Positions 1 to 64,000 of a DNA stretch of 64,000 nucleotides are shown piece by piece. How positions within the stretch are numbered: position 1 is the stretch's first letter; each line of letters begins with the position of its first letter. The stretch covers positions 804,106 to 868,105 of the forward strand of contig AUYT01000001.1 of assembly GCA_000447245.1 (NCBI GenBank), in the 5' to 3' direction. Source of the stretch: a candidate division Zixibacteria bacterium RBG-1 (GTDB taxonomy: Bacteria > Zixibacteria > MSB-5A5 > DSPP01 > RBG-1). The notes beneath the pieces were generated by a model. It was not told the origin of the DNA, did no database searches, and worked only from the letters and a program-made list of their open reading frames with translations. The position numbers and the translations under genes were made by a program.

Positions 1-170
1 GTCCGTTTTTGGTGCCGGTTTTGAAAGTAGTGGTCTGTTCGTAGGGAACCGGTAAAATTACAAATTTAGATTTTTTAAAATCGGAATAAGGGGGAGGAAG
101 ACCCAAAAAAGAAAAAGCAGAGTTAGAGGTCATATGGTTCGACTGCGCTCACCATAAAAGGAAAATCAGA

Positions 171-1250
171 TTACCACTTGACATTAAAACCGTTCTCAAA
201 AACAAAGCTGGGTCTTTTTCGTTTGCTGATATTTTTCCCCATATTTTTAGCCAAAGCGGTCACTAAAATCGGCAACACAATAGTCGCATCACAATAAACC
301 GCGCACATCCGGGCGTCATGGCGAATTTTCCCCCAGCTTTGGGATTCCTGGAAAGTACAGCCGGACAACCCTCCCCAGTGGGGGGCATCGGTGGTGACCT
401 GAATACAATATTTGTAGCCCCAGGCCTCATACCCTAAATGAATGTTAGCGGTAACTTCGGCCTGCTGGATGAAGTTCTTGGGTGTGCCTCCTCCAATAGA
501 TATAATGGCGGTATTAGGGGAGTTAGCCACAATCAAGGCGGTTTCCTGCACGTCTTTAATCACATCAAAAGTAAAAGATTTTTTATGGCGGTGGTTATGA
601 GTGGCCAAGGCAATTCCCACCGAAGAATCCGCCACTGCCGGACAGTAAATCGGAATCCCGGCCCGGTAAGCCGAAGTCACAATCCCTTTTTGCTTTTTCA
701 TCTTCCAGATTTTTTCTCCCAGAAGATTGAAAAACTCTCGGGTGGTATAAGGTCTGGATAAATCCAGACTCTGGGTAAACTCCACGATGGTAGAATCCAG
801 ATCCCTGAACTCCAGTTCTTTGGCATAGGTATCATACACCCGGTCAATCAGCTGTTTTTGCAGTTCCACATCGTTGACATGAGGAGACCCGATGAAATGG
901 AAACGCCCCAGGGATTCGTGCATATCGTGAAAAAGATTAGCCCCGGTGGAAACCACACAGTCCACATAGCGGTTTTCAATCAGGTAGCTGACTATGTTAC
1001 GCATCCCTCCCGCCGACATGGCCCCGGCAATCCCCAGAAATATGGCCACTTCATCATTGAGCATATCTTTCCAGACCGAAAGGGCTTTCCCCAGATTTCT
1101 CCCTTGAAAGGAGATATTCTCCATTTTGCCCAAAAGCTCATCTAAATCCAGGGTAGGGTCAATTTCCAAGGGCTGGGTGGGCTGGGAGAGAAAATTTCTC
1201 TCTTTAAGCTTGGTCTTGTGATTATTTTTCATAGTTTCACTCGTTGACAA
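171..1250 (-). CDS. deoxyhypusine synthase-like protein
   Basis: 359 aa ORF; full-length resemblance to the deoxyhypusine synthase family (e.g. [24 protein letters not shown] segments); start overlaps the upstream arginine decarboxylase gene. Confidence 0.75.
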
Positions 1251-1788
1251 AGATGCAGGCGGTTATGACTGAGGTCCATAAACCGTTTTTGTCTCCCTCA
1301 GCCGATTGGGTGATGTTCATGGTCCGGTAAATCTTACCGGAAATTTTCCACAGCTCTTTTTTCTCGTCATAACTTTTTTCCACGTCGAATTCAATCCCCA
1401 GGGTAGTGGCCAGCATCCCGGCTGCCAAATCTTCGGCATATTCACCGGCTTTTTTCTCGGTCTGTCCGTAGGCGTGATGTTCCGACAGATACCCGTACAT
1501 CCTGCGGTCCTGGGGAATGGCCAGTCCGATGGAAGAAGAAATCAGACGGTTGGGTTCGTTGGTGGAATTTCGGCTCATGACACAGAAGACAATCTGTCCG
1601 TCATAAAGCATCTGCAATCCGGCGTTTCTGGAAATCAGCTTGCACTTGGGGGGAAAGATGGAAGAGACCGGGACCAAGTTAAAACGGGCAATACCGGCTG
1701 ACCTCAAAGCCAACTCAAAAGAGGAGAGGTATTCTTTATGCCTGCCCACTCCTTTGGTTAAAAAACTTTTTTTAGGGACTACTAACAT
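1237..1788 (-). CDS. pdaD: pyruvoyl-dependent arginine decarboxylase
   Basis: 183 aa; N-terminus [29 protein letters not shown] and [12 protein letters not shown] are typical of PvlArgDC proenzymes (self-cleaving Ser-Ser site); overlaps the DHS-like gene. Confidence 0.7.
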
Positions 1789-1854
1789 TTATCCTCCTTA
1801 TGTACCACCTCCCACTTTTACTATTCATCCTCCGCCCTTGGAATCTTCTCGGTT

Positions 1855-3327
1855 TTAATCCACCTGCGGCGGGACTAAGGCGATTTCTGTCACTTTCCCC
1901 AATTCCTCCAGGGATTCGTCAAAATCGGCTTTATGTCCCACCACATAAATGGTCAGGGCTTCCGGATGCAGATACTGCTGGGCCACTCTCAAAACATCCT
2001 TGGCGGACACTTTTCTGATATTGTCCAGATAATTTTTGTAATAATCGGCCGGACGCTTATCGTATTCTAAGCCCATTAGCAATCCAACAATCTGCTCGGT
2101 GGTGGTGAATCTGAACACGAAGTTGTTGATGTAGGCATCCTTGGCGGTATTTAATTCCTCCTCGGTCACCAGATTCTCCCTGATCATTTTGATTTCATCC
2201 AGCATATAACTTAAAGCTCTGCAGGTGGATTTGGTTTTGGTCTGACAGCTGGCAAAAAAGACCCCCAAATCCTGAGTGGTGAAAGGAAAGGAAGAACCGA
2301 CACTGTAAGCTAGACCTTCATCCGAACGAACCCGGGAGGTCAAGCGAGAGGAAAAGCTTCCCCCACCCAGAATAAAGTTCATCAATGACAGAGCGTATTG
2401 GTCCGGATTGTTTAAATCAGAGCCCAGATGACCCAGCATGATGTTGGACTGATTGATCTCTTTTTCAATAAAATAAATCCCGGGCTTGAATTTCTTCTCC
2501 ACTTTGGGCTTGGAAGGATAATCCATCTCTTTTTTCTGCCAATCGCCGAAGACTTTCTCCAATTTTTGCAGAATTTTAGCTTCTTTGAAATCACCGCTTA
2601 TCCCCAGCATTATTTGGTGGGGTTGAAAATATTTCTGGTGAAACCCTGCCAACTCTTTTTGGGTGATACTTTTGATATTATCCCATTCCAGACTGCGGCC
2701 GTAGGGATGGTCCCCGTAAATGGTTTTGTAGAATTCCCGGTTGATGATGGAGCCGGGGGTATCGTTGCGCCTGCGAATCTGCTCTTTGAGCTGGTCTTTG
2801 ACCAATTGCAATTTATCTTTATTGAAAGTTGGATTTCTTAGAATATCCGCCAGGAGTTTCAAGCCCTCATCTGTATCCTTGGATAGAATTGACAAGCTGG
2901 CTCGTCCGGCTTCGGTTCCAATCGAAGTTTCCACAGAGCCGGCCATATATTCCAGTTTTTGATTAATCTCATCCGGTTTTAAAGATTTGGTTCCGCCGGT
3001 CCGTAAAACCGTGCCGGTCAGTTGAGCCAAACCCGCCTTCTGGGCGGGTTCATAAACCGCACCGGTATTAATCAAGACCTGAACATTGAATAAAGGCAGG
3101 GTGTGGTCTTCTTTCAGGTAAACTATAATTCCGTTTTTCAGCTCTACTCTTTTGACTTCTTTTCCCACCTGGGGAACCTGCCATACTAAATCTTGGTACT
3201 TAAAGGTGGCGATTTTTTTAGCAGCCGGAGAGGTTTTTTGAGTTTCGGCGGCCCAGAGTAAGACAGCCAAAATCAAAACCAGAGATAAGCTGGCTACTAT
3301 CACAAATTTCCTATTTATTTTCTTCAT
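1855..3327 (-). CDS. M16 family peptidase, non-catalytic-type subunit (no HxxEH)
   Basis: 490 aa with N-terminal signal peptide; M16/pitrilysin-like length and layout but no HxxEH zinc motif; directly downstream of an HxxEH-containing M16 gene. Confidence 0.7.
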   Translation of the reverse strand: MKKINRKFVIVASLSLVLILAVLLWAAETQKTSPAAKKIATFKYQDLVWQVPQVGKEVKRVELKNGIIVYLKEDHTLPLFNVQVLINTGAVYEPAQKAGLAQLTGTVLRTGGTKSLKPDEINQKLEYMAGSVETSIGTEAGRASLSILSKDTDEGLKLLADILRNPTFNKDKLQLVKDQLKEQIRRRNDTPGSIINREFYKTIYGDHPYGRSLEWDNIKSITQKELAGFHQKYFQPHQIMLGISGDFKEAKILQKLEKVFGDWQKKEMDYPSKPKVEKKFKPGIYFIEKEINQSNIMLGHLGSDLNNPDQYALSLMNFILGGGSFSSRLTSRVRSDEGLAYSVGSSFPFTTQDLGVFFASCQTKTKSTCRALSYMLDEIKMIRENLVTEEELNTAKDAYINNFVFRFTTTEQIVGLLMGLEYDKRPADYYKNYLDNIRKVSAKDVLRVAQQYLHPEALTIYVVGHKADFDESLEELGKVTEIALVPPQVD

Positions 3328-3357
3328 TTAAACTCCTCCTCTTGCTTTCAAATTTTT

Positions 3358-4899
3358 TTAATCGCTCAGCTTCTTTTCCGGTACAAAAGAAGTGGGTTTG
3401 CTTTCGGTTTTGGTTTTGACCAGAGTAGCCACGGTGCGGTTGGCTTTATTGAAATATTTCTGGGCCACCCGCATAATCTCCTCCGGGGTCACTTTCTTAC
3501 GCTCTTCTTTCAGAGTCAGCATGAATTTCCAGCTGCCGGTGACCGCATCATAGTTGGTCAGCTGAAAAGCCAGACCGGTATTGGAATTCAAAGAACGGGT
3601 AAAATCCGCCTCCAGCTGGTTGCGGGTTTTTTCCAGTTCCCATTGGGAGACCGGTTCGGTCTTTAATTTTTCCAGCTCGGTGTAAATTTCTTCCTCTAAT
3701 TCCTGAGTAGTATGAGGTGCCAGTGGGGTGGCTTGGATAGTGAATAAATCTGGATAACGGGACTGATAACTGGAAGCGTTAACATTCAGGGCTATTTTTT
3801 TAGCCTCTACTAAGTTTTTATAATATCTGGAAGTTCTACCACGAGATAGAATGCTGGATATTACATCCAGAACATAAGTATCCGGATGTCCGGCCTGAGG
3901 GGTATGATAACCGATTAACATCTGGGGATTGGCGTCGAATTGCACTTCGATTCTTCTTTCCCCCTGTTGCTCCGGCTCGGAAGTAAAAACTGCTTCCGGA
4001 GTGGGTTGAGGCGGAATATCGCCAAAATATTTTTCCACCAGCCTAACAACTTCTTTGGGATTTATATCCCCCACAATGGCTATCACACAATTGTTGGGGG
4101 AATAATGTCTTCTAAAATATTCCTGAACCTGTTCTCGTTTGACGGTGGAAATATCCGAAGCCCAGCCCACCACCGGCCAGCCGTAAGGATGAGCGGTAAA
4201 AGCTGTGGCGGCGAACTGCTCCCACAGTTTACCCAGAGGCTGGGTGTCTGTTCTAAGCCGTCTTTCTTCAAACACCACATCTCTTTCGGAATAAAATTCT
4301 CTTAAAACCGGCTCCCGCATCCGGTCCGATTCAATATAAGCCCACATCTCCAAACGGTTGGAAGGCAAGCTCACAAAATATTGAGTTCCGTCCTCGCTGG
4401 TGGAAGCATTCAACCCGGAGCCGCCGTTTCTCATATAGGTTTCCCACAGTTCATCTTTGAGAATGAATTTCTTTTGTTTTTGCTGCAGCTCTCTCAATTT
4501 CTCCCGCAGTTGCTTTAACTTGGGTTCATCTCCGCCAGCCAAAGGATTTTGCAGTCTCTTTTCTTCTTTTTCCATTTCCGCGGCGGTCTTATCAATCTCT
4601 TTCATCAGAGACACTTCGGCCTCATAATTCCAGGTTCCGATATTTTTGGTCCCCTTGAAGAGCATATGTTCCAGAAGATGGGAAGTTCCGGTAATGCCGG
4701 GCTCTTCATCCACACTTCCGACTTTGAACCGAATTACACAGGAGACCACCGGGGCGGTGTGCTTTTCCACCATTAAAAGTTGTAGGCCGTTCTTTAAGGT
4801 GTGCTCCTGGACATCCAGTTTGAATTCACCGGCCCAGAGAAGAGAGGAAAATATTATCAGAAGACTTACTGCTACATAAACCCTGAAACTCTTTTTCAC
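3358..4899 (-). CDS. M16 family zinc peptidase (catalytic subunit)
   Basis: 513 aa, signal peptide, inverted zinc motif HLLEHMLFKGT (HxxEH). Confidence 0.8.
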   Translation of the reverse strand: MKKSFRVYVAVSLLIIFSSLLWAGEFKLDVQEHTLKNGLQLLMVEKHTAPVVSCVIRFKVGSVDEEPGITGTSHLLEHMLFKGTKNIGTWNYEAEVSLMKEIDKTAAEMEKEEKRLQNPLAGGDEPKLKQLREKLRELQQKQKKFILKDELWETYMRNGGSGLNASTSEDGTQYFVSLPSNRLEMWAYIESDRMREPVLREFYSERDVVFEERRLRTDTQPLGKLWEQFAATAFTAHPYGWPVVGWASDISTVKREQVQEYFRRHYSPNNCVIAIVGDINPKEVVRLVEKYFGDIPPQPTPEAVFTSEPEQQGERRIEVQFDANPQMLIGYHTPQAGHPDTYVLDVISSILSRGRTSRYYKNLVEAKKIALNVNASSYQSRYPDLFTIQATPLAPHTTQELEEEIYTELEKLKTEPVSQWELEKTRNQLEADFTRSLNSNTGLAFQLTNYDAVTGSWKFMLTLKEERKKVTPEEIMRVAQKYFNKANRTVATLVKTKTESKPTSFVPEKKLSD

Positions 4900-4997
4900 C
4901 GCAACCTCCTTGAGGTTAAATTTTTTGGTGGTTGATTATAATAATTTTTTGTTAACTTGTCAATAAATTTTAAAAAAATTTCGATAAAATTTAAAAC

Positions 4998-5025
4998 TTG
5001 ACTTTTGGTTTCGAAAAACTATTTT
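4998..5025 (+). promoter_or_regulatory. putative sigma70-type promoter (TTGACT-16-TATTTT) upstream of the SDR gene
   Basis: -35/-10-like hexamers with 16-nt spacer about 15 nt before the ATG at 5040. Confidence 0.3.
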
Positions 5026-5039
5026 TGTAAAAACCAACT

Positions 5040-5771
5040 ATGATTTCAGTCCAGGACAAAATTGTCATCATCACCGGCGCCAGCCGGGGAATCGGCAAAG
5101 CCACGGCTCTGCTTTTTGGTGAAAAGGGGGCTAGGGTTGTTATAGCCGCCAGAAGCCAGGATGATTCGGAAAAAACCGCTTCGGAAATGATCAAGAAAAA
5201 TCCGAAAAGTGAGGTTCTGGCCGTGGTCAGTGATGTCACCCAGGAAAAGAGTATTAAAAATTTGGTTCAACAGGCCATCCAGAAGTTCGGTGGGATCGAT
5301 ATTCTGGTCAATAACGCCGGAATCGGTATAAATAAGCCGGTGGCGGAATTTACCACTTTGGATTGGGACCTGACTCTGGATACTAATTTAAAGGGACCTT
5401 TTTTAATTTCACGGGAAGTTTTGCCGATAATGATAAAGCAGAGAGGGGGGCAGATTATCAATATCTCCTCCGGAGCCGGGAAAAACCCCATTAAAAATTA
5501 CGCGGCTTACTGTGCTTCCAAATTCGGACTGATCGGTTTTTCAGAATCCTTGGCTTTGGAAGTGAGAAATTATAATATCAAGGTATCAGTTTTGTTGCCC
5601 GGTACCACTGCCACTCATTTCGGAGATAAAAAAAGAGAATATGTGGGTCTAAGACCGAAAAACTCTTTATTGCCCAAGGAGGTAGCCGAAGCGATTTTAA
5701 CTCTGGCAACGCAGGAGCCGCAGGCCTGGACTTCTGAAATGAATTTAAGACCATTAATTATTGAACCATAA
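5040..5771 (+). CDS. short-chain dehydrogenase/reductase (SDR) family oxidoreductase
   Basis: 243 aa; TGASRGIGKA Rossmann motif, NNAG, catalytic YAAYCASK (YxxxK). Confidence 0.85.
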   Translation: MISVQDKIVIITGASRGIGKATALLFGEKGARVVIAARSQDDSEKTASEMIKKNPKSEVLAVVSDVTQEKSIKNLVQQAIQKFGGIDILVNNAGIGINKPVAEFTTLDWDLTLDTNLKGPFLISREVLPIMIKQRGGQIINISSGAGKNPIKNYAAYCASKFGLIGFSESLALEVRNYNIKVSVLLPGTTATHFGDKKREYVGLRPKNSLLPKEVAEAILTLATQEPQAWTSEMNLRPLIIEP

Positions 5772-5787
5772 AAAAGGGAGGTGCAGT

Positions 5788-6195
5788 ATGTTTAAAAAAA
5801 TAGCAGGGCTTTTAGCTCTGACGTTTTTGGCGAGTAGCCTAGCCGTGGCCCAAGAAGATACTACAGCGGCTGTCTCCGTAAATATCGACCAGATTTTATT
5901 CGGGACCGGAATCGAGAGCCGGGAAGCTATCGGCGTGGATACGGTTTTTACAGCAGATGTGGGAAATGTTTACTGCTGGGTTCTGGCAACCGGTGCCGAA
6001 GGTGAAACCCAGATTTCTTTTGTGTGGTATCACGGGGATGAACAGGTGGCGGAAGTGAATGTGCCGGTCAGGTCAGCCCGCTGGAGATGCTGGACTTCCA
6101 AGACCATAATGCCGGATATGACCGGGACCTGGAAAGTAGAAATTAAAGATGAAGCCGGAAAAGTTCTGGAATCAGCCAGTTTTCAAGTAAAATAA
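5788..6195 (+). CDS. hypothetical secreted protein
   Basis: ORF 5761..6195; likely start at ATG 5788 preceded by AAGGGAGG; N-terminal signal peptide MFKKIAGLLALTFLASSLAVAQ. Confidence 0.45.
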   Translation: MFKKIAGLLALTFLASSLAVAQEDTTAAVSVNIDQILFGTGIESREAIGVDTVFTADVGNVYCWVLATGAEGETQISFVWYHGDEQVAEVNVPVRSARWRCWTSKTIMPDMTGTWKVEIKDEAGKVLESASFQVK

Positions 6196-6238
6196 TTCAG
6201 GGAATTGAATTCTAAACAATGGTTCGTTAGTCAATAAT

Positions 6239-6280
6239 GGTCAACAATAGTCAATAATGATATTATTGTTGACCATAAAC
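6239..6280. promoter_or_regulatory. inverted repeat GGTCAACAATA-N14-TATTGTTGACC with flanking TCAATAAT direct repeats; candidate operator
   Basis: Perfect 11-bp inverted repeat arms at 6239-6249 and 6264-6274, about 30 bp upstream of the M24 start; the motif TATTGTTGACCAT recurs at 48895-48908. Confidence 0.4.
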
Positions 6281-6300
6281 TCACCATAAAGGAGAGAAAA

Positions 6301-7551
6301 TTGAGATGGAGATCAATCGGCAGGATGTTGTTTTTTACTCTGGCGATAAGTTCAGTCGCCTTTGCCAAACAGGGTTTGGAAACCAAAGTCAAAGCGGTCC
6401 AGAAATATTTAAAGGAAAATAAAATTTCCGGCTGGCTGTTATACGATTTTCACGGCAATAATCCGGTTGCCACGGAATTTGTCCAGCCCCAGGGGATGCA
6501 GACCAGAAGGTGGTATTATTTCATTCCCCAGTCCGGTTCGGCGTGGGGATTGGTGCATAGAATCGAACAGGCCAATTTCAAAGGTTTATACGGCAAGTTT
6601 GAAGTGTACTCCTCCTGGGATGAGCAGAAACGGAAGTTGAAAGAGATTTTGGCCGGACATAAAGAGATTGCCATGGAGTACTCGCCTCTGAATGCCATTC
6701 CCTATGTTTCCAGAGTGGATGCCGGTACGATTGAACTGCTCAGGTCTTTCGGGCTAAAAGTTATCTCTTCGGCTGATTTGGTGCAGTATTTCCAGGCCCG
6801 CTGGGATAAAGAAGCTTACCTGACTCACAAAGAGGCGGTCAAAGCTTTGATGGAGATTAAAGACAAGGCCTTCAACTTAGTGCGAGATAAAATCAGAAAA
6901 AATCAGAAAATTACAGAGTATGATTTACAACAATTTATCTGGAATCAGTATAAACAGTATAATATGATATCCGATTATTTTCCCATCTGTGCCGTGAACG
7001 AAAACGCCGGTAATCCGCACTATGAACCGACCAAAGAAAATCACCAGGAGATTAAAAAAGGGGATTTTCTCCTGATTGATATCTGGGCTAAAAAGAGTCA
7101 ACCTGGTTCGATTTACGGGGATATCACCTGGACGGCTTATGTGGGTGAAAAAGTGCCGGAAAAATTTGTGATGATTTTCAATATTGTCAAAGAGGCCCGG
7201 GATGCGGCGGTCAAGTTCCTGAAAGATAACTGGAAGAAGAAAACCATTTACGGCTGGCAGGTGGATGATGTTTCCAGAGGGGTAATTAAAAAAGCCGGCT
7301 ATGCTGATTTTTTCACCCACCGAACCGGGCATTCGATTGCCACGGAAGTGCACGGCAACGGGGTCAATATCGATAATTTTGAGACCAAGGATGAAAGAAA
7401 AATAATCCCCGGGGTGGGTTTTTCGATTGAGCCGGGAATCTACCTGAAAAATTTCGGAGTCCGTTCGGAAATTGATGTCTATGCCGGAGAGGATGGTATC
7501 GAGGTGACTTCGCTTCCTCTGCAGATGGAAATTATTCCTCTTTTGAAATAA
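6301..7551 (+). CDS. M24 family metallopeptidase (Xaa-Pro aminopeptidase/creatinase-like)
   Basis: 416 aa; TTG start 5 nt after AAGGAGAG; pita-bread motifs DFLLIDIW, HRTGHSIATEVHG, EPGIYL. Confidence 0.8.
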   Translation: MRWRSIGRMLFFTLAISSVAFAKQGLETKVKAVQKYLKENKISGWLLYDFHGNNPVATEFVQPQGMQTRRWYYFIPQSGSAWGLVHRIEQANFKGLYGKFEVYSSWDEQKRKLKEILAGHKEIAMEYSPLNAIPYVSRVDAGTIELLRSFGLKVISSADLVQYFQARWDKEAYLTHKEAVKALMEIKDKAFNLVRDKIRKNQKITEYDLQQFIWNQYKQYNMISDYFPICAVNENAGNPHYEPTKENHQEIKKGDFLLIDIWAKKSQPGSIYGDITWTAYVGEKVPEKFVMIFNIVKEARDAAVKFLKDNWKKKTIYGWQVDDVSRGVIKKAGYADFFTHRTGHSIATEVHGNGVNIDNFETKDERKIIPGVGFSIEPGIYLKNFGVRSEIDVYAGEDGIEVTSLPLQMEIIPLLK

Positions 7552-7980
7552 ATGAGAATATCTCCATCCAGAGTAAAAATCCAGCTCCGGAAATTTAAGA
7601 ATACCCCTTTTGCCCAGAACTTGGGGATAAAGATTGTGAAATTGAAACCGGGTTACGCAGAATTATCTTTAGCTTACCAGAAAAGAATAACACAACCCTA
7701 CGGTTTTATGCATGGAGGGGCTATTGCGGCTCTGGCAGATACTGCGGCGGCTACCTCGATTCATACTCTCTTGGAGCCGGAGGATAAGATGGTGAGTATT
7801 GAGATGAAGGTTAATTATATTGCGCCGGTGACTAAGGGGAGGATTTTTGCGGGGGCTAAAGTTATTCATAAAGGGAGGAAGACCGCGGTGACGGATGTGG
7901 ATATTAAAGATAGTGAGGGGAAGCTGTGCGCTAAGTCGATTGTGACTTATATGCTTTTTCCGGGTGGGAAGATAAAGTAA
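7552..7980 (+). CDS. PaaI/YbgC-type hotdog-fold thioesterase
   Basis: 142 aa; motif FMHGGAIAALADTAAATS typical of the PaaI thioesterase family. Confidence 0.7.
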   Translation: MRISPSRVKIQLRKFKNTPFAQNLGIKIVKLKPGYAELSLAYQKRITQPYGFMHGGAIAALADTAAATSIHTLLEPEDKMVSIEMKVNYIAPVTKGRIFAGAKVIHKGRKTAVTDVDIKDSEGKLCAKSIVTYMLFPGGKIK

Positions 7981-7995
7981 AATTAAGTTCCTTAA

Positions 7996-8850
7996 ATGCA
8001 GATTTGTCTACTTAAAGCATTATTTATTTCCTCTCATATTTTTTTTGTGACATTACTGGTGGTACAACCGTCTCTGGCATATGATGACGAAGGAGCAGTC
8101 GGATTTCAATCCTCAAAGACCAAATTGCAGAGTTTGACTGACTCACTTCCATCACAACTTGAAAAGACAAAAAAACGTTCAGATTTCGGAGTATTAGTTA
8201 ATTTCCGTCTTGGTCTTGGGCGACATGATAACTTGACTAAAGCTAAATCATGGACAGGACCTGAGCTAAAATCAAGTAATACCCATTTTACAGTTTTGAT
8301 TGAGAGTGGCGTTACCTATAAAAAAGCCTCAAGCAGTTTTTTTATTTCTTACCTGGCACCTATTCCCAGGATACAAAATATTTCCGGTTATGGACACAAG
8401 GCAGAGGCGGTGGATATCGGTTTGTTATTTAAAATGAGATTATTATCAATGAAATCTAAGGTCAACTTCACACCAGCCGTAGGATATATGTGGGCGAAAG
8501 AAATTGCGAACATTTATGACCCCAATGGGTCGCAACCAGATTCACTGGACTTGACCTATGCAGATAACGGGATGTCCTTTGGTGTGGACTTTCAATATAG
8601 ACTTGCAAAAAGCGGAAGAGTATCAGAGCATAGAATAGTCTTTGGTTACTTGCACGAAAATCTACGTAGAGAAGCGGATAGATATCAGTTGGAATGGAGA
8701 TTTTTAGGTTTTAATAAAGAGAAAGGTCAGGGAGGAAAGATGCTTTTTGACGATTTTGACTTTCTCGCTATTGGTTTGGAGCATGTAAGATGGTCAGATG
8801 GTAGAAATGACTGGTTTTTGATAGGTTCTTTTGGGGGGGTATTTAAGTAA
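7996..8850 (+). CDS. hypothetical exported protein (possible outer-membrane protein)
   Basis: 284 aa, N-terminal hydrophobic signal, no recognisable catalytic motif. Confidence 0.35.
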   Translation: MQICLLKALFISSHIFFVTLLVVQPSLAYDDEGAVGFQSSKTKLQSLTDSLPSQLEKTKKRSDFGVLVNFRLGLGRHDNLTKAKSWTGPELKSSNTHFTVLIESGVTYKKASSSFFISYLAPIPRIQNISGYGHKAEAVDIGLLFKMRLLSMKSKVNFTPAVGYMWAKEIANIYDPNGSQPDSLDLTYADNGMSFGVDFQYRLAKSGRVSEHRIVFGYLHENLRREADRYQLEWRFLGFNKEKGQGGKMLFDDFDFLAIGLEHVRWSDGRNDWFLIGSFGGVFK

Positions 8851-9069
8851 GGTATTATTTTAAGAGTTCCGTCAGGAGCTACTCCTGACGGCTATAACTG
8901 ACCTCACCCTACCCTCTCCTACAGGAGAGGGAGCAAAAATCCCTCCCATTGTAGGGGTTCACCCTGAAGGGAGGGGTCAGGATCACGAAGACACGAAAGC
9001 AACGAAAACAGTGGGTAGCCCAGCGGCTTCTGCCACTGGGTAAATGTGCGATAAATCGCACCGCTACAA
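8851..9069. repeat. composite intergenic palindromic repeat array (CCCTCTCC..GGAGAGGG hairpins plus GTGCGATAAATCGCACCGCTAC unit)
   Basis: Stacked hairpin units (CCGTCAGGAGCTACTCCTGACGG; ACCCTCTCCTACAGGAGAGGG; TCCCTCCCATTGTAGGGG) whose relatives recur at 27346, 32470, 36922, 37367, 41290, 44200, 46238, 48576, 50091. Confidence 0.6.
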
Positions 9070-9076
9070 CTTTAAA

Positions 9077-10450
9077 TTACGGTTTCGTCATCTCAATTTT
9101 CCCCAACCCCTCCAAATCCTTTCTGGTCTCTTTCGGATTGGTCACCACCACAAACACCACATCCTGATAGTCGAAATATTTATTCGCCACCCTTTTAATA
9201 TCATCCAAAGTCACCGCATCTATTTTTTGCATATAAGTATCAACATACTTGGAGTCCAAATTATAAAATTCAATATCGCTAATCTGCGAAGCCAAGGCCT
9301 CCGGTGTTTGAAGCCGGGAGGGAAAAAGCCCTTTCAAATAATTCTTAGCACCAGCCAGTTCATCTGGGCTGACCCCTTTTTCTCTAAACTTTTTCACTTC
9401 CTCTAAAGCCACATCAATAGTCTTTCTGGTAGTTTTATTCTTAGTAAAAGTAGAAATCAGATAAGCGCCGGTTTCTTTGAACATATTGAATCTGGAAGAA
9501 ACTCCATAAGTCAAACCTTGGTTGACTCTGATTTCATTGACTAATCTTGAAGAAAATCCTCCACCTAAAATAGTGTTAGCCACAACCACAGGGAAATAAT
9601 CGGGATTGTTACGAGGCACTGAAATATTCCCAATTCTAATCTGGGTTTGGGTCACGTCTGGTTTTTCCACAATCAGAAGTTTACGCCCTTTGTACTTAGT
9701 TGGAGCAGGAACTTTGTCTAGGCTAGAATTAGATTTTTGCCAATTGGCTAAAGTATTTTCAACTTTCTGTTTTACGCTCTGGGAACTGAAATCGCCTACC
9801 AAAGTTAAAATAGAATACTGGGGCACGAAATATTTTTTGTAAAAATTCATCACATCTTCGCGGGTAATGTTTTTCAAAGAAGTTTCGGTTCCAGAAACCG
9901 GATGTGAGTAAGGATTTTTTTCAAATAAAAATTGATAAAAAGCTTTAGTGGCAATGGTGGAGGGGTCATCTTTTTCTTCCTGTAAACCAGCTAAGGTCAG
10001 CTCTTTTTCCCGCTCAAACTCTTCTTGGGAAAAAACCGAATTGAGCAGAATGTCGGAAAGTAGATTCAAAGCTAAATCAACATCTTTGCTTAAAAATTCT
10101 CCACTGATAAAAGCATAATCGGGACTGGCTCCGCTGTTTAAACTCCCACCTACAAATTCAATTTCCTCTGAAATCTGTTCAAAAGATTTAGTTTTGGTCC
10201 CTTTTCTTATCAAGGTTGCGGTTAAGTCCGCCAAGCCTTCTTTTCCCAGCGGGTCATAGACAGAGCCGGCTTTGAGGACTAATCTAAAGTTTACCAAAGG
10301 GAGTTTCTTATTCTCCATTACCAGCAAAGTCAAATCATTTCCTAAGCTGGATTTTTGATAGGGGGGAAGTTTGATTTCGGATGCTAAAATTAAATTAGAA
10401 AAAACAACCAAGAGTAAAGAAACAATTATGGTAAGCTTAAATATTTTCAT
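9077..10450 (-). CDS. M16 family peptidase, non-catalytic-type subunit (no HxxEH)
   Basis: 457 aa, signal peptide, M16-like but no HxxEH; downstream of the catalytic M16 at 10486..11811. Confidence 0.7.
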   Translation of the reverse strand: MKIFKLTIIVSLLLVVFSNLILASEIKLPPYQKSSLGNDLTLLVMENKKLPLVNFRLVLKAGSVYDPLGKEGLADLTATLIRKGTKTKSFEQISEEIEFVGGSLNSGASPDYAFISGEFLSKDVDLALNLLSDILLNSVFSQEEFEREKELTLAGLQEEKDDPSTIATKAFYQFLFEKNPYSHPVSGTETSLKNITREDVMNFYKKYFVPQYSILTLVGDFSSQSVKQKVENTLANWQKSNSSLDKVPAPTKYKGRKLLIVEKPDVTQTQIRIGNISVPRNNPDYFPVVVANTILGGGFSSRLVNEIRVNQGLTYGVSSRFNMFKETGAYLISTFTKNKTTRKTIDVALEEVKKFREKGVSPDELAGAKNYLKGLFPSRLQTPEALASQISDIEFYNLDSKYVDTYMQKIDAVTLDDIKRVANKYFDYQDVVFVVVTNPKETRKDLEGLGKIEMTKP

Positions 10451-10485
10451 AAAGATTCATCTCCTTATAGTTTAAGGTCCAAATT

Positions 10486-11811
10486 TTAGATTCCAGCTTT
10501 TTCGGGCACTAAGGTTGCCACAGTCCGATTTCTATCAGTAAAATATTTTTGGGCTACTTTTTTTATATCCTCCACAGTGAGGGCTTTGTATTTATCCAAC
10601 ACTTTGTTTAAAAGAGTGTAGTCTCCGAATAAAGTCTGGTAAGTCCCAATCAAATTGGCTCTGCCGTTGTTGGTCTTCATAGATTTTATAAAGTTGGCTT
10701 CCAAAATATTTTTGGCTTTTTGCAGTTCTTTTTCAGTTACTCCAAGATTTTTGACTTTCTCTATTTCGTCATACAAAACCTTTTCCGCCTCGGTGGTATT
10801 AAAATTAGGTTTCATTCCCACATAAATATAAAACAGACCCGGGTCAATGGTGTAAAAGTAAGAAGACCAGACATCCGTAGCCATCTGTTTCTCATAAACC
10901 AAAGTTTTGTATAAGCGGGAGGATTCCCCTTCTGTCAAAATAATTTGCAAAACATCCAGAGCATAGATATCCTCACTCTGCGCACTGGGAATATGGAAGC
11001 CAGCCATAAAAGCTGGCAGTTGAGCTTCTTTGTAATATTGGACTCTTCTTTCCCCTTTTTGCTCTGGTTCGGCATTCACTACTTTAGGAATTGTAGGACC
11101 AGGTTTCAGATGTCCATAATATTTGTCTATTAACTTGAAAGCTTCAGCTGGATTTACATCTCCCACTATAATAATGGTGGCATTTCCTACTGAATAATAA
11201 GTCTTGAAGTAATTAACACAATCTTCGCGAGTGATAGCATCTAAATCCCCCATCCAACCCACCACCGGCCAATGATAAGGGTGGGCTTGAAAGGCAGCCG
11301 CGTATAATTCTTCTTCTAATTTTCCCTCATTGGAGTTGTCGGTCCGTAATCTTCTTTCTTCTTTGACCACTTCTCTTTCAGATGAAAGATTTTCTTCATT
11401 CAAAAGCAGGTTTTCCAGCCGGTCAGCATCTAGATCGATTATCAATTCTAATTTGTTAGAAGGAAAATCTTCAAAATAAGCGGTGAAATCGTTAGCGGTA
11501 TAAGCATTAGATACTCCACCATTGGATTCTAAAATTCTATCAAATTCTTTGGGACCATATCTTTTGGCACCGTTGAACATCATATGTTCAAACAGATGAG
11601 AAATTCCAGTGATGGCCTGTTTTTCGTTGCGGGAGCCGACTTTGAAGAAAGTAAAATAAGTGCAAATCGGCAAAGTATGGTCTTCTAATGTCAGAATCTT
11701 CAATCCATTCGGAAGTTGCTGGGATTTTATGTCTAAATCTAAGGCGAAAGCTAAACTGCTGAAAAATAAAAATGATATTAAGCTGGCGATTACAATTAAA
11801 CGCTTCATCAT
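10486..11811 (-). CDS. M16 family zinc peptidase (catalytic subunit)
   Basis: 441 aa, signal peptide, zinc motif HLFEHMMFNGAK (HxxEH). Confidence 0.8.
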   Translation of the reverse strand: MMKRLIVIASLISFLFFSSLAFALDLDIKSQQLPNGLKILTLEDHTLPICTYFTFFKVGSRNEKQAITGISHLFEHMMFNGAKRYGPKEFDRILESNGGVSNAYTANDFTAYFEDFPSNKLELIIDLDADRLENLLLNEENLSSEREVVKEERRLRTDNSNEGKLEEELYAAAFQAHPYHWPVVGWMGDLDAITREDCVNYFKTYYSVGNATIIIVGDVNPAEAFKLIDKYYGHLKPGPTIPKVVNAEPEQKGERRVQYYKEAQLPAFMAGFHIPSAQSEDIYALDVLQIILTEGESSRLYKTLVYEKQMATDVWSSYFYTIDPGLFYIYVGMKPNFNTTEAEKVLYDEIEKVKNLGVTEKELQKAKNILEANFIKSMKTNNGRANLIGTYQTLFGDYTLLNKVLDKYKALTVEDIKKVAQKYFTDRNRTVATLVPEKAGI

Positions 11812-11826
11812 ATTAACCCTCCTGTT

Positions 11827-12696
11827 TTAAGATTTTTTTCTTTGAGCTAAGACTACTCTTTCTATTCCGGCTAAATCTTTTTTGATTTGGATTTTCTCAA
11901 AATTGTCTGCTCGTTCAATCAACTTCACCACTTTTTTGGCTTGACCTAGAGCTACCTCTAAAGTTATTAGACCTCCCTTGCTCAAAAAATGTTTCCCCTG
12001 TTCAATTATTTGTTGCAGATAAAATAAGCCATTTTTTTTGGAAAGTAAAGCGACTTTGGGCTCGAATTTTTTTATCTCCTGAGGCAATGTTTTGAAGTCT
12101 GATTTTCTGACATAGGGGGGATTGGATACGATAGCGTCAATTTTTCCTTCCAGTTTTTTATCTAATTTCTTAAAGCCGTCACTCCGCAGGAATTTTATTT
12201 TTTTTGCAATTTTGTTGCTTAAAGCATTTTTTCGAGCCAGTTTTAACGCGGGTTGGGATACATCCAGTGCATAGACGAAGCAATTTAAATTCTTTGCCAA
12301 AGCAATGGCTATATTTCCAGAGCCGGCCCCCCAGTCAACTATTTGTAATTTTTCGCTTCTATCTTTGAAAAAGTTTATTACATTCTCCACTAAAATTTCC
12401 GTTTCCGGTCTGGGGATTAAAACATTTTTATCCACTTTTAATTTTAAACCATAAAATTCGGTCTCTCCTAAAATGTATTGTAACGGCTTACCTCTGACTC
12501 GTTCTTGAATCAATTTTTTATATTTCTGCTCTTGATTCTTGGTTAAAAACTGGTTGCCGTTGAGATACAATTCTACTTTGGGTTTTTTTACAACATGGCT
12601 TAACAGAAGTTCGGCGTTTACTCCCGGCGAACTGACTTTGCTTTTTTTGAAAATTTGTTTGGCTTTGCGAAGAGATTGTAAGTAAGTTTGATTCAT
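11827..12696 (-). CDS. prmC: release factor glutamine N5-methyltransferase
   Basis: 289 aa; SAM motif VDWGAGSGNIAIALA and catalytic NPPY (IVSNPPYV). Confidence 0.85.
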   Translation of the reverse strand: MNQTYLQSLRKAKQIFKKSKVSSPGVNAELLLSHVVKKPKVELYLNGNQFLTKNQEQKYKKLIQERVRGKPLQYILGETEFYGLKLKVDKNVLIPRPETEILVENVINFFKDRSEKLQIVDWGAGSGNIAIALAKNLNCFVYALDVSQPALKLARKNALSNKIAKKIKFLRSDGFKKLDKKLEGKIDAIVSNPPYVRKSDFKTLPQEIKKFEPKVALLSKKNGLFYLQQIIEQGKHFLSKGGLITLEVALGQAKKVVKLIERADNFEKIQIKKDLAGIERVVLAQRKKS

Positions 12697-13295
12697 TTTC
12701 GGCTGGTTAAACTCTGCAGGTATTTTTTTACTTTCTCTAAAGCTTTGGCTCGATGGCTGATTTCATTTTTTTGCTTCAATGAAAGCTGGGCAAAAGTTTT
12801 CTGCAATTTTGGGATATAAAATAAAGGGTCGTAGCCGAAACCAGATTTCCCTTTTCTTTCCGTGGCAATATAGCCGGAAATGTTTCCTTCCAAAAATTTT
12901 GCTTTTTTATCACTTAACATTAAAGCCATTACACATCTGAACCGGGCTTTCCGTTTCCGGAAGGGAACATTTTTCAATAGCTTCAACAATTTCAGATTAT
13001 TGTCTAAATAAGTGGCTTTTTCTCCGGCAAATCTTGAAGACCTGACCCCCGGTTTTCCTTTTAAGTAATCTACTTCTAAGCCGGAGTCGTCCGCTAAAAC
13101 AGGGAGCTTGGTCAATTTATAAACTTGGTCTGCTTTCTGCAGAGCGTTTTCTTCTAAAGTCTGGCCGGTCTCTTTGAGCTTGGAGATAGGTTTGAATTTA
13201 TCTAAAGTGAGTATCTGAATTTTCAAATCCGACAGGAGATTTTTTATTTCTTTGACTTTGTCTTTATTCTGGGTGGCTAAAATTAATTTCATCAA
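12693..13295 (-). CDS. rdgB: non-canonical purine NTP pyrophosphatase (RdgB/HAM1 family)
   Basis: 200 aa; N-terminus LILATQNKDKVKEI and SGFGYDPLF motif; 4-nt overlap with neighbours. Confidence 0.8.
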   Translation of the reverse strand: MMKLILATQNKDKVKEIKNLLSDLKIQILTLDKFKPISKLKETGQTLEENALQKADQVYKLTKLPVLADDSGLEVDYLKGKPGVRSSRFAGEKATYLDNNLKLLKLLKNVPFRKRKARFRCVMALMLSDKKAKFLEGNISGYIATERKGKSGFGYDPLFYIPKLQKTFAQLSLKQKNEISHRAKALEKVKKYLQSLTSRK

Positions 13296-14101
13296 TACTT
13301 GTTTATGTCAATCCTCTCAACCGAATTGACATTATTTTTTATGAATCTTCGGGCTAACTTGATAAATTTCTCTGGCAGGTCACTGACATAAAATTTTGGA
13401 TGTGGCTGGTGGTCGTTGTTCAGCAGATTTCTTTCCTCCAAAACTTTTTTGGTCTCCAAGGCAATAGCTTCTGCTGAATCCACTAGTTTAACTTTATTTT
13501 TCACCACTTTCTGAATCACATTTTTCAAAAGAGGATAATGGGTACAGCCCAAAATAATGGTATCCACTTTGGCTCTAATCAAAGGTTTCAGATAATCCTG
13601 TGCTATCAGGTAAGTGGCTTTTTTGTTGATATACCCTTCTTCAGCTAAGGAGACAAATAAAGGACAGGGGTAGGAAAAAACTTTCACACTCGGGTCAATT
13701 TGTCTGAGCGCTTCCGGGTAAGAATTGGAGGCCACAGTTCCTTCAGTTCCGATCACACCGATTCGCTTATTTTTAGTGGTCGCCAGCGCTTTTTTGACTC
13801 CCGGCTCTATCACTCCTAAAATCGGCAGAGGATAATTTTGCTTCAAAAAACTCAAGGCCTGGGCTGAAGCGGTGTTGCAAGCCACCACGATTATTTTAAC
13901 ATCCTGTCCCAGCAAAAATTTCACCGCCTGTTCGGAAAATCCCTGAATCACCTCTTTAGACCTGGTTCCGTATGGGAATCTGCCGGTATCTCCGAAGTAA
14001 ACTATTTCCTCCTGCGGAAGCTTTCTGAAAATCTCTTTGACAACCGTCAATCCTCCTACACCGGAATCAAATACCCCGACTTTCTGGGCAGGTGAATTCA
14101 T
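13292..14101 (-). CDS. murI: glutamate racemase
   Basis: 269 aa; VGVFDSGVGGLTV, VVACNTASA and ILGCTHYPLL motifs. Confidence 0.9.
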   Translation of the reverse strand: MNSPAQKVGVFDSGVGGLTVVKEIFRKLPQEEIVYFGDTGRFPYGTRSKEVIQGFSEQAVKFLLGQDVKIIVVACNTASAQALSFLKQNYPLPILGVIEPGVKKALATTKNKRIGVIGTEGTVASNSYPEALRQIDPSVKVFSYPCPLFVSLAEEGYINKKATYLIAQDYLKPLIRAKVDTIILGCTHYPLLKNVIQKVVKNKVKLVDSAEAIALETKKVLEERNLLNNDHQPHPKFYVSDLPEKFIKLARRFIKNNVNSVERIDINKY

Positions 14102-15549
14102 TTAGCTAAGGCCTCATATTTTTCTTTGAAATCCAGGATACTATTCAAAACTCCTTCGGCTATTTTTTGCTTGAAAGAAGAAGATTTCAAAAGTTTCTCT
14201 TCGCTTTTATTGGAGATGAAAGCGGTCTCCACCAAGACCGCAGGCATGTAGGCCTTGTTCAGTACAAAAAATCCGGCCTGGTCCACTCCCCGATTGGGAA
14301 TAGGCAGTTTTCTCCCCATATTCTCCTGAATCATATAAGCCAAATCGCTGGATTCTTTTAAAAACTGATTTTGCACCAGGTCCAGCAGAATGAAATCCAG
14401 ATCGGACAACTCCTCCTGATTTTCTTTTTCAAACCTCAAAGAAGAGTTTTCCAAGGCGGCCACGGCCCGGGCTTCATCATTTTTGGCTTGGTCTAGAAAA
14501 TAAGTTTCGAATCCAGAGATGTTCCGTTTCTTAGAAGAATTAGCATGGATGGAAATAAATAAATCCGCTCCGTTGCTGTTGGCTATCTGGGTTCTTTCAG
14601 CAAGAGGAATAAAAGTATCATCCTTTCTGGTCAAAATCACTTTGAAACCGGCTTTGCTCAAAAGTTTTTCCAGCCTCAGAGCCATATCCAGGGTTACATC
14701 TTTTTCAGCCAAGCCAGTGGGACCAATCGCTCCATAATCCTGTCCACCATGCCCGGCGTCAATTACAATCACATCCACTAAATTATCAAAATTTTTAGGT
14801 GAATTTTTAGGATTACCGTTGGAATTGGAAGTGGATATTGAGATTTGCAGACGCAGGGGGTCAGTTAAAATTTCATCCCGGTAGTTGACGAAAGTTTTGC
14901 TTAATCTGAAGGAAAGCTGAGTTGAGATTTCCAGCGGATAAAATTTGATTTCCGTCACCGGAGAGTTTTTCAAGACTGGGAAATCGGCCTCATTGACTTT
15001 GGCGGAGAAAAAATTGATATTAATCCAGCGGTTTTCGGAAGTATAAATCTCGTACTGCAGCTTTTCGGTCAGGAAAATCTCCAATAAAATTCCGTTGGAT
15101 TTTTCGGTGGCCTGGTAACCCAAAAGGTTTAACTCTTTTTTTTCAAACCTTAAGGACATCTGCCCCTCATCCCAGAAAACTCTTTGAGTGCAGATTAGCT
15201 CCAACACCGGAACTAAAGTGACAATGGCCAAGTAGAAATCTCCGTTTTTGAGCTGCACCGGATAGGTTAAATTATAAGGGGTCTGGTCGATTTCGATAAA
15301 AGGGGAGAACAAGCTCAGCTTGGCGGAATGGTTTTCAATTTTTACCACGGCTTTTTTGGTGATGGAGTTGAAATAAATTTCGGAGCCGAAAATTCTGGCT
15401 AAATCGGATGCTGAAATGTGTAAAATTCCCTCGATTCTTTCCGCTTCGATGGTGAAAACCTGGCCGTCTTTTTCTACCTGAACCGGTTCGGCATTACCCA
15501 AACCAATCAATGCTAATCCCCAGAACAACAAAAAGATTTTTTTTGGCAT
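14098..15549 (-). CDS. N-acetylmuramoyl-L-alanine amidase (Amidase_3, AmiC-like)
   Basis: 483 aa, signal peptide; catalytic-domain motifs VIDAGHGGQDYGA and ISIHANS. Confidence 0.8.
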   Translation of the reverse strand: MPKKIFLLFWGLALIGLGNAEPVQVEKDGQVFTIEAERIEGILHISASDLARIFGSEIYFNSITKKAVVKIENHSAKLSLFSPFIEIDQTPYNLTYPVQLKNGDFYLAIVTLVPVLELICTQRVFWDEGQMSLRFEKKELNLLGYQATEKSNGILLEIFLTEKLQYEIYTSENRWININFFSAKVNEADFPVLKNSPVTEIKFYPLEISTQLSFRLSKTFVNYRDEILTDPLRLQISISTSNSNGNPKNSPKNFDNLVDVIVIDAGHGGQDYGAIGPTGLAEKDVTLDMALRLEKLLSKAGFKVILTRKDDTFIPLAERTQIANSNGADLFISIHANSSKKRNISGFETYFLDQAKNDEARAVAALENSSLRFEKENQEELSDLDFILLDLVQNQFLKESSDLAYMIQENMGRKLPIPNRGVDQAGFFVLNKAYMPAVLVETAFISNKSEEKLLKSSSFKQKIAEGVLNSILDFKEKYEALAK

Positions 15550-15553
15550 ACTT

Positions 15554-16021
15554 TTAGTTTCTCTTCTTCATTTGTCGGGATATTTCTCTTTTGGCTTCTT
15601 TTTCTTTTATAGTTTTACGCTTGTCGTACAGTTTTTTACCTTTGACCAAAGCCAGCTCCAGTTTGGCGACCCCGTCTTTGAAATAGATTTTCAAAGGGAC
15701 TAAAGTTAGTCCTTTTTCCTGCACTTTCCCTATTAGACGGAAAATCTCCCGTTTATGTAATAATAATTTACGTATTCTCTCTGGCTCCACGTTGTAGCGG
15801 TTTCCCTTTTCATAGGGGCTGATGTGCATTTTGTTCAACCACAGCTCCCCGTCTTTAATGCTGGCGTAAGAATCTTTCAGATTCACTGTCCCCTCTCGCA
15901 AAGATTTTACCTCGGTTCCCTTCAAGACTAGCCCTGCTTCATAGGTCTCCAGAACAAAGTACTCATGCAACGCTTTGCGATTGGCGGCGATTACTTTTAT
16001 TTTATCGTCTGACTTTTCCAC
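15554..16021 (-). CDS. smpB: SsrA-binding protein
   Basis: 155 aa; highly conserved SmpB sequence ([17 protein letters not shown]). Confidence 0.9.
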
Positions 16022-16186
16022 TTTTTACAATATATTGTATGAAAAAAAGCAAGGCAAGGTAATTCACTTAGTAGGAAGTTTAGATTTTATAAAAATTTTG
16101 GGTTGAACTTAGGCGTGTTCTTTACAAAAAGATTTAATCTTTAAGTAGAAATAGGGGACTCAATTTAGGATATCGGTTGAATCTCG

Positions 16187-17212
16187 CTAATGTGAGTGAG
16201 GTGGTAAGTCATCGTGTATATGTTCAGGTATACGATGATACTTTTCACCTAAGGCGTTGGCAGGGTCAATATGGATGGTGGCATTGGATAGATGGGGTAA
16301 AAAGTGTAATAGCTGATGCCGTACCTCTTTGGCAATTTCATGCCCTTCCTCCACAGAAATCTCTGGACTCACAGCTACATTTACCTCTGCATGCAGCCGA
16401 TGCCCCACCCACCGAGCCCGTACTTCGGTCACTTCATGAACACCAGCTGTGTGCTTGGCCGTGTGAGTTATCTCATAAATTACCTTGTGGTCAACACCAT
16501 CCAGGAAGCGAGTGAAAACTGCTTTTATAGATACCCAGCAGATTCGCAAAATGGCGATGCTAATGAGAAGACCCACAATCGGGTCTGCCAGTGGGTACCC
16601 AAGCCAAACTCCAGTGGCTCCGACCAGCACAGCCAAGCTGGTCAAACCGTCTACCCGAGCGTGATACCCATCGGCTATAAGAGCAGCGCTGCCAATTTCC
16701 TTTCCAACCTTAATGCGAAGCATCGCCACGAGTTCATTGCCAAGAAAGCCGATCACTGATGCAGCGGCCACCGCCCAAAGATACTCAACTTTTTGAGGAT
16801 GAAACAGTCGATTTATGGATTCATAGCCGGTGATACAGGCACTGAACAGTATGACCAGAACAATGGTAACTCCGGCTAGATCTTCGACGCGACCGTATCC
16901 ATAAGTAAACTTTTGGCTGGGTTTCCAGCGGGCCATGGCAAAAGCAATCCAGAGAGGGATTGAAGTAGCAGCATCACCGAAGTTGTGAATAGTGTCAGCC
17001 AGAAGCGCCACACTTCCTGAAAATAATACCACAATGACTTGTAGTAAGGCAGTTACAAACAATCCCAGAAACGACCATTTGATGGCCCAGATTCCTCGTT
17101 GAGTGGTAAGAATGACCGGGTCTAGGGCGGTGTGGGTATGGTCATGAGCATGATGTCCCTGGCCCTCTCTTTTAGGTCTATTGTCTTCCGACGAATTTTT
17201 ATTTCCGAGCAT
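16187..17212 (-). CDS. cation diffusion facilitator (CDF) family metal efflux transporter
   Basis: 341 aa; His-rich N-terminus, TM helices, CDF signature SGSVALLADTIHNFGD, His-rich C-terminus. Confidence 0.8.
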   Translation of the reverse strand: MLGNKNSSEDNRPKREGQGHHAHDHTHTALDPVILTTQRGIWAIKWSFLGLFVTALLQVIVVLFSGSVALLADTIHNFGDAATSIPLWIAFAMARWKPSQKFTYGYGRVEDLAGVTIVLVILFSACITGYESINRLFHPQKVEYLWAVAAASVIGFLGNELVAMLRIKVGKEIGSAALIADGYHARVDGLTSLAVLVGATGVWLGYPLADPIVGLLISIAILRICWVSIKAVFTRFLDGVDHKVIYEITHTAKHTAGVHEVTEVRARWVGHRLHAEVNVAVSPEISVEEGHEIAKEVRHQLLHFLPHLSNATIHIDPANALGEKYHRIPEHIHDDLPPHSH

Positions 17213-17415
17213 AAATAAATGGTCTTTCAGGTATCATCCCTTTATTTAATTATATCTACGCACTAAATCGTCATCTCCATATAAAAATTTATTATATACA
17301 AAAAAACCGGCATCCGTCAAGTCAAAAATTTCGATAAATTGTAATTTGAAGCTGCTTTCATAGTTTCGACTTTCTACTTGCTTGCCAATTTAAATTAAAT
17401 TATATTTTCGCTCAA

Positions 17416-17500
17416 GCCGAAGTGGTGGAATTGGCAGACACGCTGTGTTCAGGGCGCAGTGAGGTTACCCCTCGTGCGGGTTCGACTCCCGCCTTCGGCA
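17416..17500 (+). tRNA. tRNA-Leu (anticodon CAG)
   Basis: Hand-folded cloverleaf: acceptor GCCGAAG/CTTCGGC, anticodon stem CTGTG/CGCAG with loop TTCAGGG, long variable arm, T-arm CGGG-TTCGACT-CCCG. Confidence 0.8.
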
Positions 17501-17542
17501 AAAGAGAGATTGTCACTTTAACTTAATATAGCTTACAACTTA

Positions 17543-18769
17543 ATGTTAGCGCTGACCAAACCCAGACCCAAACCCAGCCACATCTGGGACAAAGGGCTTA
17601 ATCTCAAAGAGAAAAAAGAACCCCAAATTCAAAAGCCGGACGAAGTCAAAATCGAAGTTTTGGCCAGCGGAATCTGCGGCACGGATTTGGGAATCTACAA
17701 CAGCAAAGAATCAGTAAAAAAGGAGATGGCTCACGCCCAAATTGATCCTGTCACCATCGGCCATGAATTTGGCGGCAAAATAAATCAGGCCGGAGATTCG
17801 GCTTTGGAAGATTTGGGACGAATGCTGATTGAAAAACATTGGATAACTGAAACTGAAAAACGATCTTTAGGTCTGAACAATGGCAAAGTCACCAAAAAAG
17901 CCAACCTGTTAAAGTTTCTGAGCCAAAATTTCCTGGTCTCGGCTGAGATGCATCTGACCTGTCAACACTGCCGCCAGTGTATAACCGGCCAAAAACATGC
18001 CTGCCCTTATACCAGAATCAAGGGAATACACCAGGACGGTGCCTTTGCCAAATATGTGATTGTTCCTATATCTAACTTAGTTTTGTTTAGAAAAGATGAA
18101 CTGCCCATCGAAATTATTGCTTTTATGGACGCCATTGGAAACGCCATGCATACAGTTCAGGAAGGGGGAGTATTAGGGAACAATGTGGCTGTCTTGGGGT
18201 GCGGGGTGCAAGGACTTTTGGCTACCGCTGTGGCAAGAGTTTCGGGTGCCAGCAAAATTTTTGTAACCGGGGCCTCTAATCCTCTGGTGAGAGAAAGCCA
18301 AAAAAGAATGAACAAAAAATTTCTGTTGGCCAGAAAATTGGGAGCGGATTTTTGTTTTGATGTGAGTTTTAAATCTGACCGATTAAAATTTTTGGAGCAG
18401 GTGAAAAAAGAGACCAAAGGAGTAGGGATAGATTGTGTCCTGGAGATGTCCGGCAATTACCAGGCTTATCATGATGCCTTCGAGGTCATCCGTAACGGAG
18501 GGAAAATGGCTCTCTTGGGCCTGCCGGCCGGAGAGACCAAAATTGATTTTTCCAATCAGATTATTTTTCGAGGGATTACCATACAGGGAATCATCGGCAG
18601 AAAAGTTTTTTCTTCCTGGGAAACCATGACAGCCCTTTTAAAATCCGGCTTAGCCAAAAAACTTTTAGATTTGGGGTTTGTGACCCATCAGTTGGATTTG
18701 AAAAATTATGTAAAAGGGTTCAAAGCCATGCAGGCCGGGGAAGCGATTAAAGTTCTGTTAAGACCTTAA
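17543..18769 (+). CDS. tdh: zinc-dependent L-threonine 3-dehydrogenase-like (MDR family)
   Basis: 408 aa; GICGTDLGIY, GHEFGG, structural-zinc Cys cluster CQHCRQCITGQKHAC, NAD motif GCGVQG; immediately upstream of kbl; unusually long. Confidence 0.6.
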   Translation: MLALTKPRPKPSHIWDKGLNLKEKKEPQIQKPDEVKIEVLASGICGTDLGIYNSKESVKKEMAHAQIDPVTIGHEFGGKINQAGDSALEDLGRMLIEKHWITETEKRSLGLNNGKVTKKANLLKFLSQNFLVSAEMHLTCQHCRQCITGQKHACPYTRIKGIHQDGAFAKYVIVPISNLVLFRKDELPIEIIAFMDAIGNAMHTVQEGGVLGNNVAVLGCGVQGLLATAVARVSGASKIFVTGASNPLVRESQKRMNKKFLLARKLGADFCFDVSFKSDRLKFLEQVKKETKGVGIDCVLEMSGNYQAYHDAFEVIRNGGKMALLGLPAGETKIDFSNQIIFRGITIQGIIGRKVFSSWETMTALLKSGLAKKLLDLGFVTHQLDLKNYVKGFKAMQAGEAIKVLLRP

Positions 18770-18773
18770 AAGT

Positions 18774-20006
18774 TTGAATGAAATAGTTATGCAACCCATA
18801 CTAGAAATTTTAAATAAAGCTTTAGGGGATTTTAAAACCTCGAACACTTATAAATACGAAACCCCCTTAGAATCCCCCCAAGATGCGGTGGTCAAGGTCA
18901 AAGGGAAAAAAGTGGTGATGCTGGCCTCCAATAATTACCTGGGTCTGGCCTCCCATCCTAAAATCAAAAAGGCGGTCATTGACGGTGTCAGAAAATTCGG
19001 TCCGGGAATGGCTTCGGTTCGCTTTATCTGCGGCACCAATAAAGTTCATTTAGAATTAGAGAAAAGGATAGCTTCCTTTCTGAAATGTGAGGATACTATC
19101 CTGTATTTATCCTGTTTTTCCGCCAACGAAGGACTTTTTGCCGGACTTTTAAATGATAAATTGGGGTATGAAAATTACCATGACGTTCTTTACTCCGACC
19201 GACTTAATCATGCTTCTATTATAGATGGGGGGCGGTTGTGTAAAGCTGAAACTACCGAGAGAAAAATTTATGAGCACAAAGATGTGGCACATTTACAAAG
19301 ACTTTTGGAAGAGGATAAAGATAAAAATTATCGCTTCCGAATCATCGCCACTGATGGGGTTTTTTCTATGGAGGGGGATTTAGCTCCGCTGCCAGAGTTG
19401 GTTTCTTTGGCAAGAGAATATAATGCCCTGCTTGTGGTGGATGACTCCCATGCCTTGGGAGTTTTGGGTAAGACTGGTAGAGGTACTCCCGAAGAGTTAA
19501 ACGTATTAGGCCAGGTAGATATTCTCACCGGCACTTTGGGAAAGGCCATGGGAGGAGCTGTGGGTGGATTTATTTCTGGAAAAAAAGAGATTATCTCCTA
19601 CCTGAGACAAACTTCCCGGCCTTATATTTTTTCCAATTCTCTGCCACCCTGTCTGGCGTATTCAGCTATGAAAGCCTTTGAGCTTCTGCAGAAAGATAAA
19701 TCCCTGGTGAAAAAATTAAGAGATAATACTATCTATTTCAGAAAAGAGATTAAAAATTTGGGATATAAAATTATAGATGGGATTCATCCGATTGTGCCGA
19801 TTATGTTGGGTGAGGCAGCTTTGGCGCAGAATGCCAGTTTTGAATTGCTTAAAGAAGGAGTATATATCAAAGGTTTATGGTTTCCGGTAGTGCCCAGAGG
19901 AGAAGCCCGTTTAAGAGGGCAGATTTCGGCGGCTCATTCTAAAAAAGATCTGGATAAGGCACTAAACGCTTTTCAGAAAGTAGGGAAGAGGTTGAAAATT
20001 ATTTAA
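18774..20006 (+). CDS. kbl: 2-amino-3-ketobutyrate CoA ligase (glycine C-acetyltransferase)
   Basis: 410 aa; PLP-dependent class II aminotransferase fold; DDSHALG and TGTLGKAMGG (PLP lysine) motifs. Confidence 0.85.
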   Translation: MNEIVMQPILEILNKALGDFKTSNTYKYETPLESPQDAVVKVKGKKVVMLASNNYLGLASHPKIKKAVIDGVRKFGPGMASVRFICGTNKVHLELEKRIASFLKCEDTILYLSCFSANEGLFAGLLNDKLGYENYHDVLYSDRLNHASIIDGGRLCKAETTERKIYEHKDVAHLQRLLEEDKDKNYRFRIIATDGVFSMEGDLAPLPELVSLAREYNALLVVDDSHALGVLGKTGRGTPEELNVLGQVDILTGTLGKAMGGAVGGFISGKKEIISYLRQTSRPYIFSNSLPPCLAYSAMKAFELLQKDKSLVKKLRDNTIYFRKEIKNLGYKIIDGIHPIVPIMLGEAALAQNASFELLKEGVYIKGLWFPVVPRGEARLRGQISAAHSKKDLDKALNAFQKVGKRLKII

Positions 20007-20615
20007 ATGGACCGCTTCATAAATCTTTACATCCTGTTTTACCTAATCGTGGGGAATATTATATTCGGAATTGTTAACCGAAAGTTTTCCTCTGACGATG
20101 CGCCTATTATTAAAAGAGACAAAAGCTACCGGATGCTGCATACTATCCGCTTCAGCTTACTTTTTATCTGGGCAGTGGGATTTTTTCTGGCGGAGTTAAA
20201 TCAGCTTAAATTACTTCCACAAGCAGAACCAACCCGAACTTATATAAGACTTTTCGGCTTGATTTTATTTACACTAGGAGGTTTGTGGATTTTATGGTCA
20301 CGCTGGACCTTGGGGAAATGGTTTTCCACCAAGTTTGCCATCAAAAAGGGACATCAGATTATAAAGACCGGTCCTTACAAGATTATGCGGCATCCTATTT
20401 ATTTGGGAGGCACTTTAGCCATCTGGGGATTTACTCTGGCTTTGGATAGTTTGATAACTTTGCTAATTTTGGCCATCCCCATACCCATTACCTTTTATCT
20501 GAATATCAAAGCCGAAGAGAGATTATTCCTAAAAGAGATGGCTGGCGAATATCAGAAATATCAGCAAGAAGTTCCTCGCTTAATTCCCTTTCTGAAAACA
20601 AAAGCCAAAACTTAA
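20007..20615 (+). CDS. ICMT/PEMT-family membrane methyltransferase
   Basis: 202 aa, multi-TM; C-terminal motif MRHPIYLGG...EERLFLKEMAGEYQKYQQEVPRLIP typical of isoprenylcysteine carboxyl methyltransferase-like proteins. Confidence 0.65.
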   Translation: MDRFINLYILFYLIVGNIIFGIVNRKFSSDDAPIIKRDKSYRMLHTIRFSLLFIWAVGFFLAELNQLKLLPQAEPTRTYIRLFGLILFTLGGLWILWSRWTLGKWFSTKFAIKKGHQIIKTGPYKIMRHPIYLGGTLAIWGFTLALDSLITLLILAIPIPITFYLNIKAEERLFLKEMAGEYQKYQQEVPRLIPFLKTKAKT

Positions 20616-20630
20616 TAAAAAATAGTACCA

Positions 20631-20720
20631 GTCATCCTGAACCCTTCGGCTGACTCAGGGTAAATGCAGTGAAGGATCTAGAAGGAAAAGATGAGATTCT
20701 TCGCCTACGCTCAGAATGAC
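20631..20720. mobile_element. MITE-like element with imperfect terminal inverted repeats GTCATCCTGAA / CTCAGAATGAC
   Basis: About 90 bp; related copies at 30208-30300 (same orientation) and 33268-33367, 34849-34933 (inverted). Confidence 0.55.
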
Positions 20721-20804
20721 AAAAATGAAATTCCCAGTGTTAGAAACCACTGGGCTATCCTAACTTTTTTTAAGCTCTCCCGGAGCTTATTTATTCTTGG
20801 ACCC

Positions 20805-21341
20805 TCAGCCGGCTTTAAAGGCGGGGACATAACTTTCACGGGCGAAAATATTGACCGGGGACGAACCGATTCTTTGAGCAATTTCCTGGGATATTTTGTC
20901 TAAATCCTCTTTGGCAAAGCCTTCACAGGTGAACAAAATCTCCTGATTTTTATCAATCAGAAACAAAGTCGGCACGACCGTGATTCCATAGGCATAAGAG
21001 ATTTGATAATTATTCTGGTCCAACAAGAGAGGGAAACTGATTTTGTACTCTCTGGCAAACTGCAGGGTCTCGGCCTGGTTATTCTGCGAAATTCCCCAAA
21101 GGGTGAATCCTTTTCCGGCATAATTTTTATGTAATCTTTCTAAAAAGGGAAAAGTGAACTGGCAGGTGGGGCAGTTGATTTTGAAAAAAGCGATTAAAGT
21201 TAAATCGGTGCTTAGTTTTTCCTTTCCCGACATTGTCGGATCCGCCTTTGGCGGAAAAGAGTAAGTTTTACCATCTGTTCCGCTTAATTTAAAATCCGGG
21301 GCTTTGGTTCCTGTTTCTAAAAGCGCCATTTTCACCTCCAA
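20805..21341 (-). CDS. thioredoxin-fold redoxin (TlpA/AhpC-TSA-like)
   Basis: 178 aa; CxxC motif in FFKINCPTCQF. Confidence 0.65.
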   Translation of the reverse strand: MEVKMALLETGTKAPDFKLSGTDGKTYSFPPKADPTMSGKEKLSTDLTLIAFFKINCPTCQFTFPFLERLHKNYAGKGFTLWGISQNNQAETLQFAREYKISFPLLLDQNNYQISYAYGITVVPTLFLIDKNQEILFTCEGFAKEDLDKISQEIAQRIGSSPVNIFARESYVPAFKAG

Positions 21342-21384
21342 CGTTCAGTCAATATAAAAAATTTGTTATTTGTGTCAACTGTTT

Positions 21385-21440
21385 GGGTCGGGAGACCCAA
21401 ACCTACACACAATATCCGAGTAGGTCAAGGTCTCCTGACC
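21385..21440. repeat. palindromic hairpin repeat (GGGTCAGGAGACCC family)
   Basis: Two arms (GGGTCGGGAGACCCAAACCTAC / GTAGGTCAAGGTCTCCTGACC) forming a long inverted repeat; copies at 25795, 33932, 37241. Confidence 0.6.
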
Positions 21441-21447
21441 TTGACAT

Positions 21448-21771
21448 TTATTTTTTACGATGAAACAGATGCCGGATGGTTCGTACAATCAATTTTACAT
21501 CCCCCTTCAACCCTAATTCTTTGATTTGATTGATTATTTTTTGCTGGTCTAATTCATCTTTTTGGTAGATTACCTCAATTCTACGGTTGTCTGCATCCAC
21601 TCTGGCTTCTACTACTCCCGAAAGCCCTTCCAGGACTTTTTTGGTTCTATTAGCTCAGAAGCCGCAGGGAATGCCTATTACTTCCAAGGAAAGTTGGTTT
21701 AGATTGTTCTCCTTGGGTGTATCAGAGAGGGCCTTGATTTTTAATCTGGCGAATAGATTTTTCAGTTTCAA
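21448..21771 (-). CDS. HMA (heavy-metal-associated) domain protein with in-frame TGA at the second Cys of the CxxC motif; candidate selenoprotein or pseudogene
   Basis: Hand translation of the minus strand gives ...LEVIGIPCGF[TGA]ANRTKKVLEGLSGVVEARVDADNRRIEVIYQKDELDQQKIINQIKELGLKGDV..., matching the ferredoxin-like HMA fold across the TGA (plus-strand 21655-21657); start uncertain (TTG at 21771 or 21687). Confidence 0.45.
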
Positions 21772-21912
21772 TTTGATGGCTATTTATCTTATTTACGAAT
21801 TGAAACAGGAAATCCGTAACTTCCGGTTTTATATAATACCAAGCCCTAATCTAATTTCATTCACTCTACTCAAAAACCTTTCAACTTTCGGATAAATACT
21901 TCGTAGCATAAA

Positions 21913-22251
21913 TTGAAAATGAAATTTTACCCAAAAAGTATAGCTTTTTTTCAAGCCCTGGGCTTAGCCCTCTATGTGGGCCTGTTTGCCTTTCTGGCGA
22001 TTCATATCGTGCCCTGGTTTGAAAATAATCCAGCCACGCATCCGGCCTTAGGAATCATTCTTTTTCTATTGGCCTTCGTCATTTCAGCCGTCATTTCAGG
22101 GTCGATAATTCTGGGATATCCGATTTTTCTTTTCTTTGAGGGCAAGAGAAAGGATGCCTTAAAAATAGTCTTGTGGAGTGTGGTCTGGCTCCTGCTTTTA
22201 CTAGGGATTTTTGTGGTCATGGCCCTTCTTTCCTTACCCGCTAAGAGCTAG
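21913..22251 (+). CDS. hypothetical small membrane protein
   Basis: 112 aa with three predicted hydrophobic helices. Confidence 0.35.
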   Translation: MKMKFYPKSIAFFQALGLALYVGLFAFLAIHIVPWFENNPATHPALGIILFLLAFVISAVISGSIILGYPIFLFFEGKRKDALKIVLWSVVWLLLLLGIFVVMALLSLPAKS

Positions 22252-22319
22252 AGCTTTCCTTAGTGGTTCAGGCTTACTTTAGATCGAAATCTGTGGCTGG
22301 AATTTTTGGTCTGTTTGAT

Positions 22320-22352
22320 ATAAAAAAATTAGGTCGGGTGTTATCCCGACCT
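22320..22352 (-). terminator. putative rho-independent terminator
   Basis: Hairpin AGGTCGGG-TGTTAT-CCCGACCT (22331-22352) followed on the minus strand by a T-run, downstream of the minus-strand gene 22407..22946. Confidence 0.4.
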
Positions 22353-22406
22353 AACCTAACGGGGGAAAATAGCTCCTTTATATCTTTACCCTAGTTTCAA
22401 TTTTTT

Positions 22407-22946
22407 TTAAGGCGCAGTCTGAACTAAACCCGGACCGCTGAACTCAACCAGCCCGGTGCTTAATTTCTCTTCGGTGTCAAACCTAAGTACAACTTGGTCC
22501 TGGTGGTCCTTCCCTAAATCTTCGGCTTCAATCTCCAGCATCAATCCCACAAAATCGGCGGTATTGGAGACGATAATTTCCGCCATCAGTCTGATTTTGT
22601 CATTTACCTCAAAACCGGTAAGCTCAAATTCGCTGTAGAAGCTGGAATCGTCTGACTTTTGGATATGTCCGGAACCGAAACAGTTTTTCCCATTGGTTCT
22701 ATGACCTGTCACTGTCAGATAAATCGTGCCCATCTGCCCGTTGGTCAGCTGGTTGGACTCAATGGCCACATTGTTGACTTCGGCCCGTGTGGGCCCGCCC
22801 TGGGAATTGAAGATTCTGCTGGTAGAATCACATCCCAGAAGAGCAAAACTTAAAAGCAAAAGAATTCCAAATAATCCGAGGGTTTCGGCTTCGCCAATCC
22901 TGGCGGATTGGGCTTTTATCCTGTAGGGACAAATTGACTTCTGCAC
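22407..22946 (-). CDS. hypothetical lipoprotein
   Basis: 179 aa; hydrophobic leader ending in lipobox-like LLGC. Confidence 0.4.
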   Translation of the reverse strand: MQKSICPYRIKAQSARIGEAETLGLFGILLLLSFALLGCDSTSRIFNSQGGPTRAEVNNVAIESNQLTNGQMGTIYLTVTGHRTNGKNCFGSGHIQKSDDSSFYSEFELTGFEVNDKIRLMAEIIVSNTADFVGLMLEIEAEDLGKDHQDQVVLRFDTEEKLSTGLVEFSGPGLVQTAP

Positions 22947-23188
22947 AAATCTCCTGTCTCTGAGCTTTTTTTGTCCCCCGCTCGTTATAAATATAGCTTA
23001 AAGTCGATTTTTGTCAATATGCAAAATGGAGGCAATGGGCTGATTTTAGCGTAAAATCGGGCTTTTGAGACGGGTCTACGATAGAGTAATTATCTTATTG
23101 ACTTTTCTGGAGGTTTTGATTATATTTTGAACAGGGATGGGTCAGAGGGTTGCAAAAATAGACCCTTAAGGTAAATCCGGGGGGATTT

Positions 23189-25690
23189 ATGAGATGCTGT
23201 AATAGCTACAAATTAACCAGGTGGGTGGCTGTAAGTATACTAATCCTCACCTCCAGCTTTGTTCAAGCGAAATTAAAAAGCGACCAATCTAAATCAGTTC
23301 ATCAGTATCCACAAACTGCAGCCGACCCCCTGACTCAAACCAGGGTTCATAAAATCGGGAATATCTGGCTCTCGATTACGAACTTCGGCCAAATTGGAAG
23401 TGGAGGGAAAACCTATAAAGATGTATGCACCAACCAACCAGCCCCATCTTGTCAGTTTCCGGCTGGCTCGGGGATTGAATATCTTTACATAGGGGCTCTC
23501 TGGATAGGGGCAGTGATGAATGATACGGATACTTTGGTTGCGGTGGGGCATGATGGCTGGCAGAATGTGCAGGAATTTGGTCCTACGTCAACCGGGGCCA
23601 TAGTTTCGAGAACTATCCGACCTGATGGTTATCAACAAGATAACTGTTTTGTTCCCTATTCAGATTCGGCAAAGTCGGAACTGGATTATATTGCCGTGTA
23701 TTATGATACGGTAACAAGACAGGATATCCCCAGCATACCGGAAAGAGATAGACCACTAAATTTAGAGATTACCCAAAAAAGCTACAGCTGGAGTTATGAA
23801 TATGCCAATGATTTTGTACTGTTCGATTATTCAATAAAGAATATTGGGACCAATAAATTAACCAGTGTTTATATAGGATTTTATATTGATTTTGATATCT
23901 ATAATCAGAGTTTTGATGGAGGTGGTTATTTTGATGATATTGCCGGCTTTAAGTTTTCAGTGCCTTCACCCTATGATCCCCGTCTGGAAGATACAGTCAG
24001 CATTGCCTGGGGTGCGGATAATGATGGATTATCTGCTGCGCGAGTGGAAGGAGACGTTTTCCTAGACAATTTTAGCCCTACAGGAGTCCTGGGAACGAGA
24101 GTGCTTCGGTCACCAAATCCTGATTTAAAGCATTCTTTTAACTGGTGGGTTTCTAATGGAAATCCTCAGTTGGATTTTGGACCCTGGACCCAAGCCAATC
24201 TTGCCAGGCGCCCAAACTATTTCGTTCCTAATGGCCAATCCGGAACTCCGGAATCTGATCGGTCTAAATATTTCATCATGAGTAATAATGAATTTGATTA
24301 TGACCAATTGTTTGCTGCTTTACCAGAGATTTGGGAGCGACAGGGTTGGGTAAACCAGACCCAAATTTCACCCGACAATCTGGCAGATATTGCCGACGGT
24401 TTTGATAGCCGCTATCTGTTGTCTTTCGGTCCTTTCGACATTGATTCTGGTGAGGTTCTTCCGTTGACCATCGCTTTAGTGGCCGGAGAAGATTTTCATG
24501 TTAAGCCGACTGATTTTAATTCGTATAGTGCGACTGACAGTGCGGCGGTCTTTAATTTTTACAATAAGCTTGATTTTACCTCTTTAGCCGCCAATGCCCA
24601 TTGGGCTGCCTGTGTCTATGACAATCCGGGGTTTGATACTGACGGGGACGGTTATAGAGGGGAATTCCGAATAATTGCTGGTGATACAATCTATAAATGC
24701 GGGGACGGAGTTCCAGATTTTCAAGGTCCGCCTCCCCCACCTGCTCCCCAATTGAAATTTGAAACCTCCTACGGAACCGTAAAAATCAAATGGAATGGCA
24801 AAACGACTGAAAAGTTTTTTGACCAATTTACCAATCGAAGAGATTTTGAGGGTTACCGAATCTATGGCAGCTGGACTGGAATTTTGGGGGATTTTTTTCT
24901 TCTGGATTCATTTGACAAAATGAATTATAAGTTTTTCTACTGGGATAAAGGGAGAAAAAAATGGGTTTACAAGCTTACCGACTTAAGCCTGGACTCTCTT
25001 GTGACTTTGTTTAAGCCAGACGACCCTTGTGAGGGTGCAAGACCTTGCCCCTTGGAGAGCTTATCTTTTTGTTCTGACCCTGACACTTGTGACGACTGGG
25101 ATGTTGCCAGATGGAATTTATATCATCCTTATATCTATCAGGGAACCCAAATAGAAACTTTAAGGATTGCTCCCAATTTAATCATTACCAGGGGGGATTC
25201 GATTTATTTCGACAGGCAGGACTATAACAGAGGTCTATTACCAATCAAGACTTACAAAGACAGTATCTTGAATGGGAGCATTGGTTCAGATGATGACAGA
25301 TATTATGAGTATGAATATGTAATTGATAACTTGAATCCCAATGAGCCCCTTTATTTCGCAGTTACGACTTTTGATTTCGGAGATCCAATAACACGTTTGA
25401 CCCCTTTGGAAACCAGTGTTCTGGCTAATTCTAAATTAGTTTATCCCCGAGTTTGTCTGGCTAAACCGGGGGATGTTAATGAAGATGGGGAGGTTCTGTT
25501 ATCGGACGTGATAGCTATGATTAATATCCGTTTTACATGGTGGCCCCCTCGTCCCATTCATACCTGCAGAATGGACATGAATGGTGATGGGTGGGAACTA
25601 TTTGCAGATATAATCTATCTGGTTAATTACCTATTTAAAGGTGGCCCAAAGCCACAGGTTGTTGAAGAGTGTTGTTTGGTAGGTAATTGA
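23189..25690 (+). CDS. large secreted hypothetical protein with C-terminal dockerin-like tandem repeats
   Basis: 833 aa; signal peptide; C-terminus GDVNEDGEVLLSDVIAMIN...MDMNGDGWELFADIIYLVNYLFKGGPKP...CCLVGN resembles duplicated dockerin Ca-binding loops (DxNxDGxxxxxD). Confidence 0.55.
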   Translation: MRCCNSYKLTRWVAVSILILTSSFVQAKLKSDQSKSVHQYPQTAADPLTQTRVHKIGNIWLSITNFGQIGSGGKTYKDVCTNQPAPSCQFPAGSGIEYLYIGALWIGAVMNDTDTLVAVGHDGWQNVQEFGPTSTGAIVSRTIRPDGYQQDNCFVPYSDSAKSELDYIAVYYDTVTRQDIPSIPERDRPLNLEITQKSYSWSYEYANDFVLFDYSIKNIGTNKLTSVYIGFYIDFDIYNQSFDGGGYFDDIAGFKFSVPSPYDPRLEDTVSIAWGADNDGLSAARVEGDVFLDNFSPTGVLGTRVLRSPNPDLKHSFNWWVSNGNPQLDFGPWTQANLARRPNYFVPNGQSGTPESDRSKYFIMSNNEFDYDQLFAALPEIWERQGWVNQTQISPDNLADIADGFDSRYLLSFGPFDIDSGEVLPLTIALVAGEDFHVKPTDFNSYSATDSAAVFNFYNKLDFTSLAANAHWAACVYDNPGFDTDGDGYRGEFRIIAGDTIYKCGDGVPDFQGPPPPPAPQLKFETSYGTVKIKWNGKTTEKFFDQFTNRRDFEGYRIYGSWTGILGDFFLLDSFDKMNYKFFYWDKGRKKWVYKLTDLSLDSLVTLFKPDDPCEGARPCPLESLSFCSDPDTCDDWDVARWNLYHPYIYQGTQIETLRIAPNLIITRGDSIYFDRQDYNRGLLPIKTYKDSILNGSIGSDDDRYYEYEYVIDNLNPNEPLYFAVTTFDFGDPITRLTPLETSVLANSKLVYPRVCLAKPGDVNEDGEVLLSDVIAMINIRFTWWPPRPIHTCRMDMNGDGWELFADIIYLVNYLFKGGPKPQVVEECCLVGN

Positions 25691-25794
25691 ATCTCTGAAA
25701 GCTACCCTGTAACGTCCCGTTTTACACTTAACAGTATCCCGTAGGGACACGGGACGTACGCCCTATGTAAAATAGGGGGTTACAGATATATTTT

Positions 25795-25850
25795 GGGTCA
25801 GGAGACCCAAATCTACCCAGGAATCCAGGGTAGGTCGAGGTCTCCTGACC
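25795..25850. repeat. palindromic hairpin repeat (GGGTCAGGAGACCC family)
   Basis: GGGTCAGGAGACCCAAATCTACCC...GGGTAGGTCGAGGTCTCCTGACC; a further inverted-repeat region (ACGTCCCG / CGGGACGT) lies at 25700-25790. Confidence 0.6.
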
Positions 25851-25888
25851 TCGACTGAAGCAAAAATGAAATTCCCTGAACTTTCTAC

Positions 25889-25917
25889 TTGACAAATAAT
25901 TAGCCGATAATTAAATT
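25889..25917 (+). promoter_or_regulatory. putative sigma70-type promoter (TTGACA-17-TAAATT) of the Rrf2-suf operon
   Basis: Consensus -35 hexamer and 17-nt spacer, about 55 nt upstream of the Rrf2 start. Confidence 0.4.
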
Positions 25918-25970
25918 AGTTACAGGGAAACCTAACAAATCTGTCGGGTTTTCGTATATGTAGTGTAGAT

Positions 25971-26420
25971 ATGAGGATAACTAAACAAGAAGAGTATGGG
26001 TTGCGCTGTATTTTGCAGTTAGCCCAGAATGGGACTGACTCTAAAACTACGGTGGAAATAGCGGCTAAAGAGGGGCTGTCCATGGATTACGTGACCAAAC
26101 TCTTAATCTTGTTAAGAAGACATAAGATTGTGGAGTCGGTCCGGGGTGTTAAAGGCGGTTATCGACTGGCAAGAAATCCCGAGAAAATAACTGTCGGGCA
26201 GGTGATGCGGGCTTTGGGTTGGTCGGTTCTGGATGAATCTTTATGCCGACATTATCCGGGGAAACTGGATAGCTGCATCCATCTGCAGGGCTGTGGTATC
26301 AGACCAATCTGGATGAAAGCGGCTAAGATGATGTATAAGCTTTTGGATTCAACTACCTTGGCAGGATTGTTAAAAGAAGAAGGGGTTATCACGCAAGAAT
26401 TGGAAAGCAAAGAAGCATAG
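25971..26420 (+). CDS. Rrf2 family transcriptional regulator (IscR/SufR-like)
   Basis: 149 aa; N-terminal wHTH typical of Rrf2 (ITKQEEYGLRCILQLA, GVKGGYRLAR); first gene of the suf operon. Confidence 0.8.
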   Translation: MRITKQEEYGLRCILQLAQNGTDSKTTVEIAAKEGLSMDYVTKLLILLRRHKIVESVRGVKGGYRLARNPEKITVGQVMRALGWSVLDESLCRHYPGKLDSCIHLQGCGIRPIWMKAAKMMYKLLDSTTLAGLLKEEGVITQELESKEA

Positions 26421-26539
26421 TATATTTTTTGTTGCAATAGTGGACTTTTTTGTCAGGTTTCGTATAATGAAAGATAAAAAGTTTCAATAGGTTACACTAT
26501 CCCGTAGGGAAAAGTTAAATTAAGAAATAACGAGGAGAA

Positions 26540-27310
26540 ATGAGCAAGGAACCAATTCTAAAAATTGAAGACCTGCATGTGGCAGTTGAAGGAAAAGAGA
26601 TTTTAAAAGGGTTAAACTTAACCATAAACAAAGGGGAAGTGCATGCCTTAATGGGCCCAAATGGCTCCGGGAAATCCACTCTGGCCTATGTGCTAATGGG
26701 GCATCCGAAATATCAGGTTACATCTGGTAGGGTGTGGTATAAAGGAGAAGAGATATTAGCTCTAAAACCGAATGAGAGAGCCAAGAAAGGTTTATTTTTG
26801 GCGTTTCAGTATCCAACACCGATTCCGGGTGTGACGGTAATGAACTTTTTACGGGCGGCTTTGAAAGCAGTCCAAGGGAAAGAGATTCCAGCCAAAGATT
26901 TTTTGAAACTTTTAAAAGAGAAAATGAAATTTTTGGAAATTTCGGATCAGTTTTCTAACCGCTATATCAATGATGGTTTCTCCGGCGGGGAAAAGAAAAG
27001 GCATGAGATTTTGCAGATGGCGATTTTGGAGCCGGAGATGGCGATTTTAGATGAAACTGATTCAGGTTTGGATATTGATGCTTTGAAAACTGTGGCCAAA
27101 GGAGTCAATCGTTTAATCGGACCCAATCTGGGTATTTTATTGATCACTCATTATCAGAGAATGCTGAATTACATTAAACCGGATTTCGTGCATGTCTTAG
27201 TAGATGGAAAAATTGTCCAGTCCGGTGGAGATAAATTAGCTTTGAAATTAGAAGAGTTGGGGTATGATTGGACCGTGGAGAAAACAGAAACACTTTCAGT
27301 TGAGAAATGA
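26540..27310 (+). CDS. sufC: Fe-S cluster assembly ATPase SufC
   Basis: 256 aa; Walker [13 protein letters not shown] signature FSGGEKKR; ends with TGA stop. Confidence 0.9.
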
Positions 27311-27345
27311 TTGTCTGGATATGGAGGAAATTAAATAAGGAGTGT

Positions 27346-27433
27346 TCCCTCTCCTTTAAGGAGAGGGTTAGGGAGAGGTCAGTAGTAAAATATAAAAACT
27401 GACCCCTCCTTTATCCTCCCCTCTAGGGGAGGA
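27346..27433. repeat. palindromic repeat unit (CCCTCTCC..GGAGAGGG family)
   Basis: CCCTCTCCTTTAAGGAGAGGG and TCCTCCCCTCTAGGGGAGGAG hairpins between sufC and sufB. Confidence 0.55.
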
Positions 27434-27467
27434 GATGAAAAATAAAATTAAGAAAGGAAGTAATTTT

Positions 27468-28883
27468 ATGGCAGAAAAAGAATTTACAGATGTTCAGGAC
27501 ATAGGCAAAGATTATAAATACGGATTCAAAGACCCGGAGAAACATGTTTTTAAATCCAAAAGGGGCTTAACTCGTGAAGTTGTAGAGGAAATCTCCTGGA
27601 TGAAAAAAGAACCGGAGTGGATGCGGAATTTCCGCTTAAGAGCGCTGGATATCTTTTTGAAAAAACCGATGCCTACTTGGGGAAGTCCGATTTTAGCCGA
27701 GATTGATTTCGACAACATTTTTTACTACATCAAACCCATGGAAAATCAGGGAAAATCTTGGGATGACGTTCCCGAAGATATCAAAAGGACCTATGAAAAA
27801 TTGGGGATTCCGGAAGCGGAAAGAAAATTTTTGGGCGGGGTGTCAGCTCAGTATGAATCGGAAGTGGTTTATCACAGCTTAAGAAAAGACTTGCAAGCCC
27901 AAGGAGTGATTTTCTTGGATATGGACTCAGGCTTGAGAGAATATCCAGATATTGTCAAAAAATATTTTGCAACTGTAATTCCAGCAGGTGATAACAAATT
28001 TTCGGCTTTAAATTCAGCGGTTTGGTCCGGGGGTTCATTTATCTATGTTCCAAAAGGAGTGGATGTCAAGATTCCTCTGCAGGCCTATTTCAGAATCAAT
28101 GCTGAAAATATGGGGCAGTTTGAGAGAACTTTGATTATTGCGGATGAAGGTTCATCGGTCCATTATATCGAAGGATGCACAGCACCAGTTTACTCCACCG
28201 ATTCATTGCATTCAGCGGTAGTGGAGCTGATTGCACTCAAAGGTTCAAAATTGCGATACACCACTATTCAGAACTGGTCTAAAAATGTTTACAACTTGGT
28301 CACCAAAAGAGGAATTGCTCACGAGGATGCCACGATTCGATGGGTGGATGGAAATTTAGGCAGCAAATTGACTATGAAATATCCTTCGGTTTATATGGTG
28401 GGTAAAGGTGCTTACGGTGAAGTTTTATCCATCGCTTTTGCCGGAAAAGGGCAGCATCAGGATGCCGGGGCTAAGATGGTGCACGTGGCGCCAGGTACTT
28501 CATCTACCATTGTTTCCAAATCTATTTCCAAAGATTCCGGCAGAACTTCTTATCGGGGTCTGGTTAAGGTTTACAAGGGTGCTACCGGGGTGAAATCTAA
28601 TGTCAGATGTGATGCTCTTTTGATGGATGAAGAGTCCCGTTCAGACACTTATCCTACAATGGAGATTGATGAAGAAAATGTCAATGTCGGTCACGAAGCC
28701 ACAGTTTCCAAAGTAGGGGAAGAGCAGCTGTTCTATCTAACTTCTAGAGGAATTTCAGAGCAGGAAGCAACTTTGATGATTGTGAATGGATTCATTGAGC
28801 CTTTTACCAAAGAGTTGCCTCTGGAATATGCGGTGGAGCTGAATCGTCTGATACAATTGGAGATGGAAGGTTCGGTAGGATAG
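27468..28883 (+). CDS. sufB: Fe-S cluster assembly protein SufB
   Basis: ORF 27435..28883; likely start at ATG 27468 (AAGGAAG RBS); strong SufB-family similarity throughout. Confidence 0.85.
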
Positions 28884-28892
28884 TAGAATAAA

Positions 28893-30206
28893 ATGTTTGA
28901 ATTTGAAAAAAATTTCACCAAAGAAAAATTAGAGCTACTTTCCAAATCCAGAAATGAGCCGCAGTGGGTTTTAGAAAAAAGGAAAAAGGCATTTGATGCC
29001 TTTCAAGCTTTAAACTGGCCTACCAAGCAGGAAGAGGACTGGAGAAGGACTGATTTTTCTCCATTGGAGAAGTCAAATTTTGACTTGAACAGATTTTTAA
29101 ACTCCTCTAAATTCATTACCAATGGTTCGGCTTCGCTCACCACAAGCGGTCAACCGACTGCACAGTTCTCAGCGCAACTTTTACAGTCTGATTCAGAGTC
29201 TATTTTCTCCGGTGAAGCGGAGTTTAAGTCATCCAAAATAATTTTTACTGACTTAGATTCTGCTATTAAAAATCATTCTGAAATTCTTTCAAAATATTCT
29301 GATTTAATCAATCCCAATGATGGGAAATTTTTGGCTTTCAATAAAGCTTTCTGGAATAAGGGTATGCTTCTGTATGTTCCAAAAGGAGTGACGGTATCTC
29401 TGCCACTTTATCATCAGCTAAATCTGAAATCTTCCGGCTGGGGAGTTTTTCCTTACACTATAATTATTGCAGAGCCAAATAGTAAAATAATTTTGGTGGA
29501 TGATTACACCAGCCAAGAGCAAAAAGATTGGGCTTTCTCCGATGCTCTGACAGAAATTTATCTGCAGAGAGATGCTCAATTAATTTATGTCAACTCTCAA
29601 AGATGGTCTGGGAACGTTTATCATTTGTTGAGACAAAAAGCCAAATTAGAAGCTAATGCCCAGCTGATTACTTTGACAGTCAATTTAGGCAGTCAAAAAT
29701 CCCGTTCGGAAATTGAGACAGAATTGGCAGGTTCCGGCGCTTCTGCCTACATTTTCGGTTTGACAATTGGCAACGGGCAACAAACTTTTGAGCAACATAC
29801 TCTGCAGGATCACAAAGCACCCCATACCACCAGTGATTTGTTATTCAAAACAGCTTTGCTTGATTCGGCTTATGCGGTTTATTCCGGCCTAATCAAAGTG
29901 GAAAAACAAGCCCAAAAAACTGATGCCTATCAAGCCAATCGGAATTTACTTCTCTCGGACAAAGCCAAAGCCGATACTTTGCCGAAGTTGGAAATTTTGG
30001 CCAATGATGTCCGCTGTACGCACGGTGCCACAGTCGGTCCGATTGACCCGGAGCAGTTTTTTTATTTAATTTCCCGAGGAATTGAAGACAAGGTTGCCAA
30101 ACAACTTTTGATCGAAGGGTTTTTTGATGAAGTTCTGGGTCGCATAAAAGAAAATGGATTTAAAGATAAGATTAAAGAATTTTTGGAGGAAAAGATTGTT
30201 GAATAG
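28893..30206 (+). CDS. sufD: Fe-S cluster assembly protein SufD
   Basis: 437 aa; SufB/SufD-family beta-helix region; position between sufB and sufS. Confidence 0.8.
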   Translation: MFEFEKNFTKEKLELLSKSRNEPQWVLEKRKKAFDAFQALNWPTKQEEDWRRTDFSPLEKSNFDLNRFLNSSKFITNGSASLTTSGQPTAQFSAQLLQSDSESIFSGEAEFKSSKIIFTDLDSAIKNHSEILSKYSDLINPNDGKFLAFNKAFWNKGMLLYVPKGVTVSLPLYHQLNLKSSGWGVFPYTIIIAEPNSKIILVDDYTSQEQKDWAFSDALTEIYLQRDAQLIYVNSQRWSGNVYHLLRQKAKLEANAQLITLTVNLGSQKSRSEIETELAGSGASAYIFGLTIGNGQQTFEQHTLQDHKAPHTTSDLLFKTALLDSAYAVYSGLIKVEKQAQKTDAYQANRNLLLSDKAKADTLPKLEILANDVRCTHGATVGPIDPEQFFYLISRGIEDKVAKQLLIEGFFDEVLGRIKENGFKDKIKEFLEEKIVE

Positions 30207-30207
30207 T

Positions 30208-30300
30208 GTCATCCTGAATGAAAGTGAAGGATCTGATTTTTTCAAAAGAGAGATTCTTCGCTACAGTTTACCCTGAGCCTGTCGAAGGGCTCAGAATGAC
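30208..30300. mobile_element. MITE-like element (GTCATCCTGAA...CTCAGAATGAC)
   Basis: Begins 2 nt after the sufD stop and ends 11 nt before the Rieske gene start; same family as 20631-20720. Confidence 0.55.
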
Positions 30301-30311
30301 AAATAAAAATT

Positions 30312-30620
30312 ATGGAATACAAAGTGGCTGAAATTGGAGAAGTTACTCACGGAGGGATGAAAATCGCGAAGGCTGGGGAGAAAAATTTGATGTTATGCAA
30401 CGTGGCTGGGGAATATTATTGTGTGGATAATGTTTGCACCCATGATGGAGGAACTCTAAGTGAAGGTGAATTAATCGATGATGAAATTGAATGTCCCCGG
30501 CATGGGGCTCATTTTAATGTTAAAACTGGAGCCGTGATGACTCTACCTGCAATTTTCCCAATTGCTACGTATTCGGTGAAAGTGGAAGGGAAAGATATAA
30601 AAGTCATTATTAAAGAGTAA
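30312..30620 (+). CDS. Rieske [2Fe-2S] ferredoxin-like protein
   Basis: 102 aa; CTHDGGTLSEG (CxH) and CPRHGAHF (CxxH) Rieske ligands. Confidence 0.8.
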   Translation: MEYKVAEIGEVTHGGMKIAKAGEKNLMLCNVAGEYYCVDNVCTHDGGTLSEGELIDDEIECPRHGAHFNVKTGAVMTLPAIFPIATYSVKVEGKDIKVIIKE

Positions 30621-30624
30621 AAGT

Positions 30625-31884
30625 ATGCTAAACGTTCAAAAAATCAGAGAAGATTTTCCAATATTAAATCAAAAAATTCACGACAAGCCCTTGGCTTATC
30701 TGGACAATGGCTCCACTTCCCAGAAGCCTAAAGTGGTAATTGATGCCATTACTAATTATTACAACTGGTATAATTCCAATATCCATCGGGGGATTCATAC
30801 TTTGAGTGAGAAAGCCACCGAAGCTTACGAAAATGTTAGAAAAATCGTGGCTGATTTTATAAAAGCTCCTGACCCAGAAGAAATAATTTTTACCCGCAAT
30901 GCTACCGAAGCTGTAAATTTGGTAGCTTATGCCTGGGGGAGAAAAAATATTTCTACCGGTGATGAGATTCTTTTAACTGAAATGGAACATCACTCTAATT
31001 TAATCCCCTGGCAGATTTTGGCTAAGGAGAAGAAAGCGGTCTTGCGGTTTATTCCTATCACTCAAAATTTCACTCTGGACTTAGATAAAATTGAAGATTT
31101 GATAACTTCTAAAACCAAGCTGGTAGCTGTGACCCAGATGTCCAATGTTTTGGGAACTATAAATCCGGTTAAAAAAATAGCTGGGTTGGCTCATAAGGCC
31201 AAGGCCTTATTCTTGATAGATGGAGCCCAGGGTGTGCCTCATTCTGGTATCGATGTAGCCAATGTCAACTGTGACTTTTTAGCATTCACTGCTCACAAAA
31301 TGTTAGGACCAACTGGCGTGGGAGTTCTATACGGTAAGAAAAAATTGTTAGAAGAGATGGACCCCTTTATTGCTGGGGGAAGTATGATTTTAGAGGTTTG
31401 GCAAGATCGAGCTACTTGGAACAAAGTCCCTTACAAATATGAAGCCGGAACTCCCAATATTGCAGACGTCATTGCCTTTGGTGAAGCGATAAAATATTTG
31501 CAAAATATCGGCATGGAAAATGTCAGAAACCATGAGAAAGAGTTGACCGCTTACGCTTTGAAAAAACTTTGTGAAACTGAAGACTTAACTATCTATGGTC
31601 CTAAAAATCCGGAACTTCAAGGAGGAATAATCTCTTTTAATTTCTCCGCCAAAGGCGGATCCGACTCTGTCGGAATAGATATACATCCACATGATGTTGG
31701 TACTATCGTGGATCAAGAAGGAGTAGCAATAAGAGCTGGGCATCACTGCTGTCAGCCTTTGATGAGAAAATTAGGGATTCCGGGAACTGCGCGAGCCAGC
31801 TTTTATATTTACAATACTAAAGAAGAAATTGACCAGTTGACTTTTGCTCTGGGAAAAGTCAAAGAGGTGTTTGCACGTTTATAG
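30625..31884 (+). CDS. sufS: cysteine desulfurase SufS
   Basis: 419 aa; PLP-lysine region TAHKMLGPTGVG and active-site Cys region GHHCCQPLMRK. Confidence 0.9.
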   Translation: MLNVQKIREDFPILNQKIHDKPLAYLDNGSTSQKPKVVIDAITNYYNWYNSNIHRGIHTLSEKATEAYENVRKIVADFIKAPDPEEIIFTRNATEAVNLVAYAWGRKNISTGDEILLTEMEHHSNLIPWQILAKEKKAVLRFIPITQNFTLDLDKIEDLITSKTKLVAVTQMSNVLGTINPVKKIAGLAHKAKALFLIDGAQGVPHSGIDVANVNCDFLAFTAHKMLGPTGVGVLYGKKKLLEEMDPFIAGGSMILEVWQDRATWNKVPYKYEAGTPNIADVIAFGEAIKYLQNIGMENVRNHEKELTAYALKKLCETEDLTIYGPKNPELQGGIISFNFSAKGGSDSVGIDIHPHDVGTIVDQEGVAIRAGHHCCQPLMRKLGIPGTARASFYIYNTKEEIDQLTFALGKVKEVFARL

Positions 31885-31989
31885 CACGAATAAATAGTCG
31901 GGTGCAGGGACCCGACTTCTACCCGGCTTTGGGTAGCACTGGGTCCCTGAACCCAGTGCTAAGCTCATATAAAGCGAGTGAAATAAATT

Positions 31990-32454
31990 ATGTCAGCCAT
32001 TGAAGATTTATATCGAGAAATAATTTTGGACCATTATTCTTCTCCCCGTAATCGAGGAGAATTACCGGCTCCAGCTTTAAAAATTGAAGGGGCAAATCCG
32101 CTTTGTGGGGATGAGCTGGTTTTATACATTGAAGAAAAAGATGGCCAAATCAAGCAGGTAAAAATAAATACCAAAGGTTGCTCTATCTCACAGGCCTCGG
32201 CTTCTTTGATGACCGAAGCTATCGTTGGGAAAAAAATCGAAGAAATTCAGAAAATTATTGAGAATTTTAAAGATATGATGCTAAAAGATGGTTCATTTAC
32301 TCCTACAGTTGATTTGGGGGATTTGGAGGTTCTGGAAGGGGTCAAAAAATATCCGGTCAGGATTAAATGTGCTTTGTTGGCTTGGAATACTTTGATAGAG
32401 GGGCTGAAAGCATTACAGAATCACAAAAAGCCAGAGCCGGTGGTGATGGAGTGA
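31990..32454 (+). CDS. sufU: SufU/IscU-like Fe-S scaffold / sulfur acceptor
   Basis: 154 aa; conserved Cys in NPLCGDE and KGCSISQASAS typical of SufU. Confidence 0.8.
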   Translation: MSAIEDLYREIILDHYSSPRNRGELPAPALKIEGANPLCGDELVLYIEEKDGQIKQVKINTKGCSISQASASLMTEAIVGKKIEEIQKIIENFKDMMLKDGSFTPTVDLGDLEVLEGVKKYPVRIKCALLAWNTLIEGLKALQNHKKPEPVVME

Positions 32455-32469
32455 ATATTAAAAGATATT

Positions 32470-32518
32470 TACCTCTCCCCATCCCTCCCCTAAAAGGGGA
32501 GGGTAAGGGAGGGGTTAG
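32470..32518. repeat. palindromic repeat unit (CCCTCCCCTAAAAGGGGAGGG family)
   Basis: TCCCTCCCCTAAAAGGGGAGGGTAAGGGAGGGGTTAGT between sufU and the DUF59 gene. Confidence 0.5.
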
Positions 32519-32534
32519 TTAAGAAGGTGAAATT

Positions 32535-32876
32535 ATGACGGAAAACCTGAATAATCAAAATCAACAGTCGAATAATCTGGACGCGGAGACTTTGAAAGAG
32601 CAATTGAAACAGATTGTGGACCCGGAGATTAATATCAATATCGTGGATCTAGGTTTGGTTTACAAAGTTGAAAATAAAGACGGGGATATTTTAATCGATA
32701 TGACTCTGACCTCACCGGTCTGCCCTTTTGGGGAAGTGGTGAAATCAGAAACTATCAGAATTTTAAAAGAGCTTCCCGGTGTCAAAGAAGTTCATATAAA
32801 TATCGTCTGGGACCCTCCTTGGAATCCCTGGGAGATGGCATCCGAGGAAGCAAAATTACAATTAGGTTTGTTATGA
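32535..32876 (+). CDS. DUF59/MIP18-family Fe-S assembly protein (SufT-like)
   Basis: 113 aa; motif IVDLGLVY...TLTSPVCPFG characteristic of the DUF59 family. Confidence 0.75.
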   Translation: MTENLNNQNQQSNNLDAETLKEQLKQIVDPEININIVDLGLVYKVENKDGDILIDMTLTSPVCPFGEVVKSETIRILKELPGVKEVHINIVWDPPWNPWEMASEEAKLQLGLL

Positions 32877-32895
32877 ATTTAAAGAGAGGAGTGAT

Positions 32896-33255
32896 ATGAT
32901 AACTTTAACCAAAATTGCAGCAGAAGAATTGAAAAGAGTCATCAAAGAAAATAATTTGCCGGAGAGTTCGGCTTTAAGAGTAGAAGTGAGAGAGGATGGA
33001 TGTTCTTCGCATGGAACTCCTTATTCTTACTACATTAAACTGGAAGAAAGCCCAGCCACTTCTCAGGATAATGTCTTTGAATCAGAAGGGGTAAAAGTTT
33101 TGGTTGCCCAGGCCAGCTTGCAATATATTCAGGGTCTTAGTCTGGATTTTGTGGAGTCGATCCACGGACGGGGATTTGCCTTTACCAATCCAAATGCCAA
33201 GCGCTCCTGCGGGTGCGGGCACTCATTTAGCGTAGACGAAGAAAAAGAGAATTAA
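32896..33255 (+). CDS. A-type Fe-S cluster carrier (HesB/IscA/SufA family)
   Basis: 119 aa; C-terminal SCGCGHSF signature and upstream Cys (DGCSSHG). Confidence 0.85.
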   Translation: MITLTKIAAEELKRVIKENNLPESSALRVEVREDGCSSHGTPYSYYIKLEESPATSQDNVFESEGVKVLVAQASLQYIQGLSLDFVESIHGRGFAFTNPNAKRSCGCGHSFSVDEEKEN

Positions 33256-33267
33256 CCTCTATTTTTT

Positions 33268-33367
33268 GTCATTCTGAGCCCCGACCCCTACGGGATGGTG
33301 TAACCATAAATCGGGGCGAAGAATCTCATCATTCAAAAAAAAGATCCTTCACTTCGTTCAGGATGAC
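33268..33367. mobile_element. MITE-like element (inverted orientation of the GTCATCCTGAA family)
   Basis: GTCATTCTGAGCCCCGACCCCTACGGGATGGTGTAACCAT...TTCAGGATGAC; first 45 nt identical to the copy at 34849. Confidence 0.6.
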
Positions 33368-33410
33368 CCAATTATCTTTGGAGTGGCAGAGTTAAAATAA
33401 GGGAGGAGAA

Positions 33411-33914
33411 ATGGATGTAGCCAGAATTCAGGAGTTATATAAATATAATGCCTGGGCCAATGGCCAGGTTTTTGAATCAGTCGCAAAATTAACCCCGGAG
33501 CAATTTAATAAGGATTTGGCTACCAGTTATCGTTCGGTCAAAGGTACTCTGGTTCATATCGTGGGAGCGGAATGGATCTGGCTCAGAAGGTGGCTGGGAA
33601 CTTCTCCCAAAGCTCTTTGGGACCCGGCCGAATTTTCTTCGGTAGAACAAATCAAAAACCGTTGGGAAGAGGTGGAACGGGAAAGAAAAGAATTCCTCTC
33701 CGACCTAACCGAAGACTCTCTCAGGAAACCTTTGGCTTATACCAATATCAAAGGGCAACCTTTTAGTTATCCTTTGTGGCAGGCCTTGCAGCATCTGGTT
33801 AATCATTCCACTTATCACCGGGGACAGGTTACGACCCTGCTCAGGCAATTGGGTGCCCAGCCAAAGGGGACAGACCTTCTGGCATATTACGATGCTAAAT
33901 TCGGGCAAAGATAA
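33411..33914 (+). CDS. DinB/YfiT-like family protein
   Basis: 167 aa; N-terminal YKYNAWANGQVF and His residues of the DinB_2 four-helix-bundle family. Confidence 0.65.
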   Translation: MDVARIQELYKYNAWANGQVFESVAKLTPEQFNKDLATSYRSVKGTLVHIVGAEWIWLRRWLGTSPKALWDPAEFSSVEQIKNRWEEVERERKEFLSDLTEDSLRKPLAYTNIKGQPFSYPLWQALQHLVNHSTYHRGQVTTLLRQLGAQPKGTDLLAYYDAKFGQR

Positions 33915-33931
33915 CTTGAATGCCAGGCCTT

Positions 33932-33992
33932 GGGTCAGGAGACCCAAGGCTACCCAAGAAATGCATATAGGGTAGGGTCGGGTCTCCTGACC
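33932..33992. repeat. palindromic hairpin repeat (GGGTCAGGAGACCC family)
   Basis: GGGTCAGGAGACCCAAGGCTACCC...GGGTAGGGTCGGGTCTCCTGACC. Confidence 0.6.
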
Positions 33993-34008
33993 TAACCAAA
34001 ATAAAATT

Positions 34009-34833
34009 TTATTTCACCAAAAGATTTTTTTCTTGGTAAATTTCTAATCTTCTATCTTTGAAAATATGATTCTTGGAATTTACCTGTTTAAGGTTGGCTA
34101 ATTTGGGATTAATCTCTGCCACTTGTAGTTCTTCTTTGTCAGCCGAAGCTTGAGCTAAGATATTTCCGTCCGGGTCCACTATCATACTGCGACCGGCAAA
34201 TTTTAATTTTCTTTCCACCCCTACACGGTCACTAGTGACAATAAAAATTCTATTTACAATAGCGTGTCCAGGTAAAGCTCTGAAAGATAATTTCGGGACA
34301 ATTAAATTAGAAGGATGAGCGATAATCTGTGCCCCCTTCAAAGCTAAAATTCTCCAGGCCTCCGGAAATCTCCAGTCAAAACAAACTAAAATTCCCACCT
34401 TGACTCCGTTTATCCTGAAAATCGGCAATCCTAAATTCCCCGGCTCAAATATATCCTTTTCTTTGTAGAATAAATGCAGTTTGCGGTAAGTTCCGATATA
34501 ACCTTTCGGTCCGACCAAAACTGCTGAATTGTAAAGTTTTTTCCCTTTTATGGTGAGTTTTGTCGAACCATCTTTTTCATTTATTCCGGCTACAATGAAA
34601 CATTTTTTCTGCTTGGCCAGAGAAATCAGAAATTGAGAGGATTTGCCGTGTGGTATCTCTTCAGCAAATTTAAAAGCTTCTTTCGTATCTCTGAAATTGT
34701 AACCGGAATTGCAAAGTTCCGGCAAGACTAAAAGGTTTAAATTTTTAATCCGGGAAAGACTTTTTTCAATCTTTTTTAAATTGTAATCTATTTTCCCTAA
34801 TTTAGGGTCGAACTGAAAAAAAGCGACTTTCAT
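34009..34833 (-). CDS. carbon-nitrogen hydrolase family protein (nitrilase superfamily)
   Basis: 274 aa; Glu (VLPELC), Lys and Cys (ILVCFDWRFPE) catalytic-triad contexts. Confidence 0.8.
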   Translation of the reverse strand: MKVAFFQFDPKLGKIDYNLKKIEKSLSRIKNLNLLVLPELCNSGYNFRDTKEAFKFAEEIPHGKSSQFLISLAKQKKCFIVAGINEKDGSTKLTIKGKKLYNSAVLVGPKGYIGTYRKLHLFYKEKDIFEPGNLGLPIFRINGVKVGILVCFDWRFPEAWRILALKGAQIIAHPSNLIVPKLSFRALPGHAIVNRIFIVTSDRVGVERKLKFAGRSMIVDPDGNILAQASADKEELQVAEINPKLANLKQVNSKNHIFKDRRLEIYQEKNLLVK

Positions 34834-34848
34834 CTTCTCATTTTATGT

Positions 34849-34933
34849 GTCATTCTGAGCCCCGACCCCTACGGGATGGTGTAACCATGAATCGAGGTCA
34901 GCATGACTTATATGGCACTTCGTTCAGGATGAC
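34849..34933. mobile_element. MITE-like element (GTCATCCTGAA family, inverted orientation)
   Basis: Direct repeat of the 33268-33367 copy; the two flank the DinB and CN-hydrolase genes. Confidence 0.6.
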
Positions 34934-34944
34934 AAATACAAAAC

Positions 34945-36672
34945 TTATTCCTTCAGTCTGACATAAATCACCTGACCGTCGAAAATGGTAGCTTCGACCT
35001 GGGTTTTTAAAATCTCTTCCGGGGGTAAAGTAAAAATGTCCTTGCTCAAAACCACCATGTCCGCCAATTTTCCCTCTTCCAAAGACCCTTTCAAACTATC
35101 CTGAAATTCGGCATAAGCGGCCCCGATGGTGTAGCCCTTGAGGGCTTCCATAAGTGAAATACATTCCCTCCGGTACCAGCCCGCACCCGGCTCCGGATTT
35201 TGGGGGTCTTTTCTGGTGACCGCGGCGTATAAACCAATCAAAGGATTTAAGGGTTCCACCGGCCAGTCGGTCCCGAATGCCAGATGGGCACCATTCACTA
35301 AGAGTGATTTCCAGGCATAAGCTCCTTGGCATCTTTTCTTCCCCAGCCTATCTTCGGCCCATCTCTTGTCGGAGGTGCAATGGGTTGGCTGCATGGAGGC
35401 AACCACTCCCAGCTTTCCAAACAGGGGAATATCCTCTTCCCGCAGCACCTGGGCATGCTCAATGCGGTGCCGGGAATTTTTTCTTTTGTTGGTTAAGAGA
35501 GCTTTCTCAAAGGCCTTCAAAACCAGGTAATTTCCTTTGTCACCGATGGCATGAAAGCAGATCTGAAAACCCATTTTGTCCGCTTTGGTTATCAAAGAAC
35601 CGAGCTCCTCCTGCTTATACTGGGGAATTCCCATGGTGCTGGTGTCATCTGAATACGGTTCGAATAAATAAGCAGTGCGGGAGCCCAGAGTCCCGTCTAC
35701 GTATCCTTTGAAGGGACCCAATTTCAGCAAATTTGGTCTTTCAGTGAAGGCGGACTTCAAGCTGTCTATTTTCTCCGGAGTTTTTATCCATTCAAACGGC
35801 AGCCACTCCGAAATTCTGACGGTCAGATTCCCCTGCTCGGCCAGGGTGTTATAAATCGGCAGAACATTCAAATCAGAATTATCCTGAATGCTGGTGATGC
35901 CGTTTTCTTTGGCTTCCGCGATGGCGGTTTGGATGGCTTTCTGCATATCCGCTTCTGTGGGTGGAGGGATAAGGTTAGCCACTAAATCAGCGGCGTTTTC
36001 TTTTAAAATTCCGGTGGGATTTCCCATAGAATCCCGCACAATCTCTCCCCCTTCCGGGTCGGGAATATCCTTATCAATTTTGGCTTCCAGCAAAGCTAGA
36101 CTGTTGACCCAGGCCACGTGTCCGTCGATTCTGGTCAGATAGACCGGATGCAGCGAAGTGAGTTGGTTTAAAAACTTTTTATCAGGCCACTGGCTTTTGT
36201 TAAAAAGAGTATGGTCCCAGCCCCGGCCTACAATCCAGCTTCCTTCGGGGGTTTCCTTTATTTTTTGTTTGAGTTTGGCAGTGATTTCGGCTTTGGTTTT
36301 GCAGCCGGCCAGATTGACTCGCATAAGGGATAAACCCCCGGAGAGAAAATGCAGATGGGCATCGTTGAAACCGGGAATGACTGGCTTCCCGCGCAGGTCA
36401 ATCATCTCCGTTTTTCCCTTCTCAACATAATCCATCACCTGCACGTTGTTTCCCACAAACAGGATTCTGTTTCCCTTTACCGCGATGGCATGAGCTTGGG
36501 TGTTGTGTTCGTCCAGAGTAATTATTTTTCCATTTAACAGAACCAGGTCCGCTCGTGGTGAATCCTCGCGATGAAGCGCTTTCTGATTCTGTTTTTGAGA
36601 GAAGGTTACCCCGGCCAAAGATAGGATTGTGACAAGAAATAATAAGCCCAGGATTTTTCGGTTTGGTCTCAT
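34945..36672 (-). CDS. amidohydrolase-family metal-dependent hydrolase (Amidohydro_3-like), exported
   Basis: 575 aa; signal peptide; metal-binding motif FNDAHLHFLSGG and C-terminal HxxGD-type motifs. Confidence 0.75.
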   Translation of the reverse strand: MRPNRKILGLLFLVTILSLAGVTFSQKQNQKALHREDSPRADLVLLNGKIITLDEHNTQAHAIAVKGNRILFVGNNVQVMDYVEKGKTEMIDLRGKPVIPGFNDAHLHFLSGGLSLMRVNLAGCKTKAEITAKLKQKIKETPEGSWIVGRGWDHTLFNKSQWPDKKFLNQLTSLHPVYLTRIDGHVAWVNSLALLEAKIDKDIPDPEGGEIVRDSMGNPTGILKENAADLVANLIPPPTEADMQKAIQTAIAEAKENGITSIQDNSDLNVLPIYNTLAEQGNLTVRISEWLPFEWIKTPEKIDSLKSAFTERPNLLKLGPFKGYVDGTLGSRTAYLFEPYSDDTSTMGIPQYKQEELGSLITKADKMGFQICFHAIGDKGNYLVLKAFEKALLTNKRKNSRHRIEHAQVLREEDIPLFGKLGVVASMQPTHCTSDKRWAEDRLGKKRCQGAYAWKSLLVNGAHLAFGTDWPVEPLNPLIGLYAAVTRKDPQNPEPGAGWYRRECISLMEALKGYTIGAAYAEFQDSLKGSLEEGKLADMVVLSKDIFTLPPEEILKTQVEATIFDGQVIYVRLKE

Positions 36673-36921
36673 AGCGCTCCTTTCATGGTGAGCTTAAGCC
36701 GAACCATGAGTTTTTTTAATATACGAAATTTTCGCGGCAATGCAAGCTCAAGCCATTCACCAAATCCTTTCAAAGTTGGCGATACATCACAAAATTTTGG
36801 TGATTACCAGCTGATACAAATGTGATTTACAAAATCTATTTGTCTGATTAGTTGACTGGTGGAATGTGAAATTGTTTTGGGAGCTTTGAAAAAAGTATAA
36901 CGAGATAAAAAACAAAATCAG

Positions 36922-36968
36922 ACCCTCTTTTCCCTCTCCTCTTAGGGGAGGGTAAGGGTGGGGTAAGT
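36922..36968. repeat. palindromic repeat unit (CCCTCTCC family)
   Basis: CCCTCTTTTCCCTCTCCTCTTAGGGGAGGGTAAGGGTGGGGTAAGT. Confidence 0.5.
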
Positions 36969-36994
36969 TAATCAAAAAAATGAAAACATAAACT

Positions 36995-37306
36995 ATGCCC
37001 AGAAAAATAAGCAAAGTCAGGGGGGAGCACGGCTTAAATTTTTTTATTAGCTACCAGCTGAAAAAAAGGTTACAAACCCTGGCCCAAAAATATGACACTT
37101 CTCTGGCGGAGATTGTCCGGACCCTGCTAAAAATCGGGATACCGGTTCTAGAAGGATATAAGCAAGCTCAAGAGCAGGCGGAGAAAGAGCTTGATAAATT
37201 GACCCATGTCCCTACAGGATTCAGTCGGAAAAAAATCTCTGGGTCAGGAGACCCAGAGCTGCCCCAGGGTAGGGTCAGGTCTCCTGACCTGACCAATGAA
37301 ATTTAA
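36995..37306 (+). CDS. small ribbon-helix-helix-like protein (putative DNA-binding)
   Basis: 103 aa; the segment LKKRLQTLAQKYDTSLAEIVRTLLKIGI resembles CopG/Arc RHH; the C-terminal 20 codons run through a hairpin repeat, so the true stop is uncertain. Confidence 0.35.
   Translation: MPRKISKVRGEHGLNFFISYQLKKRLQTLAQKYDTSLAEIVRTLLKIGIPVLEGYKQAQEQAEKELDKLTHVPTGFSRKKISGSGDPELPQGRVRSPDLTNEI
37241..37290. repeat. palindromic hairpin repeat (GGGTCAGGAGACCC family)
   Basis: GGGTCAGGAGACCCAGAGCTGCCCCAGGGTAGGGTCAGGTCTCCTGACC. Confidence 0.6.
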
Positions 37307-37317
37307 GCAGGGATAAA

Positions 37318-37911
37318 ATGAGAAAAATCAAATATCAGAATTGGATTTATGAGGTCATAAACGAGACCTCACCCCGGCCCTCTCCTACAGGAGAGGGAGA
37401 TTTTTCCCCTCCCCTAGTAGGGGAGGGGGATGGTTCGATAAACTCACCACAAAGGGGTGGGGTCAGTGCAGTTGACCCAGAAATTGAGAAACAGGTCAGA
37501 AAAGCTCTCGCCAGATTATCTGAAAAAGAAAAAATCTTTATCGAAGAATTTTACTATCAGGGGAGAAGCTATAAAGAAATTTCTGCGATTTTGAAAATCA
37601 ACCTCAAACAGAGCGAATATCTGCACCGCCGGGCGACATTCAAGCTGAGAAATCTTCTGGCTGGTTTTGTAGAAAGAAAATTCAAGATAAAAGTTGACCG
37701 AGTCAGCCCTGAAAAATCAGTGAAACACCGTAAATCTGTTTTTGCCTGTATCATCTGCCAGAATCCTAAGCAAAAAGAAATTGAGAAAGTTATCAGCTCC
37801 AAAAAAGATTTCCAGACCTGGGGTGTGGTTTTAAAAAAATTAAAAAACGAATTTAAGTTGCATATCAAAGCCCCTCAAATTCTTATAGGGCATATGAAGC
37901 ATAGAAGTTAA
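37318..37911 (+). CDS. sigma-70 region 4-like HTH protein with repeat-encoded N-terminal Pro/Gly-rich linker
   Basis: 197 aa; LARLSEKEKIFIEEFYYQGRSYKEISAILKINLKQSEYLHRRATFKLRNLL resembles sigma-70/ECF region 4; residues 17-45 are encoded by the palindromic repeat at 37367-37462. Confidence 0.4.
   Translation: MRKIKYQNWIYEVINETSPRPSPTGEGDFSPPLVGEGDGSINSPQRGGVSAVDPEIEKQVRKALARLSEKEKIFIEEFYYQGRSYKEISAILKINLKQSEYLHRRATFKLRNLLAGFVERKFKIKVDRVSPEKSVKHRKSVFACIICQNPKQKEIEKVISSKKDFQTWGVVLKKLKNEFKLHIKAPQILIGHMKHRS
37367..37462. repeat. palindromic repeat units (CCCTCTCC..GGAGAGGG, CCCCTCCCCTAGTAGGGGAGGGGG) lying inside ORF 37318..37911
   Basis: Same unit types as the intergenic copies; here in frame within a coding sequence. 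Confidence 0.5.
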
Positions 37912-38026
37912 AAAAGATTAGAGGCCATTTTAGTGGTAGCCGCAGACTTTAGTCTGCGCTTTAAGATTTCGCAACCTAAAGGTTGCGGCTACCAGGTTTT
38001 TTTATTAATCCTTAATCCCTGTTTTA

Positions 38027-39985
38027 TCAGGCACACCCCAGAAGAGGGGCTGTGCCGCTTTTGAAAACATAATTCACCAGATAAACAATATCTGCTAAAT
38101 TCACCGAACAATTCGCATTGGGATCTCCCAAAAACAGGGGGTTCGGTGCTGGTCCCCCTTTGAAAACAAAGTTCACCAGCCAAATAATGTCCGTCAAATT
38201 AATTCCCCCATCTGAATTGGCATCCCCGGCTAGGTAAGGAAAGGTCTTCAAACTATCCAAGGGAGACAAAATCCAATAGTTGGGGTCAAAGGTAATGGAA
38301 GTGGGATCACCGGTTACCAGGAAGAAAAAAGTCTGGTCTCTTTGGTTGTTTTGCAATGTGACGATTGTATCACCGGAGGTGGTGGAAACCTTGAATTCTA
38401 GCGGCATGGTATAAACTGAGGGGGTGGTCTGTTTCTGGCTGATGTTGAGATGAACCCTGGAGTTTCCTCCCACAGGGGTCTCAGCCCAGCTCCAGTTGTA
38501 TCTGGGAAAATTGGGGCTATAGACCCACTCATTGAAAAACCAATCCAAATCCTGTCCGGAGTAATTTTCCATTGAGGTTTGAAATTGCTGAGTATTGGCA
38601 GTGCTGTATTTATAGGTCTGTCCGTAATCCGCCATCCCGTTAAAGAACAAACTGTCGCCCAGTATGTATCTCAACATATGCAGAACCCAGGAGCCCTTGT
38701 CGTAGACCGCAGTTGAAAACCAGTAGTTGGAAGGTGGATTGTAAATCGGATAATGGACTGAGCCGTTGGGTAGCTGGTAAGAAGATTTAACGGCGTTTTC
38801 TTGCCCCGCTAACTGTGAATTTTTGGCTGATAGACCGTATTCATATTCCATCCACAAGACCTCGCAGTAGCTGGCAAACCCTTCGTTGAGCCAGATGTTG
38901 GGAAAGTCATTGCAGGTGACCATATCCCCCCACCACTGGTGGCCCAGCTCATGGGCATTCACCCATTCGTAAACAGCATTGCCGGGCATGGGAAATCCCC
39001 AGGAGGTGTTGGTCTGATGCTCCATAGCACCACCCAATTCTGCCTGCACGTTGGAGTATTTTTCACCCATAAAAGGATAAGGGACCCAGATAGAGGAGAA
39101 AAACTCAATCATCTCCGGAGTTTTTCGAAAATCCACCACTGCCGCAGCCGAATCCTCGTGATAAACCCAATAATGAACCGGCAGGGTGTCGTTGTTTACC
39201 ACCGCAAAAGAATCAATTCGGGCAAAATCACAGACCGTCAAAGAGATTAAATAAGTCACTATCGGATAATCTTCTTTCCAGTGATATGTCACTGTGGTAT
39301 CTGGATTGTTGGTAACTGAGAGAAGAGTTCCATTAGCTACCGCATAATTTCCTGCTGGAGCAGTGCAGATAATTTCTGAATAAGCTTTGTCGTTGGGAAA
39401 ATCAAAACAGGGAAACCAATAACGAGAGCCGTAAGGTTCGGTGAAGGAATAATAAATGGGAGTGCCGTAGGCATTGGCATCAAAATAAAATCCGCCACTC
39501 GGGTTTCCATGATAAAAAACTTCCACATTAAAAGAATCCCCGGGATTGTAGGGAACATCCAGGTCCACGGTCAATTTGGTGCTGGTTCTGGAAAAGGTGG
39601 TGCTGGAAAAATTGACCTTGCAGGAATCCACCGTCATACCCACAAAGTCTAAGACCAGGCTGGCCAGAAGGGAAATTTCCGACTTGGCGTGAATGGTCAC
39701 ATGCCCCCGGAATCTGTTGGTCAGGTCCGTGGGAACCAACCTGACATCTAAAATATATTTGGTAACGTCATAATCATGGGAGCTGTCGGCCGGCAGGGCT
39801 GGGGGAAAGGATTTTCCGAAGTGTAAAGATTTCCCCTCCTCCACCAGATTAGACTCCGGATCGCCTGCCGGGGAACCTGCTTGAGATTTGGGGACATAGG
39901 CAAATGCGGTAACAGTCAAGACCAGCAGGCAAATCAAAAAAATTAGACTTATAGCTTTGTTAGAGAATCTTTTTCCACCAGACAC
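38027..39985 (-). CDS. M1 family aminopeptidase (aminopeptidase N-like) with C-terminal dockerin-like module
   Basis: 652 aa; signal peptide; gluzincin motif HELGHQWWG...NEGFASY; C-terminus GDANSDGGINLTDIIWLVNFVFKGG...GDPNANCSVNLADIVYLVNYVFKSG...LLGCA. Confidence 0.8.
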   Translation of the reverse strand: MSGGKRFSNKAISLIFLICLLVLTVTAFAYVPKSQAGSPAGDPESNLVEEGKSLHFGKSFPPALPADSSHDYDVTKYILDVRLVPTDLTNRFRGHVTIHAKSEISLLASLVLDFVGMTVDSCKVNFSSTTFSRTSTKLTVDLDVPYNPGDSFNVEVFYHGNPSGGFYFDANAYGTPIYYSFTEPYGSRYWFPCFDFPNDKAYSEIICTAPAGNYAVANGTLLSVTNNPDTTVTYHWKEDYPIVTYLISLTVCDFARIDSFAVVNNDTLPVHYWVYHEDSAAAVVDFRKTPEMIEFFSSIWVPYPFMGEKYSNVQAELGGAMEHQTNTSWGFPMPGNAVYEWVNAHELGHQWWGDMVTCNDFPNIWLNEGFASYCEVLWMEYEYGLSAKNSQLAGQENAVKSSYQLPNGSVHYPIYNPPSNYWFSTAVYDKGSWVLHMLRYILGDSLFFNGMADYGQTYKYSTANTQQFQTSMENYSGQDLDWFFNEWVYSPNFPRYNWSWAETPVGGNSRVHLNISQKQTTPSVYTMPLEFKVSTTSGDTIVTLQNNQRDQTFFFLVTGDPTSITFDPNYWILSPLDSLKTFPYLAGDANSDGGINLTDIIWLVNFVFKGGPAPNPLFLGDPNANCSVNLADIVYLVNYVFKSGTAPLLGCA

Positions 39986-40327
39986 ACAGGCCTCCTTAAA
40001 GTCTAAGTAAGACTCATGCAGGTTTATTGAAAAGCACGCTCATGACCGTTATAAATATAAGCTAATTTATCCTTTTTGTAAAGGGAGAATTTTGGGTGAA
40101 ATTATGAATTAAAATGCAAGAAAATGCTGATATTTGCTCAAAAAACTTGCTTTTAAAAATCCATGGGGCATCTTTCATCAAGTTATTTTTGAATCGGGTC
40201 AATTTCCAGAGCCGAAGATACGTAGAAAATTAAACAAGAGTTTCGACAGAACCTATCATAAATGGTTCGACTCGTTCCCCCGATGAATCGGGGTCAGAGT
40301 AAACGAAGCTCACTAAAAGGAGGAGCA

Positions 40328-41176
40328 ATGAGAAGTTCGGTGAAGTGGCTGACGGTAATATTGGGCGTTTCTGCTTTTGGTGCGGCGACCGCCTCGGAGA
40401 AGATTTCCTGGAAAAAGATTGACGAGGCCTTAAGCTTAGCCAAAAGCCAGAATAAGAAATTATTAATCGATTTTTATTCCCCCACCTGAGGGGCCTGCAT
40501 AAAAATGGACAAAGAAACTTACTCGGATGACCGGGTGGTGGTTCTGTCCAAAGATTTCATCTTCGTCAAAGTCAACACCAAAGAAGATACCTTAACTAAA
40601 AAGCAATATCAAGTATTCGCCACTCCGACTGCGCTTATGGCCAATGCGGACGGGCAGGAGATAGACCGGGTGGTAGGTTTTCATCCCACCGAACAGTTTT
40701 TACCCATCATCAAAGATTACCAGAAAGGGAAAAATACTTTAGGTGATCTGGAGAAGAAAGCCGGCAAAAATCCCAAAGACGTAAAACTTTTGTACACTTT
40801 GGGGGACAAATATCAATGGCGAGGCGGTAATGAAAAAGCTGTGGAGATGTTTAACAAAGTGGTAGAGTTAGACCCGGAAAATAAATCCGGCAAAGCGGAC
40901 TCTTCGGCTTTTAATCTGGCTTACCTGAAATATCGCCAGAAAGATTATCAGAGTGCCATTGCTGATTTTGAAATGTTCAAGACCGAGTATACCAATCCCA
41001 ATCTGGTGGGTGATGCCCAGATTTACATCGCGGCCTCTTACGAAAAGTCAGATAACAAAGCCGAAGCTCTGAAACAGTACCAGAAATATCTGGAGATGTA
41101 TCCGGAGGGTGAAAACGCCGATTACGCCAAGGAGCAGATTGAAAAACTGACCCAGAAAGCGGAAAAGGCAGAATAA
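40328..41176 (+). CDS. exported thioredoxin-fold (DUF255/Thioredoxin_7-like) + TPR protein with in-frame TGA at the first Cys of the CxxC motif; candidate selenoprotein
   Basis: ATG 40328 preceded by AAAAGGAGG; signal peptide; ORFs 40262..40489 and 40505..41176 are in one frame, separated only by TGA 40487-40489; joined reading ...KKLLIDFYSPT[TGA]GACIKMDKETYSDDRVVVLSKDFIFVKV... aligns with the LLIDFYADWCGxCKxMDKE thioredoxin-like pattern. Confidence 0.5.
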
Positions 41177-41289
41177 GTTTAATTAGATTGCAATATAAAA
41201 ATTCCTGTCGGTGTCTTGTGGTTACACCATAAACTGTCAGGAATTTTTTATAATAAAAATCATTTTATGCCCCGCGTAGGGGTGGTTCA

Positions 41290-41470
41290 TTACGAGTTCG
41301 CCACGAGTGGAGCTTGTCTCCACCCGAGAAAATGGGGGAAGCTAAACTTCCGACCCCAGGTGACTGACCTCACCCCAACCCTCTCCTTAAAGGAGAGGGA
41401 GAAAATTCCCTCCCCTGTAGGGGAGGAAAAAGGAGGGGTTAGTGTTGGGTAGCTCTGGCTTCTGCCACAG
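41290..41470. repeat. composite palindromic repeat array
   Basis: GAGTGGAGCTTGTCTCCACCCG, ACCCTCTCCTTAAAGGAGAGGG, TCCCTCCCCTGTAGGGGAGG units plus GGGTAGCTCTGGCTTCTGCCACAGGG (cf. 9015-9040). Confidence 0.55.
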
Positions 41471-41493
41471 GGAGAAGGCCTCCGAAATTTCCC

Positions 41494-41522
41494 TTGACAA
41501 AAATGCTTAAAACCAATAGTAT
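41494..41522 (+). promoter_or_regulatory. putative sigma70-type promoter (TTGACA-17-TAGTAT)
   Basis: Consensus hexamers 16 nt upstream of the cbiX-like start. Confidence 0.4.
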
Positions 41523-41537
41523 CTAAAAAATATTTTT

Positions 41538-42047
41538 ATGAAGACCTTCTTAGTCTTAGCCATGCACGGGTCGCCCCCCAATGATTTCCCCAAAAATGAG
41601 CTGGCTGAGTATTTCGGTTTAAAGTCCCGCTTAGAAATGGGGGGCGGGATGAAGAACCCGGCTTTGGAAGAAAGGTATAACCAGCTGAATGAGAAAATCT
41701 GCTCCTGGCCCCGCACAGCTGAAAATGATCCCTTTTGGGCCGGCTCCCAAAAGTTAACTTTCGATCTGCAAAGAGCTACAGGTTTGGAGGTGCTTTTGGT
41801 TTTCAACGACTTCTGTTCTCCAAATTTAGAAGAGGGGATGGAAAAAGGGATCTCATCCGGGGCTGAAAAACTGATTGTCATTACTACCATGATGACTAAA
41901 GGAGGGGAGCACTCCGAGGTCGAAATCCCGGCTGCTATTCAAAAAGTTCAAAGCCATCACCCTCAAGTTAAAATTGTTTTTGCCTGGCCTTTTGAACCAA
42001 AAGAGGTGGCTTCTTTTTTAGCCCAACAGATCCAACGCTTCCTTTAG
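41538..42047 (+). CDS. CbiX/SirB-type sirohydrochlorin chelatase (small form)
   Basis: 169 aa; N-terminal LVLAMHGSP motif and overall CbiX-like architecture. Confidence 0.65.
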   Translation: MKTFLVLAMHGSPPNDFPKNELAEYFGLKSRLEMGGGMKNPALEERYNQLNEKICSWPRTAENDPFWAGSQKLTFDLQRATGLEVLLVFNDFCSPNLEEGMEKGISSGAEKLIVITTMMTKGGEHSEVEIPAAIQKVQSHHPQVKIVFAWPFEPKEVASFLAQQIQRFL

Positions 42048-42188
42048 TCTGATTAAACCCATTTACCTTTTTATTTTCTTCCTCTTTTTTCAATAGGCAC
42101 CCAAGAATTTTCCGAGAACGAAAGCTCAGGAGGTTTATTTAGGCATTTGTTAAACGAATCAATTCGACTTAAACTGTTAAAAAATCTT

Positions 42189-43232
42189 ATGCTGAGAATT
42201 GATGGAAACTACGGTGAAGGGGGAGGGCAGATTTTGCGAACTGCTCTGGCTTTGTCGCTGGTTCTACAAAAGCCGATTGAAATTTACAATATCAGAAAGG
42301 GTCGCAAAAATCCAGGGCTGGCTCCCCAGCATCTAACCAGCGTCAATGCAGCCGCTAAAATCTCCGGCGCACAGGTGGAAGGAAACAAACTAAAATCAGA
42401 AGAACTAAAATTTTCTCCCGGTCAAATAAAAGCCGGCCAGTATCTTTTCAATGTAGCCGAAGAAAGAGGTTCAGCCGGTTCGGTGGCTTTGGTTTTGCAG
42501 TCTATTTTGCTGCCACTGAGTTTAGCGGCTGGGTCTTCTAAAGTAACACTTTTAGGCGGAACGCATGTCCCTTTTTCCCCACCCTTTACTTATTATCAGG
42601 AGATTTTCTTTCCAACTTTGCAAAGATTAGGTTTAAACATTAAAAGTGAGATCAAAAGGTGTGGGTTTTACCCGAAGGGTGGAGGAGAAGTAGTTTGCGA
42701 AATTCAGCCGGTGGCTGAGATTAAAAATCTCAATCTTCTGGAAAGAGGAAAACTTTTAAAATTGTCCGGAATTTCAGCTATGGCTAATTTACCACTTTCC
42801 ATTGCCGACAGACAGAAAAATTCGGCCCTAAAACTTTTACAACAAAAAAATCTAAAAGCAGACATTAAAATTATTCCAGCTTTCTCATTCGGTCAAGGGA
42901 CATTTTTCTTTCTGAAAGCGGAATTTGAAAACTGTGCCGCTGGCTTTGGCTCCTTGGGTGAGATGGGGAAACGAGCTGAAATTGTGGCAGAAGAAGCGGT
43001 AAGTCAACTTTTACAATTTCTCTCCACAGATGCCGTCATAGAAGAACATTCGGCTGACCAGCTGATTCCGTTTTTGGCTTTGGCCAAGCAGAGTTCTGCG
43101 TTCACAGTTTCCAAGATTTCAAAACATCTATTGACTAATATTTGGGTGGTTAAACAGTTTTTGGAGATAGAGATTAGTCTGGAAGGGGAAGAGGGACAAG
43201 CCGGTAAAGTTATGATAAAACCTGCTGAGTAA
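42189..43232 (+). CDS. rtcA: RNA 3'-terminal phosphate cyclase
   Basis: ORF 42147..43232; likely ATG 42189 (MLRIDGNYGEGGGQILRTALALS); matches RtcA along its length, including the conserved His region SADQLIPFLALA. Confidence 0.85.
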   Translation: MLRIDGNYGEGGGQILRTALALSLVLQKPIEIYNIRKGRKNPGLAPQHLTSVNAAAKISGAQVEGNKLKSEELKFSPGQIKAGQYLFNVAEERGSAGSVALVLQSILLPLSLAAGSSKVTLLGGTHVPFSPPFTYYQEIFFPTLQRLGLNIKSEIKRCGFYPKGGGEVVCEIQPVAEIKNLNLLERGKLLKLSGISAMANLPLSIADRQKNSALKLLQQKNLKADIKIIPAFSFGQGTFFFLKAEFENCAAGFGSLGEMGKRAEIVAEEAVSQLLQFLSTDAVIEEHSADQLIPFLALAKQSSAFTVSKISKHLLTNIWVVKQFLEIEISLEGEEGQAGKVMIKPAE

Positions 43233-43313
43233 ATTCCCGCAGAGTTTGGCTAAGGTTCTGACTGGGCTATCTGGCTATCCGTTTGTGATACCTAAAAAAG
43301 TAAAAATAAGCCA

Positions 43314-43341
43314 TTGACAAAGATAAAACTATAGTTATACT
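43314..43341 (+). promoter_or_regulatory. putative sigma70-type promoter (TTGACA-16-TATACT)
   Basis: Near-consensus hexamers about 100 nt upstream of gene 43446. Confidence 0.4.
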
Positions 43342-43445
43342 ATTAAATAGTGAAAAAAATCACAAGCTGGAGTATAAAACAGACTGGGATGACCTTGGGG
43401 AGCGTATTAATAAGAAACAGTAGGAAAAAACATTGAGGAGGGTTT

Positions 43446-44171
43446 ATGAAAATAGTAAGAATCGCTTTACCCTGTATTTTTTTGATTCTTCTCTCTTTTT
43501 TAATCCTGACTGCTCATCCGAATTTTACCGGATATTCAGGGGCACCGGGCTGTAAAGGAACCTGCGCCTCATCCTGTCACGGTTTTGCGGGGGGAACTAT
43601 CTCAGTCAGCGGTTTTCCCAGCACCTATACTCCAGGACAAATCTATACTCTAAAGGTGAGTCATTCTGCCGGAGGAAGCATTGCCAATTTTAACGCTTCA
43701 GTCCGAATTGTAACAGACAGCAGCAATGCCGGAGTTTTATCAGCAGGACAGAGCACCGTTACCTACAATACAACCGGGGAGACCAATGGAATGCATTTTT
43801 CCAATGCCGATCAGGATAGTGGCACGTTTTCCTGGACTGCGCCGGATACTTCAGTAGGTGAAGTACGTCTTTATTTAGCCGGACATCAAGGGACTACCCC
43901 GGATGATCCCAACACTGAACTGGTATTGAGCGCCACCTCGGGGGTTTGTCTGGCGAAAGCCGGAGATGTCACCGGAGATGGCACCATTCTTTTGCCCGAC
44001 ATTATAGCCATAATAAATTTTCTATTTAGAGCCGGACCAACCCCCACCCCGCTCTGCCGGGGGGACGCCAACGGCAATGGAACTATTTTACTTCCGGATG
44101 TAATTTACTTAATCAATTTCCTGTTTAGGGCCGGCCCAGCCCCGGTTAAAACAGGGGTCTGTTGCCTGTAA
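43446..44171 (+). CDS. small secreted protein with C-terminal dockerin-like tandem repeats
   Basis: 241 aa; signal peptide; C-terminus GDVTGDGTILLPDIIAIINFLFRAGPTP...GDANGNGTILLPDVIYLINFLFRAGPAP...VCCL. Confidence 0.55.
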   Translation: MKIVRIALPCIFLILLSFLILTAHPNFTGYSGAPGCKGTCASSCHGFAGGTISVSGFPSTYTPGQIYTLKVSHSAGGSIANFNASVRIVTDSSNAGVLSAGQSTVTYNTTGETNGMHFSNADQDSGTFSWTAPDTSVGEVRLYLAGHQGTTPDDPNTELVLSATSGVCLAKAGDVTGDGTILLPDIIAIINFLFRAGPTPTPLCRGDANGNGTILLPDVIYLINFLFRAGPAPVKTGVCCL

Positions 44172-44199
44172 TATCTGATAGAAAGAGCTATTCGCATAG

Positions 44200-44305
44200 T
44201 GTGGAGACCAGCTCCACCCGAAAAATTAACCCCACCTTCACTCTCACCTCTAGGGGATGGATTTTTTGTCCCCTCTCCTGTAGGAGAGGATTAGGGTGAG
44301 GTTAG
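44200..44305. repeat. composite palindromic repeat array
   Basis: GTGGAGACCAGCTCCACCCG and CCCCTCTCCTGTAGGAGAGG units, ending GATTAGGGTGAGGTTAGT. Confidence 0.5.
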
Positions 44306-44319
44306 TATTTCATTCTCTG

Positions 44320-44348
44320 TTGACAAATCATTTGACTAAAACTATACT
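44320..44348 (+). promoter_or_regulatory. putative sigma70-type promoter (TTGACA-17-TATACT)
   Basis: Near-consensus hexamers 42 nt upstream of nadE. Confidence 0.4.
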
Positions 44349-44389
44349 TTGTGTAATTTTCATATTGAAAAAATTCGAATGAGGAAAAG

Positions 44390-46129
44390 ATGCGAATCTT
44401 AAGAGTGGGGATGGCGCAAATCAACTGCACGGTCGGGGACCTTGGGGGAAATGTCAAAAAGATTAAAGAGTATATCAGATTTGCTCAGGAGTCGGAAGTC
44501 GACATTATAGCTTTCCCTGAATTGGCCGTCACTGGCTATCCTCCCGAAGATTTACTTTTAAAACCCAAATTCATCGAAGATAATCTGGAAGCTCTGCAGG
44601 AGATTGTGCAGGAATCCCATAACATCTGCAGTATAGTCGGCTTTGTGGATAAAAAAGGTGATATCTACAACGGCGCCGCCATAATTTCCAACCAGAAACT
44701 TTTCGGAGTATTTCACAAAAAACAGCTTCCCAACTACGGGGTATTCGACGAGTACCGCTATTTCCATCCGGGAGAAGATCTGGCGGTCTATTTAATCAAC
44801 GGTGCCGTGGTAGGAATCAACATCTGCGAAGATATCTGGTATCCGGACGGTCCGGCCCATATCCAAGCAAAAAAAGGGGGAGCGGAGGTTATTCTCAACA
44901 TCAACGCCTCACCTTACCATATCGCCAAATGGAAAACCCGGGAGAAGATGCTATCCACCAGGGCTTTTGATAATGGTATCTATGTGGTGTATGTCAACTT
45001 AATCGGCGGTCAGGATGAGCTGGTGTTTGACGGGGACAGCATGATTTTCGACCCGGAAGGGGCATTGGTTGCCCGAGGCAAACAGTTTGAAGAGGATTTT
45101 ATAATCTATGATCTGGAATTAGCCAAGCCCTTAAGTGCCAAACTGCATTATCCCCGAGGAAGAGAAGAAAATCCGGAAGAAACCGAGGATAAAAATCACT
45201 TACAGCAGATTAAGATCTCCGAGAGTTCCTCTGATAAAAAGAAAAAATCCATACCCAAAAGAGAGATAACGACTCCTCATTCCACAGGTGAAATCTACAA
45301 CGCTCTGGTCTTGGGAACTTCCGATTATCTGCGGAAAAACGGCTTTGCCAAAGCGGTTATCGGGCTTTCCGGCGGAATCGATTCAGCTCTGGTTTCCACC
45401 ATTGCAGCGGATGCTATTGGTAAAGAGAATGTGATAGGTGTCTTCATGCCGTCAGTTTATACTGCGGAGCGGAGTGAAAAAGATGCTATGAAATTAGCTT
45501 CCAATTTGGGAATAAAGGTTTTGACTATCCCTATTCAGACCGTTTTTCAGGCCTATCTTTCCACCCTGCAGAAGGAGTTTAAAGGCAAGCCGGCAGATGT
45601 CACCGAAGAAAATCTGCAGGCCCGGATCAGGGGGAATATTCTTATGGCTCTTTCCAACAAATTCGGCTGGATAGTTCTTGCCACCGGCAACAAATCCGAG
45701 CTGGCCTGCGGCTATGCCACTTTATATGGAGATATGGCCGGAGGTTTTGCGGTAATCAAAGATATTTTCAAAACTTTGGTGTATGAATTAGCCAAATATA
45801 AAAATTCCACAGCCGGCAAAGAAATAATTCCTAAGTCCATTATAGAAAGGGAGCCGACCGCAGAATTGAGAGAAAAACAAAAAGATACAGACAGCCTTCC
45901 TCCCTATGATATTTTAGACCCGATTCTCAAGGCCTATGTGGAAGAGGATAAATCTTTTCAGGATATAATAGCGGCCGGATATGATGAAAAAATGGTTAAA
46001 AGGGTAATTTCCTTAGTTGACAAAAGCGAATATAAACGCCGCCAGGCACCTTTGGGGATAAAAGTTACCCAGAGGGCCTTCGGGAAGGACCGCCGGCTAC
46101 CCATTACCAATCGCTACACCGGATTTTAA
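44390..46129 (+). CDS. nadE: glutamine-dependent NAD+ synthetase
   Basis: 579 aa; N-terminal CN-hydrolase domain (FPELAVTGY, NICEDIW) plus C-terminal synthetase P-loop GLSGGIDSALVS. Confidence 0.9.
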   Translation: MRILRVGMAQINCTVGDLGGNVKKIKEYIRFAQESEVDIIAFPELAVTGYPPEDLLLKPKFIEDNLEALQEIVQESHNICSIVGFVDKKGDIYNGAAIISNQKLFGVFHKKQLPNYGVFDEYRYFHPGEDLAVYLINGAVVGINICEDIWYPDGPAHIQAKKGGAEVILNINASPYHIAKWKTREKMLSTRAFDNGIYVVYVNLIGGQDELVFDGDSMIFDPEGALVARGKQFEEDFIIYDLELAKPLSAKLHYPRGREENPEETEDKNHLQQIKISESSSDKKKKSIPKREITTPHSTGEIYNALVLGTSDYLRKNGFAKAVIGLSGGIDSALVSTIAADAIGKENVIGVFMPSVYTAERSEKDAMKLASNLGIKVLTIPIQTVFQAYLSTLQKEFKGKPADVTEENLQARIRGNILMALSNKFGWIVLATGNKSELACGYATLYGDMAGGFAVIKDIFKTLVYELAKYKNSTAGKEIIPKSIIEREPTAELREKQKDTDSLPPYDILDPILKAYVEEDKSFQDIIAAGYDEKMVKRVISLVDKSEYKRRQAPLGIKVTQRAFGKDRRLPITNRYTGF

Positions 46130-46237
46130 ATTTGAAAAAATTTAAAATTATTAAATCTTTCTAAGATTTCACTTGAAAAAAAATCAAAAAAAATGTATAT
46201 TTAGGCAACTAAAATGCTATTAAACTTTCACCTTCAC

Positions 46238-46320
46238 GGGTAGCGGTCGGATTTATCCGACTATAGATTTCATGTGCGATGAACCCCTCAGGTTCTTCGG
46301 GACAAGTCGCACCGCTACAA
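46238..46320. repeat. palindromic repeat (GTAGCGGTCGGATTTATCCGAC / GTGCGATGAA...GTCGCACCGCTAC family)
   Basis: Paired hairpin units related to 9046-9069, 48576-48659, 50091-50116. Confidence 0.55.
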
Positions 46321-46377
46321 AAAAAAGAGGGAGGATGAACGAGAAAAATTTTAACCGGTTTTATAGGATTTTTATTT

Positions 46378-46926
46378 TTGCTGACGGTCACTTTGATTTT
46401 GGCGGACCAGAACAAAGATAAAAAGGAACAGGAGGGTATGCTGATGGAAATGCCCAAACCCGGGCCGGAGTTAAAAAGATTGGATTTTTTTGTGGGAAAC
46501 TGGACGGCGGATGTGACTATGTATCCCAACGAATTTATGCCCGGAGGGAAAAGCAAGGGGAAAGAAAGTATGAAATGGGAACTGGACGGAATGTTTATCT
46601 CCATGGATTATCAGGACCAGCCCGGAGAAGAAAAGAAGATGCCGGCTTACAAGGGAAAAGGTTTTATGACTTATGATATGCAAAAGAAGACCTATCGCTC
46701 CTGGTGGATGGATAACTGGGGCTCGGCTTCCGAATCCGTGGGAGGCTGGCCAGATGACAAGACCCTGGTCTTAAGCCACCAAGGAGAATTCATGGGGAAG
46801 AAATTCCATGAAAAATTTGTGTACCAGATTTTGGACCAAAATAAGTTTCATTTCCAGATTGAGCACTCTCCGGACGGGAAAGAGTTTAAAAAAGTGATGG
46901 AAGCCACTTATACCAGGGAAAAATAA
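46378..46926 (+). CDS. DUF1579-like protein
   Basis: 182 aa; segment LDFFVGNWTADVTMYP...MKWELDGMFISMDYQD resembles the DUF1579 family; start uncertain (an upstream ATG with hydrophobic leader lies in another frame). Confidence 0.45.
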   Translation: MLTVTLILADQNKDKKEQEGMLMEMPKPGPELKRLDFFVGNWTADVTMYPNEFMPGGKSKGKESMKWELDGMFISMDYQDQPGEEKKMPAYKGKGFMTYDMQKKTYRSWWMDNWGSASESVGGWPDDKTLVLSHQGEFMGKKFHEKFVYQILDQNKFHFQIEHSPDGKEFKKVMEATYTREK

Positions 46927-47173
46927 GCTGTGTAAGGATAGTTTCAAAAAGGAGTTTTTATTTTAAAACCTGTTGTCAAAAACATACTTATCACTTACAA
47001 GTTCTCAATTTTGGCATTGATTTTGCTCATTTTCGTATCTGTGGCTTACCTAGTCAAAATCCAGGCAGGAGAAGAACCTTCTAAGAGTCAAGCCCAGCAG
47101 GGTGGATTTCCCAACCTAGTAGGTGGTTTAAAAGCAACTTAAGAGAAAAAATCATGCCCCCAAAAAACGGATA

Positions 47174-47656
47174 ATGATTCAGAGATATTTATACCAAGCC
47201 AAGCCGGAAAAAGTTTTCAAAGCTTTGACTGATGCCAAAGAGCTGACCAAATGGTTTTTAAAAGAGGCTCAGGTGCAGCTCAAGAAGGGGGGAAAGATGA
47301 GGTTTGTCTGGAGCCCCAAGGATAAGCACGAAAATAAGATTCTGGACTTAGTTCCCAATAAACGCTTAAGAATGACCTGGCCCACCATGGGCTGGGGAGG
47401 CACTCCTAAGACCGATACTTATGTCACCTTCAGTCTGACTCCTAAGGGAAAATCTACTCTTTTGCAGATAGAGCACACTGGTTTCGGACCCGGTGAGGAA
47501 TGGGTAATGTATTATGCCGGTACCTATTCGGGCTGGACTTATTATCTATTGAATTTGAAATCCTGGCTGGAGCACGGAATTGATTTGAGAGACAAAATAT
47601 CTGAAACTGTCATAACTGAAAACGATTCTGAAAAATCTAGGAAAGGGAAAAGATAG
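47174..47656 (+). CDS. SRPBCC-superfamily protein (AHSA1/START-like)
   Basis: 160 aa; pattern PEKVFKALTDAKELTKWF...TFSLTPKGKSTLLQIEHTGF typical of activator-of-Hsp90-ATPase-homologue-like proteins. Confidence 0.6.
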   Translation: MIQRYLYQAKPEKVFKALTDAKELTKWFLKEAQVQLKKGGKMRFVWSPKDKHENKILDLVPNKRLRMTWPTMGWGGTPKTDTYVTFSLTPKGKSTLLQIEHTGFGPGEEWVMYYAGTYSGWTYYLLNLKSWLEHGIDLRDKISETVITENDSEKSRKGKR

Positions 47657-47681
47657 TTTTTAAGATATCTTAAAAATTTAC

Positions 47682-48470
47682 ATGCGAAGATTTGGTTTAC
47701 ATCTGCTCCTCGGTTTCTTCCTGCTGATTTTTACAGCGGTTCAGCTTCAGGCCGGAAGACCCTTTGAGACGGAAGTTTCTGAAATTCATAATAATCAGAG
47801 GATTAAGTTCGATTTGGGGATAGATTATTCCCACATTGCTTCCCGGCAGGATTTGCTGGCTTTACCCTGGATAGGGATAAATTTTTCCACCGGTCAAATA
47901 GTGGAAATCCAGGCCTATTACGATTTTTTCTACCGCTTCACCAAGAGAGCTACCACAGTTTACGGCTCCGGGGATTTATCTTTGTGGACCAAATTAAGAT
48001 TCGTGGAAGAAAAAGGGAGTCGTCCAGCCGTCGGGTTACGCTTCGGTGTCAAACTTCCCAATGCCAAAGATGAGGTGGGATTGGGAACCGACCAGACCAA
48101 TTTCTACGCCGCTGGCTTAATCGGGAAAACCTGGAGAAAACTGGAGAATCATCTGAACTTAGGAATCGCCATCTACGACAGCCCCTTCCGGGTCAGGGAG
48201 CAAAAGGATTTGTTTACCTTAGCGTATTCTTCCATTTACAATTTTTCCCCTACCCTGCAGTTCGTTTTTGATTTCTACACCCAGCAAGGGGCCGACCTTC
48301 GCTTTAATCTGAATAAACTTACTCTGGGAAGCAGAATCGCGCATAAAAAATGGGTCTGGGAATTGGCTTTGAAAAAGGGAATCAACTCCATCAACAAAGG
48401 ATATCAGGGGGAACAATCCTTAGACTGGGGCTTAGTTTTATCCGCCAGCCGTTATTTTGATTTGAAGTAG
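47682..48470 (+). CDS. hypothetical outer-membrane beta-barrel protein
   Basis: 262 aa; signal peptide; alternating amphipathic beta-strand pattern; C-terminal aromatic-rich strand. Confidence 0.4.
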   Translation: MRRFGLHLLLGFFLLIFTAVQLQAGRPFETEVSEIHNNQRIKFDLGIDYSHIASRQDLLALPWIGINFSTGQIVEIQAYYDFFYRFTKRATTVYGSGDLSLWTKLRFVEEKGSRPAVGLRFGVKLPNAKDEVGLGTDQTNFYAAGLIGKTWRKLENHLNLGIAIYDSPFRVREQKDLFTLAYSSIYNFSPTLQFVFDFYTQQGADLRFNLNKLTLGSRIAHKKWVWELALKKGINSINKGYQGEQSLDWGLVLSASRYFDLK

Positions 48471-48497
48471 AGTTTATCACAACACACATCTTTGTAG

Positions 48498-48528
48498 GCG
48501 GGGATCTTTTCCCCGCTTTTTTTGTTTT
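48498..48528 (+). terminator. rho-independent terminator
   Basis: GCGGGGATCTTTTCCCCGC hairpin followed by TTTTTTTGTTTTG, 28 nt after the stop of gene 47682..48470. Confidence 0.6.
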
Positions 48529-48575
48529 GTCGGGAAGAGCTCGCGACCTACGAAATTGCAAGATTTGGCGATTCT

Positions 48576-48659
48576 GTAGCGGTGCGATTCATCGCACCTT
48601 AGCTGATATTTGGTTAAATCAAAGTAACCTTTTCAGGTCGGATAAATCCGACCGCTACA
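48576..48659. repeat. palindromic repeat (GTAGCGGTGCGATTCATCGCAC ... GTCGGATAAATCCGACCGCTAC)
   Basis: Same family as 46238-46320 with the units in swapped order. Confidence 0.55.
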
Positions 48660-48776
48660 TTATGTAACTATATTTGTCATAAAAAATGAAGATTAACAAA
48701 CAGGGGGGGGTAATATCCGTAAAAAGAGTAGTTAGCTGTTCTATAAAAATGCAATAAATGGGATAACATCAAGGAT

Positions 48777-48911
48777 AGTCAATAATACTCAACAATAGTA
48801 TTATTATTGACTATAGTTGAGTATTGAGGAGGTGAGGGACTAAATAGTTTAACTTCTAAATTTAAGGAAAATTAGTTAGTAGTCAAGCATATTACTATTG
48901 TTGACCATTAA
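48777..48911. promoter_or_regulatory. AT-rich interlocking inverted repeats (TAGTCAATAAT / ATTATTGACTA; CAACAATAGT) plus TATTGTTGACCAT motif; candidate operator region
   Basis: Palindromic block 48777-48830 and the motif TATTGTTGACCAT at 48895-48908 (also at 6264-6276), about 45 bp upstream of the HMA lipoprotein gene. Confidence 0.4.
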
Positions 48912-48955
48912 ATTCAAAGCGTTGAATTAGAAATTAACCTTAAAGGAGGGATTCA

Positions 48956-50017
48956 ATGAAGAGTTTCAAGGTATTGCTTTTAGCCGCCATTTTTTTGTGT
49001 AGTATGGTATTAATCGCAGCTGCCTGCGAAAAATCCTCTCAGACTTCCACCGCCCAAGCCCAATGTGACCACCAAGTTTGCAGCAAAAAAACGGCCTTGA
49101 GCAGTTCAGATAAAGAGCATAATTGTTGTGCCTCTAAAGTAAAGTCCGCTTCCTCGCATTGTGAGGGAGTTAAAGAGAGTAACTTAAATTTGAAAGCCGG
49201 AACCTGTGAAGGGAAGTTTGATGGCTCACAGACCTCAGCCCAGAATTTGTCAACCAAAGCGGATAAATGCTGTCTTAAATCCAGCTTAGCCAATGTGGAA
49301 ACCTTAGAGCCGGCCCAAAAAGCTACTTCCAACAAAGAAGAAGCCGTTACCCAGAAGGCGGTCTTAAATGTTTCCGGGATGACCTGCGGCGGTTGCGCTT
49401 CGGAAGTGAAGTCGGCTTTGACCAAAGTGAATGGGGTTAAAGAGTGTAAAGTGAGCTGGAAAGAAGGGAAAGCGGAGGTGGGATTCACAGGTGATCCAGC
49501 TAAAGCCAATGAGTTAGTAAAAGCAGTAAACAAGACCGGTTTCAAAGCCAGTTTAGCCAGTGTGGAAAGTATCACAGCGATGGAAGATGATGAGGACGAT
49601 GCCTATGACGCCGAAGATGCTGATGATTCTGATGATGGCGAAGATGCAGATGCCAAGCAGATGGTGGTCAAAGAGAAAGAGACTTTCAAAGCTACCAGTT
49701 ACGTGTGTGAAGATTGTGGTTACAGACAAGCCAAAGGTGGAAAATGTCCCAGCGGTAACTGCAAGTTAACCAAAGTTACCGAGAAACACACTTTTGTGTG
49801 TGAAGAATGTGATTATGCCCAAGCCAAAGCCGGTGTCTGTCCGAGTCATAAAACTTCTTTGGTCGAATACTCAGTCAAATATGAATGTCCGGCCTGCCAC
49901 ATGGTTTACGAGACTGCGGGAGTCTGCTCCATGTGCAAAAAGCAGTTGCAGATGGTAACCGACGAACCGATTGCGACTGGTAAAAAGATGATGAGCAAAG
50001 AGAAAGCCACTTATTAA
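48956..50017 (+). CDS. Cys-rich heavy-metal-binding lipoprotein with HMA domain and three C-terminal Cx2C...Cx3-4C modules
   Basis: 353 aa; lipobox LIAAAC; HMA motif VSGMTCGGCAS; acidic linker EDDEDDAYDAEDADDSDDGEDAD; repeats YVCEDCGY..GKCPSGNC, FVCEECDY..GVCPSH, YECPACHM..GVCSMC. Confidence 0.7.
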   Translation: MKSFKVLLLAAIFLCSMVLIAAACEKSSQTSTAQAQCDHQVCSKKTALSSSDKEHNCCASKVKSASSHCEGVKESNLNLKAGTCEGKFDGSQTSAQNLSTKADKCCLKSSLANVETLEPAQKATSNKEEAVTQKAVLNVSGMTCGGCASEVKSALTKVNGVKECKVSWKEGKAEVGFTGDPAKANELVKAVNKTGFKASLASVESITAMEDDEDDAYDAEDADDSDDGEDADAKQMVVKEKETFKATSYVCEDCGYRQAKGGKCPSGNCKLTKVTEKHTFVCEECDYAQAKAGVCPSHKTSLVEYSVKYECPACHMVYETAGVCSMCKKQLQMVTDEPIATGKKMMSKEKATY

Positions 50018-50051
50018 TTTTTTCCGAGACAATTAATGCAGTAATTCTGAA

Positions 50052-50090
50052 GGGTGTCGTTTGATAAAAAAAACGACACCCCTTTAGTTT
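50052..50090 (+). terminator. rho-independent terminator
   Basis: 11-bp stem GGGTGTCGTTT/AAACGACACCC with 8-nt loop, followed by CTTTAGTTT. Confidence 0.55.
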
Positions 50091-50245
50091 GTAGCGGTGA
50101 GATTTATCGCACATCGTTAATCTAAACCCACTGGCTTCCACCATTGGGAAATTTAAATGCTGTGAATCGCGTTTAACTAACCCCTCCCTACCCCTCTCGA
50201 TTACACTCGAGGGAAACCTCCCCTAAAAGGAGAGGGAACTCAAAA
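50091..50245. repeat. composite palindromic repeat array
   Basis: GTAGCGGTGAGATTTATCGCAC unit, CCACTGGCTTCCACCATTGGG, and CCCTCTC..GAGGG / CCCCTAAAAGGAGAGGG units. Confidence 0.5.
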
Positions 50246-50314
50246 ATGATTTGATTTTCCACCTTTTAAACTATATTTTAAGTCAAAAACATAAATCTCA
50301 ACCTTGGGGGAAAA

Positions 50315-50704
50315 ATGGAATTTGAGATAAAGAGAATCAACACCTGGTCAGCGGTCAAAATTTCTTTCGTGGTATATGGAGTCCTGGGGTTAGTCTTAGG
50401 GTTATTCTACGGTATGTTTATCTTCAGTTTGGGAGGGCTTCTGGGCGGGCTGGCCAATCAAGAGCTGGCTCCCTTTACGGGAATGTTTTCCAGCTTGGCT
50501 GGAGGGATTTTCTTCACTATTATAATTGGATTCTTTATTGCTTTCATAAGCGCGGTAGTTTATGGAGTAATTATTACCGCCATTGTGGTCTGGCTATACA
50601 ACCTATTTTCCAAGTGGACTGGAGGGATTAAAGTCAACTTGGAGAAGACCGTAACTATGGTCCCGGCCAGTTCCTCCTCAGAGTTAGGAGGTGCACCGGT
50701 TTAA
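50315..50704 (+). CDS. hypothetical integral membrane protein
   Basis: 129 aa; three to four Gly-rich hydrophobic helices; stop overlaps the gltX start. Confidence 0.4.
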   Translation: MEFEIKRINTWSAVKISFVVYGVLGLVLGLFYGMFIFSLGGLLGGLANQELAPFTGMFSSLAGGIFFTIIIGFFIAFISAVVYGVIITAIVVWLYNLFSKWTGGIKVNLEKTVTMVPASSSSELGGAPV

Positions 50705-52152
50705 TGTCTGAAATAAGAGTCAGAATCGCCCCCAGTCCTTCCGGTTACCTCCATGTAGGAACGGCACGGACCGCAGTTTACAACTGGCTTTTTGCCCAAA
50801 AGCATAAAGGGAAATTTGTTCTAAGAATCGAAGATACCGATGAAGCCCGCTCTTCCAATGAGATGGTCAAGGGAATCATTGATTCTCTGTTGTGGCTCGG
50901 CTTAAAATGGGACGAAGGACCCTTTTACCAATCCCAAAGAATGCCCTTGTATCAAAAATCCGCCCAGACGCTATTGGAGAATAAAAAGGCCTACTTCTGT
51001 TATTGCACACCGGAAGAATTGCAAACCAAAAGAGAAGAAGCCCAGAAGAAAAAAATCGCTTGGAAGTACGACCGAAAATGTTATTTTCTCTCCCAAGATG
51101 ATAAGCAAAATTTAGAGTCAAAAAAAGTTCCCAAAGCCATCAGATTGTTGGTCCCGGAAGGGAAGACATCTTTCCATGACCTTGTCTATCGGGATTTGGA
51201 AAAAGAAAATCGGAATATTGAAGACTTAATTCTGCTCCGCTCAGATGGGCGTCCTACTTATAATTTAGCTTGCGTGGTGGATGATTTGGAGATGAAAATT
51301 TCTCACGTCATCCGGGGGAACGACCATCTACCTAATACATTCAAACAGATTTTGATTTATCAAGCTTTGGGTGAAAAACCGCCGGCCTTTGCTCATTTAC
51401 CTTTAATTTTAGGTATGGATAGGGCCAAAATTTCCAAAAGATTTGACGCGGTTTCAGTCACCGATTACAGGGACCAGGGATTTTTGCCGGAAGCGGTGAT
51501 AAATTTTTTATCCCTTCTGGGCTGGTCCCCCAAAGATAATCAGGAGGTTTTATCTGTAGCTGAACTAATCGAAAAATTCTCTCTGGAAAATGTGCATCAG
51601 GCTAATCCGGTCTTCGATATCCAGAAATTGGAATGGATGAATGGGGAGTATATCAAAGCCCAGCCGGATGAAAAACTTCTGGGGCTGGTGAAAAAATTCT
51701 GGATAGAAGCCAGCCTGGTTACAGACGAAGATTTCTCCAAAAAGAAGGCATGGTTGTTGAAAATAGTGGGAATTCTGAAAGAACGATGCAAAAAGCTGAC
51801 TGATTTTGTGGATTTGGGGAAATTCTTTTTCACTTCTGAGTTTGAGTATGAAGAAAAAGCTCTGGGAAAGCAGTTTAAAAATTCGGAAGTTGTCGCAAGA
51901 TTGACCAAATTAAAAGAGAAATTCCAAGGACTTGATGGTTTTGATAAGGCCAAGTCAGAAGAATTGGTGAGAAATTTGGCTACTGACCTGAATGTGAAGC
52001 CGGCCGAGTTGATTCATCCTCTGCGTCTGGCGATTACGGGTATGTCTTTCGGTCCATCTTTGTTTGAGATTGTGGAGCTTTTGGGGAAGGAAGAGGTTGT
52101 CAAAAGATTGGAAAAAGCCGTAAATTTTATACACAATAAACTGGGAACGTAA
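50704..52152 (+). CDS. gltX: glutamate--tRNA ligase
   Basis: 482 aa; HIGH-class motif PSPSGYLHVGTAR and KMSKS-class motif KISKR. Confidence 0.9.
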   Translation: MSEIRVRIAPSPSGYLHVGTARTAVYNWLFAQKHKGKFVLRIEDTDEARSSNEMVKGIIDSLLWLGLKWDEGPFYQSQRMPLYQKSAQTLLENKKAYFCYCTPEELQTKREEAQKKKIAWKYDRKCYFLSQDDKQNLESKKVPKAIRLLVPEGKTSFHDLVYRDLEKENRNIEDLILLRSDGRPTYNLACVVDDLEMKISHVIRGNDHLPNTFKQILIYQALGEKPPAFAHLPLILGMDRAKISKRFDAVSVTDYRDQGFLPEAVINFLSLLGWSPKDNQEVLSVAELIEKFSLENVHQANPVFDIQKLEWMNGEYIKAQPDEKLLGLVKKFWIEASLVTDEDFSKKKAWLLKIVGILKERCKKLTDFVDLGKFFFTSEFEYEEKALGKQFKNSEVVARLTKLKEKFQGLDGFDKAKSEELVRNLATDLNVKPAELIHPLRLAITGMSFGPSLFEIVELLGKEEVVKRLEKAVNFIHNKLGT

Positions 52153-52213
52153 TTCCTGAACCGGTATTTTCTTGACAAGGTCTTAAATTTTTCTATTTTG
52201 ATTTTTGATTTTC

Positions 52214-52284
52214 TGGGGGATCGTCTAACGGCAGGACGAATGGCTCTGGACCATTTAATCGGGGTTCGAATCCCTGTCCCCCAG
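52214..52284 (+). tRNA. tRNA-Gln (anticodon CTG)
   Basis: Hand-folded: acceptor TGGGGGA/TCCCCCA, D-stem GTCT/GGAC, anticodon stem AATGG/CCATT with loop CTCTGGA, T-arm CGGGG-TTCGAAT-CCCTG; TTGACA -35-like hexamer about 25 nt upstream. Confidence 0.75.
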
Positions 52285-52418
52285 TTAATACCCCCGGTTC
52301 GAGAAACCTGAAATCGGTACGTCTGCATTTTTGAAATTTTACCTGACAGATAAAAAGTCGTTCGTAGTTATATTTAAGTTGCATTTTCTATCACCTTTTA
52401 TTAATTTCTGTATTCAAT

Positions 52419-52670
52419 TTGATAAAACTAGATATGAGAAAAGCCTGGTTTAAAAAATATGGATGGGTTTATTATCCTATTAGCTGGCAAGGTTGGGCCC
52501 TAACCATCTTAACTTTGCTTTTTTGTGGACAAGTATTTGTTGCCGTTGACAGTCGTTCTCACTCTGTAAGTGATACACTATATGGAGTGTTCCCTTTTGT
52601 AGTGTCAGCCCTGGTGATTTTAGGGTGGATTGCCTCTAATACAGCTGATAAAAGCAATAAATTGCAGTAA
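52419..52670 (+). CDS. hypothetical small membrane protein
   Basis: 83 aa with two hydrophobic helices; lies between tRNA-Gln and the duplicated tRNA 3' end. Confidence 0.3.
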   Translation: MIKLDMRKAWFKKYGWVYYPISWQGWALTILTLLFCGQVFVAVDSRSHSVSDTLYGVFPFVVSALVILGWIASNTADKSNKLQ

Positions 52671-52920
52671 AGACAAATTCCAGATTTTAGAGGACTACGG
52701 ACTTTTTCCAAAATGAACTGATAGTTTTTCCTTCAAGAAAAATTCCTATTTAGATATCTTTGAGTTGCATTACACCTTAAAACTTTTGTAAAGTTGGCTA
52801 TCCATGATTTGTAAAATTCTTTCTAATTGCAAAATCTCGGAAAAAAACTAAGATGGGATCTGAGAGTAGAGAAAAATATCGCAAAATGTGCCCACTAACT
52901 CAAGAATCTACCTAACGCAC

Positions 52921-53071
52921 AATTCTGGTGCAGAAATCAGAGTTCTAAAGTTGTCCGCTATTCCCAGTTTATCCCGAGCGAGCGTAGCGAGTCGAGGGAT
53001 TTATCTCGGAGCACACTGATGGAGTTTTCCTCGATTCAAGAACTCGGAACAAGCGAATCCCTGTCCCCCAG
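52921..53071. repeat. intergenic repeat (AATTCTGGTGCAGAAATCAGAGTTCTAAA...TTTCCTCGATTC...) ending in an 18-bp copy of the tRNA-Gln 3' end
   Basis: Similar to 55038-55200; the 3' 18 nt CGAATCCCTGTCCCCCAG (53054-53071) are identical to tRNA-Gln 52267-52284. Confidence 0.5.
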
Positions 53072-53081
53072 AGTTATTATC

Positions 53082-53109
53082 TTGACATATCTTCTACTTT
53101 ATCTAATAT
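53082..53109 (+). promoter_or_regulatory. putative sigma70-type promoter (TTGACA-16-TAATAT)
   Basis: Hexamers about 65 nt upstream of gene 53173. Confidence 0.35.
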
Positions 53110-53172
53110 TTAACTCCCGAGTATTTAGATAGCAACTTGAAACATTTCAACCTAATTTAGAGGAGGTTCGCC

Positions 53173-54720
53173 ATGAGAAACAAAGTTGTGTTAGCAGTGG
53201 TATTTTTATTATGGATGGGACTTGCTTGGGCAGATACTCCCCAGCTGATTAATTTTCAGGGTCGACTGACTGATTCTTTGGGAAACCCTGTGAGTAATGG
53301 TGCCTATAGTTTACGCTTCAGAATCTACGATGATTCTTTGGCTGGTAATATTTTGTGGGAAGAGACCGACCCGGTTCAGGTAAAATCTGGACTTTTTACG
53401 GTGCTTCTGGGTTCAACTAATTCAATTCCGGATAGCGCTTTTTATTCTGCTAATCGCTGGTTAGGAATAAAAATCGGTACAAACCCTGAAATTACACCCA
53501 GACAGAGATTGGCTTCCGTGGGTTACAGCTATGTTTCTTCCCAATGGAACTCGGCTGACTCGAATCTCTATCGGATAAAGGGAAAAGTCGGCATTGGAAC
53601 TTCCACTCCCACCTTCGCAAAGCTGGAGGTCGTCGCCTCCAGTGGCATCGGCGTTTTCGCTTCGGGCAGCCCTGGCGTTTACGGCACCAGCTCATCAGGC
53701 ACTGGTGTTTTTGGCGAGGGTTCCTTGTACGGCCTTTACGGCAACAGCAACGGCACTGGAGTTTTCGGCACGGGCCCCCAGTACGGCGTTCACGGTGATG
53801 GGTACAACGGCACGGGCGTTTACGGCGAGGGCGACACGGCTGGCGTTAGCGGCCAAAGTATATCAGGCACTGGCGTTCGCGCCTTATCATATAACGGCCC
53901 CGGTGTTGTCGCTTCGGGTAGCACGTACGGCGTTTCCGGCACAAGCACCGGAGGCACTGGCGTTAGAGGCATTAGCGGCAGCGGCTATGGCGTTTATGCC
54001 TCGGGCGGCCCGAACGGCGTTGTCGCTTATGCAACTAATTCTGGCGGCTCGGCTGTTTACGGCTCGGGCGTCACGTATGGTGTTTACGGTGTGGCAAGCG
54101 CCAACAACGGCTCCGGTGTTTATGGTTCAAACGGCGGGAATCCCTCGACATATGCCGGCTACTTCGTCGGAACCGTTTACGTGGCCGGTGACTTTTATGC
54201 TGTAGGAACAACCAAAAGCGCCGCCGTGAAAGTCAACAACGGCGAATATCGGGTGCTTTATGCGCAGGAATCCCCCGAAAACTGGTTTGAGGATTTCGGC
54301 ACGGCCCAGTTGGTGAATGGCCAAGCCACTGTGAATATCGATCCCCTCTATGCCCAAACGGTAAATACGGCAGTAACCTATTACGTCTTCTTGACTCCGG
54401 AAGGGGATTGTCAGGGACTTTTCGTTACCGGCAAGACCCCGGCCTGTTTTGAGGTGCGGGAACTGCAAAACGGGAAATCCAACCTGTCGGTGAGTTATCG
54501 AATCGTGGCCAAAAGGAAGGGCTATGAAAACGTCCGCCTGCCCAAACTGCCCGGCCTAACTCCGGAAGAGGTTCAAGCCAAAGACGTCAAGCTCCGGGCC
54601 GAGATGGCCAAAGAAAACGCTGGGCACCTAGAGGAACAAGCCCGAATGGAGCAGGAACGTAAGAAAATGGAAGAAGAGCGCACCAAAATGGAGCAAGAAT
54701 GTTTGCTTCCCAAGCGGTAA
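53173..54720 (+). CDS. secreted glycine-rich repeat protein with GC-rich repetitive core and C-terminal coiled-coil
   Basis: 515 aa; signal peptide; about 20 tandem G-x-GV(Y/F)G-like repeats encoded by locally GC-rich DNA (53600-54200); C-terminal globular region and charged tail EEQARMEQERKKMEEERTKMEQE. Confidence 0.5.
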   Translation: MRNKVVLAVVFLLWMGLAWADTPQLINFQGRLTDSLGNPVSNGAYSLRFRIYDDSLAGNILWEETDPVQVKSGLFTVLLGSTNSIPDSAFYSANRWLGIKIGTNPEITPRQRLASVGYSYVSSQWNSADSNLYRIKGKVGIGTSTPTFAKLEVVASSGIGVFASGSPGVYGTSSSGTGVFGEGSLYGLYGNSNGTGVFGTGPQYGVHGDGYNGTGVYGEGDTAGVSGQSISGTGVRALSYNGPGVVASGSTYGVSGTSTGGTGVRGISGSGYGVYASGGPNGVVAYATNSGGSAVYGSGVTYGVYGVASANNGSGVYGSNGGNPSTYAGYFVGTVYVAGDFYAVGTTKSAAVKVNNGEYRVLYAQESPENWFEDFGTAQLVNGQATVNIDPLYAQTVNTAVTYYVFLTPEGDCQGLFVTGKTPACFEVRELQNGKSNLSVSYRIVAKRKGYENVRLPKLPGLTPEEVQAKDVKLRAEMAKENAGHLEEQARMEQERKKMEEERTKMEQECLLPKR

Positions 54721-55037
54721 GGCAACTCTTGGCAGGTTACCGGTATCAGACAGGATGCTTATGCCAACGCCCATCGGATTCCTGTAGAAGAAGAAAAAAT
54801 AGCTAAGGAGAAAGGATATTATTTACATCCCGAACTTTTTGGCCAGCCGGAAGAAAAACAACTTGGATGGGTCCATCATCCAGAAATGATGAAACAAGCT
54901 AAAGAAAAAAGAGAGCAAGAGGCCAAGCAGATTAAAACAGAATAACTCTTGAGCAGTTGGCAAAAAATTTGTGAGTGGCCGATTATAAGATAGTTGTGAA
55001 TTTCATCCGCTAACCCCAGTTTTTTTATTTGACAGAA

Positions 55038-55200
55038 AATTCTGGTGCAAAAAATCAGAGTTCTAAACTTGTCCCAGATCCCCAATTTACACCGAGCGTA
55101 GTGGTTCGACTATGCTCACCATAAATCGAGGGACTTATGGACAAGTGTAACAAACGGGGGTTTCCTCGATTCGCTCAGGCAGGCTCGGAATAAACAAATC
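55038..55200. repeat. intergenic repeat related to 52921-53071
   Basis: AATTCTGGTGCAAAAAATCAGAGTTCTAAACTTGTCC...GGTTCGACTATGCTCACCATAAATCG...TTTCCTCGATTCGCTC; a partial relative (GGTTCGACTGCGCTCACCATAAAAGG) is at 137-162. Confidence 0.5.
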
Positions 55201-55249
55201 CTGGTCCTTCAGTAATTATTCGCCATTTTATACTTTTTTAATTTTTTAC

Positions 55250-55290
55250 TTGACAAGCCCCTTTAACCAGCGTATTCATATATATGAATA
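55250..55290 (+). promoter_or_regulatory. putative promoter (TTGACA-17-TATTCA) overlapped by perfect 18-bp palindrome TATTCATATATATGAATA
   Basis: Palindrome at 55273-55290 overlaps the -10 element upstream of the Rrf2 gene; a related motif GTATATTCATATAATATGACAT is at 55871-55892 upstream of nirK. Confidence 0.45.
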
Positions 55291-55322
55291 CAAGGTCATA
55301 TATTCTGTAAAGGAAAACAATT

Positions 55323-55757
55323 ATGATATTTACACCCAGCTTTGAATACGCCCTGCAGGCTTTGATATATCTAGCCGGGAAGGGCAATGGCAGCCCGGTT
55401 CAAGTCAAAGATATTGCCCAGGCCGAGGATATTCCTAAGTATTTTTTGGCTAAAATTCTGAATCATTTAGATCACGAAAATTTAGTAAAATCAGTCAAAG
55501 GTCCAGGAGGAGGGTTTAAACTTAGCCGGCCGGCCAATCGAATCAGGGTGAGTGAACTAATAGATGTATTTGAAGGGCTTGACCACCTAGACAAAGTTTG
55601 TATTTTAGGGTTGGATAGGTGTCAGGAACCAAACAGCTGTGCTTTGCATAAAGAGTGGAAGCAATTTCGCCAGTTGTTGAAAAAAAGGGTACAAAAATTG
55701 ACCATAGCTGATATGTGGAAAATACGGGAAACCAAAAGAGATCTCAATAAAAAATAG
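55323..55757 (+). CDS. Rrf2 family transcriptional regulator (NsrR-like by context)
   Basis: 144 aa; Rrf2 wHTH (FEYALQALIYLA, GPGGGFKLSR); two of the usual three cluster-ligand Cys visible (CILGLDRCQ). Confidence 0.75.
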   Translation: MIFTPSFEYALQALIYLAGKGNGSPVQVKDIAQAEDIPKYFLAKILNHLDHENLVKSVKGPGGGFKLSRPANRIRVSELIDVFEGLDHLDKVCILGLDRCQEPNSCALHKEWKQFRQLLKKRVQKLTIADMWKIRETKRDLNKK

Positions 55758-55820
55758 AAGATGACAGCAAATTTTAAGCCCAAACTCAAAGCCGAGGGAT
55801 TAAATTTTTATAAAAAATAC

Positions 55821-55849
55821 TTGACAAGGGTTTTTTTATTGTGTATCTA
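55821..55849 (+). promoter_or_regulatory. putative sigma70-type promoter (TTGACA-17-TATCTA) upstream of nirK
   Basis: Consensus -35 hexamer; followed by the Rrf2-site-like motif at 55871-55892. Confidence 0.4.
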
Positions 55850-55987
55850 ATAATAGATGAGTAAAGGTTCGTATATTCATATAATATGACATAATAAAAG
55901 TGAGAGAAAAAACTATAACACTAGATAACTTTTAAAAGGAGGAGCTATGTCATCTAACACATTAAAGAGCTCAAACTACCAACTATT

Positions 55988-57040
55988 ATGGTGGTCTCTC
56001 TGATGTCGGTGGTTTTATTGTTGGGTATTAGCTGGCTGGTTTCAGGTTGTGGCGGTGAAGGGCAAACCGAATCTTTGAAAGAGGCAGTTTATGGCTCCCC
56101 GGAAGCTCAAATTTCAATGGAGAAACCGACTACTTCTGAACTGTATTCGGGAGCGGCTTTGAGCATTGCGCCGGAAGTAAACCCAGTACCCAATGCCAAA
56201 GTCCATGAGGTCCGTTTGGACGTGACCCATAGCGAAATTCAGGTAACCGAAGGGGTGAAATTCGTAGCCTGGACTTTTGGTGGAACTTTACCAGGTCCGG
56301 TATTGCACGTTCGTCAAGGAGACCGAGTTAGATTTACCATGACTAATCGGTCTGACCAAACCGTATCCTTTTCACCGCCCACTCCACATTCCATCGATTT
56401 CCATGCCGCCATGGTCAATCCGGCTGACAAATATAGAGAAGTCATTCCCGGAGCCACCATCAAATTTGAATGGGTAGCCAATTATCCCGGTGTATTTATG
56501 TATCACTGCGGCTCTCCCGCAATTTTACAACATATGATTTATGGCATGATTGGGATGACCATTGTGGAGCCGAAAAATGGTTACCCCACCAAGGTAGACC
56601 GGGAATTTGCTTTAGTACAAAGCGAGTTATACTTAACTAAAATGAAAAGCGGTATGTATCTGGTGGATATGGAAGCCGCCAAACAAAAGAAAGCCACCTA
56701 TGTAACTTTTAATGGAATTCCCAAACAGTATGTCGACAAGCCCTTACAAGCTAAACCCGGTGAAAGAGTCAGAATATATATACTAAATGCGGGACCAAAC
56801 GGAACTTCCAGTTTCCATGTGGTGGGTACTTTATTCGATAAAGCCTGGTTTGATGGAAATCCACAAAATGAGCAAAGAGGGTTACAGACTGTAATTTTAG
56901 GTTCCAGCAACGGCGCTATTGTTGAATTTGTTATCCCGGAAGCGGGAACTTATACTTTTGTGGACCATGAATTTGCGGATGTAGAGTTAGGAGCAGTCGG
57001 ACAAATAGTGGCTAAAAGTGAGGCGATAGCCAGTAAGTAA
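55988..57040 (+). CDS. nirK: copper-containing nitrite reductase (NO-forming)
   Basis: 350 aa; lipoprotein-type leader (LVSGC); type-1/type-2 Cu ligand contexts HSIDFHAA and YHCGSPAILQHMIYGM (Cys-x8-His-x4-Met); C-terminal HVVG and FVDHEF regions parallel known NirK. Confidence 0.85.
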   Translation: MVVSLMSVVLLLGISWLVSGCGGEGQTESLKEAVYGSPEAQISMEKPTTSELYSGAALSIAPEVNPVPNAKVHEVRLDVTHSEIQVTEGVKFVAWTFGGTLPGPVLHVRQGDRVRFTMTNRSDQTVSFSPPTPHSIDFHAAMVNPADKYREVIPGATIKFEWVANYPGVFMYHCGSPAILQHMIYGMIGMTIVEPKNGYPTKVDREFALVQSELYLTKMKSGMYLVDMEAAKQKKATYVTFNGIPKQYVDKPLQAKPGERVRIYILNAGPNGTSSFHVVGTLFDKAWFDGNPQNEQRGLQTVILGSSNGAIVEFVIPEAGTYTFVDHEFADVELGAVGQIVAKSEAIASK

Positions 57041-57054
57041 AACAGGTTAAACCG

Positions 57055-57612
57055 ATGCGCAAATTTAGTTCCATATTTATATTAATGATCTTACCATGTC
57101 TGGTGTGGGGAAATACCTCCCTAAACGCTCCTCCTAAACAGGTTAGGAGTTTTTCCCCAGGAACCAAGGGCACAGTACTGATATTTGTTTCCAGTCTGTG
57201 CCCTTGTACTGATGCCCACAGGATTATGGTGGAAAATTTAATGACTAGAATGCCAGCCAGTGGATTCAAATTTTATGCGGTGTTCTCCAATAAAGGGGAA
57301 ACTACCGAACTGATAGAGTATTTCTATCGGACCATTGGCTGGCAGATGCCTTATATTTTGGATAGTAGCGGAACTTTGCAAAAAAAATATAAAGCCACCC
57401 ATACCCCTCAAGCCTTTGTGATAAGTCCTCAAAATAAAGTGCTTTATAGAGGACCAATCGACGACAGTAACTTAAATCAGGGACGAGTAGATAATCCTTA
57501 TTTAAAAAATGCTTTAGAGGATCTTTTGGCAGGAAGAGCTGTTAAAGCTTCTGAGGTGGCTGGGACCGGCTGCTGGATTGTTAGAAGTATTTCTTCAAAA
57601 GAACTGAAATAG
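57055..57612 (+). CDS. thioredoxin-fold protein (SCO/TlpA-like), exported
   Basis: 185 aa; signal peptide; Cys motif VSSLCPCTDAH in a thioredoxin-like context. Confidence 0.45.
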   Translation: MRKFSSIFILMILPCLVWGNTSLNAPPKQVRSFSPGTKGTVLIFVSSLCPCTDAHRIMVENLMTRMPASGFKFYAVFSNKGETTELIEYFYRTIGWQMPYILDSSGTLQKKYKATHTPQAFVISPQNKVLYRGPIDDSNLNQGRVDNPYLKNALEDLLAGRAVKASEVAGTGCWIVRSISSKELK

Positions 57613-57733
57613 AACCCGAGATGAATATAAAGCAGATTAAAACCTTAAAGATTGTGAAAAAAATCACAAAAAAAGGTAAAAAAACCTAGGTCAATTTAGA
57701 AAGTAAAAACTGTTGATAAAGAGAGGCTTGAAA

Positions 57734-58246
57734 ATGAAAAACTCAATGAAAACAATAGCTGGTTTAGCCATTGTTCTGGGATTCTTGATATTATCCGGAT
57801 GTAGTAAAAATACAAAAGTAATCTCCGGTCCCTCAAATCCTTTTGTTCTTTCAGTTCAACCAACTAATGGAGCCGTTAATGTCCCAATTTCATCTTCAGT
57901 GCAGATAATTTTCGCCTCTCCTATGGATACTCTTTCAGTAGCTCAAAACTTCTGCTTGATAGGAGGAGAGATGATGTATCAAGTGATGGATTCTTTGGAG
58001 CATGCTATGATGGATTATTCAGAGATGATGGAGTGGATGCATTCAGAGTCTTTTACTGGACAGTTTCAATGGAATTCAAAAAGAGATTCTTGTCTATTTT
58101 TACCAGATTCCAGCCTGATTCATCATACCGAATACATGATTTATATGGGAAGGAATATGGAGAGTAGGCATCGTGATATGATGATGGAACACCGAGAGAT
58201 GATGGGAGAAGATTTTATAACTCATTTTACAACCGAGGATAACTAA
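57734..58246 (+). CDS. Met/His-rich periplasmic lipoprotein (putative Cu(I)-binding)
   Basis: ORF 57713..58246; likely ATG 57734 (AGAGAGG RBS); lipobox LSGC; Met-rich stretches MMYQVMDSLEHAMMDYSEMMEWMH and HRDMMMEHREMMGED. Confidence 0.5.
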   Translation: MKNSMKTIAGLAIVLGFLILSGCSKNTKVISGPSNPFVLSVQPTNGAVNVPISSSVQIIFASPMDTLSVAQNFCLIGGEMMYQVMDSLEHAMMDYSEMMEWMHSESFTGQFQWNSKRDSCLFLPDSSLIHHTEYMIYMGRNMESRHRDMMMEHREMMGEDFITHFTTEDN

Positions 58247-58404
58247 CTCTTAGAAGAAGGAGGAAAAATGAAAAGAGTGTTAAAACTTTTATAGATTTAG
58301 AATTAACTGTCAAGAGTAATATTTTTTTCTTGACAAATTAATTCTGCTGGATGATATTTAGAGAAGTTAAAAAAAATTGAAACAAGGACGGGGAAGGAGG
58401 ACGA

Positions 58405-59319
58405 ATGAAAAAGAAAAATAAAGTTTGGGTAGGTCTGGGGGTACTCTATCTGGTTGTTTTTCTATTGTGTTGGGGAACGATAACTTCCAGAAGTCAAGAA
58501 ACTTCTGCTGGAGCTACCTATGTCGGCTCCGAGTTGTGCTTAACCTGCCACCAGGATCTTTTGGCAACCTACGAACACACCATCCATTACAAAATCGCCC
58601 AGGATCCCAGAAATGAACTGGAGCAAAAAGGGTGTGAATCCTGCCATGGTCCAGGAAGTATGCACACTGAAGACCCTAGTAATGTGAAAATTCCAGTTTC
58701 TTTTGCTAAAAAGACAAAAACTCCGGTAAAAGATCAGAATGAAGCCTGCTTACAATGTCATGAAAAAACCCACTTGAACTGGTCGGGTAGCATCCATGAC
58801 TCCAGAGAGTTAGCTTGTGCCACTTGCCATCATATTAAAGAAAATCTTACAGATAGATTTCTGTTGGCTAAGGCTAACCAGTCGGATTTATGTGGCTCCT
58901 GCCATAGGGCTCAAAAAGCCAAAACCATGAAGGCCTATCACATGACGGTAAGGGATGGAAAATTAGAATGCACTTCTTGTCATAATCCTCATGGAACTAA
59001 TACAGATAAGCTGTTAGTGGAGAACTCAGTCAATGAAACCTGCTATAAATGTCACGCTGAAAAAAGAGGCCCTTTTTTGTGGCCGCATCCTCCGGTGACG
59101 GAGAATTGTCTGAATTGTCATGACCCCCACGGCTCTAACCATAACAAGATGTTGCTTACCAAAGTGCGCCGGATCTGTCAGAGGTGCCATGTTGAAACCA
59201 GGCATCCCACCACCCCTCAGACTGCCAATAACCTTTATCTCATCAACCATGCCTGTGCTAACTGCCATTCTCAAATTCATGGTTCTAACCACCCCTCTGG
59301 GGTAAGATTTCTCAGATAG
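58405..59319 (+). CDS. decaheme c-type cytochrome (MtrA/DmsE/PioA-like)
   Basis: 304 aa; signal peptide; ten CxxCH motifs (CLTCH, CESCH, CLQCH, CATCH, CGSCH, CTSCH, CYKCH, CLNCH, CQRCH, CANCH); RBS GGAAGGAGG. Confidence 0.85.
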   Translation: MKKKNKVWVGLGVLYLVVFLLCWGTITSRSQETSAGATYVGSELCLTCHQDLLATYEHTIHYKIAQDPRNELEQKGCESCHGPGSMHTEDPSNVKIPVSFAKKTKTPVKDQNEACLQCHEKTHLNWSGSIHDSRELACATCHHIKENLTDRFLLAKANQSDLCGSCHRAQKAKTMKAYHMTVRDGKLECTSCHNPHGTNTDKLLVENSVNETCYKCHAEKRGPFLWPHPPVTENCLNCHDPHGSNHNKMLLTKVRRICQRCHVETRHPTTPQTANNLYLINHACANCHSQIHGSNHPSGVRFLR

Positions 59320-59327
59320 GAGGAAAA

Positions 59328-61538
59328 ATGAAAAAAAAGAGCTTATTTTTTTTAATCCTAAGTTTAACCCTTTTTTTGCCGGTATATAGCCAGACTACCT
59401 CCAGCGGAGATGTCGATATAGGCTTCTATCAGATTTCGGGATATACCTTATCCAACAAGTACTTAGAATACAGAGACTATAGAGAAGGAATTGCTTTAAA
59501 TGGATTATCTTATTTTCTGGGAAGCAAAATCGGGTTTCTGGATTTAAAAGCTACGGGAATTGCTAGAAATGACCAAACTTCTGCTTTGCGTTTAGGAAAA
59601 TACGGAAGATATTATCTCAATTTGAGCTGGGACCAGACTCCCCATATTTTTAGCAACCACTCTAAACTTTTCTTCAGCGAAACTCAAAAGGGAGTCTATA
59701 CACTTGCCGATTCAATCCAAGCCCGCCTGCAGGGAGCTTCCGATGCTCAAATACGGAGTTTGATGGCCAGCTACCTTTCACAAGCCCAGAGGTTCCCCCT
59801 CTCCTATCGCAGAGATAAGGCCATCGGTGAGGTAAAGATTTCTCCCACTCGGGATATAGCGCTAAAGGTTTCTTATACTAACGAGAAAAAGAAAGGATAC
59901 AAAGCCACCAGCGGGACCCCCGGAGGTTTTAACATGATTGACCTGCCGGAGCGGATTGATTTTTTGACTCATCAGGTTGATGCGCAAGCGCAGTATTCTC
60001 AAAAAAATTGGTCGATCATTGGAGATGTGGGAGTCTCGGTTTTCGACAATAAGCTGGAAGCTTTGAACTGGGATAATCCCTTCCGGCTCACCGACACAAC
60101 CGGCGGGGCCACCAGGACTTCTAAGATAAGAATGGGTGTAGCCCCGGATAACTGGTCCGGGAACACCAGTATTACCGGTTTTGCCAAGTTACCCTTTTAT
60201 AACATTCAATCCCGGGCTACCATAGGTTATGGAATAACCAGACAAGACGAAAACTTCTTGCCCCATACCAGTAACTCGGCTTTAGTGGATACCCTTGACC
60301 CCTTGATTCTGCCCAAGTCCAGTCTGGAAGGAGAAATCCGGACCGTAACCGGAAGTTATTTTGTCACCGCCCGACCGATTAAAGAACTCTTTTTGGAAGC
60401 CAATTTTAAATACGATGAATTCGACAATCAGACCGAAGAGATTATTTTCCCCAGCCGGGTGTCACAGGGCGATCAATCGCTCGACACCTTAGGCCGAGCC
60501 AGTTTACCATATGAATATATCAAGAGATACTACGGCCTCAAAGCCAATTTCAAACCGATCTCTTATGTCTCTGTAGGTCTGGGGTACAATTATGAACGCT
60601 TTTCGCGTGATTTCAGGAATGTGAGGAAGTCCGGCGAGAACAGCTATCGCTTTTCATTGGATTTGTTCCCGCTCTCCTGGGTAACGGTTCGCAACAGTTA
60701 TACCCGTTCAGAGCGAAAGGCCGAAGCTTACAACGCGGATGCAGTGGAAGAGACTTTTCCGGAAGGGGAGGCGGTGGTTAATCCACTCTTAGAAGAACTG
60801 AGGAGATTTGACCAGGCTGACCGAAATCGGGATAGATTTGTCTCTCAGGCATCGCTCGAGGTCTTTGATAAAGTGGATTTGATGTTGGGGGCTCATATTC
60901 AGTTGGATGATTATCCAGAGAGTCATTATGGGGTAAAAGAGGGTCGGTCCACGGCCCTTTCTGCGGGAGTTAATTACTATCCGATTCCCCGATTCAGTTT
61001 TTATGGAGATTACACCCGAGAATATTTGTTCACAGATATGCAGTCCCGCTATAGAAATGTGGTGGGTGGTGTCGGGACAGACGACACTTTGGATGATTGG
61101 GGTACCAAGGTCAGAGATTTGACAGATCTCTTTTCACTCGGATTTCTAGTGGACGTTATTCCCCAAAAATTGAGTTGGCAAGTCAACTACACCTATTCTT
61201 ACTCCTGGGGCAAAAACGACAACTATTTCACTCCTGGTGGAGCGCGATCCGGTGGTGGAGTGGATCCGGCCTACGATGATTCCTTACTCTGGCCTATGAC
61301 CAAAAATGAACTGCAGACAGCTAATTCCTTCATTAGGTATAAGATTTCAGAAAAGGTTTCGGTCTGGGGTGAGTACCGCTTCGAGAAATATTTTATCAAG
61401 GATTTCACCATAGATGACGTTGATCCCCAGGAGTTAGGAACCGGTGGTACTCAGGGAACTCGGTCGATATTTTTAGCTGCCACTCAGCCGGATTATGAAG
61501 GGCATTTATTTGGCTTGAAGTTGGCTTATTCATTTTGA
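59328..61538 (+). CDS. large outer-membrane beta-barrel protein (MtrB/PioB-like by context)
   Basis: 736 aa; signal peptide; long run of amphipathic beta-strands; C-terminal LKLAYSF with terminal Phe; follows the decaheme gene by 8 nt. Confidence 0.5.
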   Translation: MKKKSLFFLILSLTLFLPVYSQTTSSGDVDIGFYQISGYTLSNKYLEYRDYREGIALNGLSYFLGSKIGFLDLKATGIARNDQTSALRLGKYGRYYLNLSWDQTPHIFSNHSKLFFSETQKGVYTLADSIQARLQGASDAQIRSLMASYLSQAQRFPLSYRRDKAIGEVKISPTRDIALKVSYTNEKKKGYKATSGTPGGFNMIDLPERIDFLTHQVDAQAQYSQKNWSIIGDVGVSVFDNKLEALNWDNPFRLTDTTGGATRTSKIRMGVAPDNWSGNTSITGFAKLPFYNIQSRATIGYGITRQDENFLPHTSNSALVDTLDPLILPKSSLEGEIRTVTGSYFVTARPIKELFLEANFKYDEFDNQTEEIIFPSRVSQGDQSLDTLGRASLPYEYIKRYYGLKANFKPISYVSVGLGYNYERFSRDFRNVRKSGENSYRFSLDLFPLSWVTVRNSYTRSERKAEAYNADAVEETFPEGEAVVNPLLEELRRFDQADRNRDRFVSQASLEVFDKVDLMLGAHIQLDDYPESHYGVKEGRSTALSAGVNYYPIPRFSFYGDYTREYLFTDMQSRYRNVVGGVGTDDTLDDWGTKVRDLTDLFSLGFLVDVIPQKLSWQVNYTYSYSWGKNDNYFTPGGARSGGGVDPAYDDSLLWPMTKNELQTANSFIRYKISEKVSVWGEYRFEKYFIKDFTIDDVDPQELGTGGTQGTRSIFLAATQPDYEGHLFGLKLAYSF

Positions 61539-61766
61539 GAAATGATCACAAGAGCTTGACTACCAACTGGATAGGAGGGGTATTTAACATATATTAAGAG
61601 TGTTTGTGTCGACATAAGTCATTTAGACATACGACGTTGTAATTTACCGACGTTGGTCTAGAAGTGCAAATGAGGGAAATATTGTGAATTTTTTCACTTG
61701 CTAAGCAGATCTTACGTATGTATTATAAAGAATAGATAGAAACAGGTCTAAAAAGGAGGATAAAGT

Positions 61767-62174
61767 ATGAAGCTCAAAGAACTGGTCTTACTGATTTTGG
61801 TACTCGCAATTTCGGTCTTCGTTACTCGGTTTTTGGTTACAGTGGAACCGGCCCATGGAACAACACCGACCGGAAAAGAACTGTATCAAAAACATTGCGC
61901 TTCTTGTCATGGCGCGGATGCTAAGGGCGTGGAGAAGATGGCTAAAATGTTAAAAGTCACCATCAGGGATTTGACCAAGCTGGCTAACATTCCAGATTCC
62001 ACCAAAACCTGGCCGAAAATTATCGCAGACGGAAAAGCCAAGATGCCGGCTTTTAATAAAAAACTGAAAGAGGCAGAAGTGAGTTCCGTTATAGCCTACA
62101 TTCATACCTTGGCGCCGGCTTCAGGCAAGAGCGAGACTCCAGCAGCCAAGGATACCACTAAGGTTACAAAATAG
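61767..62174 (+). CDS. monoheme class I cytochrome c
   Basis: 135 aa; N-terminal membrane anchor or signal; single CASCHG motif; Lys/Thr-rich C-terminal tail. Confidence 0.7.
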   Translation: MKLKELVLLILVLAISVFVTRFLVTVEPAHGTTPTGKELYQKHCASCHGADAKGVEKMAKMLKVTIRDLTKLANIPDSTKTWPKIIADGKAKMPAFNKKLKEAEVSSVIAYIHTLAPASGKSETPAAKDTTKVTK

Positions 62175-62205
62175 AAACCAGAACCCAAATTTTTTAGGAG
62201 CAAAA

Positions 62206-62631
62206 ATGAAAAGCAAAAATTGGACAATATATCTGAGCCTCGTAATAATTACATCCTTAGCAGTTTTTTTGATTTTTAGAACTGGTCAGAGCCAAGCCCA
62301 AAAAGTGACTGCCAAAGATTTATACAAGAAAAGCTGTGCCGCCTGTCATGGAGAAGATGGCAAGGGTGTGGAAAAGATGGCCAAGATGCTGAAAGCCACC
62401 ATTCGAGACGTTACCAAACTAACTATGACAGCAGAGCTGTCCAAAGAATGGGATAAGGTCACTAAAGACGGAAAAGGAAAGATGCCGGCTTACAAAGCCA
62501 AACTCAAACCAGCTGAAATCGATTCGGTCCTGGCTTATATGCAAACCATGACTGTTAAACCGACTAAGTCAGAAACGGCTGAAGCTAAGGATACCACTAA
62601 GGTTTCTAAAGATACGACCAAAGTAAAATAG
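62206..62631 (+). CDS. monoheme class I cytochrome c (paralogue)
   Basis: 141 aa; CAACHG; core closely parallels the preceding gene (GKGVEKMAKMLKATIRD, DGKGKMPAYKAKLK). Confidence 0.7.
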   Translation: MKSKNWTIYLSLVIITSLAVFLIFRTGQSQAQKVTAKDLYKKSCAACHGEDGKGVEKMAKMLKATIRDVTKLTMTAELSKEWDKVTKDGKGKMPAYKAKLKPAEIDSVLAYMQTMTVKPTKSETAEAKDTTKVSKDTTKVK

Positions 62632-63257
62632 ATTTAGTTTTTAAAAATGGAATAGTAGGTTAAACCCAAGAGACTTTTCTTTGGAGGTGAAGTCTGTCTG
62701 AATAAATTATGCGGCTTTCCTGCTATTTCATCATTTTATAGATTAAATTCTCAAAGATTTCTTTCAGCAAAACAATCCTAATCCAGAACGTTTCTTAAAT
62801 GTACTTCTGTAAGAGGGGAGAGGTTTTTTACGGAAATAAATAAGGAGTTTGGGGTTCAATCATAGCCAATTCCATCTTACCCTTAAGCGGGCAAATTCTT
62901 TAATCTTTTTTACCTTCAGTTTCCTGTTCAATTTCAACCTCTTCTTTTTTTGGCTTTTCCGGTCAGCCAAGCCCAGTTCATAGGATAAACCCCGGGCTTA
63001 AATATCACCGCATAAAAGTGCCAGATAAAAATGGCTGTAAAAAAATCCGTCCTATTGTGAAAAATTTCACTAAATTTGAAAAAATGTCCTATCAAGTTGG
63101 GTTTACAATAAGTCAGGTATTTAGGTCACCGTAACTTCTTGTCAATCATAAGAATACAGACACGAAAACCTTCTTCCGCTGGCATTTCTTTTGCTATTTA
63201 AAGATTCAGTCAGTCTCTGAAGAGATTGATTCTGAAAAAGTAGGAAAGGAAGGCACG

Positions 63258-64000
63258 GTGGGAAATATCAATCGCCGCACGTTCTTAAAGTTTTCAGTAA
63301 TTGCCGCTACCTTGGGTGCAGCACCATCAGCCAAGAGTCAAGAGAATTTTTCCGGCTGGCCGGAAAGATATGGAATGCTGACAGACACTACCCTCTGCAT
63401 CGGTTTAAACTGTCGCAAATGCGAAGAAGCCTGCAAGAAGGTCAACAACCTCTCCCGAAAAAATCTTAATCTGTCAGACAACAGTGTATTTGAGCACAAG
63501 CGCCGTACTGATCCGGAAAACTATACCGTTGTCAACCGTTTTCCAAATCCCAATAAGCCTGAAACACCCTACTATGTAAAGAAGCAGTGTATGCACTGTG
63601 ATGAGCCAGCCTGCGCTTCAGCTTGTTTGGTCAAAGCTTTCAAAAAGACGCCGGAAGGACCGGTAATATATAACAAAGATGTATGTATAGGCTGCCGCTA
63701 TTGTATGGTGGCCTGCCCCTTTGGGATTCCATCTTACGATTACTTTGATGCCTATACTCCCCAGGTCAGGAAGTGCACCATGTGTTACGACCGCATCCAA
63801 CAGGGAAAAATTCCGGCTTGTGCTGAAATATGTCCCCAAGAAGCCATCACCTTCGGCAAGCGCAAAGACCTTATCGCCTTGGCTCGGGAGAGAATCCGCA
63901 GTCACCCAGAGCGCTATCATCCTCACATTTTCGGAGAAGAGGAAGCCGGCGGAACCAGCTGGCTGTACTTGACCGGACTTGACTCTGTTCAGCTGGGCTT
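63258..64000 (+). CDS. Tat-exported 4Fe-4S ferredoxin-type subunit (NrfC/HybA/PsrB/ActB-like), partial at window end
   Basis: GTG start after AGGAAAGGAAGG; twin-arginine leader NRRTFLKF; four Cys clusters (CIGLNCRKCEEAC, CMHCDEPACASAC, CIGCRYCMVACP, CTMCYDR...CAEICP); runs off the window. Confidence 0.7.
   Translation, partial: MGNINRRTFLKFSVIAATLGAAPSAKSQENFSGWPERYGMLTDTTLCIGLNCRKCEEACKKVNNLSRKNLNLSDNSVFEHKRRTDPENYTVVNRFPNPNKPETPYYVKKQCMHCDEPACASACLVKAFKKTPEGPVIYNKDVCIGCRYCMVACPFGIPSYDYFDAYTPQVRKCTMCYDRIQQGKIPACAEICPQEAITFGKRKDLIALARERIRSHPERYHPHIFGEEEAGGTSWLYLTGLDSVQLG

Follow-up and report, generated by a model that had tools for sequence, protein, structure and literature searches.

A short, probably dispersed palindromic repeat lies upstream of an M24 peptidase gene and a Cys-rich HMA lipoprotein gene in candidate division Zixibacteria RBG-1

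The window, the 64-kb stretch of DNA analysed here, originates from candidate division Zixibacteria RBG-1. It carries the gene of a secreted M24 metallopeptidase (6301-7551, + strand) and that of a Cys-rich HMA-domain lipoprotein (48956-50017, + strand), and upstream of each lie copies of a unit of about 10 bp, which we re-describe as YATTRTTGAC(Y)AT repeated in 10-bp phase. There are 10 copies of the phased unit, YATTRTTGACYAT, in the window, located only at 6227-6276, 48775-48824 and 48879-48908.

Site 1 is placed between the stop codon of the DUF2914 gene (6195) and the ribosome-binding site of the M24 gene. It is a full repeat copy (6218-6287, + strand), in which the four-unit array is bounded by AATGGTTCG and AAACTCACCAT; it agrees with the canonical copies described below on its left side (31/32 positions) and its right side (31/35). 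The array itself (6227-6276, unstranded) has the pattern '---+', three reverse units and one forward, with GTCAA cores at 6230, 6240 and 6250 and the TTGAC core at 6269. The inverted repeat with a 14-bp gap that a sequence-only reading had reported before the M24 gene is present as described: GGTCAACAATA (6239-6249) and TATTGTTGACC (6264-6274) enclose the spacer 6250-6263, the whole feature spanning 6239-6274 on neither strand in particular. Before the HMA gene, site 2a (48775-48824, + strand) is a 50-bp four-unit core of the pattern '--++' and of the ACTC/GAGT variant type, and site 2b (48879-48908, + strand) is a 29-bp two-unit module '-+' (TAGTCAAGCATATTACTATTGTTGACCAT). The arrays are close upstream of both genes, as had been proposed, although the distances of about 30 and about 45 bp given earlier become 25 bp from the array end to the TTG start of the M24 gene and 48 bp to the ATG of the HMA gene.

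The motif common to both sites is real. TATTGTTGACCAT has three exact matches in the window, at 6237-6249 (-), 6264-6276 (+) and 48896-48908 (+), and seven with up to two mismatches, where 1.9 are expected and none of 100 shuffles attains seven. All four exact matches of TAGTCAATAAT fall within the two sites, which agree with each other at 29 of 32 positions. Scored with a weight matrix of the units, 9/10 of them reach 17-21 bits, the exception being the weak reverse unit of site 2b with 12.6 bits; the top score elsewhere in the window is 13.7 bits, hence this one unit is not separable from the background. A profile HMM made from related copies finds only the three arrays in the 64 kb (nhmmer E = 6e-13 for site 1, 2e-13 for site 2a and 6e-6 for site 2b). 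The motif is AT-rich, and a scan of a genome collection with the 22-base degenerate pattern TCAAYAATNNTAYTATTRTTGA gave 97 matches, 96 of them by chance in unrelated AT-rich genomes and one on a Zixibacteria contig (L108), with the RBG-1 genome itself (absent or masked) not among them. This could suggest that the two sites resemble each other merely as AT-rich intergenic DNA does, but the shuffles, the two lowest E-values and the dozens of near-identical copies in related genomes refute it, and we give chance practically no weight.

Beyond the window, a metagenome scan with a 20-mer of the core gives 47 loci, with multi-unit arrays at 26; most of these contigs are assigned to Zixibacteria through shared metagenomes and orthologs rather than contig by contig. 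Five of the 26 lie on Ga0154874 contigs. One of these, contig _111, carries the identical site 1, and therefore the other four represent further copies in the window's own assembly. In the metagenome Ga0326597 arrays occur on 12 contigs, which we treat as one genome, keeping in mind that a second HMA-ortholog lineage (L014) is present in the same metagenome. Viral contigs gave nothing but unrelated single 20-mer matches. The window array is the core of a dispersed repeat of 50-70 bp, ATAGTCAATAATGGTCAACAATAATATCATTATTGACTATTGTTGACCAT, frequently with ATGGTTCG as its left and AAACTCACCAT as its right flank. Nine copies are near-identical base for base over ~70 bp, an exact 26-mer is present in six, and the canonical copies on the Ga0326597 contigs are ~95% identical over some 70 bp while lying upstream of different genes. 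The repeat is too short for an ORF. Hence, we suggest that the motif is very likely a copy of a short non-coding REP/MITE-like palindromic repeat, which occurs dispersed between the genes of RBG-1-like Zixibacteria. The M24 and HMA genes then have a common motif only because each of the two intergenic regions contains a repeat copy. The family is apparently undescribed so far and is documented here in a phylum without a cultured member; its copies probably cause assembly breaks in genomes of Zixibacteria.

The position of the copies bears on what they could do. All arrays are intergenic, mostly a few bases past a stop codon or immediately 5' of a Shine-Dalgarno sequence. Their neighbours include rpsI, rplS, rpmF, clpP, fabF, rpoN, parA, nuoA, the 3' end of groEL, aminotransferases, an M17 peptidase, response regulators and others. 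Many copies lie within conserved operons, namely rplM-rpsI, trmD-rplS and tig-clpP, where the operon partners are assigned from ORF sizes, and one array lies in the 3' UTR of groEL, between its stop codon and its terminator, the terminator being separate and following the array. Some copies occupy positions at which a promoter would be superfluous or serve no purpose.

The sequence-only reading had offered, as one possibility, a common regulator-binding site, possibly linked to metals, and had named occurrence in intergenic regions whatever the gene context as the observation that would refute it. This is what the metagenome contigs contain: the array is found in many intergenic regions irrespective of gene function. 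An operator of one specific, perhaps metal-responsive factor co-regulating the M24 and HMA genes would fit with the metal-binding nature of both products, with promoter-like hexamers of the same geometry overlapped at both sites, and with the retention of the copies upstream of HMA in two other species. The same array, however, stands beside ribosomal, chaperone, protease, fatty-acid, respiratory and sigma-factor genes, it is missing upstream of M24 in relatives whose M24 is 92% and 89% identical and upstream of HMA in L009, and the arrays are not accompanied by a regulator gene. Regulators in the window are limited to two Rrf2 genes and a protein with sigma-70 region 4. A link to Rrf2 (two genes in the window, one near the L108 arrays) was considered and rejected, since the palindrome upstream of the Rrf2 genes themselves is GTATTCATATATATGAATAC, unlike the array motif. 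We know of no Fur, IscR type 1, ArsR/CadC, FNR or MexR box that fits the orientation and spacing of the units, and no match to them is convincing. We therefore regard a dedicated operator as very improbable. A false lead is thus removed: co-regulation of the M24 peptidase with the metal-binding lipoprotein is not shown, and shared upstream motifs in RBG-1 should be checked against the repeat family first.

Comparison of close relatives points to gain and loss of the repeat as a discrete piece. The gap between the DUF2914 and M24 genes is 105 bp with the element in the window and 33-35 bp without it in L015 and L017 (M24 92% and 89% identical to the window, respectively), and the site is filled in L126 (94%). 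The gap between the SDR and DUF2914 genes is filled in L126 and empty in the window, L015 and L017, with exact junctions. There are thus two pairs of filled and empty sites with precise junctions among close relatives, and the presence or absence of copies can serve as a practical strain marker. No target-site duplication is found at the DUF2914/M24 junction; at the SDR/DUF2914 junction the left sequence ACCATAAA is similar to the right end of the element, but every copy has this end. At compound loci copies are nested within one another. The other possibility raised earlier, a small mobile palindromic element carrying a promoter, is therefore supported as to mobility, on the evidence of near-identical copies, the two filled/empty pairs and nesting, whereas the promoter remains a possibility at the level of consensus. 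Against mobile or duplicative spread as the main reading, no transposase or recombinase was found near any copy, and the 10-bp-phased conserved GTCAA/TTGAC cores would equally suit a DNA-binding protein. Among 145 neighbouring ORFs no transposase or integrase appears in the top 25 of 104 PHROG families, which is uninformative. We suggest that the repeat may spread via single-stranded or hairpin DNA intermediates, aided by a protein acting in trans.

The core consists of four 10-bp-phased units, two leftward (GTCAA) and two rightward (TTGAC). Units 1 and 3 covary, as do units 2 and 4, which gives two interleaved inverted repeats. A simple nested hairpin has no covariation (87.4% paired, the same as shuffles). 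The GTCAA/TTGAC cores are invariant in 17 copies and the spacers are variable. The spacer between an arm pair can flip: the 14-bp spacer of site 1 is the exact reverse complement of that in the orthologous copy L126b, an exact inversion between the M24 copy of the window and its ortholog. The strong inverted repeats are internal, the element ends ATGGTTCG and CTCACCAT being complementary at 6/8 positions, and no clear terminal inverted repeats exist beyond ATGGT...ACCAT. An integron attC site was considered and rejected, as the neighbours are syntenic housekeeping genes and the order of the arms is interleaved, not nested.

Among related known systems, the REP/BIME/REPIN sequences of proteobacteria, with their RAYT (Y1 HUH) transposases, are likewise short, imperfectly palindromic, non-coding, strictly outside genes and often transcribed in operons, occur in inverted and nested clusters, leave no target duplication and form hairpins. 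Imperfect extragenic palindromes in inverted pairs or clusters are what we find in Zixibacteria. Unlike in REP/REPIN, the repeat is built from 10-bp units in helical phase, and its symmetry is interleaved (1/3, 2/4) instead of that of a single hairpin or simple doublet. Extrapolated from contigs, the number of copies is apparently in the tens, not hundreds. No RAYT gene is seen on the contigs examined, and the host belongs to an uncultured phylum of the FCB group.

MITEs with regulatory side effects, such as Correia/CREE of Neisseria, are also alike in being small non-autonomous repeats near gene starts that are strain-polymorphic, can carry promoter-like boxes and can be co-transcribed; a MITE holding a minisatellite is described in Porphyromonas gingivalis (PMC4596501). 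The Zixibacteria repeat shares with MITEs the many non-coding copies below ~600 bp in one genome (five contigs of its own assembly and 12 Ga0326597 contigs) and the presence/absence polymorphism with precise junctions at the two filled/empty pairs. In contrast to MITEs, it is 50-70 bp long and thus shorter than most of them, has no related insertion sequence known and no clear long terminal inverted repeats, and neither of the two resolved junctions has a target duplication, of TA or otherwise; lacking such termini and target-site duplications, it falls outside the classical definition of a MITE. Multi-site operator arrays (iteron-like, or overlapping repeats of the Fur type) resemble it in their short units in helical phase over -35/-10-like hexamers. 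However, the Zixibacteria repeat has identical flanks, precise gain and loss, and functionally unrelated neighbours, all of which argue for descent from a common repeat rather than for convergent operators.

The repeat may act as a promoter, as a hairpin in RNA or as an array of protein-binding sites. The TTGACC hexamers, earlier proposed as part of a promoter, are rejected as -35 boxes of the M24 and HMA genes, as no -10 element lies at 16-18 bp from them at either gene. The candidate hexamers are instead T(A/G)GTCA and, after a 17-bp spacer, TAnnAT at the array centre. In site 1 the predicted promoter-like match (6238-6266, + strand) has the -35 TGGTCA and a TG-extended -10 TATTAT, with 9/12 hexamer positions, and is the sole match within 6100-6400; in site 2a it has the -35 TAGTCA and the -10 TATTAT (48776-48804, + strand) in identical geometry. 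Together, TAnnAT at the centre and T(A/G)GTCA further out would form a weak promoter-like arrangement on both strands, which could add to the transcription of the M24 and HMA genes.

The repeat might accordingly be a portable two-way promoter cassette, a 'mobile promoter' giving downstream genes their own transcription start. The hexamers are present on both strands of every 50-bp core, and full copies mostly aim their AAACTCACCAT end at a start codon. The nine full copies outside the window represent eight independent loci, with seven having a start 24-46 nt past TTGACCAT and a single independent exception, L108A/L116, facing away; the gene downstream of L117b has no other promoter candidate ahead of it. 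Reused promoter families of this size are known. Putative mobile promoters were defined by Matus-Garcia et al. (2012) as upstream segments of 50-100 bp with at least 80% identity before unrelated genes of one genome (PMC3488235). The canonical copies conform to this operational definition if their contigs are of one genome, but the class is defined by similarity and position alone, whereas Zixibacteria copies, whose promoter activity is putative, are also found in a 3' UTR and past stop codons. The -35-like hexamers agree with TTGACA at no more than 4/6 positions in a genome that has clear TTGACA promoters, many copies lie inside conserved operons, after a perfect promoter or in the groEL 3' UTR, and the central TAnnAT is inseparable from the constraints that the palindrome imposes. 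A tRNA-Phe-like sequence adjoining one array of L108 had suggested a tRNA promoter, but it is a truncated 5' fragment and not a gene, ARAGORN finding no tRNA there, and the idea is dropped. We consider a mobile promoter possible, yet tentative.

Most copies probably reside in transcribed DNA, namely in 5' leaders, in gaps within operons and in one 3' UTR, and the usual effect of the repeat would therefore be the addition of a stable, non-terminating hairpin to the mRNA. It might thus act at the RNA level as REP sequences do, with alternative hairpins altering the stability, processing or translation of neighbouring cistrons. Folded as RNA, the hairpins are strong: the canonical element reaches -26.1 kcal/mol (z = -5.8), further hairpins have -22.2 and -16.7 kcal/mol, and the z-scores range from -4 to -5.8. 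The two stems show the covariation described above, and neither a terminator-like T run nor an intrinsic terminator (a GC-rich stem with a T run) is found at the arrays, so that a stop of transcription is not expected. The covariation, however, could also come from processes at the DNA level, for instance conversion between arms or an inverted duplication, roughly one in four of the oriented copies runs opposite to transcription, and Rfam has no match to the arrays at gathering score and none at E up to 1 for 48450-49000. A role in mRNA is possible, and we give it limited credence.

Arrays could also be the sites of an abundant DNA-binding protein, a global regulator or a nucleoid-associated protein, so that the repeat spreads its sites and wires dozens of genes to one factor. 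The cores that stay invariant in 17 copies while the spacers vary, the unit spacing of exactly 10 bp, one helical turn, and the array of L117, which spans +1 to ~+49 right after a promoter with 12/12 consensus positions, the classical position of an operator, are consistent with this. Compensatory changes in paired units, on the other hand, are unexpected for independent half-sites of a single protein, the copies between the groEL stop codon and the terminator have no obvious operator role, and no candidate protein is identified. We find this explanation rather doubtful.

Upstream of the HMA gene, site 2a is conserved in L011, whereas in L009 it is absent or has decayed; L013 carries a version shorter by 20 bp that consists of one reverse unit and one forward unit. 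Site 2b is kept in L011 and L013 and absent in L009. We could further imagine an active mobile element that moves via hairpin DNA without target duplication and targets both the 5' edge of Shine-Dalgarno sequences and the middle of existing copies, its two interleaved stems permitting the spacer flip seen between the window and L126, which would re-orient the central -10 to give an invertible portable promoter/operator module co-opted by the HMA leader; we regard this as speculative and quite unlikely. As for the dispersed repeat itself, the HMA-upstream copies, being conserved over deeper divergence, may have been co-opted. Between species they are more conserved than the coding sequence (85-93% vs 77%), and a selected function fits this better than a purely selfish repeat.

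The two sites of the window are well supported as members of a dispersed family of non-coding palindromic repeats of RBG-1-like Zixibacteria. The words shared upstream of the M24 peptidase gene (site 1) and the HMA lipoprotein gene (sites 2a and 2b), noted in the sequence-only reading, are borne out far beyond chance by exact matches, shuffles and a profile HMM. TATTGTTGACCAT matches the window exactly at 6237-6249 (- strand), 6264-6276 (+) and 48896-48908 (+). Allowing up to two mismatches raises this to 7 matches where 1.9 are expected, a count that none of the shuffles reaches. All four exact copies of TAGTCAATAAT in the window lie at site 1 or site 2. With every TTGAC/GTCAA of both regions listed, the underlying unit is about YATTRTTGAC(Y)AT, repeated in 10-bp phase. 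Site 1 (6227-6276), between the DUF2914 gene and the secreted M24 peptidase gene, is made up of three units in reverse and one in forward orientation. Site 2 occupies the 485-bp gap preceding the Cys-rich HMA lipoprotein gene, with two reverse and two forward units in array 2a (48775-48824) and one of each in array 2b (48879-48908). Nine of the ten units score 17-21 bits with the weight matrix; the weak reverse unit of site 2b scores 12.6 bits, and the top score elsewhere in the window, 13.7 bits, is above it. A profile HMM built from related copies finds arrays in the 64 kb at sites 1, 2a and 2b only.

Copies are also present beyond the window. A 22-base pattern scan of one genome per species gives nearly exclusively chance matches; the exception is a Zixibacteria contig, L108, where two four-unit arrays lie in gene contexts other than those of the window. 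One of these matches site 1 in its units and in the flanks ATGGTTCG and AACTCACCATAAAG. Scanning metagenomes with the core 20-mer yields 47 loci, with multi-unit arrays in 26. Five of the 26 array-bearing contigs come from assembly Ga0154874, whose contig _111 holds an identical site 1; therefore, the remaining four are additional copies from the assembly to which the window belongs. Metagenome Ga0326597 supplies 12 of the 26, and several more come from the source metagenome of L015, a contig with an orthologous M24 gene. A tRNA-Phe(GAA) abutting the right end of an L108 array (6198-6238, about 41 nt of the 5' part) is rejected because ARAGORN finds none there, which leaves a truncated tRNA fragment.

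The 50-bp core, ATAGTCAATAATGGTCAACAATAATATCATTATTGACTATTGTTGACCAT, aligns without gaps in 17 distinct copies. About 70 bp including the flanks are nearly base-for-base identical in nine copies, and site 1 (6218-6287) is a full copy of this type; an exact 26-mer is found in six. In compound loci copies are nested at the centre of other copies. Pair counts over the 17 copies show unit 1 to be 97.9% complementary to unit 3, with two pairs changed on both sides, and unit 2 to be 96.8% complementary to unit 4, with three such pairs, including the GGTC/GACC to ACTC/GAGT switch present in site 2a. Both pairings exceed 500 of 500 shuffles and every slid control; simple nested hairpin pairing shows no excess over shuffles in the same copies. 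Hence, the core is not one hairpin but two inverted repeats that interleave, offset by 10 bp.

The arrays are intergenic in every case examined, and their neighbours are functionally unrelated: rpsI, rplS, rpmF, clpP, fabF, rpoN, parA, nuoA, an iscA-like gene, aminotransferases, an M17 peptidase, response regulators and a histidine kinase. A dedicated regulon or a metal link joining the M24 and HMA genes, proposed from the sequence alone, is thus not borne out: the motif lies between genes regardless of their context, which is the refuting condition named with that proposal. Regulators in the window comprise two Rrf2 genes plus one protein with sigma-70 region 4. Clear TTGACA promoters precede the Rrf2 genes, so the organism uses ordinary sigma-70 boxes, and these genes carry an upstream palindrome unlike the array motif, which sets Rrf2 operators apart from it. 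The perfect palindrome GTATTCATATATATGAATAC (55271-55290) is flanked by a TTGACA -35 box on one side and the Rrf2 gene at 55323 on the other, and the related GTATATTCATATAATATGAC (~55863-55885) follows another TTGACA before a multicopper-oxidase / MtrB-type cluster. Both are likely Rrf2 operators.

The other suggestion of that reading, a small mobile palindromic element, agrees with the dispersed palindromic repeat, its precise filled and empty sites and its nested copies. In contigs L015 and L017 (M24 protein identity 92% and 89%) a gap of 33-35 bp without array precedes the M24 gene, and the alignment with the window shows a clean ~70 bp indel. Exact junctions show the DUF2914|M24 pair filled in the window and in contig L126 and empty in L015 and L017; the SDR|DUF2914 pair is filled in L126 and empty in the window, L015 and L017. 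Both resolved insertions abut the Shine-Dalgarno sequence on its 5' side, with no convincing target duplication at either. Site 1 differs from the orthologous L126 copy (M24 94% identical) solely in a 14-bp spacer, bounded by GGTCAACAATA and TATTGTTGACC, which is exactly reverse-complemented. The oriented copies show a moderate bias, about 10 versus 4, of the TTGACCAT end toward the start codon. Outside the window there are nine full copies at eight independent loci; seven of these loci point TTGACCAT at a start codon and one points it away. The CACCAT end (CACCCT in one) is 13-18 nt from the start codon in 7 of 8 full copies facing a gene start.

We suggest that the family would spread in a REP-like manner, via hairpins and with a protein supplied in trans, because the lack of target duplication, the hairpin-forming arms, the spacer inversion, the central nesting and the orientation bias fit it. 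An uninformative scan of 145 ORFs neighbouring copies shows no mobilising protein among the best 25 of 104 PHROG families. The nearest kinds are REP/BIME/REPIN elements, regulatory MITEs such as Correia elements, and putative mobile promoters, an operationally defined class (PMC3488235). A MITE is expected to leave a target duplication, whereas the Zixibacteria repeat leaves none at the two resolved junctions; a REP is expected to be a single hairpin unit, unlike the two interleaved inverted repeats here. The words repeat, palindrome and transposase occur nowhere in the text of the RBG-1 genome paper.

Many copies lie between genes of apparent conserved operons, with operon partners inferred from ORF sizes. 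In two orthologous copies from two species (L129 6487, L138 1065-1114) the groEL stop codon is followed directly (0 bp) by the array. The L138 array, the only one of the two with its downstream flank read, precedes the groEL intrinsic terminator and is therefore in the groEL 3' UTR. The L117 copy, of the window's own assembly, occupies positions +1 to about +49 relative to a perfect TTGACA-17-TATAAT promoter. This 12/12 consensus sigma-70 promoter (L117 7972-8000, - strand) is directly upstream of the array, and both also precede the gene for a small secreted protein of 112 aa that matches no Pfam family. The predicted RNA fold is -26.1 kcal/mol (z = -5.8) for the canonical copy, -22.2 kcal/mol for site 1 and -16.7 kcal/mol for site 2a, and no T run is found 3' of the window arrays. 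The default effect of the copies would be a stable, non-terminating hairpin in mRNA, because most of them probably lie in transcribed DNA. The copies might also supply a weak internal promoter for the M24 gene and for the HMA gene, since by consensus matches every core carries T(A/G)GTCA, 17 bp, TAnnAT on both strands. We also leave room for a putative protein bound to the arrays, consistent with the 10-bp phasing of the units and the invariant cores.

Upstream of the HMA gene both arrays are kept in two species at greater distance, contigs L011 (69% protein identity) and L013 (65%), with site 2a of L013 20 bp shorter (one reverse and one forward unit). L009 (71%), of a third species, keeps the surrounding blocks, with both arrays absent. 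Over the 266 bp upstream, identity between species is 85-88%, versus 77% for the coding sequence. The deeper conservation of the HMA-upstream copies hints at possible co-option. A protein of candidate division Zixibacteria bacterium RBG-1 matches the HMA lipoprotein at 100% identity, and contig MEWQ01000011.1 of GCA_001775405.1 also encodes the lipoprotein. After its HMA domain and an acidic linker, residues ~250-330 of the protein (gene at 48956-50017) hold three CxxC...C(P)xxxC repeats. These modules resemble a short heavy-metal-binding domain, N-terminal in some Cu/Ag efflux proteins, and PF19335 is annotated on one homolog.

CAAAC-N16-CGTA (48697-48721), upstream of the site 2 arrays, is invariant in 4/4 HMA-ortholog upstream regions, including L009, which is without arrays, and looks like a predicted ECF-sigma-type promoter. 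L013 carries genes for an ECF sigma / anti-sigma pair, 1.5-2.4 kb before its HMA gene. Ahead of the second Rrf2 gene, at 55149-55160, is the comparable word AACAAACGGGGG. Directly 3' of array 2a, GAGGAGGTGAGGG (48826-48844), invariant in 4/4 species, can be read as a mini-ORF of 3 codons with a GTG start and a Shine-Dalgarno sequence before it (the ORF has 25 codons in L009); it may belong to a leader peptide or leader RNA of the HMA gene. Other short palindromic repeats occupy the same intergenic regions as the arrays (window 25790-25860 and 48628-48650; flanks at loci L152 and L161). GC-rich hairpins of the GGTCGG...CCGACC type are present in the window and in L013, and a 'cccttacttttataggga' repeat is inserted beside or within the arrays of L152 and L161.

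Follow-up and report, generated by a model that had tools for sequence, protein, structure and literature searches.

The repeat sites in the 64,000-nt window that we analysed, a stretch of the closed 2.12-Mb genome of candidate division Zixibacteria bacterium RBG-1, are probably (at a probability of roughly 0.7) clusters of several independent small, non-coding, hairpin-forming mobile repeat families of the REP/REPIN/BIME kind. The families are co-located and independently inserted, and do not form one modular system. This reading draws on direct observation of the families and their hairpin structure, of patchy presence at orthologous positions, of nesting and of in-frame copies within genes, as well as of a RAYT-like gene that is associated, in other genomes, with the GTAGCGGT type and its relatives.

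Repeat families in the window

The repeats hold up under formal alignment and shuffle tests. A first-pass annotation had described ten sites as mosaics of the same few small palindromes, and all ten carry the described motifs at the positions it gave. Its own worry, that the similarities might dissolve under formal alignment, was not borne out by all-against-all blastn-short and shuffled controls. In the intergenic DNA of the window, this search gave 53 pairs with E ≤ 0.01; blastn-short aligned 27346-27383 with 41400-41363 (94.7% over 38 nt, E 9e-13), 9044-9069 with 50114-50089 (96% over 26 nt) and 46240-46261 with 48658-48637 (100% over 22 nt). The unit GTAGCGGTGCGATTTATCGCAC was matched three times in the window at up to three mismatches and never in 100 shuffles, the arm motif GGGWGRGGTYAG 14 times at up to one mismatch (1.75 ± 1.18 expected), and GTAG followed by a hairpin 20 times, compared with 6.4 ± 2.5 in shuffles. 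Over 12.7 kb and 7.6 kb, repeats included, two independent Logan contigs match the window at 100% identity, and the RBG-1 genome was checked against long reads (PMC4381525), which together rule out an assembly artefact.

The supposed handful of units resolved into eight or more distinct families. Six of these are REP-type hairpins with a GTAG tag (GTAGCGGT, GTAGCYC, GTAGCCGC, GTAGGKTC, GTAGGCGGGG and GTAGGGGTGGAG), present mostly as inverted doublets of 57-84 nt; in each unit, a GTAG that stays unpaired precedes a 6-10-bp stem with a 4-5-nt loop. Folded as single-stranded DNA, the T, S and G doublets had z-scores of -4.1 to -7.4 and the R doublet -3.4. REPs of the T type occur singly at 9046-9067 (minus strand, GTAGCGGTGCGATTTATCGCAC) and 50091-50112 (plus strand), and as REPIN-like doublets at 46240-46320 (GTAG ends outside, a 27-nt insertion in the loop of the right REP, z -4.1) and 48576-48659 (84 nt, one GCGA-stem and one CGGA-stem REP, z -5.5). 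These two places had been credited with shared hairpin units, but they hold GTAGCGGT doublets only, without CCCTCTCC units. T2 REPs lie on the plus strand at 9015-9040 (GTAGCCCAGCGGC-TTCT-GCCACTGGG) and 41448-41472 (GGTAGCTCTGGC-TTCT-GCCACAGGG), and a T2-like hairpin without the GTAG tag at 50128-50150 (CCACTGGC-TTCC-ACCATTGG). The co-occurrence of GTAGCGGT and GGGTAGC units that had been proposed for three places is thus seen at two of them, while 41440-41470 has GGGTAGC...CTTCTGCCAC alone, without GTAGCGGT.

G elements, which are inverted GTAG doublets, lie at 21380-21446 (GTAG ends inward, …CCCAAACCTAC … GTAGGTCAAGGTCTCCTGACCTTGAC), 25791-25856 (z -7.4), 33927-33999 and 37238-37296, the last forming the 3' end of ORF 36995-37306 and being replaced by a different element in each relative. 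A G-like doublet (GTAGAAGTCGGGTCCCTGCACCCGAC / GTAGCACTGGGTCCCTGAACCCAGTGC) occupies the sufS/sufU spacer at 31895-31959, where relatives have H elements. The S element at 37936-37992 pairs two inverted REPs of the GTAGCCGCAGAC-TTTA-GTCTGCG type, their GTAG ends outward (z -6.3). The R doublet at 48494-48555 (GTAGGCGGGGATCTTTTCCCCGC … GTCGGGAAGAGCTCGCGACCTAC) has a left hairpin (48496-48518) that is followed by a T run and resembles a terminator. On the plus strand at 40255-40335, a ATGGTTCGA…CTCAC unit that holds a nested CCCCGATGAATCGGGG hairpin overlaps a thioredoxin-like gene at its ribosome-binding site and start codon (40328); the unit is missing from L126 and L122, whose spacer is shorter. 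A degenerate GTAGGGG-type doublet (GTAGGGGTGG…GTGGAGCTTGTCTCCACCC, then GGGGGAAGCTAAACTTCCGACCCC) at 41270-41360 is intact in L124 and L128, and the GTGGAGACCAGCTCCACCCGAA hairpin at 44200-44222 (plus strand) is a GTAGGGGTGGAG-type REP body that lacks the tag.

Family P has neither a GTAG nor a CGTC tag. Its unit is a 12-13-nt C-rich tail, ACTRACCYCWCCC, joined to an 8-bp CCCTCTCC/GGAGAGGG hairpin, and one consensus accommodates 13 aligned units. Besides standing alone, units may be fused around one hairpin or arranged head to head or tail to tail, giving branched palindromes of 50-107 nt. Their single-stranded fold z-scores reach -5.1, with some copies at -0.6 to -2.0, no better than shuffles of the same composition. 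On the plus strand are a P at 8897-8981 (outer arms ACTGACCTCACCC / GGGAGGGGTCAG, inner hairpin CCCTCTCC-TACA-GGAGAGGG and a second, interrupted hairpin, z -2.4), two-hairpin copies at 41363-41444 (both arms) and 44224-44306 (left half degenerate), the latter ending 14 nt before a promoter-like TTGACA-17-TATACT, and a copy at 50171-50238 with the left arm and two hairpins but no right arm. Two head-to-head units (hairpin and arm, 14-nt spacer, arm and hairpin) fill 27346-27433 in the sufC/sufB spacer (z -5.1). P elements with one hairpin lie at 32468-32520 (both arms, z -3.5) and at 36920-36969, 26 nt upstream of ORF 36995.

A further family is H, a GTCATTCTGAG palindrome of ~100 nt. Copies lie at 20631-20720 (~90 nt, GTCATYCTGA termini, GAAGRATCT inner arms), at 30207-30302 between sufD and the Rieske gene, at 33266-33368 with a nested CCCCGA…TCGGGG hairpin, and at 34848-34935, where 47 nt match 33267-33313 at 98% identity. 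Both independent contigs, L001 and L002, stop inside the H at 33266-33368, at position 33294. Mini-hairpins of 15-27 nt are nested in the loops and spacers of larger elements. A perfect 10-bp hairpin at 8868-8890 (CCGTCAGGAG-CTA-CTCCTGACGG) recurs in the Zixibacteria locus L050, where it adjoins P and GTAGCGGT units. The G, S, R and H elements given here, the G-like doublet and the unit at 40255-40335 had all been missed in the first-pass annotation.

In-frame copies and turnover among relatives

Some copies lie within genes. The earlier claim that all sites are intergenic fails at 37367-37462, which is in frame within the sigma-70-region-4-like ORF 37318-37911, and three further intragenic copies had been overlooked. 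The AhpC-like ORF 20805-21341 contains a pair of 15-nt mini-hairpins at 21226-21255 (CCCGACATTGTCGGA and TCCGCCTTTGGCGGA), an inverted copy of a pair in sufS. The sufS pair (TCCGCCAAAGGCGGA and TCCGACTCTGTCGGA) is a 30-nt in-frame insertion at 31645-31674 (plus strand) encoding SAKGGSDSVG, and is absent from three orthologues. The CN-hydrolase gene 34009-34833 has, at about 34540-34563 (minus strand), a 24-nt in-frame insertion (GATGGTTCGACAAAACTCACCATA, peptide DGSTKLTI) that L124 also carries and that L122, L127 and L128 lack. The sigma-like ORF carries a two-hairpin P at 37362-37468 (plus strand, z -4.8), which holds a nested 27-nt unit at 37429-37455 (GATGGTTCGATAAACTCACCACAAAGG). Each of the insertions in sufS, the CN-hydrolase gene and the sigma-like gene is absent from at least two of five syntenic relatives. 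Sigma-like orthologues form a series from no element to a single P unit, then to a pair of hairpins and finally to such a pair with the nested 27-nt unit; P0005 adds, at the protein level, a form with one hairpin and both arms. This series points to a stepwise build-up of the element.

Orthologous spacers of the five syntenic Zixibacteria relatives contain different families, or none, in the same place. Gene order is kept among these relatives, with amino acid identities of 75-98% for most genes and 55-74% for the sigma-like ORF. The spacer with H at 30207-30302 has P in L127 and GTAG REPs in L122, and at the spacer with P at 32468-32520, L127 has a two-hairpin P and an H, and L122 and L124 each have a GTAGGCGGGG doublet. 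The P at 36920-36969 has a counterpart in the same position in L124 and L127 but none in L122, L126 or L128, and L122 and L128 lack the whole T doublet of 46240 in their orthologous spacer. Three relatives have a doublet in the Rieske-sufS spacer, which measures 97-99 nt in them and 4 nt in RBG-1. No target-site duplication was seen. Comparison with two near-identical strains (L209 at 99.7%; L210 without a difference in 808 aligned nt) showed no insertion differences, so no recent movement is documented.

RAYT-like genes and the origin of the repeats

Candidate mobilizing genes were found beside GTAG-tagged repeats in other genomes. In L024, a gene for a 149-aa Y1_Tnp protein lies between inverted GTAGCGGTGGCATTTATGCCAC copies with GTAG ends outward. 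The protein matches Pfam PF01797 (E 9e-9), and its best NCBIfam match is REP_Tyr_transpos (55.6 bits versus 29.9 bits for IS200). We note that two Y1 proteins, at 55.6 and 70.1 bits, fall under the curated NCBIfam RAYT cut-off of 80. Homologues of the L024 gene include proteins named RayT by JGI. Among 80 metagenome loci, nearly all of the 15 most similar have flanking GTAG-NNNN-stem-TTTA-stem REPs whose loop is likewise GATTTATC; GTAG-containing inverted flanks occur in at least 28 of 79 RAYT-homologue loci, and the RAYT gene of L141 is flanked by GTAGCCGCAGAGC REPs resembling the S type of the window. The exact GTAGCGGT head flanks one RAYT gene only, that of L024, and none of the 80 loci has P, H, G or R repeats beside the RAYT homologue. 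With the exception of L024, L117 and L061, no Y1 transposase was found in the window, in ~85 kb of syntenic Zixibacteria loci or in the other loci of the T-pattern scan. As P has neither tag nor known transposase partner, we consider it REP-like in architecture only.

The GTAGCGGT repeat is present in MAGs labelled as more than 12 phyla, with the 22-nt unit recurring beside unrelated genes. At 230 sites headed by GTAGCGGT, the variable stem was perfectly complementary in 175, in 11 stem versions, compared with 53 expected with the 3' arms shuffled. GTAG[CT]GGT heads in other genomes comprised 78 in dimers with GTAG outside (39 pairs), 16 with GTAG inside, 21 in tandem and 114 single.

These patterns are consistent with mobilization in trans. 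The GTAG unit would fold as a hairpin on single-stranded DNA, the putative substrate, and a RAYT-type Y1 (HUH) transposase would recognise the hairpin and GTAG tag and cut and rejoin the DNA; such an enzyme may have acted in RBG-1 itself. New copies would persist mostly in non-coding DNA and beside existing hairpins, so that mixed BIME-like mosaics would accumulate, and copies with a length divisible by three could last in tolerant protein loops. Co-transcribed in operons, the hairpins may incidentally stabilise or terminate mRNAs.

An alternative that we think unlikely is that the hairpins are host-selected cis-regulatory RNA elements (mRNA stabilisers, attenuators, terminators or promoter-proximal elements) held by selection and not mobile. 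Most copies do lie between same-strand genes, within operons such as suf, stems show compensatory variants, the R hairpin has its T run, and strong promoter-like sites, conserved in relatives, lie just downstream of the ends of the P elements at 41363-41472 and 44224-44306. However, most copies have no T run, copies take either orientation and lie in convergent, divergent and tandem settings, and the in-frame copies in three genes, the unrelated families or empty spacers in close relatives with conserved gene order, and the spread of one 22-nt unit through many phyla all argue against this role. It is similarly improbable that P and the mini-hairpins were not transposed but grew locally by replication template switching or hairpin-primed synthesis, whereby a quasi-palindrome would be corrected and extended and similar C-rich/G-rich hairpins would be generated repeatedly. 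The sigma-like series, from arm and hairpin to both arms to two hairpins, resembles stepwise symmetrisation, P arms and inner stems are alike in polypyrimidine/polypurine sequence, and P showed neither target-site duplications nor a transposase partner. Nevertheless, unlinked P units are alike well beyond composition (95% over 38 nt between 27346 and 41363), a composite P sub-type with the same nested TCCGCCAGAGGCGGA hairpin appears three times in L128, and the P hairpin-plus-tail unit recurs in unrelated viral contigs, which argues for copying of a master sequence and not for independent local origin.

We regard it as very unlikely that P elements are small structured RNA genes related to Rfam whalefall-1. 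The Rfam match, at 41366-41429, has the first hairpin and the 3' tail in common with whalefall-1, but is weak and confined to one of eight or nine P sites, and P copies occur in both orientations and in coding sequence, with variable unit number. It is more likely, given the resemblance, that whalefall-1 is itself a repeat of P's kind. The chance that all these similarities reflect G/C-rich low-complexity coincidence or an assembly artefact is negligible: P units are compositionally simple and some fold no better than shuffles, but this reading is refuted by the shuffle controls and E-values, by identical sequence in independent assemblies, by long-read validation and by the same units in relatives and other phyla. 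We retain mobile REP-like families as the best explanation of the clusters.

Comparison with known repeat systems

BOX elements of Streptococcus pneumoniae and other modular MITE-like repeats place end modules around a variable number of hairpin modules; BOX elements are intergenic and transcribed with neighbouring genes. Family P resembles them in its conserved end modules, in its variable internal hairpins, in lying between genes and in its expected transcription with these genes, but its sequence is unrelated, its two end modules are mutually inverted, and the P unit also stands alone. Small dispersed repeats of cyanobacteria and Rickettsia palindromic elements are palindromes of about 20-30 nt or larger that insert in repeats and in frame in genes. 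The cyanobacterial repeats were reportedly treated by Elhai et al. in 2008. The RBG-1 mini-hairpins are similarly tiny palindromes nested in repeats and in frame in genes, but differ in sequence and host and measure 15 nt each in pairs, or 24-27 nt. Whalefall-1 (RF01762) resembles the reverse strand of two-hairpin P in its CUCUCC-loop-GGAGAG first hairpin and 3' tail GGGUGAGG, whereas the second hairpin differs and the one matching copy scores 23 bits, short of the gathering score of 37.

The analogy with enterobacterial BIMEs, which had been proposed as similar in logic and different in sequence, is supported by the GTAG-tagged hairpins, the inverted doublets, the mixed clusters and the RAYT-like gene flanked elsewhere. 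E. coli BIMEs are defined by binding of IHF, gyrase or Pol I, and the analogy drawn here is one of hairpin format and arrangement. A GTAG tag with a hairpin is the defining REP format, and such REPs form head-head and tail-tail dimers, mixed clusters and intragenic copies (Di Nocera, De Gregorio and Rocco 2013, PMC3733652). Those REPs and the RBG-1 repeats share the unpaired terminal GTAG, 6-10-bp stem and short loop, sub-families with complementary stem changes, singles, GTAG-outside or GTAG-inside dimers, mixed clusters, several families per genome, and a location mostly between same-strand or convergent genes with occasional intragenic copies. They also flank RAYT genes, as the GTAGCGGT type does in another MAG. 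The RBG-1 sequences differ, however, and the host belongs to a candidate phylum outside that survey; the GTAGCGGT type conserves GATTYATC at the top of its stem and in its loop, a feature common to REPs headed GTAGTTGC and GTAGGGGT, and its range of more than 12 labelled phyla is another difference.

A REPIN of Pseudomonas or enterobacteria consists of a pair of inverted REPs, separated by 20-60 nt, which together can form a single long hairpin (Bertels and Rainey; PMC5581495, PMC8049555). T doublets are likewise inverted REP pairs able to form one long hairpin, and both are associated with a RAYT-type Y1 transposase, which is single-copy in published systems and was seen for T in L024. The REPIN-RAYT system is described as vertically inherited and lineage-specific (PMC5581495, PMC8049555), whereas the GTAGCGGT unit is common to MAGs of many phyla, and singles outnumber doublets in the sampled loci (114 versus 39 GTAG-outside pairs). 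Taken with these comparisons, the RBG-1 clusters would be selfish DNA of the known REP/BIME kind, and what is new is an example in Zixibacteria with sequences of its own.

Repeat families of the window and reliability of the sequence

Repeat density and turnover are very high in this 2.1-Mb genome. Between 8.8 and 50.3 kb of the window, 19 of the 27 spacers that measure 80 nt or more hold one or more members of a repeat family, and the annotated elements occupy about 2.1 kb of this stretch. The first-pass annotation had described at least ten intergenic mosaics of the same few hairpin units, similar to BIMEs. We found the described motifs at 10 of 10 sites, and their similarity held under formal alignment, with 53 significant pairs in an all-against-all blastn-short comparison of the window's intergenic DNA, including 27346-27383 with 41363-41400 (94.7% identity, 38 nt, E 9e-13) and 46240 with 48637 (100% identity, 22 nt). 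The 22-mer GTAGCGGTGCGATTTATCGCAC had three near-matches in the window and none in shuffles, and the arm motif GGGWGRGGTYAG matched 14 times against an expectation of 1.75 ± 1.18. Chance similarity was therefore rejected on both the alignment significance and the shuffle comparisons. Other parts of the description needed correction: at least eight families are present rather than a few common units, and many more sites exist than were listed. The site at 37367-37462 sits within an ORF and is not intergenic, 41440-41470 lacks any GTAGCGGT unit (the head of the T family) and so does not show the proposed co-occurrence with GGGTAGC units, and at 46238 and 48576 doublets of GTAGCGGT are the sole content. 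A search of a literature collection found no paper on these repeats in Zixibacteria.

The source of the RBG-1 genome assembly was Rifle aquifer sediment, and the assembly was checked afterwards with synthetic long reads (PMC4381525). Six proteins encoded by the window match RBG-1 proteins in GenBank (EQB63156-EQB63176) without any difference, and these lie on a contig of 2.12 Mb. Two independent Logan contigs (L001 and L002) are 100% identical to the window across 12.7 kb and 7.6 kb, so the repeats are not assembly artefacts. Both of these short-read contigs from the same organism stop at 33294, within a repeat at 33266-33368 that belongs to the H family of long palindromes, indicating that these repeats fragment short-read metagenome assemblies.

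Six families (T, T2, S, G, R and the GTAGGGG-like GTAGGGGTGGAG type) carry GTAG at their start and have stems of 6-10 bp and loops of 4-6 nt; the P, H and mini-hairpin families are without an unpaired GTAG end, and P and the mini-hairpins have no CGTC tag either. The 64-kb window contains about 20 GTAG hairpins in total, six of them T units, and 16 of 20 are intergenic. Doublets occur at 21380, 25791, 31895, 33927, 37936, 46240, 48494 and 48576, and orientation alternates within them. The T unit, GTAG-CG-[GTNNNA-TTYA-TNNNAC], is found singly at 9046-9067 (minus strand) and 50091-50112 (plus strand), and as inverted doublets with GTAG ends outside at 46240-46320 and 48576-48659. Each T doublet joins one GCGA-stem unit to one CGGA-stem unit, and in the doublet at 46240 the loop of the right unit is interrupted by a 27-nt insertion. 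T2 begins with GTAGCYC, and S (GTAGCCGCAGAC…) forms the doublet at 37936-37992. The G family (GTAGGKTC… or GTAGMTTTGGGTC…) has GTAG ends that point inward (21380, 25791, 33927 and 37238), with a variant at 31895. R (GTAGGCGGGGA…) lies at 48494-48555, and degenerate copies of the GTAGGGGTGGAG type lie at 41270-41360 and 44200. As single strands, the majority of the elements fold far better than shuffles do: relative to shuffled sequence, the T, S and G doublets have z-scores of -4.1 to -7.4, and the R doublet has -3.4.

P, H and mini-hairpin modules

The P unit consists of a 12-13-nt C-rich tail, CTRACCYCWCCC, followed by an 8-bp polypyrimidine/polypurine hairpin (CCCTCTCC/GGAGAGGG), and 13 such units share one alignment consensus, AACTRACCYCWCCC-TWA-CCCTCYCC-loop-GGRGAGGG. 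Their arrangement varies. P is fused with its mirror image around a single hairpin at 32468 and 36920, forms tail-outside doublets with an A/T-rich spacer at 8897, 41363 and 44224, forms a tail-outside doublet within an ORF at 37362 and a tail-inside doublet at 27346, and is incomplete at 50171. Single-strand folds of P gave z-scores of -0.6 to -5.1; the weaker values arise because shuffles of equally purine/pyrimidine-biased composition also fold well. An RNAalifold consensus of the P-unit alignment was uninformative, since 4-nt and 5-nt loops were misaligned.

H is a palindrome of about 90-105 nt with GTCATYCTGA termini, present at 20631, 30207, 33266 and 34848. The smallest units are 15-nt mini-hairpins, TCCGMC-NNN-GKCGGA (five matches against 0.23 expected), which include the form TCCGCC-NNN-GGCGGA, and a 24-27-nt unit, GATGGTTCGA-N-CTCACCAYAAA, found at 134, 34540, 36683, 37429, 40255 and 55095. 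Both P and H carry inverted terminal arms. We found no parent insertion sequence for either, and no target-site duplication was visible in comparisons of filled with empty sites. The P arm GGGGTCAG matches a published terminal inverted repeat motif, GGGGWSAS, reported beside some tyrosine transposases, and this motif match is only a lead towards the 'TIRYT' class.

P-like units also occur at a few loci of other phyla. Among viral contigs, we found one T match and a few single P units, which gives no clear support to phage as a vector of these repeats. Seven near-identical IMG/VR contigs (L212, L215, L216 and L218-L221) each have a single P-type unit, CCCTCCC-TTATCA-GGGGAGGG-CT-AGGGAGGGGTCAG, and three others (L213, L214 and L222) have different single P-type units.

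Turnover among relatives and insertions within genes

Five Zixibacteria relatives (L122, L124, L126, L127 and L128) keep the gene order of the window from 27 to 48 kb, with 75-98% amino-acid identity for most genes and 55-74% for a sigma-like ORF, but the occupants of the spacers are wholly different between the window and these relatives. The sufD-Rieske spacer holds H in the window and in L128, a two-hairpin P in L127 and GTAG REPs in L122. Between Rieske and sufS the window has an empty spacer of 4 nt; in three relatives this spacer is 97-99 nt long, with an R doublet in L122 and L128 and a G doublet in L127. After sufU, the window has a one-hairpin P, L127 has an H in addition to this P, which there contains a second hairpin, and L122 and L124 have an R doublet. 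The T doublet between nadE and DUF1579 has no counterpart element in L122 or L128. L128 holds three copies of a P sub-type in which a TCCGCCAGAGGCGGA hairpin separates the two stems, so composites are themselves copied. We saw no insertion polymorphism relative to the near-identical strains L209 and L210, so the observed changes lie between species and are not recent.

Some elements have entered coding sequence. The ORF at 37318-37911 encodes a sigma-70-region-4-like protein with a P element in frame, and its orthologues form a series: a 174-aa protein with an unrelated linker, a single P unit encoding SPGPSPTGEG, a single hairpin bounded by both arms, a two-hairpin form, and, in RBG-1, two hairpins with a nested 27-nt unit (DGSINSPQR). 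The sufS gene of RBG-1, which is probably essential, has a clean 30-nt insertion made of two mini-hairpins that is absent in three orthologues, and a CN-hydrolase gene has a 24-nt insertion common to L124 and absent in three other relatives. An inverted copy of the sufS two-mini-hairpin module at 21226-21255, in an AhpC/redoxin-like ORF (20805-21341), is probably a further in-frame intragenic insertion. Upstream of the sigma-like gene, a small ribbon-helix-helix-like ORF (36995-37306) has a C-terminus that differs in every relative (76-116 aa). The repeat that overlaps the 3' end of this ORF (G, H or P) differs from genome to genome, so the repeats remodel gene ends.

P is an orphan palindrome family that, with the mini-hairpins, nests in other repeats and enters genes in frame. 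Its palindromes may have grown by template switching at the site itself, but distant P copies have specific sequence in common, and units of a single hairpin plus tail in a few viral contigs also speak against a local origin. The modules insert into loops within other repeats and, preserving the reading frame, into genes including sufS; it is conceivable, although we consider it unlikely, that P and the 15-27-nt mini-hairpins are separate, undescribed ultra-small mobile modules that build composites stepwise through some enzyme or template switching. Such a class could also include the whalefall-1 'RNA' of Rfam.

The elements may plausibly have functional side effects. Elements are located within operons such as suf, and two P clusters end directly upstream of promoter-like sites conserved in relatives. 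A T run directly follows the R hairpin at 48496-48518, making it terminator-like, and in a loose scan a small number of inner hairpins in P and G elements are also followed by T runs. Plain intrinsic terminators were rejected as a general explanation because most elements have no T run after them.

Three features beside these repeats were also seen. The region 40328-41176 encodes a signal-peptide-bearing thioredoxin-fold/TPR protein, a probable selenoprotein, with an in-frame TGA (40487-40489) at the first position of the redox motif (…DFYSPT-TGA-GAC…). L122, L126 and L128 all retain this TGA in the same context, and some 20 nt 3' of it the sequence forms a stable hairpin. ORF callers report the gene as two pieces, one ORF of 53-55 aa and another of 223 aa. 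An A/T-rich, operator-like palindromic repeat, TAGTCAATAATG…TATTGTTGACCAT, occurs at 6228-6279, 48776-48825 and 48880-48911, and in L128 a copy is nested between a P tail and hairpin in the spacer after the sigma-like gene. The ORF at 53173-54720 has internal degenerate tandem repeats (families D1, D5 and D10; period about 54-87 nt; Gly-rich, GxGVxG-like) that are unrelated to the palindromic elements.

Tagged repeats, Y1 transposases and known systems

A scan for GTAGCGGTSSGATNNATCSSAC across one representative genome per species matched at least 119 stretches, compared with about 17 expected by chance in the whole collection, as estimated under uniform base composition. The matches listed came from MAGs labelled Omnitrophota, Zixibacteria, WOR-3, Ratteibacteria, Sumerlaeota, Desantisbacteria, Stahlbacteria, Edwardsbacteria, Elusimicrobia, Planctomycetota, Cloacimonadota, Ignavibacteria, Aerophobetes, Clostridia and others; many of these MAGs had several, and some matches were on contigs longer than 200 kb. 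Stems were complementary in 143 of 143 of the matches listed, and partner copies nearby add the complementary stem variants TTGA, GGCA, GTGA and CGCA. At GTAGCGGT sites, the variable stem was perfectly paired in 175 of 230, in 11 versions, compared with 53 after shuffling. Of the heads among the matches listed in other genomes, 78 were in GTAG-outside dimers, 16 in GTAG-inside dimers and 21 in tandem, and 114 were single, the GTAG-outside form predominating among dimers. Some MAGs have GTAG REPs packed closely in tandem or in alternating orientation. In L004 (Ratteibacteria), four GTAGCGGTGCGATTTATCGCAC-type units, one with a single mismatch, follow one another at a 30-nt period (293-404), and at 1375-2066 of L130 nine GTAGTTGC units surround, and apparently also lie within, a RAYT (REP-associated Y1 tyrosine transposase) gene.

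It is in other genomes that transposase and repeat are found together. In the MAG locus L024, a gene for a 149-aa Y1_Tnp protein (5026-5475) has an inverted GTAGCGGTGGCATTTATGCCAC copy on either side and further copies in the vicinity, so that this RAYT-like gene is flanked by a single REP family, the arrangement of a REPtron. The protein passed Pfam Y1_Tnp (E 9e-9). The best NCBIfam match of both this protein and the L117 protein, above IS200, was NF047646 (REP_Tyr_transpos), with 55.6 and 70.1 bits, respectively, both below the curated cut-off of 80. The L024 protein has 110 homologues, many named RayT by JGI, and we retrieved 80 metagenome loci encoding such homologues. REPs that share this design and loop, such as GTAGTTGCCCGATTTATCGGGC, GTAGGGGTTCGATTTATCGAACCC and GTAGTCAGCCGATTTATCGGCT, flank the gene at nearly all of the 15 most similar of these 80; at others the flanking REPs are of the GTAGCCGCAGAGC or GTAGGGGC type, like the S and GTAGGGG families of the window, and GTAG-containing inverted flanks were present at at least 28 of 79 loci. 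P, G and R repeats were near the gene at 0 of 80 loci, mini-hairpins likewise at none, and H gave one terminus match (L136). Searches of the window and syntenic loci with a RAYT sequence and the L024 and L117 proteins found no Y1 transposase. L117 and L061 were rejected as T-flanked RAYTs, as their Y1 genes lie 1.4-4.5 kb from a T copy without T flanks. The L117 gene (1298-1984; 228 aa; Omnitrophota MAG) has at its flanks 20-nt inverted repeats, GTTATGTAAAGCGTCTTCTT, that are not GTAG REPs and are tandemly duplicated on one side, a 'TIRYT'-like arrangement.

We infer that the GTAG families move by the known REP/RAYT route. The hairpin and its GTAG tag would fold on single-stranded DNA, and a Y1 HUH transposase supplied in trans would recognise the tagged hairpin, then cut and rejoin the DNA. 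Copies would pile up where they do little harm, in spacers and next to or within older hairpins, and those with a length that is a multiple of three may be tolerated in protein loops. Such build-up could produce BIME-like mosaics.

Several other classes were considered and rejected. A CRISPR array does not fit copies that lie kilobases apart, in both orientations and with irregular spacing. The P arms ACTGACC/GGTCAGT or ACTAACC/GGTTAGT do not fit the integron attC cores RYYYAAC … GTTRRRY, and the genes alongside belong to housekeeping operons (suf, nadE) whose synteny is conserved. Rfam at gathering thresholds returned only tRNAs in the window, and permissive E-values added only sub-threshold matches (whalefall-1, VrrA and microRNA precursors), as expected of generic hairpins. 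Whalefall-1 (RF01762) has a weak likeness to one P copy, scoring 23 bits at 41366-41429, below the threshold of 37, with no other P copy at E<=0.5.

These results extend REP/REPIN-type selfish DNA to Zixibacteria. Many uncultured phyla have in common one REP superfamily, in which the GATTYATC loop is conserved, together with the RAYT clade that matches it. Such sharing fits poorly with solely vertical REPIN-RAYT inheritance and offers a concrete test case for horizontal spread. The repeats yield spurious or altered ORF ends (e.g., the peptides SPRPSPTGEG and DGSINSPQR), and recognizing them should improve MAG annotation. The sigma-like gene series and the differing spacer occupants are a ready data set on composite palindrome growth.

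Among described elements, P resembles pneumococcal BOX elements in modular logic, but it belongs neither to them nor to whalefall-1. A MITE would have terminal inverted repeats, a target-site duplication and an autonomous parent insertion sequence; of these, inverted terminal arms were seen in P and H. In E. coli BIMEs, the motifs between REPs are conserved and bind IHF, gyrase or Pol I; the alternating REP orientation of BIMEs is also seen in the window doublets. GTAG-tagged REPs (PMC3733652) have an unpaired GTAG, or close variant, at one palindrome end, a short loop on a stem of about 6-13 bp, sub-families whose stem changes are complementary, mainly extragenic copies that are often in inverted dimers or clusters, and a high copy number across the genome. 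In tag, stem and loop, stem variation and placement the six GTAG families agree with this description, which supports the BIME-like reading of the first-pass annotation; as to copy number, MAGs from elsewhere were seen to hold several copies each. The likeness extends to head-head and tail-tail dimers, to clusters of mixed families, to REPtrons and to copies within genes (PMC3733652). Of the systems already known, GTAG-tagged REPs with BIMEs and REPIN-RAYT systems come closest.

Follow-up and report, generated by a model that had tools for sequence, protein, structure and literature searches.

Four short elements clustered within 14 kb in the genome of the candidate division Zixibacteria bacterium RBG-1 are probably dimers of REP-type hairpin units. 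These units belong to the CGTC/TGTC-tagged superfamily, which would be the same as the Ssn-related motifs, and the elements would be gene-less relatives of a module in which an ssn gene lies between two such units. The window, meaning the whole stretch of 64,000 nt of DNA that was analysed, contains eight exact occurrences of GTCATYCTGAR where 0.18 are expected, a number reached by none of 100 shuffles, and all eight mark the ends of the four elements (85-100 bp; Table 1). Three further matches with one mismatch are at the chance level and fall within coding sequence or next to a terminator. The first-pass annotation placed four elements at these positions, two in each orientation, and bounded them with imperfect 11-bp terminal inverted repeats. 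Positions, orientations and the conservation of the ends are borne out, but the repeats themselves are actually the outer halves of hairpin units of about 25 nt.

Table 1. The four elements and their eight hairpin units in the window (the strand of an element is that of its A-to-B direction)
Feature	Position	Strand	Description
Element 1	20631..20720	+	Inverted pair of hairpin units, tags outward; between the stop of a PEMT-like gene (20615) and a convergent AhpC-like gene
Element 1, unit A	20631..20678	+	Long loop; GTC-ATCCT-GA-A[CCCTTCGGCTGACTCAGGGTAAATGCA]GT-GA-AGGAT-C
Element 1, unit B	20693..20720	-	GTC-ATTCT-GA-GC-GTAG-GC-GA-AGAAT-CTC
Element 2	30208..30300	+	Inverted unit pair within the suf operon; begins 2 nt past the sufD stop, ends 11 nt short of the Rieske start
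Element 2, unit A	30208..30233	+	GTC-ATCCT-GA-AT-GAAA-GT-GA-AGGAT-C
Element 2, unit B	30250..30300	-	Long loop; CCCTTCGRCWGRCTCAGGGTAAA insert in common with element 1 unit A (arms 85% complementary; family I10)
Element 3	33268..33367	-	Inverted unit pair between SufA (end 33255) and DinB (start 33411)
Element 3, unit B	33268..33327	+	Extended stem, branched loop (GAGC-CCCGA...TCGGG-GCGA)
Element 3, unit A	33343..33367	-	Canonical; GTCATCCTGAACGAAGTGAAGGATC
Element 4	34849..34933	-	Decayed pair between amidohydrolase stop and CN-hydrolase start; 3' stem halves of both units lost
Element 4, unit B	34849..34897	+	Truncated; tag, 5' stem and long loop present, GCGAAGAATCTC absent
Element 4, unit A	34916..34933	-	Truncated; GTCATCCTGAACGAAGTG present, AAGGATC absent

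All eight termini in the window begin with GTC, and the outermost bases of the elements are often TG...CA. Six of the eight units are intact: each has its tag, its two stem halves and, directly after the palindrome, a cytosine (AGGATC or AGAATC). Loops in the window measure either 3-4 nt or 27-31 nt. The middle of element 4 has been replaced, so the 3' stem halves of both of its units are gone, and this cytosine with them. The internal motifs GTGAAGGATC and GAGATTCTTCGC, taken earlier as shared by the family, are present in three elements and missing from the copy at 34849. Elements 3 and 4 are indeed direct repeats, 93% identical over 55 nt (family D17), with an unbroken identity from their start of 40 nt rather than the 45 nt first reported. 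The gene context is as first described: the sufD stop at 30206 and the Rieske gene at 30312 enclose element 2, and the order further on is SufA, element 3, DinB, a different hairpin repeat, CN-hydrolase, element 4 and amidohydrolase.

The consensus of the unit, about 25 nt long, is 5'-Y GTC | ATYCT GA RY GNA RY GA AGRAT | C-3'. As a single strand it is predicted to form a stem of 5 bp, above which come two tandem G·A pairs, then 2 more bp and finally a GNA triloop. The upper part is variable and open to enlargement. Counting the two G·A pairs, the stem half ATYCT-GA-RY spans nine positions and opens with A-T followed by T-A. Among 223 distinct units, scored on features that the search pattern left free, the Y/R stem pair is Watson-Crick in 219 (111.5 expected) and the R/Y pair in 213 (159 expected). 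Position -1 of the tag is T in 80% and C in 13% of them (together 93%), a three-nucleotide GNA loop occurs in 81%, and in the C-T-C tail, whose first C is fixed by the search pattern, the T is kept in 79% and the last C in 53%. Nearest-neighbour DNA folding of the canonical unit returns the predicted hairpin as its minimum free energy structure, but a weak one (-1.9 kcal/mol, z = +0.46), so support for the hairpin comes from covariation and not from predicted energy. Unit B of element 3, with its extended stem, folds as DNA at -15 kcal/mol (z = -4.67).

Could these elements still be classical MITEs, internally deleted copies of an IS with a DDE transposase that share its terminal inverted repeats? 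They resemble IS-derived MITEs in being small, dispersed families with inverted ends and no coding capacity, and the frequent TG...CA ends, the 11-bp inverted termini, the length of 85-100 bp and the occurrence in both orientations would all fit. However, a target-site duplication is found at none of the four copies, and no DDE-transposase IS with these ends is present in the roughly 2 Mb of unit-bearing loci. Clustering of the ORFs within 2.5 kb of 498 units yields phage and housekeeping genes only, with no transposase family among them. The ends are internally base-paired, covarying hairpins, and they also occur singly: 239 of the 498 units stand alone, so that single units are as common as pairs. 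A MITE origin is thus scarcely credible. What survives of the MITE-like label is a dispersed family of small, noncoding inverted repeats with conserved termini; the duplications, the transposase and the terminal repeats in the strict sense do not. Rejection of MITE status, together with the hairpin nature of the supposed terminal repeats, places the elements with the CGTC/TGTC-tagged REPs and the Ssn-related motifs (PMC3733652, PMC11893778).

[quoted passage not shown] They have a CGTC tag with TGTC or CCTC variants and an 8-9 bp stem with complementary A-T at its first and second positions. Their loop measures 4-5 nt, their 3-nt tail has the consensus CCA, and they lie mostly as inverted dimers with 20-100-bp spacers and without a linked transposase (PMC3733652). 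The present units share the unpaired CGTC tag and its TGTC variant, the stem of 8-9 positions that begins with A-T, the short unpaired tail, the predominance of inverted dimers with spacers in that range, the sites between co-directional or convergent genes and the absence of a transposase. They differ in their GNA or greatly enlarged loop, their CTC tail and the G·A pairs in the stem.

The second known system is that of the Ssn proteins, small single-domain GIY-YIG nucleases of about 94 aa that bind hairpins only as ssDNA (Chenal et al., Nat Commun 2025; PMC11893778). Ssn cuts a few nucleotides 5' of the tag, requiring the GTC for cutting and the C after the stem for binding, while the loop is dispensable (PMC11893778). 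The target motif, SRM, is a 20-50-nt imperfect palindrome whose stem is immediately preceded by an oriented HGTC and immediately followed by a C, and such repeats flank genes for small single-domain GIY-YIG proteins (cd10448), as in the arrangement NTS-ssnA-NTS (PMC11893778). The present units agree with the SRM, NTS and dRS3 repeats in the HGTC tag 5' of the stem, the A-T/T-A first pairs, the C at the 3' side, the variable loop and the large number of copies. They depart from SRM and NTS in the two tandem G·A mismatches of their stem and in its GNA triloop, and in their hosts: Zixibacteria, CPR, Chloroflexota and viral contigs, whereas the 2025 study stresses proteobacterial symbionts. The published SRM string, HGTCWYN(0-2)YYVSBRHN(0-5)WNVSBRGN(0-2)RNCYNB, matches NTS, yet it recovers not one unit among the 223 and has no match in the window; the mismatch lies at the G·A positions. 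The string serves for searching and does not define the family, and what it misses is a subfamily, that with tandem G·A, of a known kind of repeat.

The SRM/NTS likeness extends to the inverted repeats around a single-domain GIY-YIG gene of about 94 aa, found here for the tandem-G·A subfamily. In the roughly 2 Mb of unit-bearing loci only three loci (L133, L148 and L167) contain GIY-YIG genes, and all three genes, encoding nucleases of about 93 aa, lie inside a unit pair with tags outward. A reciprocal test took 80 loci picked by protein alone, 76 of which were scored for flanking units. By the specific unit pattern 37 of the 76 have units on either side of the gene and 12 have them on one side; with a generalised definition of a tagged hairpin, 63 of the 76 are flanked on at least one side. 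Unit density is 4.15 per kb near the gene versus 0.20 per kb far off, a 21-fold local enrichment, and the strands follow the inverted layout, with 42 of 55 upstream units on the '+' strand and 50 of 73 downstream units on the '-' strand. Pfam assigns the flanked proteins to GIY-YIG only, and their membership of cd10448 is putative. By size, single domain, equivalent Y17 and E64 positions and flanking repeats they appear to correspond to SsnA of N. meningitidis. The layout of a gene between inverted units thus holds for this subfamily, and the window elements have the same ends without a gene. As for the autonomous partner with the same termini that had been proposed, what exists elsewhere is a small GIY-YIG gene between two units, not an IS with a transposase. 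For RBG-1 the likeness to SRM and NTS is one of repeats, and cleavage there is putative. The 81 kb of RBG-1 covered here, about 4% of the 2.12-Mb genome, contain no ssn gene, and no Zixibacteria-named Ssn is among the best 120 matches of two protein searches.

Many gene-less inverted doublets of hairpins, together with a small nuclease gene that lies between hairpins of the same kind, recall REPINs and their RAYTs (Bertels and Rainey 2011; Nunvar 2010), as do the action on ssDNA hairpins and the constant context of the nuclease gene: one ssn gene that was checked, carried by 24 contigs, has the same neighbours in all 10 places listed. One alternative is that the elements are REPINs which, in the manner of classical GTAG-tagged REP doublets, depend for their movement on a RAYT (a transposase of the Y1 HUH type). 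An inverted hairpin doublet with an unpaired 5' tag is compatible with this, and the window does hold GTAG-tagged palindromes (families D3/D4/D8 and D15), so that a RAYT may well exist in the genome. However, the tag of the present units is YGTC and not GTAG, the genes between units encode GIY-YIG and not HUH Y1 enzymes, and the units are nearly identical across phyla, which REPINs are not. The roughly 500 units in about 2 Mb have no RAYT beside them, and no ORFs with HUH/Y motifs were found there either; the one RAYT-like pseudogene (L168) has a different palindrome at its flanks. The CGTC REPs of the 2013 study also have no linked transposase (PMC3733652). Movement by a RAYT is very improbable.

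The annotation had named further copies with conserved termini as a test, and these are found in relatives and in many other genomes. The unit occurs in more than 15 phyla, with Nitrospirota, CPR, Bacteroidota, Chloroflexota, Acidobacteriota, Firmicutes and Planctomycetota among its hosts, as well as in viral contigs; the matches listed comprise at least 120 stretches each for viral contigs and for genomes. It is also present on plasmids of cultured Planktothrix, Calothrix, Granulicella and Hymenobacter. Dimers have their tags outward in 95 cases, inward in 24 and in direct orientation in 18.

On an RNA-level reading the elements would chiefly adjust the output of the suf operon and its neighbours, whether by terminating transcripts, by stabilising mRNA or by serving as processing sites. 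Each of the four follows the 3' end of a gene, divergent genes rarely have a unit between them (6 of 95 single units), and REPs of E. coli can stabilise upstream mRNA, a point also discussed in PMC3733652. None of the 33 terminator-like sites between 20000 and 36000 overlaps an element, however, and the real terminator-like hairpins beside element 1 (20733-20789), upstream of which it sits, are separate from it and conserved in relatives. Single units show no strand bias with respect to transcription (31 versus 27), the elements have no match in Rfam, the same spacers in relatives hold different repeats or nothing, and SsnA is inactive on RNA (PMC11893778). An RNA-level signal is therefore improbable as the primary identity of these elements.

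Elements 3 and 4 had also been proposed to bound a recombination-prone cassette. A mobile DinB/CN-hydrolase cassette is rejected: two relatives (SufD 87-89% identical) keep the order SufA-DinB-CN-hydrolase-amidohydrolase, and nine population contigs (98.6-100% identical) carry both elements without indels. At the sites of elements 3 and 4 the two relatives have no GTCAT element; what lies there is either 40 bp of empty spacer or repeats of an unrelated kind. Inside element 3 fall the ends of two Logan contigs (33294) and of L339 (33286).

Might the elements instead be inert relics, members of the Ssn-motif/CGTC-REP family whose cognate nuclease is absent from or lost in RBG-1, and which persist as neutral, decaying DNA tolerated in spacers? 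The halved units of element 4 would agree with this, as would the presence of only four copies and no ssn gene in the 81 kb, and an element content that is identical across population contigs, with no sign of recent movement. Against it stand the six intact units, the gains and losses of elements at several suf-operon spacers among relatives, and the small share of the genome that those 81 kb represent. Inert relics are a real but minority prospect.

The favoured reading, that of gene-less dimers related to the unit-ssn-unit module, suggests how the elements may work. With units on opposite strands and tags outward, either strand, once single-stranded, presents at the element's 5' edge one hairpin in the correct orientation. 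The RBG-1 copies would be gene-less derivatives or relatives of the module that came and went in individual lineages, at 3' and intra-operon spacers, and an Ssn-type nuclease whose gene lies elsewhere in the genome may act, or may once have acted, on them. The truncation of element 4 and the scarcity of copies, four in 81 kb and all of them within 14 kb, weigh against this reading. If suf or DinB expression is affected at all, that would be a secondary matter. A bolder and rather doubtful proposal treats unit-ssn-unit as a mobile element that is still active and represents a new enzymatic class, driven by a GIY-YIG ssDNA nuclease; it would have spread horizontally across more than 15 bacterial phyla and into phages, with the gene-less dimers as its MITE-like offspring. 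New units would then prefer single-stranded hairpin loops as insertion sites, and such a preference would explain the nested 'Russian-doll' units.

The four short elements of the window lie where the first-pass annotation had placed them, and Pfam confirms the genes that adjoin each of them. The window's SufD is 100% identical to its counterpart in candidate division Zixibacteria bacterium RBG-1, whose contig measures 2.12 Mb. Each element is built of two ~25-nt units, A and B, in inverted orientation around an A/T-rich spacer of 14-16 nt. The unit is an imperfect palindrome, ATYCT / GA / RY / loop / RY / GA / AGRAT, with GTC before it and C after it. Exact matches to its beginning, GTCATYCTGAR, number eight in the 64 kb against an expectation of 0.18, and all of them fall at the eight element ends; allowing one mismatch adds three further matches, which are due to chance. 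The loops are GAA, GAAA or GTAG, or else longer structured inserts, one of which (CCCTTCGRCWGRCTCAGGGTAAA, repeat family I10) is common to unit A of element 1 and unit B of element 2. In elements 3 and 4, unit B is an extended branched stem that folds at -15 kcal/mol (z = -4.67). These two copies had been described as identical over their first 45 nt; they do match at 93% over 55 nt (family D17), with an uninterrupted identical run of 40 nt, and the internal motifs attributed to all four copies are missing from element 4. No direct target-site duplication flanks any of the four. The 33 terminator-like sites in 20000-36000 all lie clear of the elements, and the true terminators adjoining element 1 are separate from it and kept in relatives. 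At Rfam gathering thresholds the only match in the window is a tRNA, with none at the elements, and searching the literature for the exact sequence returns unrelated primer matches only.

Repeat features of the window, with unit sequences and Pfam-assigned neighbours
Feature	Position	Sequence or context
Element 1	20631-20720	neighbours: PEMT-like and AhpC-like genes
Element 2	30208-30300	neighbours: SufD and Rieske protein
Element 3	33268-33367	neighbours: SufA and DinB
Element 4	34849-34933	neighbours: CN-hydrolase and amidohydrolase
Unit A		GTCATCCTGAACGAAGTGAAGGATC
Unit B		GTCATTCTGAGC..GCGAAGAATCTC
I7 palindrome	21222-21258	in AhpC-like ORF 20805-21341, - strand
I7 palindrome	31642-31678	in SufS, 30625-31884
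GTAG-tagged family D3/D4/D8	21382-21445, 25792-25855, 33929-33999, 37240-37296	
GTAG-tagged family D15	9039-9061, 46239-46261, 48575-48597, 50090-50112	
Paired palindromes D2/D6/D7/D9/D11	8907-8947, 27343-27432, 32463-32529, 36912-36978, 37373-37453, 41363-41446, 44221-44316, 50214-50237	spacers include sufC-sufB and that after the NifU-like gene (31990-32454)
Tandem array D1, D5, D10	53644-54089	coding

The same unit is found far beyond RBG-1. The pattern GTCATYCTGARN{3,9}GAAGRATC occurs in at least 120 stretches of viral contigs and at least 120 of GTDB genomes, the GTDB hosts among the matches listed being Nitrospirota, Patescibacteria, Bacteroidota, Chloroflexota, Acidobacteriota, Gemmatimonadota, Omnitrophota, Ignavibacteria, Firmicutes, Planctomycetota and Proteobacteria. 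By our own estimate chance could supply some tens of matches in the viral set and hundreds in the whole genome collection; the units are real despite this, because positions that the pattern leaves free are conserved. Among 223 distinct units, 80% have T and 13% have C at position -1, and 81% carry a GNA loop (GCA 67, GAA 66, GTA 25, GGA 23). Watson-Crick pairing holds for the Y/R stem pair in 219 of the 223 (111.5 expected) and for the inner R/Y pair in 213 (159 expected). The unit is present on plasmids of cultured Planktothrix, Calothrix, Granulicella and Hymenobacter as well, so it is no artefact of metagenome-assembled genomes. The canonical hairpin reaches only -1.9 kcal/mol under standard DNA energy parameters, which is weak thermodynamic support from parameters that give no credit for sheared G·A pairs or C-GNA-G triloops. 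Both of these motifs are unusually stable in DNA, as the d(GCGAAGC) literature documents. In many viral contigs (IMG/VR, L009-L128) units adjoin phage genes; at L009 1420-2308, two of them enclose an ORF that has a tail-fibre C-terminal domain.

The inverted arrangement seen in the window is also the commonest among pairs elsewhere. A tolerant pattern finds 498 units, and among these adjacent pairs have their GTC tags outward in 95 cases, inward in 24 and in direct orientation in 18; the tags-outward pairs have a median spacer of 29 nt, and 239 units stand without a partner within 150 nt. By crude gene calls, spacers between divergent genes seldom hold units (6 of 95 single and 6 of 136 dimer units), and single units show no orientation bias with respect to transcription (31 vs 27). 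Nor is there a clear preference between heterodimers and homodimers, nine of 25 strict dimers being identical pairs. Units also lie within the loops of other units, at L343 3299-3430 (up to three deep), L251 1356-1465, L291 1776-1880 and L253 79-170. The outer units of these nests are of a long-loop type, GTCATYCTGAR-CCCTTCG...CAGGACRGGCTCC-GYGAAGRATC, to which unit A of element 1 and unit B of element 2 also belong. Only 4 of 266 distinct clusters show such nesting, which suggests that hairpin loops can serve as insertion sites.

Which enzyme, if any, is associated with these repeats? The first-pass annotation had proposed a search for an autonomous insertion sequence with the same termini, and no transposase turns out to be linked to the units. 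RAYT, the REP-associated transposase class, was sought as a partner by regular expression in the window, by phmmer with E. coli RayT against ~11,600 ORF pieces and by HUH/Y-motif regular expression, which yielded one frameshifted RAYT-like gene in an Acidobacteriaceae MAG (L168 4515-4950). It sits in a REPtron-like layout between inverted copies of a palindrome, CCTCAGCGGCTAAAGCCGC, that differs from the units. About 650 nt away in the same contig, a GTCAT unit is split by an inverted-repeat element of ~110 nt, with a CTGAG duplication at the element ends. Unbiased clustering of ORFs near units recovered phage structural genes along with ABC, SDR and LLM enzymes; none of the clusters is a partner. 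Genes lying between distant unit pairs are mostly ordinary (GidB, glycosyltransferase, ADH), and it was among these that a lead emerged: a 108-aa protein with a GIY-YIG domain (Pfam) at locus L148. In ~2 Mb searched with phmmer there are exactly three GIY-YIG genes, in a Cyclobacteriaceae, a Saccharibacteria and a Gracilibacteria genome, and each lies within a tags-outward unit pair. At L133 the whole module, unit / 93-aa ORF / unit, measures ~350 bp.

The association holds in the reciprocal direction. Eighty metagenome loci were picked by protein similarity alone, of which 76 were evaluable. With the specific unit pattern, units occur within 200 nt on both sides of the gene in 37 of the 76 and on one side in 12; with a generalised definition (GTC-W-Y tag, stem of 7-9 positions, 3' C), at least one flank carries a unit in 63 of 76. 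By the specific pattern, unit density is 4.15 per kb beside the gene vs 0.20 per kb farther out, and strand is biased: 42 of 55 upstream units are '+' and 50 of 73 downstream units are '-'. The proteins form a large and remarkably conserved family, with 70-78% identity across Deltaproteobacteria, Ignavibacteriales, Cyanobacteria, Planctomycetota, Chloroflexota and Bacteroidota. One member, P0195, is present in 24 contigs with its gene context unchanged in all 10 places listed, and is therefore single-locus like a RAYT and not multi-copy or IS-like; its downstream flank holds units in one another's loops, three deep. At L253, a locus of no assignable taxon from a JGI project shared with the relatives of RBG-1, the flanking unit is similar to element 1.

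Two published systems bear on these observations. CGTC-tagged REPs, whose tag is frequently TGTC, have stems of 8-9 bp that begin with A-T pairs and a short tail, occur chiefly as inverted dimers between co-directional or convergent genes, and form a superfamily that takes in Neisseria dRS3 and Rickettsia RPE-6 and RPE-4; they "apparently lack a dedicated transposase" (Di Nocera et al. 2013, PMC3733652). The second is the Ssn family of small GIY-YIG ssDNA nucleases. SsnA, a 94-aa single-domain GIY-YIG protein (cd10448), binds the Neisseria repeat NTS (CGTCATTCCCGCGMAVGCGGGAATCYRG) as ssDNA only, cutting a few nucleotides 5' of the motif, and does not accept RNA, dsDNA or the reverse strand as substrate (Chenal et al. 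2025, PMC11893778). Cleavage is governed by three bases upstream of the palindrome and binding by the C directly after it, and the loop tolerates removal or extension (PMC11893778). Ssn-related motifs (SRMs) flank most Ssn genes in the layout NTS-ssnA-NTS, the system curbs natural transformation in N. meningitidis, and an IS-like or domesticated origin of Ssn is a hypothesis of the same authors (PMC11893778). NTS and the window units have in common the tag, a stem starting with A-T, the 3' C and loop tolerance, and SsnA and the unit-flanked proteins share size and domain architecture. Read against the published mutant names (PMC11893778), a unit-flanked protein appears to carry Tyr17 and Glu64 where SsnA was mutated. 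NTS fits the published SRM search string, but the G·A positions prevent a match to any of the 223 units or anywhere in the window.

The assignment of the elements, as dimers, to the TGTC-tagged hairpin repeats of the Ssn type is well supported. An Ssn nuclease would act on the RBG-1 copies, and the dimers may derive from unit-ssn-unit modules. Could the RBG-1 elements instead be relics? This is a live alternative, because element 4 is degenerate. It is also favoured by the 81 kb of RBG-1 read (the window extended by 8.8 and 8.6 kb), which hold no ssn gene; Zixibacteria-named proteins do not appear among the best matches listed in protein searches for Ssn.

The repeats come and go while the genes stay. 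Two relatives, L003 and L006 (SufD 87-89% identical), fully keep the gene order PEMT-AhpC ... suf ... SufA-DinB-CN-hydrolase-amidohydrolase. Their orthologous spacers differ: L003 has a GGGTCTGGAGACCC-type element in PEMT-AhpC exactly at the site of element 1, retains in sufD-Rieske a B-type unit alone with the same right boundary as in the window, and has a SufA-DinB spacer of 40 bp without an element, where L006 has a different palindrome; the sufB-sufD spacer, a 9-nt junction in RBG-1, holds a GTCAT unit pair in L006. The repeats have therefore been gained or lost by lineage. The suggestion that elements 3 and 4 delimit a recombination-prone DinB/CN-hydrolase cassette finds no support, since the relatives keep the gene order and nine population contigs (98.6-100% identical) all carry both elements without indels. 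Independent Logan assemblies of the RBG-1 population stop inside elements 3 and 4, as expected of repeats. Comparison of empty and filled sites gave no base-exact insertion boundary from the relatives, which at ~80-90% DNA identity are too divergent, and no clean alignment in the phage pairs L116/L054, L034/L048 and L069/L103.

The window holds other palindrome families too. Two further intergenic families are apparently GTAG-tagged REPs, frequently in inverted doublets (for example GTAG-GGTCAGG-TCT-CCTGACC and tGTAGC-GGTGCGAT-TC-ATCGCACC), and the hairpin repeat noted earlier between DinB and CN-hydrolase is one copy of these. GTAG-tagged REPs are the type linked to RAYT transposases; the window holds no RAYT gene. 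Abundant paired palindromes, CCCTCTCC-nnnn-GGAGAGGG beside TAGGGAGAGGT-type arms, occupy many spacers. With the other families added, this 2.1-Mb genome has intergenic regions that resemble BIME-style mosaics. A double palindrome, CCGACAnnGTCGG-ATCCGCCnnnGGCGGA (I7), lies in frame in two coding sequences: in RBG-1 AhpC, the 10 residues PPKADPTMSG form an insert that both relatives lack, and SufS has an insert of ~10 aa that is missing from L006 and longer in L003 (SAKGGSLPDKTRQAGDSVGI). These inserts resemble the in-frame palindromic insertions of Rickettsia. The coding tandem array, with a period of 27-87 nt and rich in GGC/GTT codons, probably encodes a glycine-rich repeat protein unrelated to the hairpin elements.

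For annotation, these results explain assembly breaks at the element sites and caution against taking flanking repeats for signs of a mobile cassette. They bring a Zixibacteria genome, many uncultivated phyla and viral contigs into the range of a recently described nuclease/hairpin-repeat system. The main addition is a large cross-phylum tandem-G·A subfamily outside the published SRM pattern, so that SRM counts based on the published string would omit this tandem-G·A/GNA group. CGTC REPs, described in 2013 without a transposase, gain a candidate partner enzyme for this subfamily.
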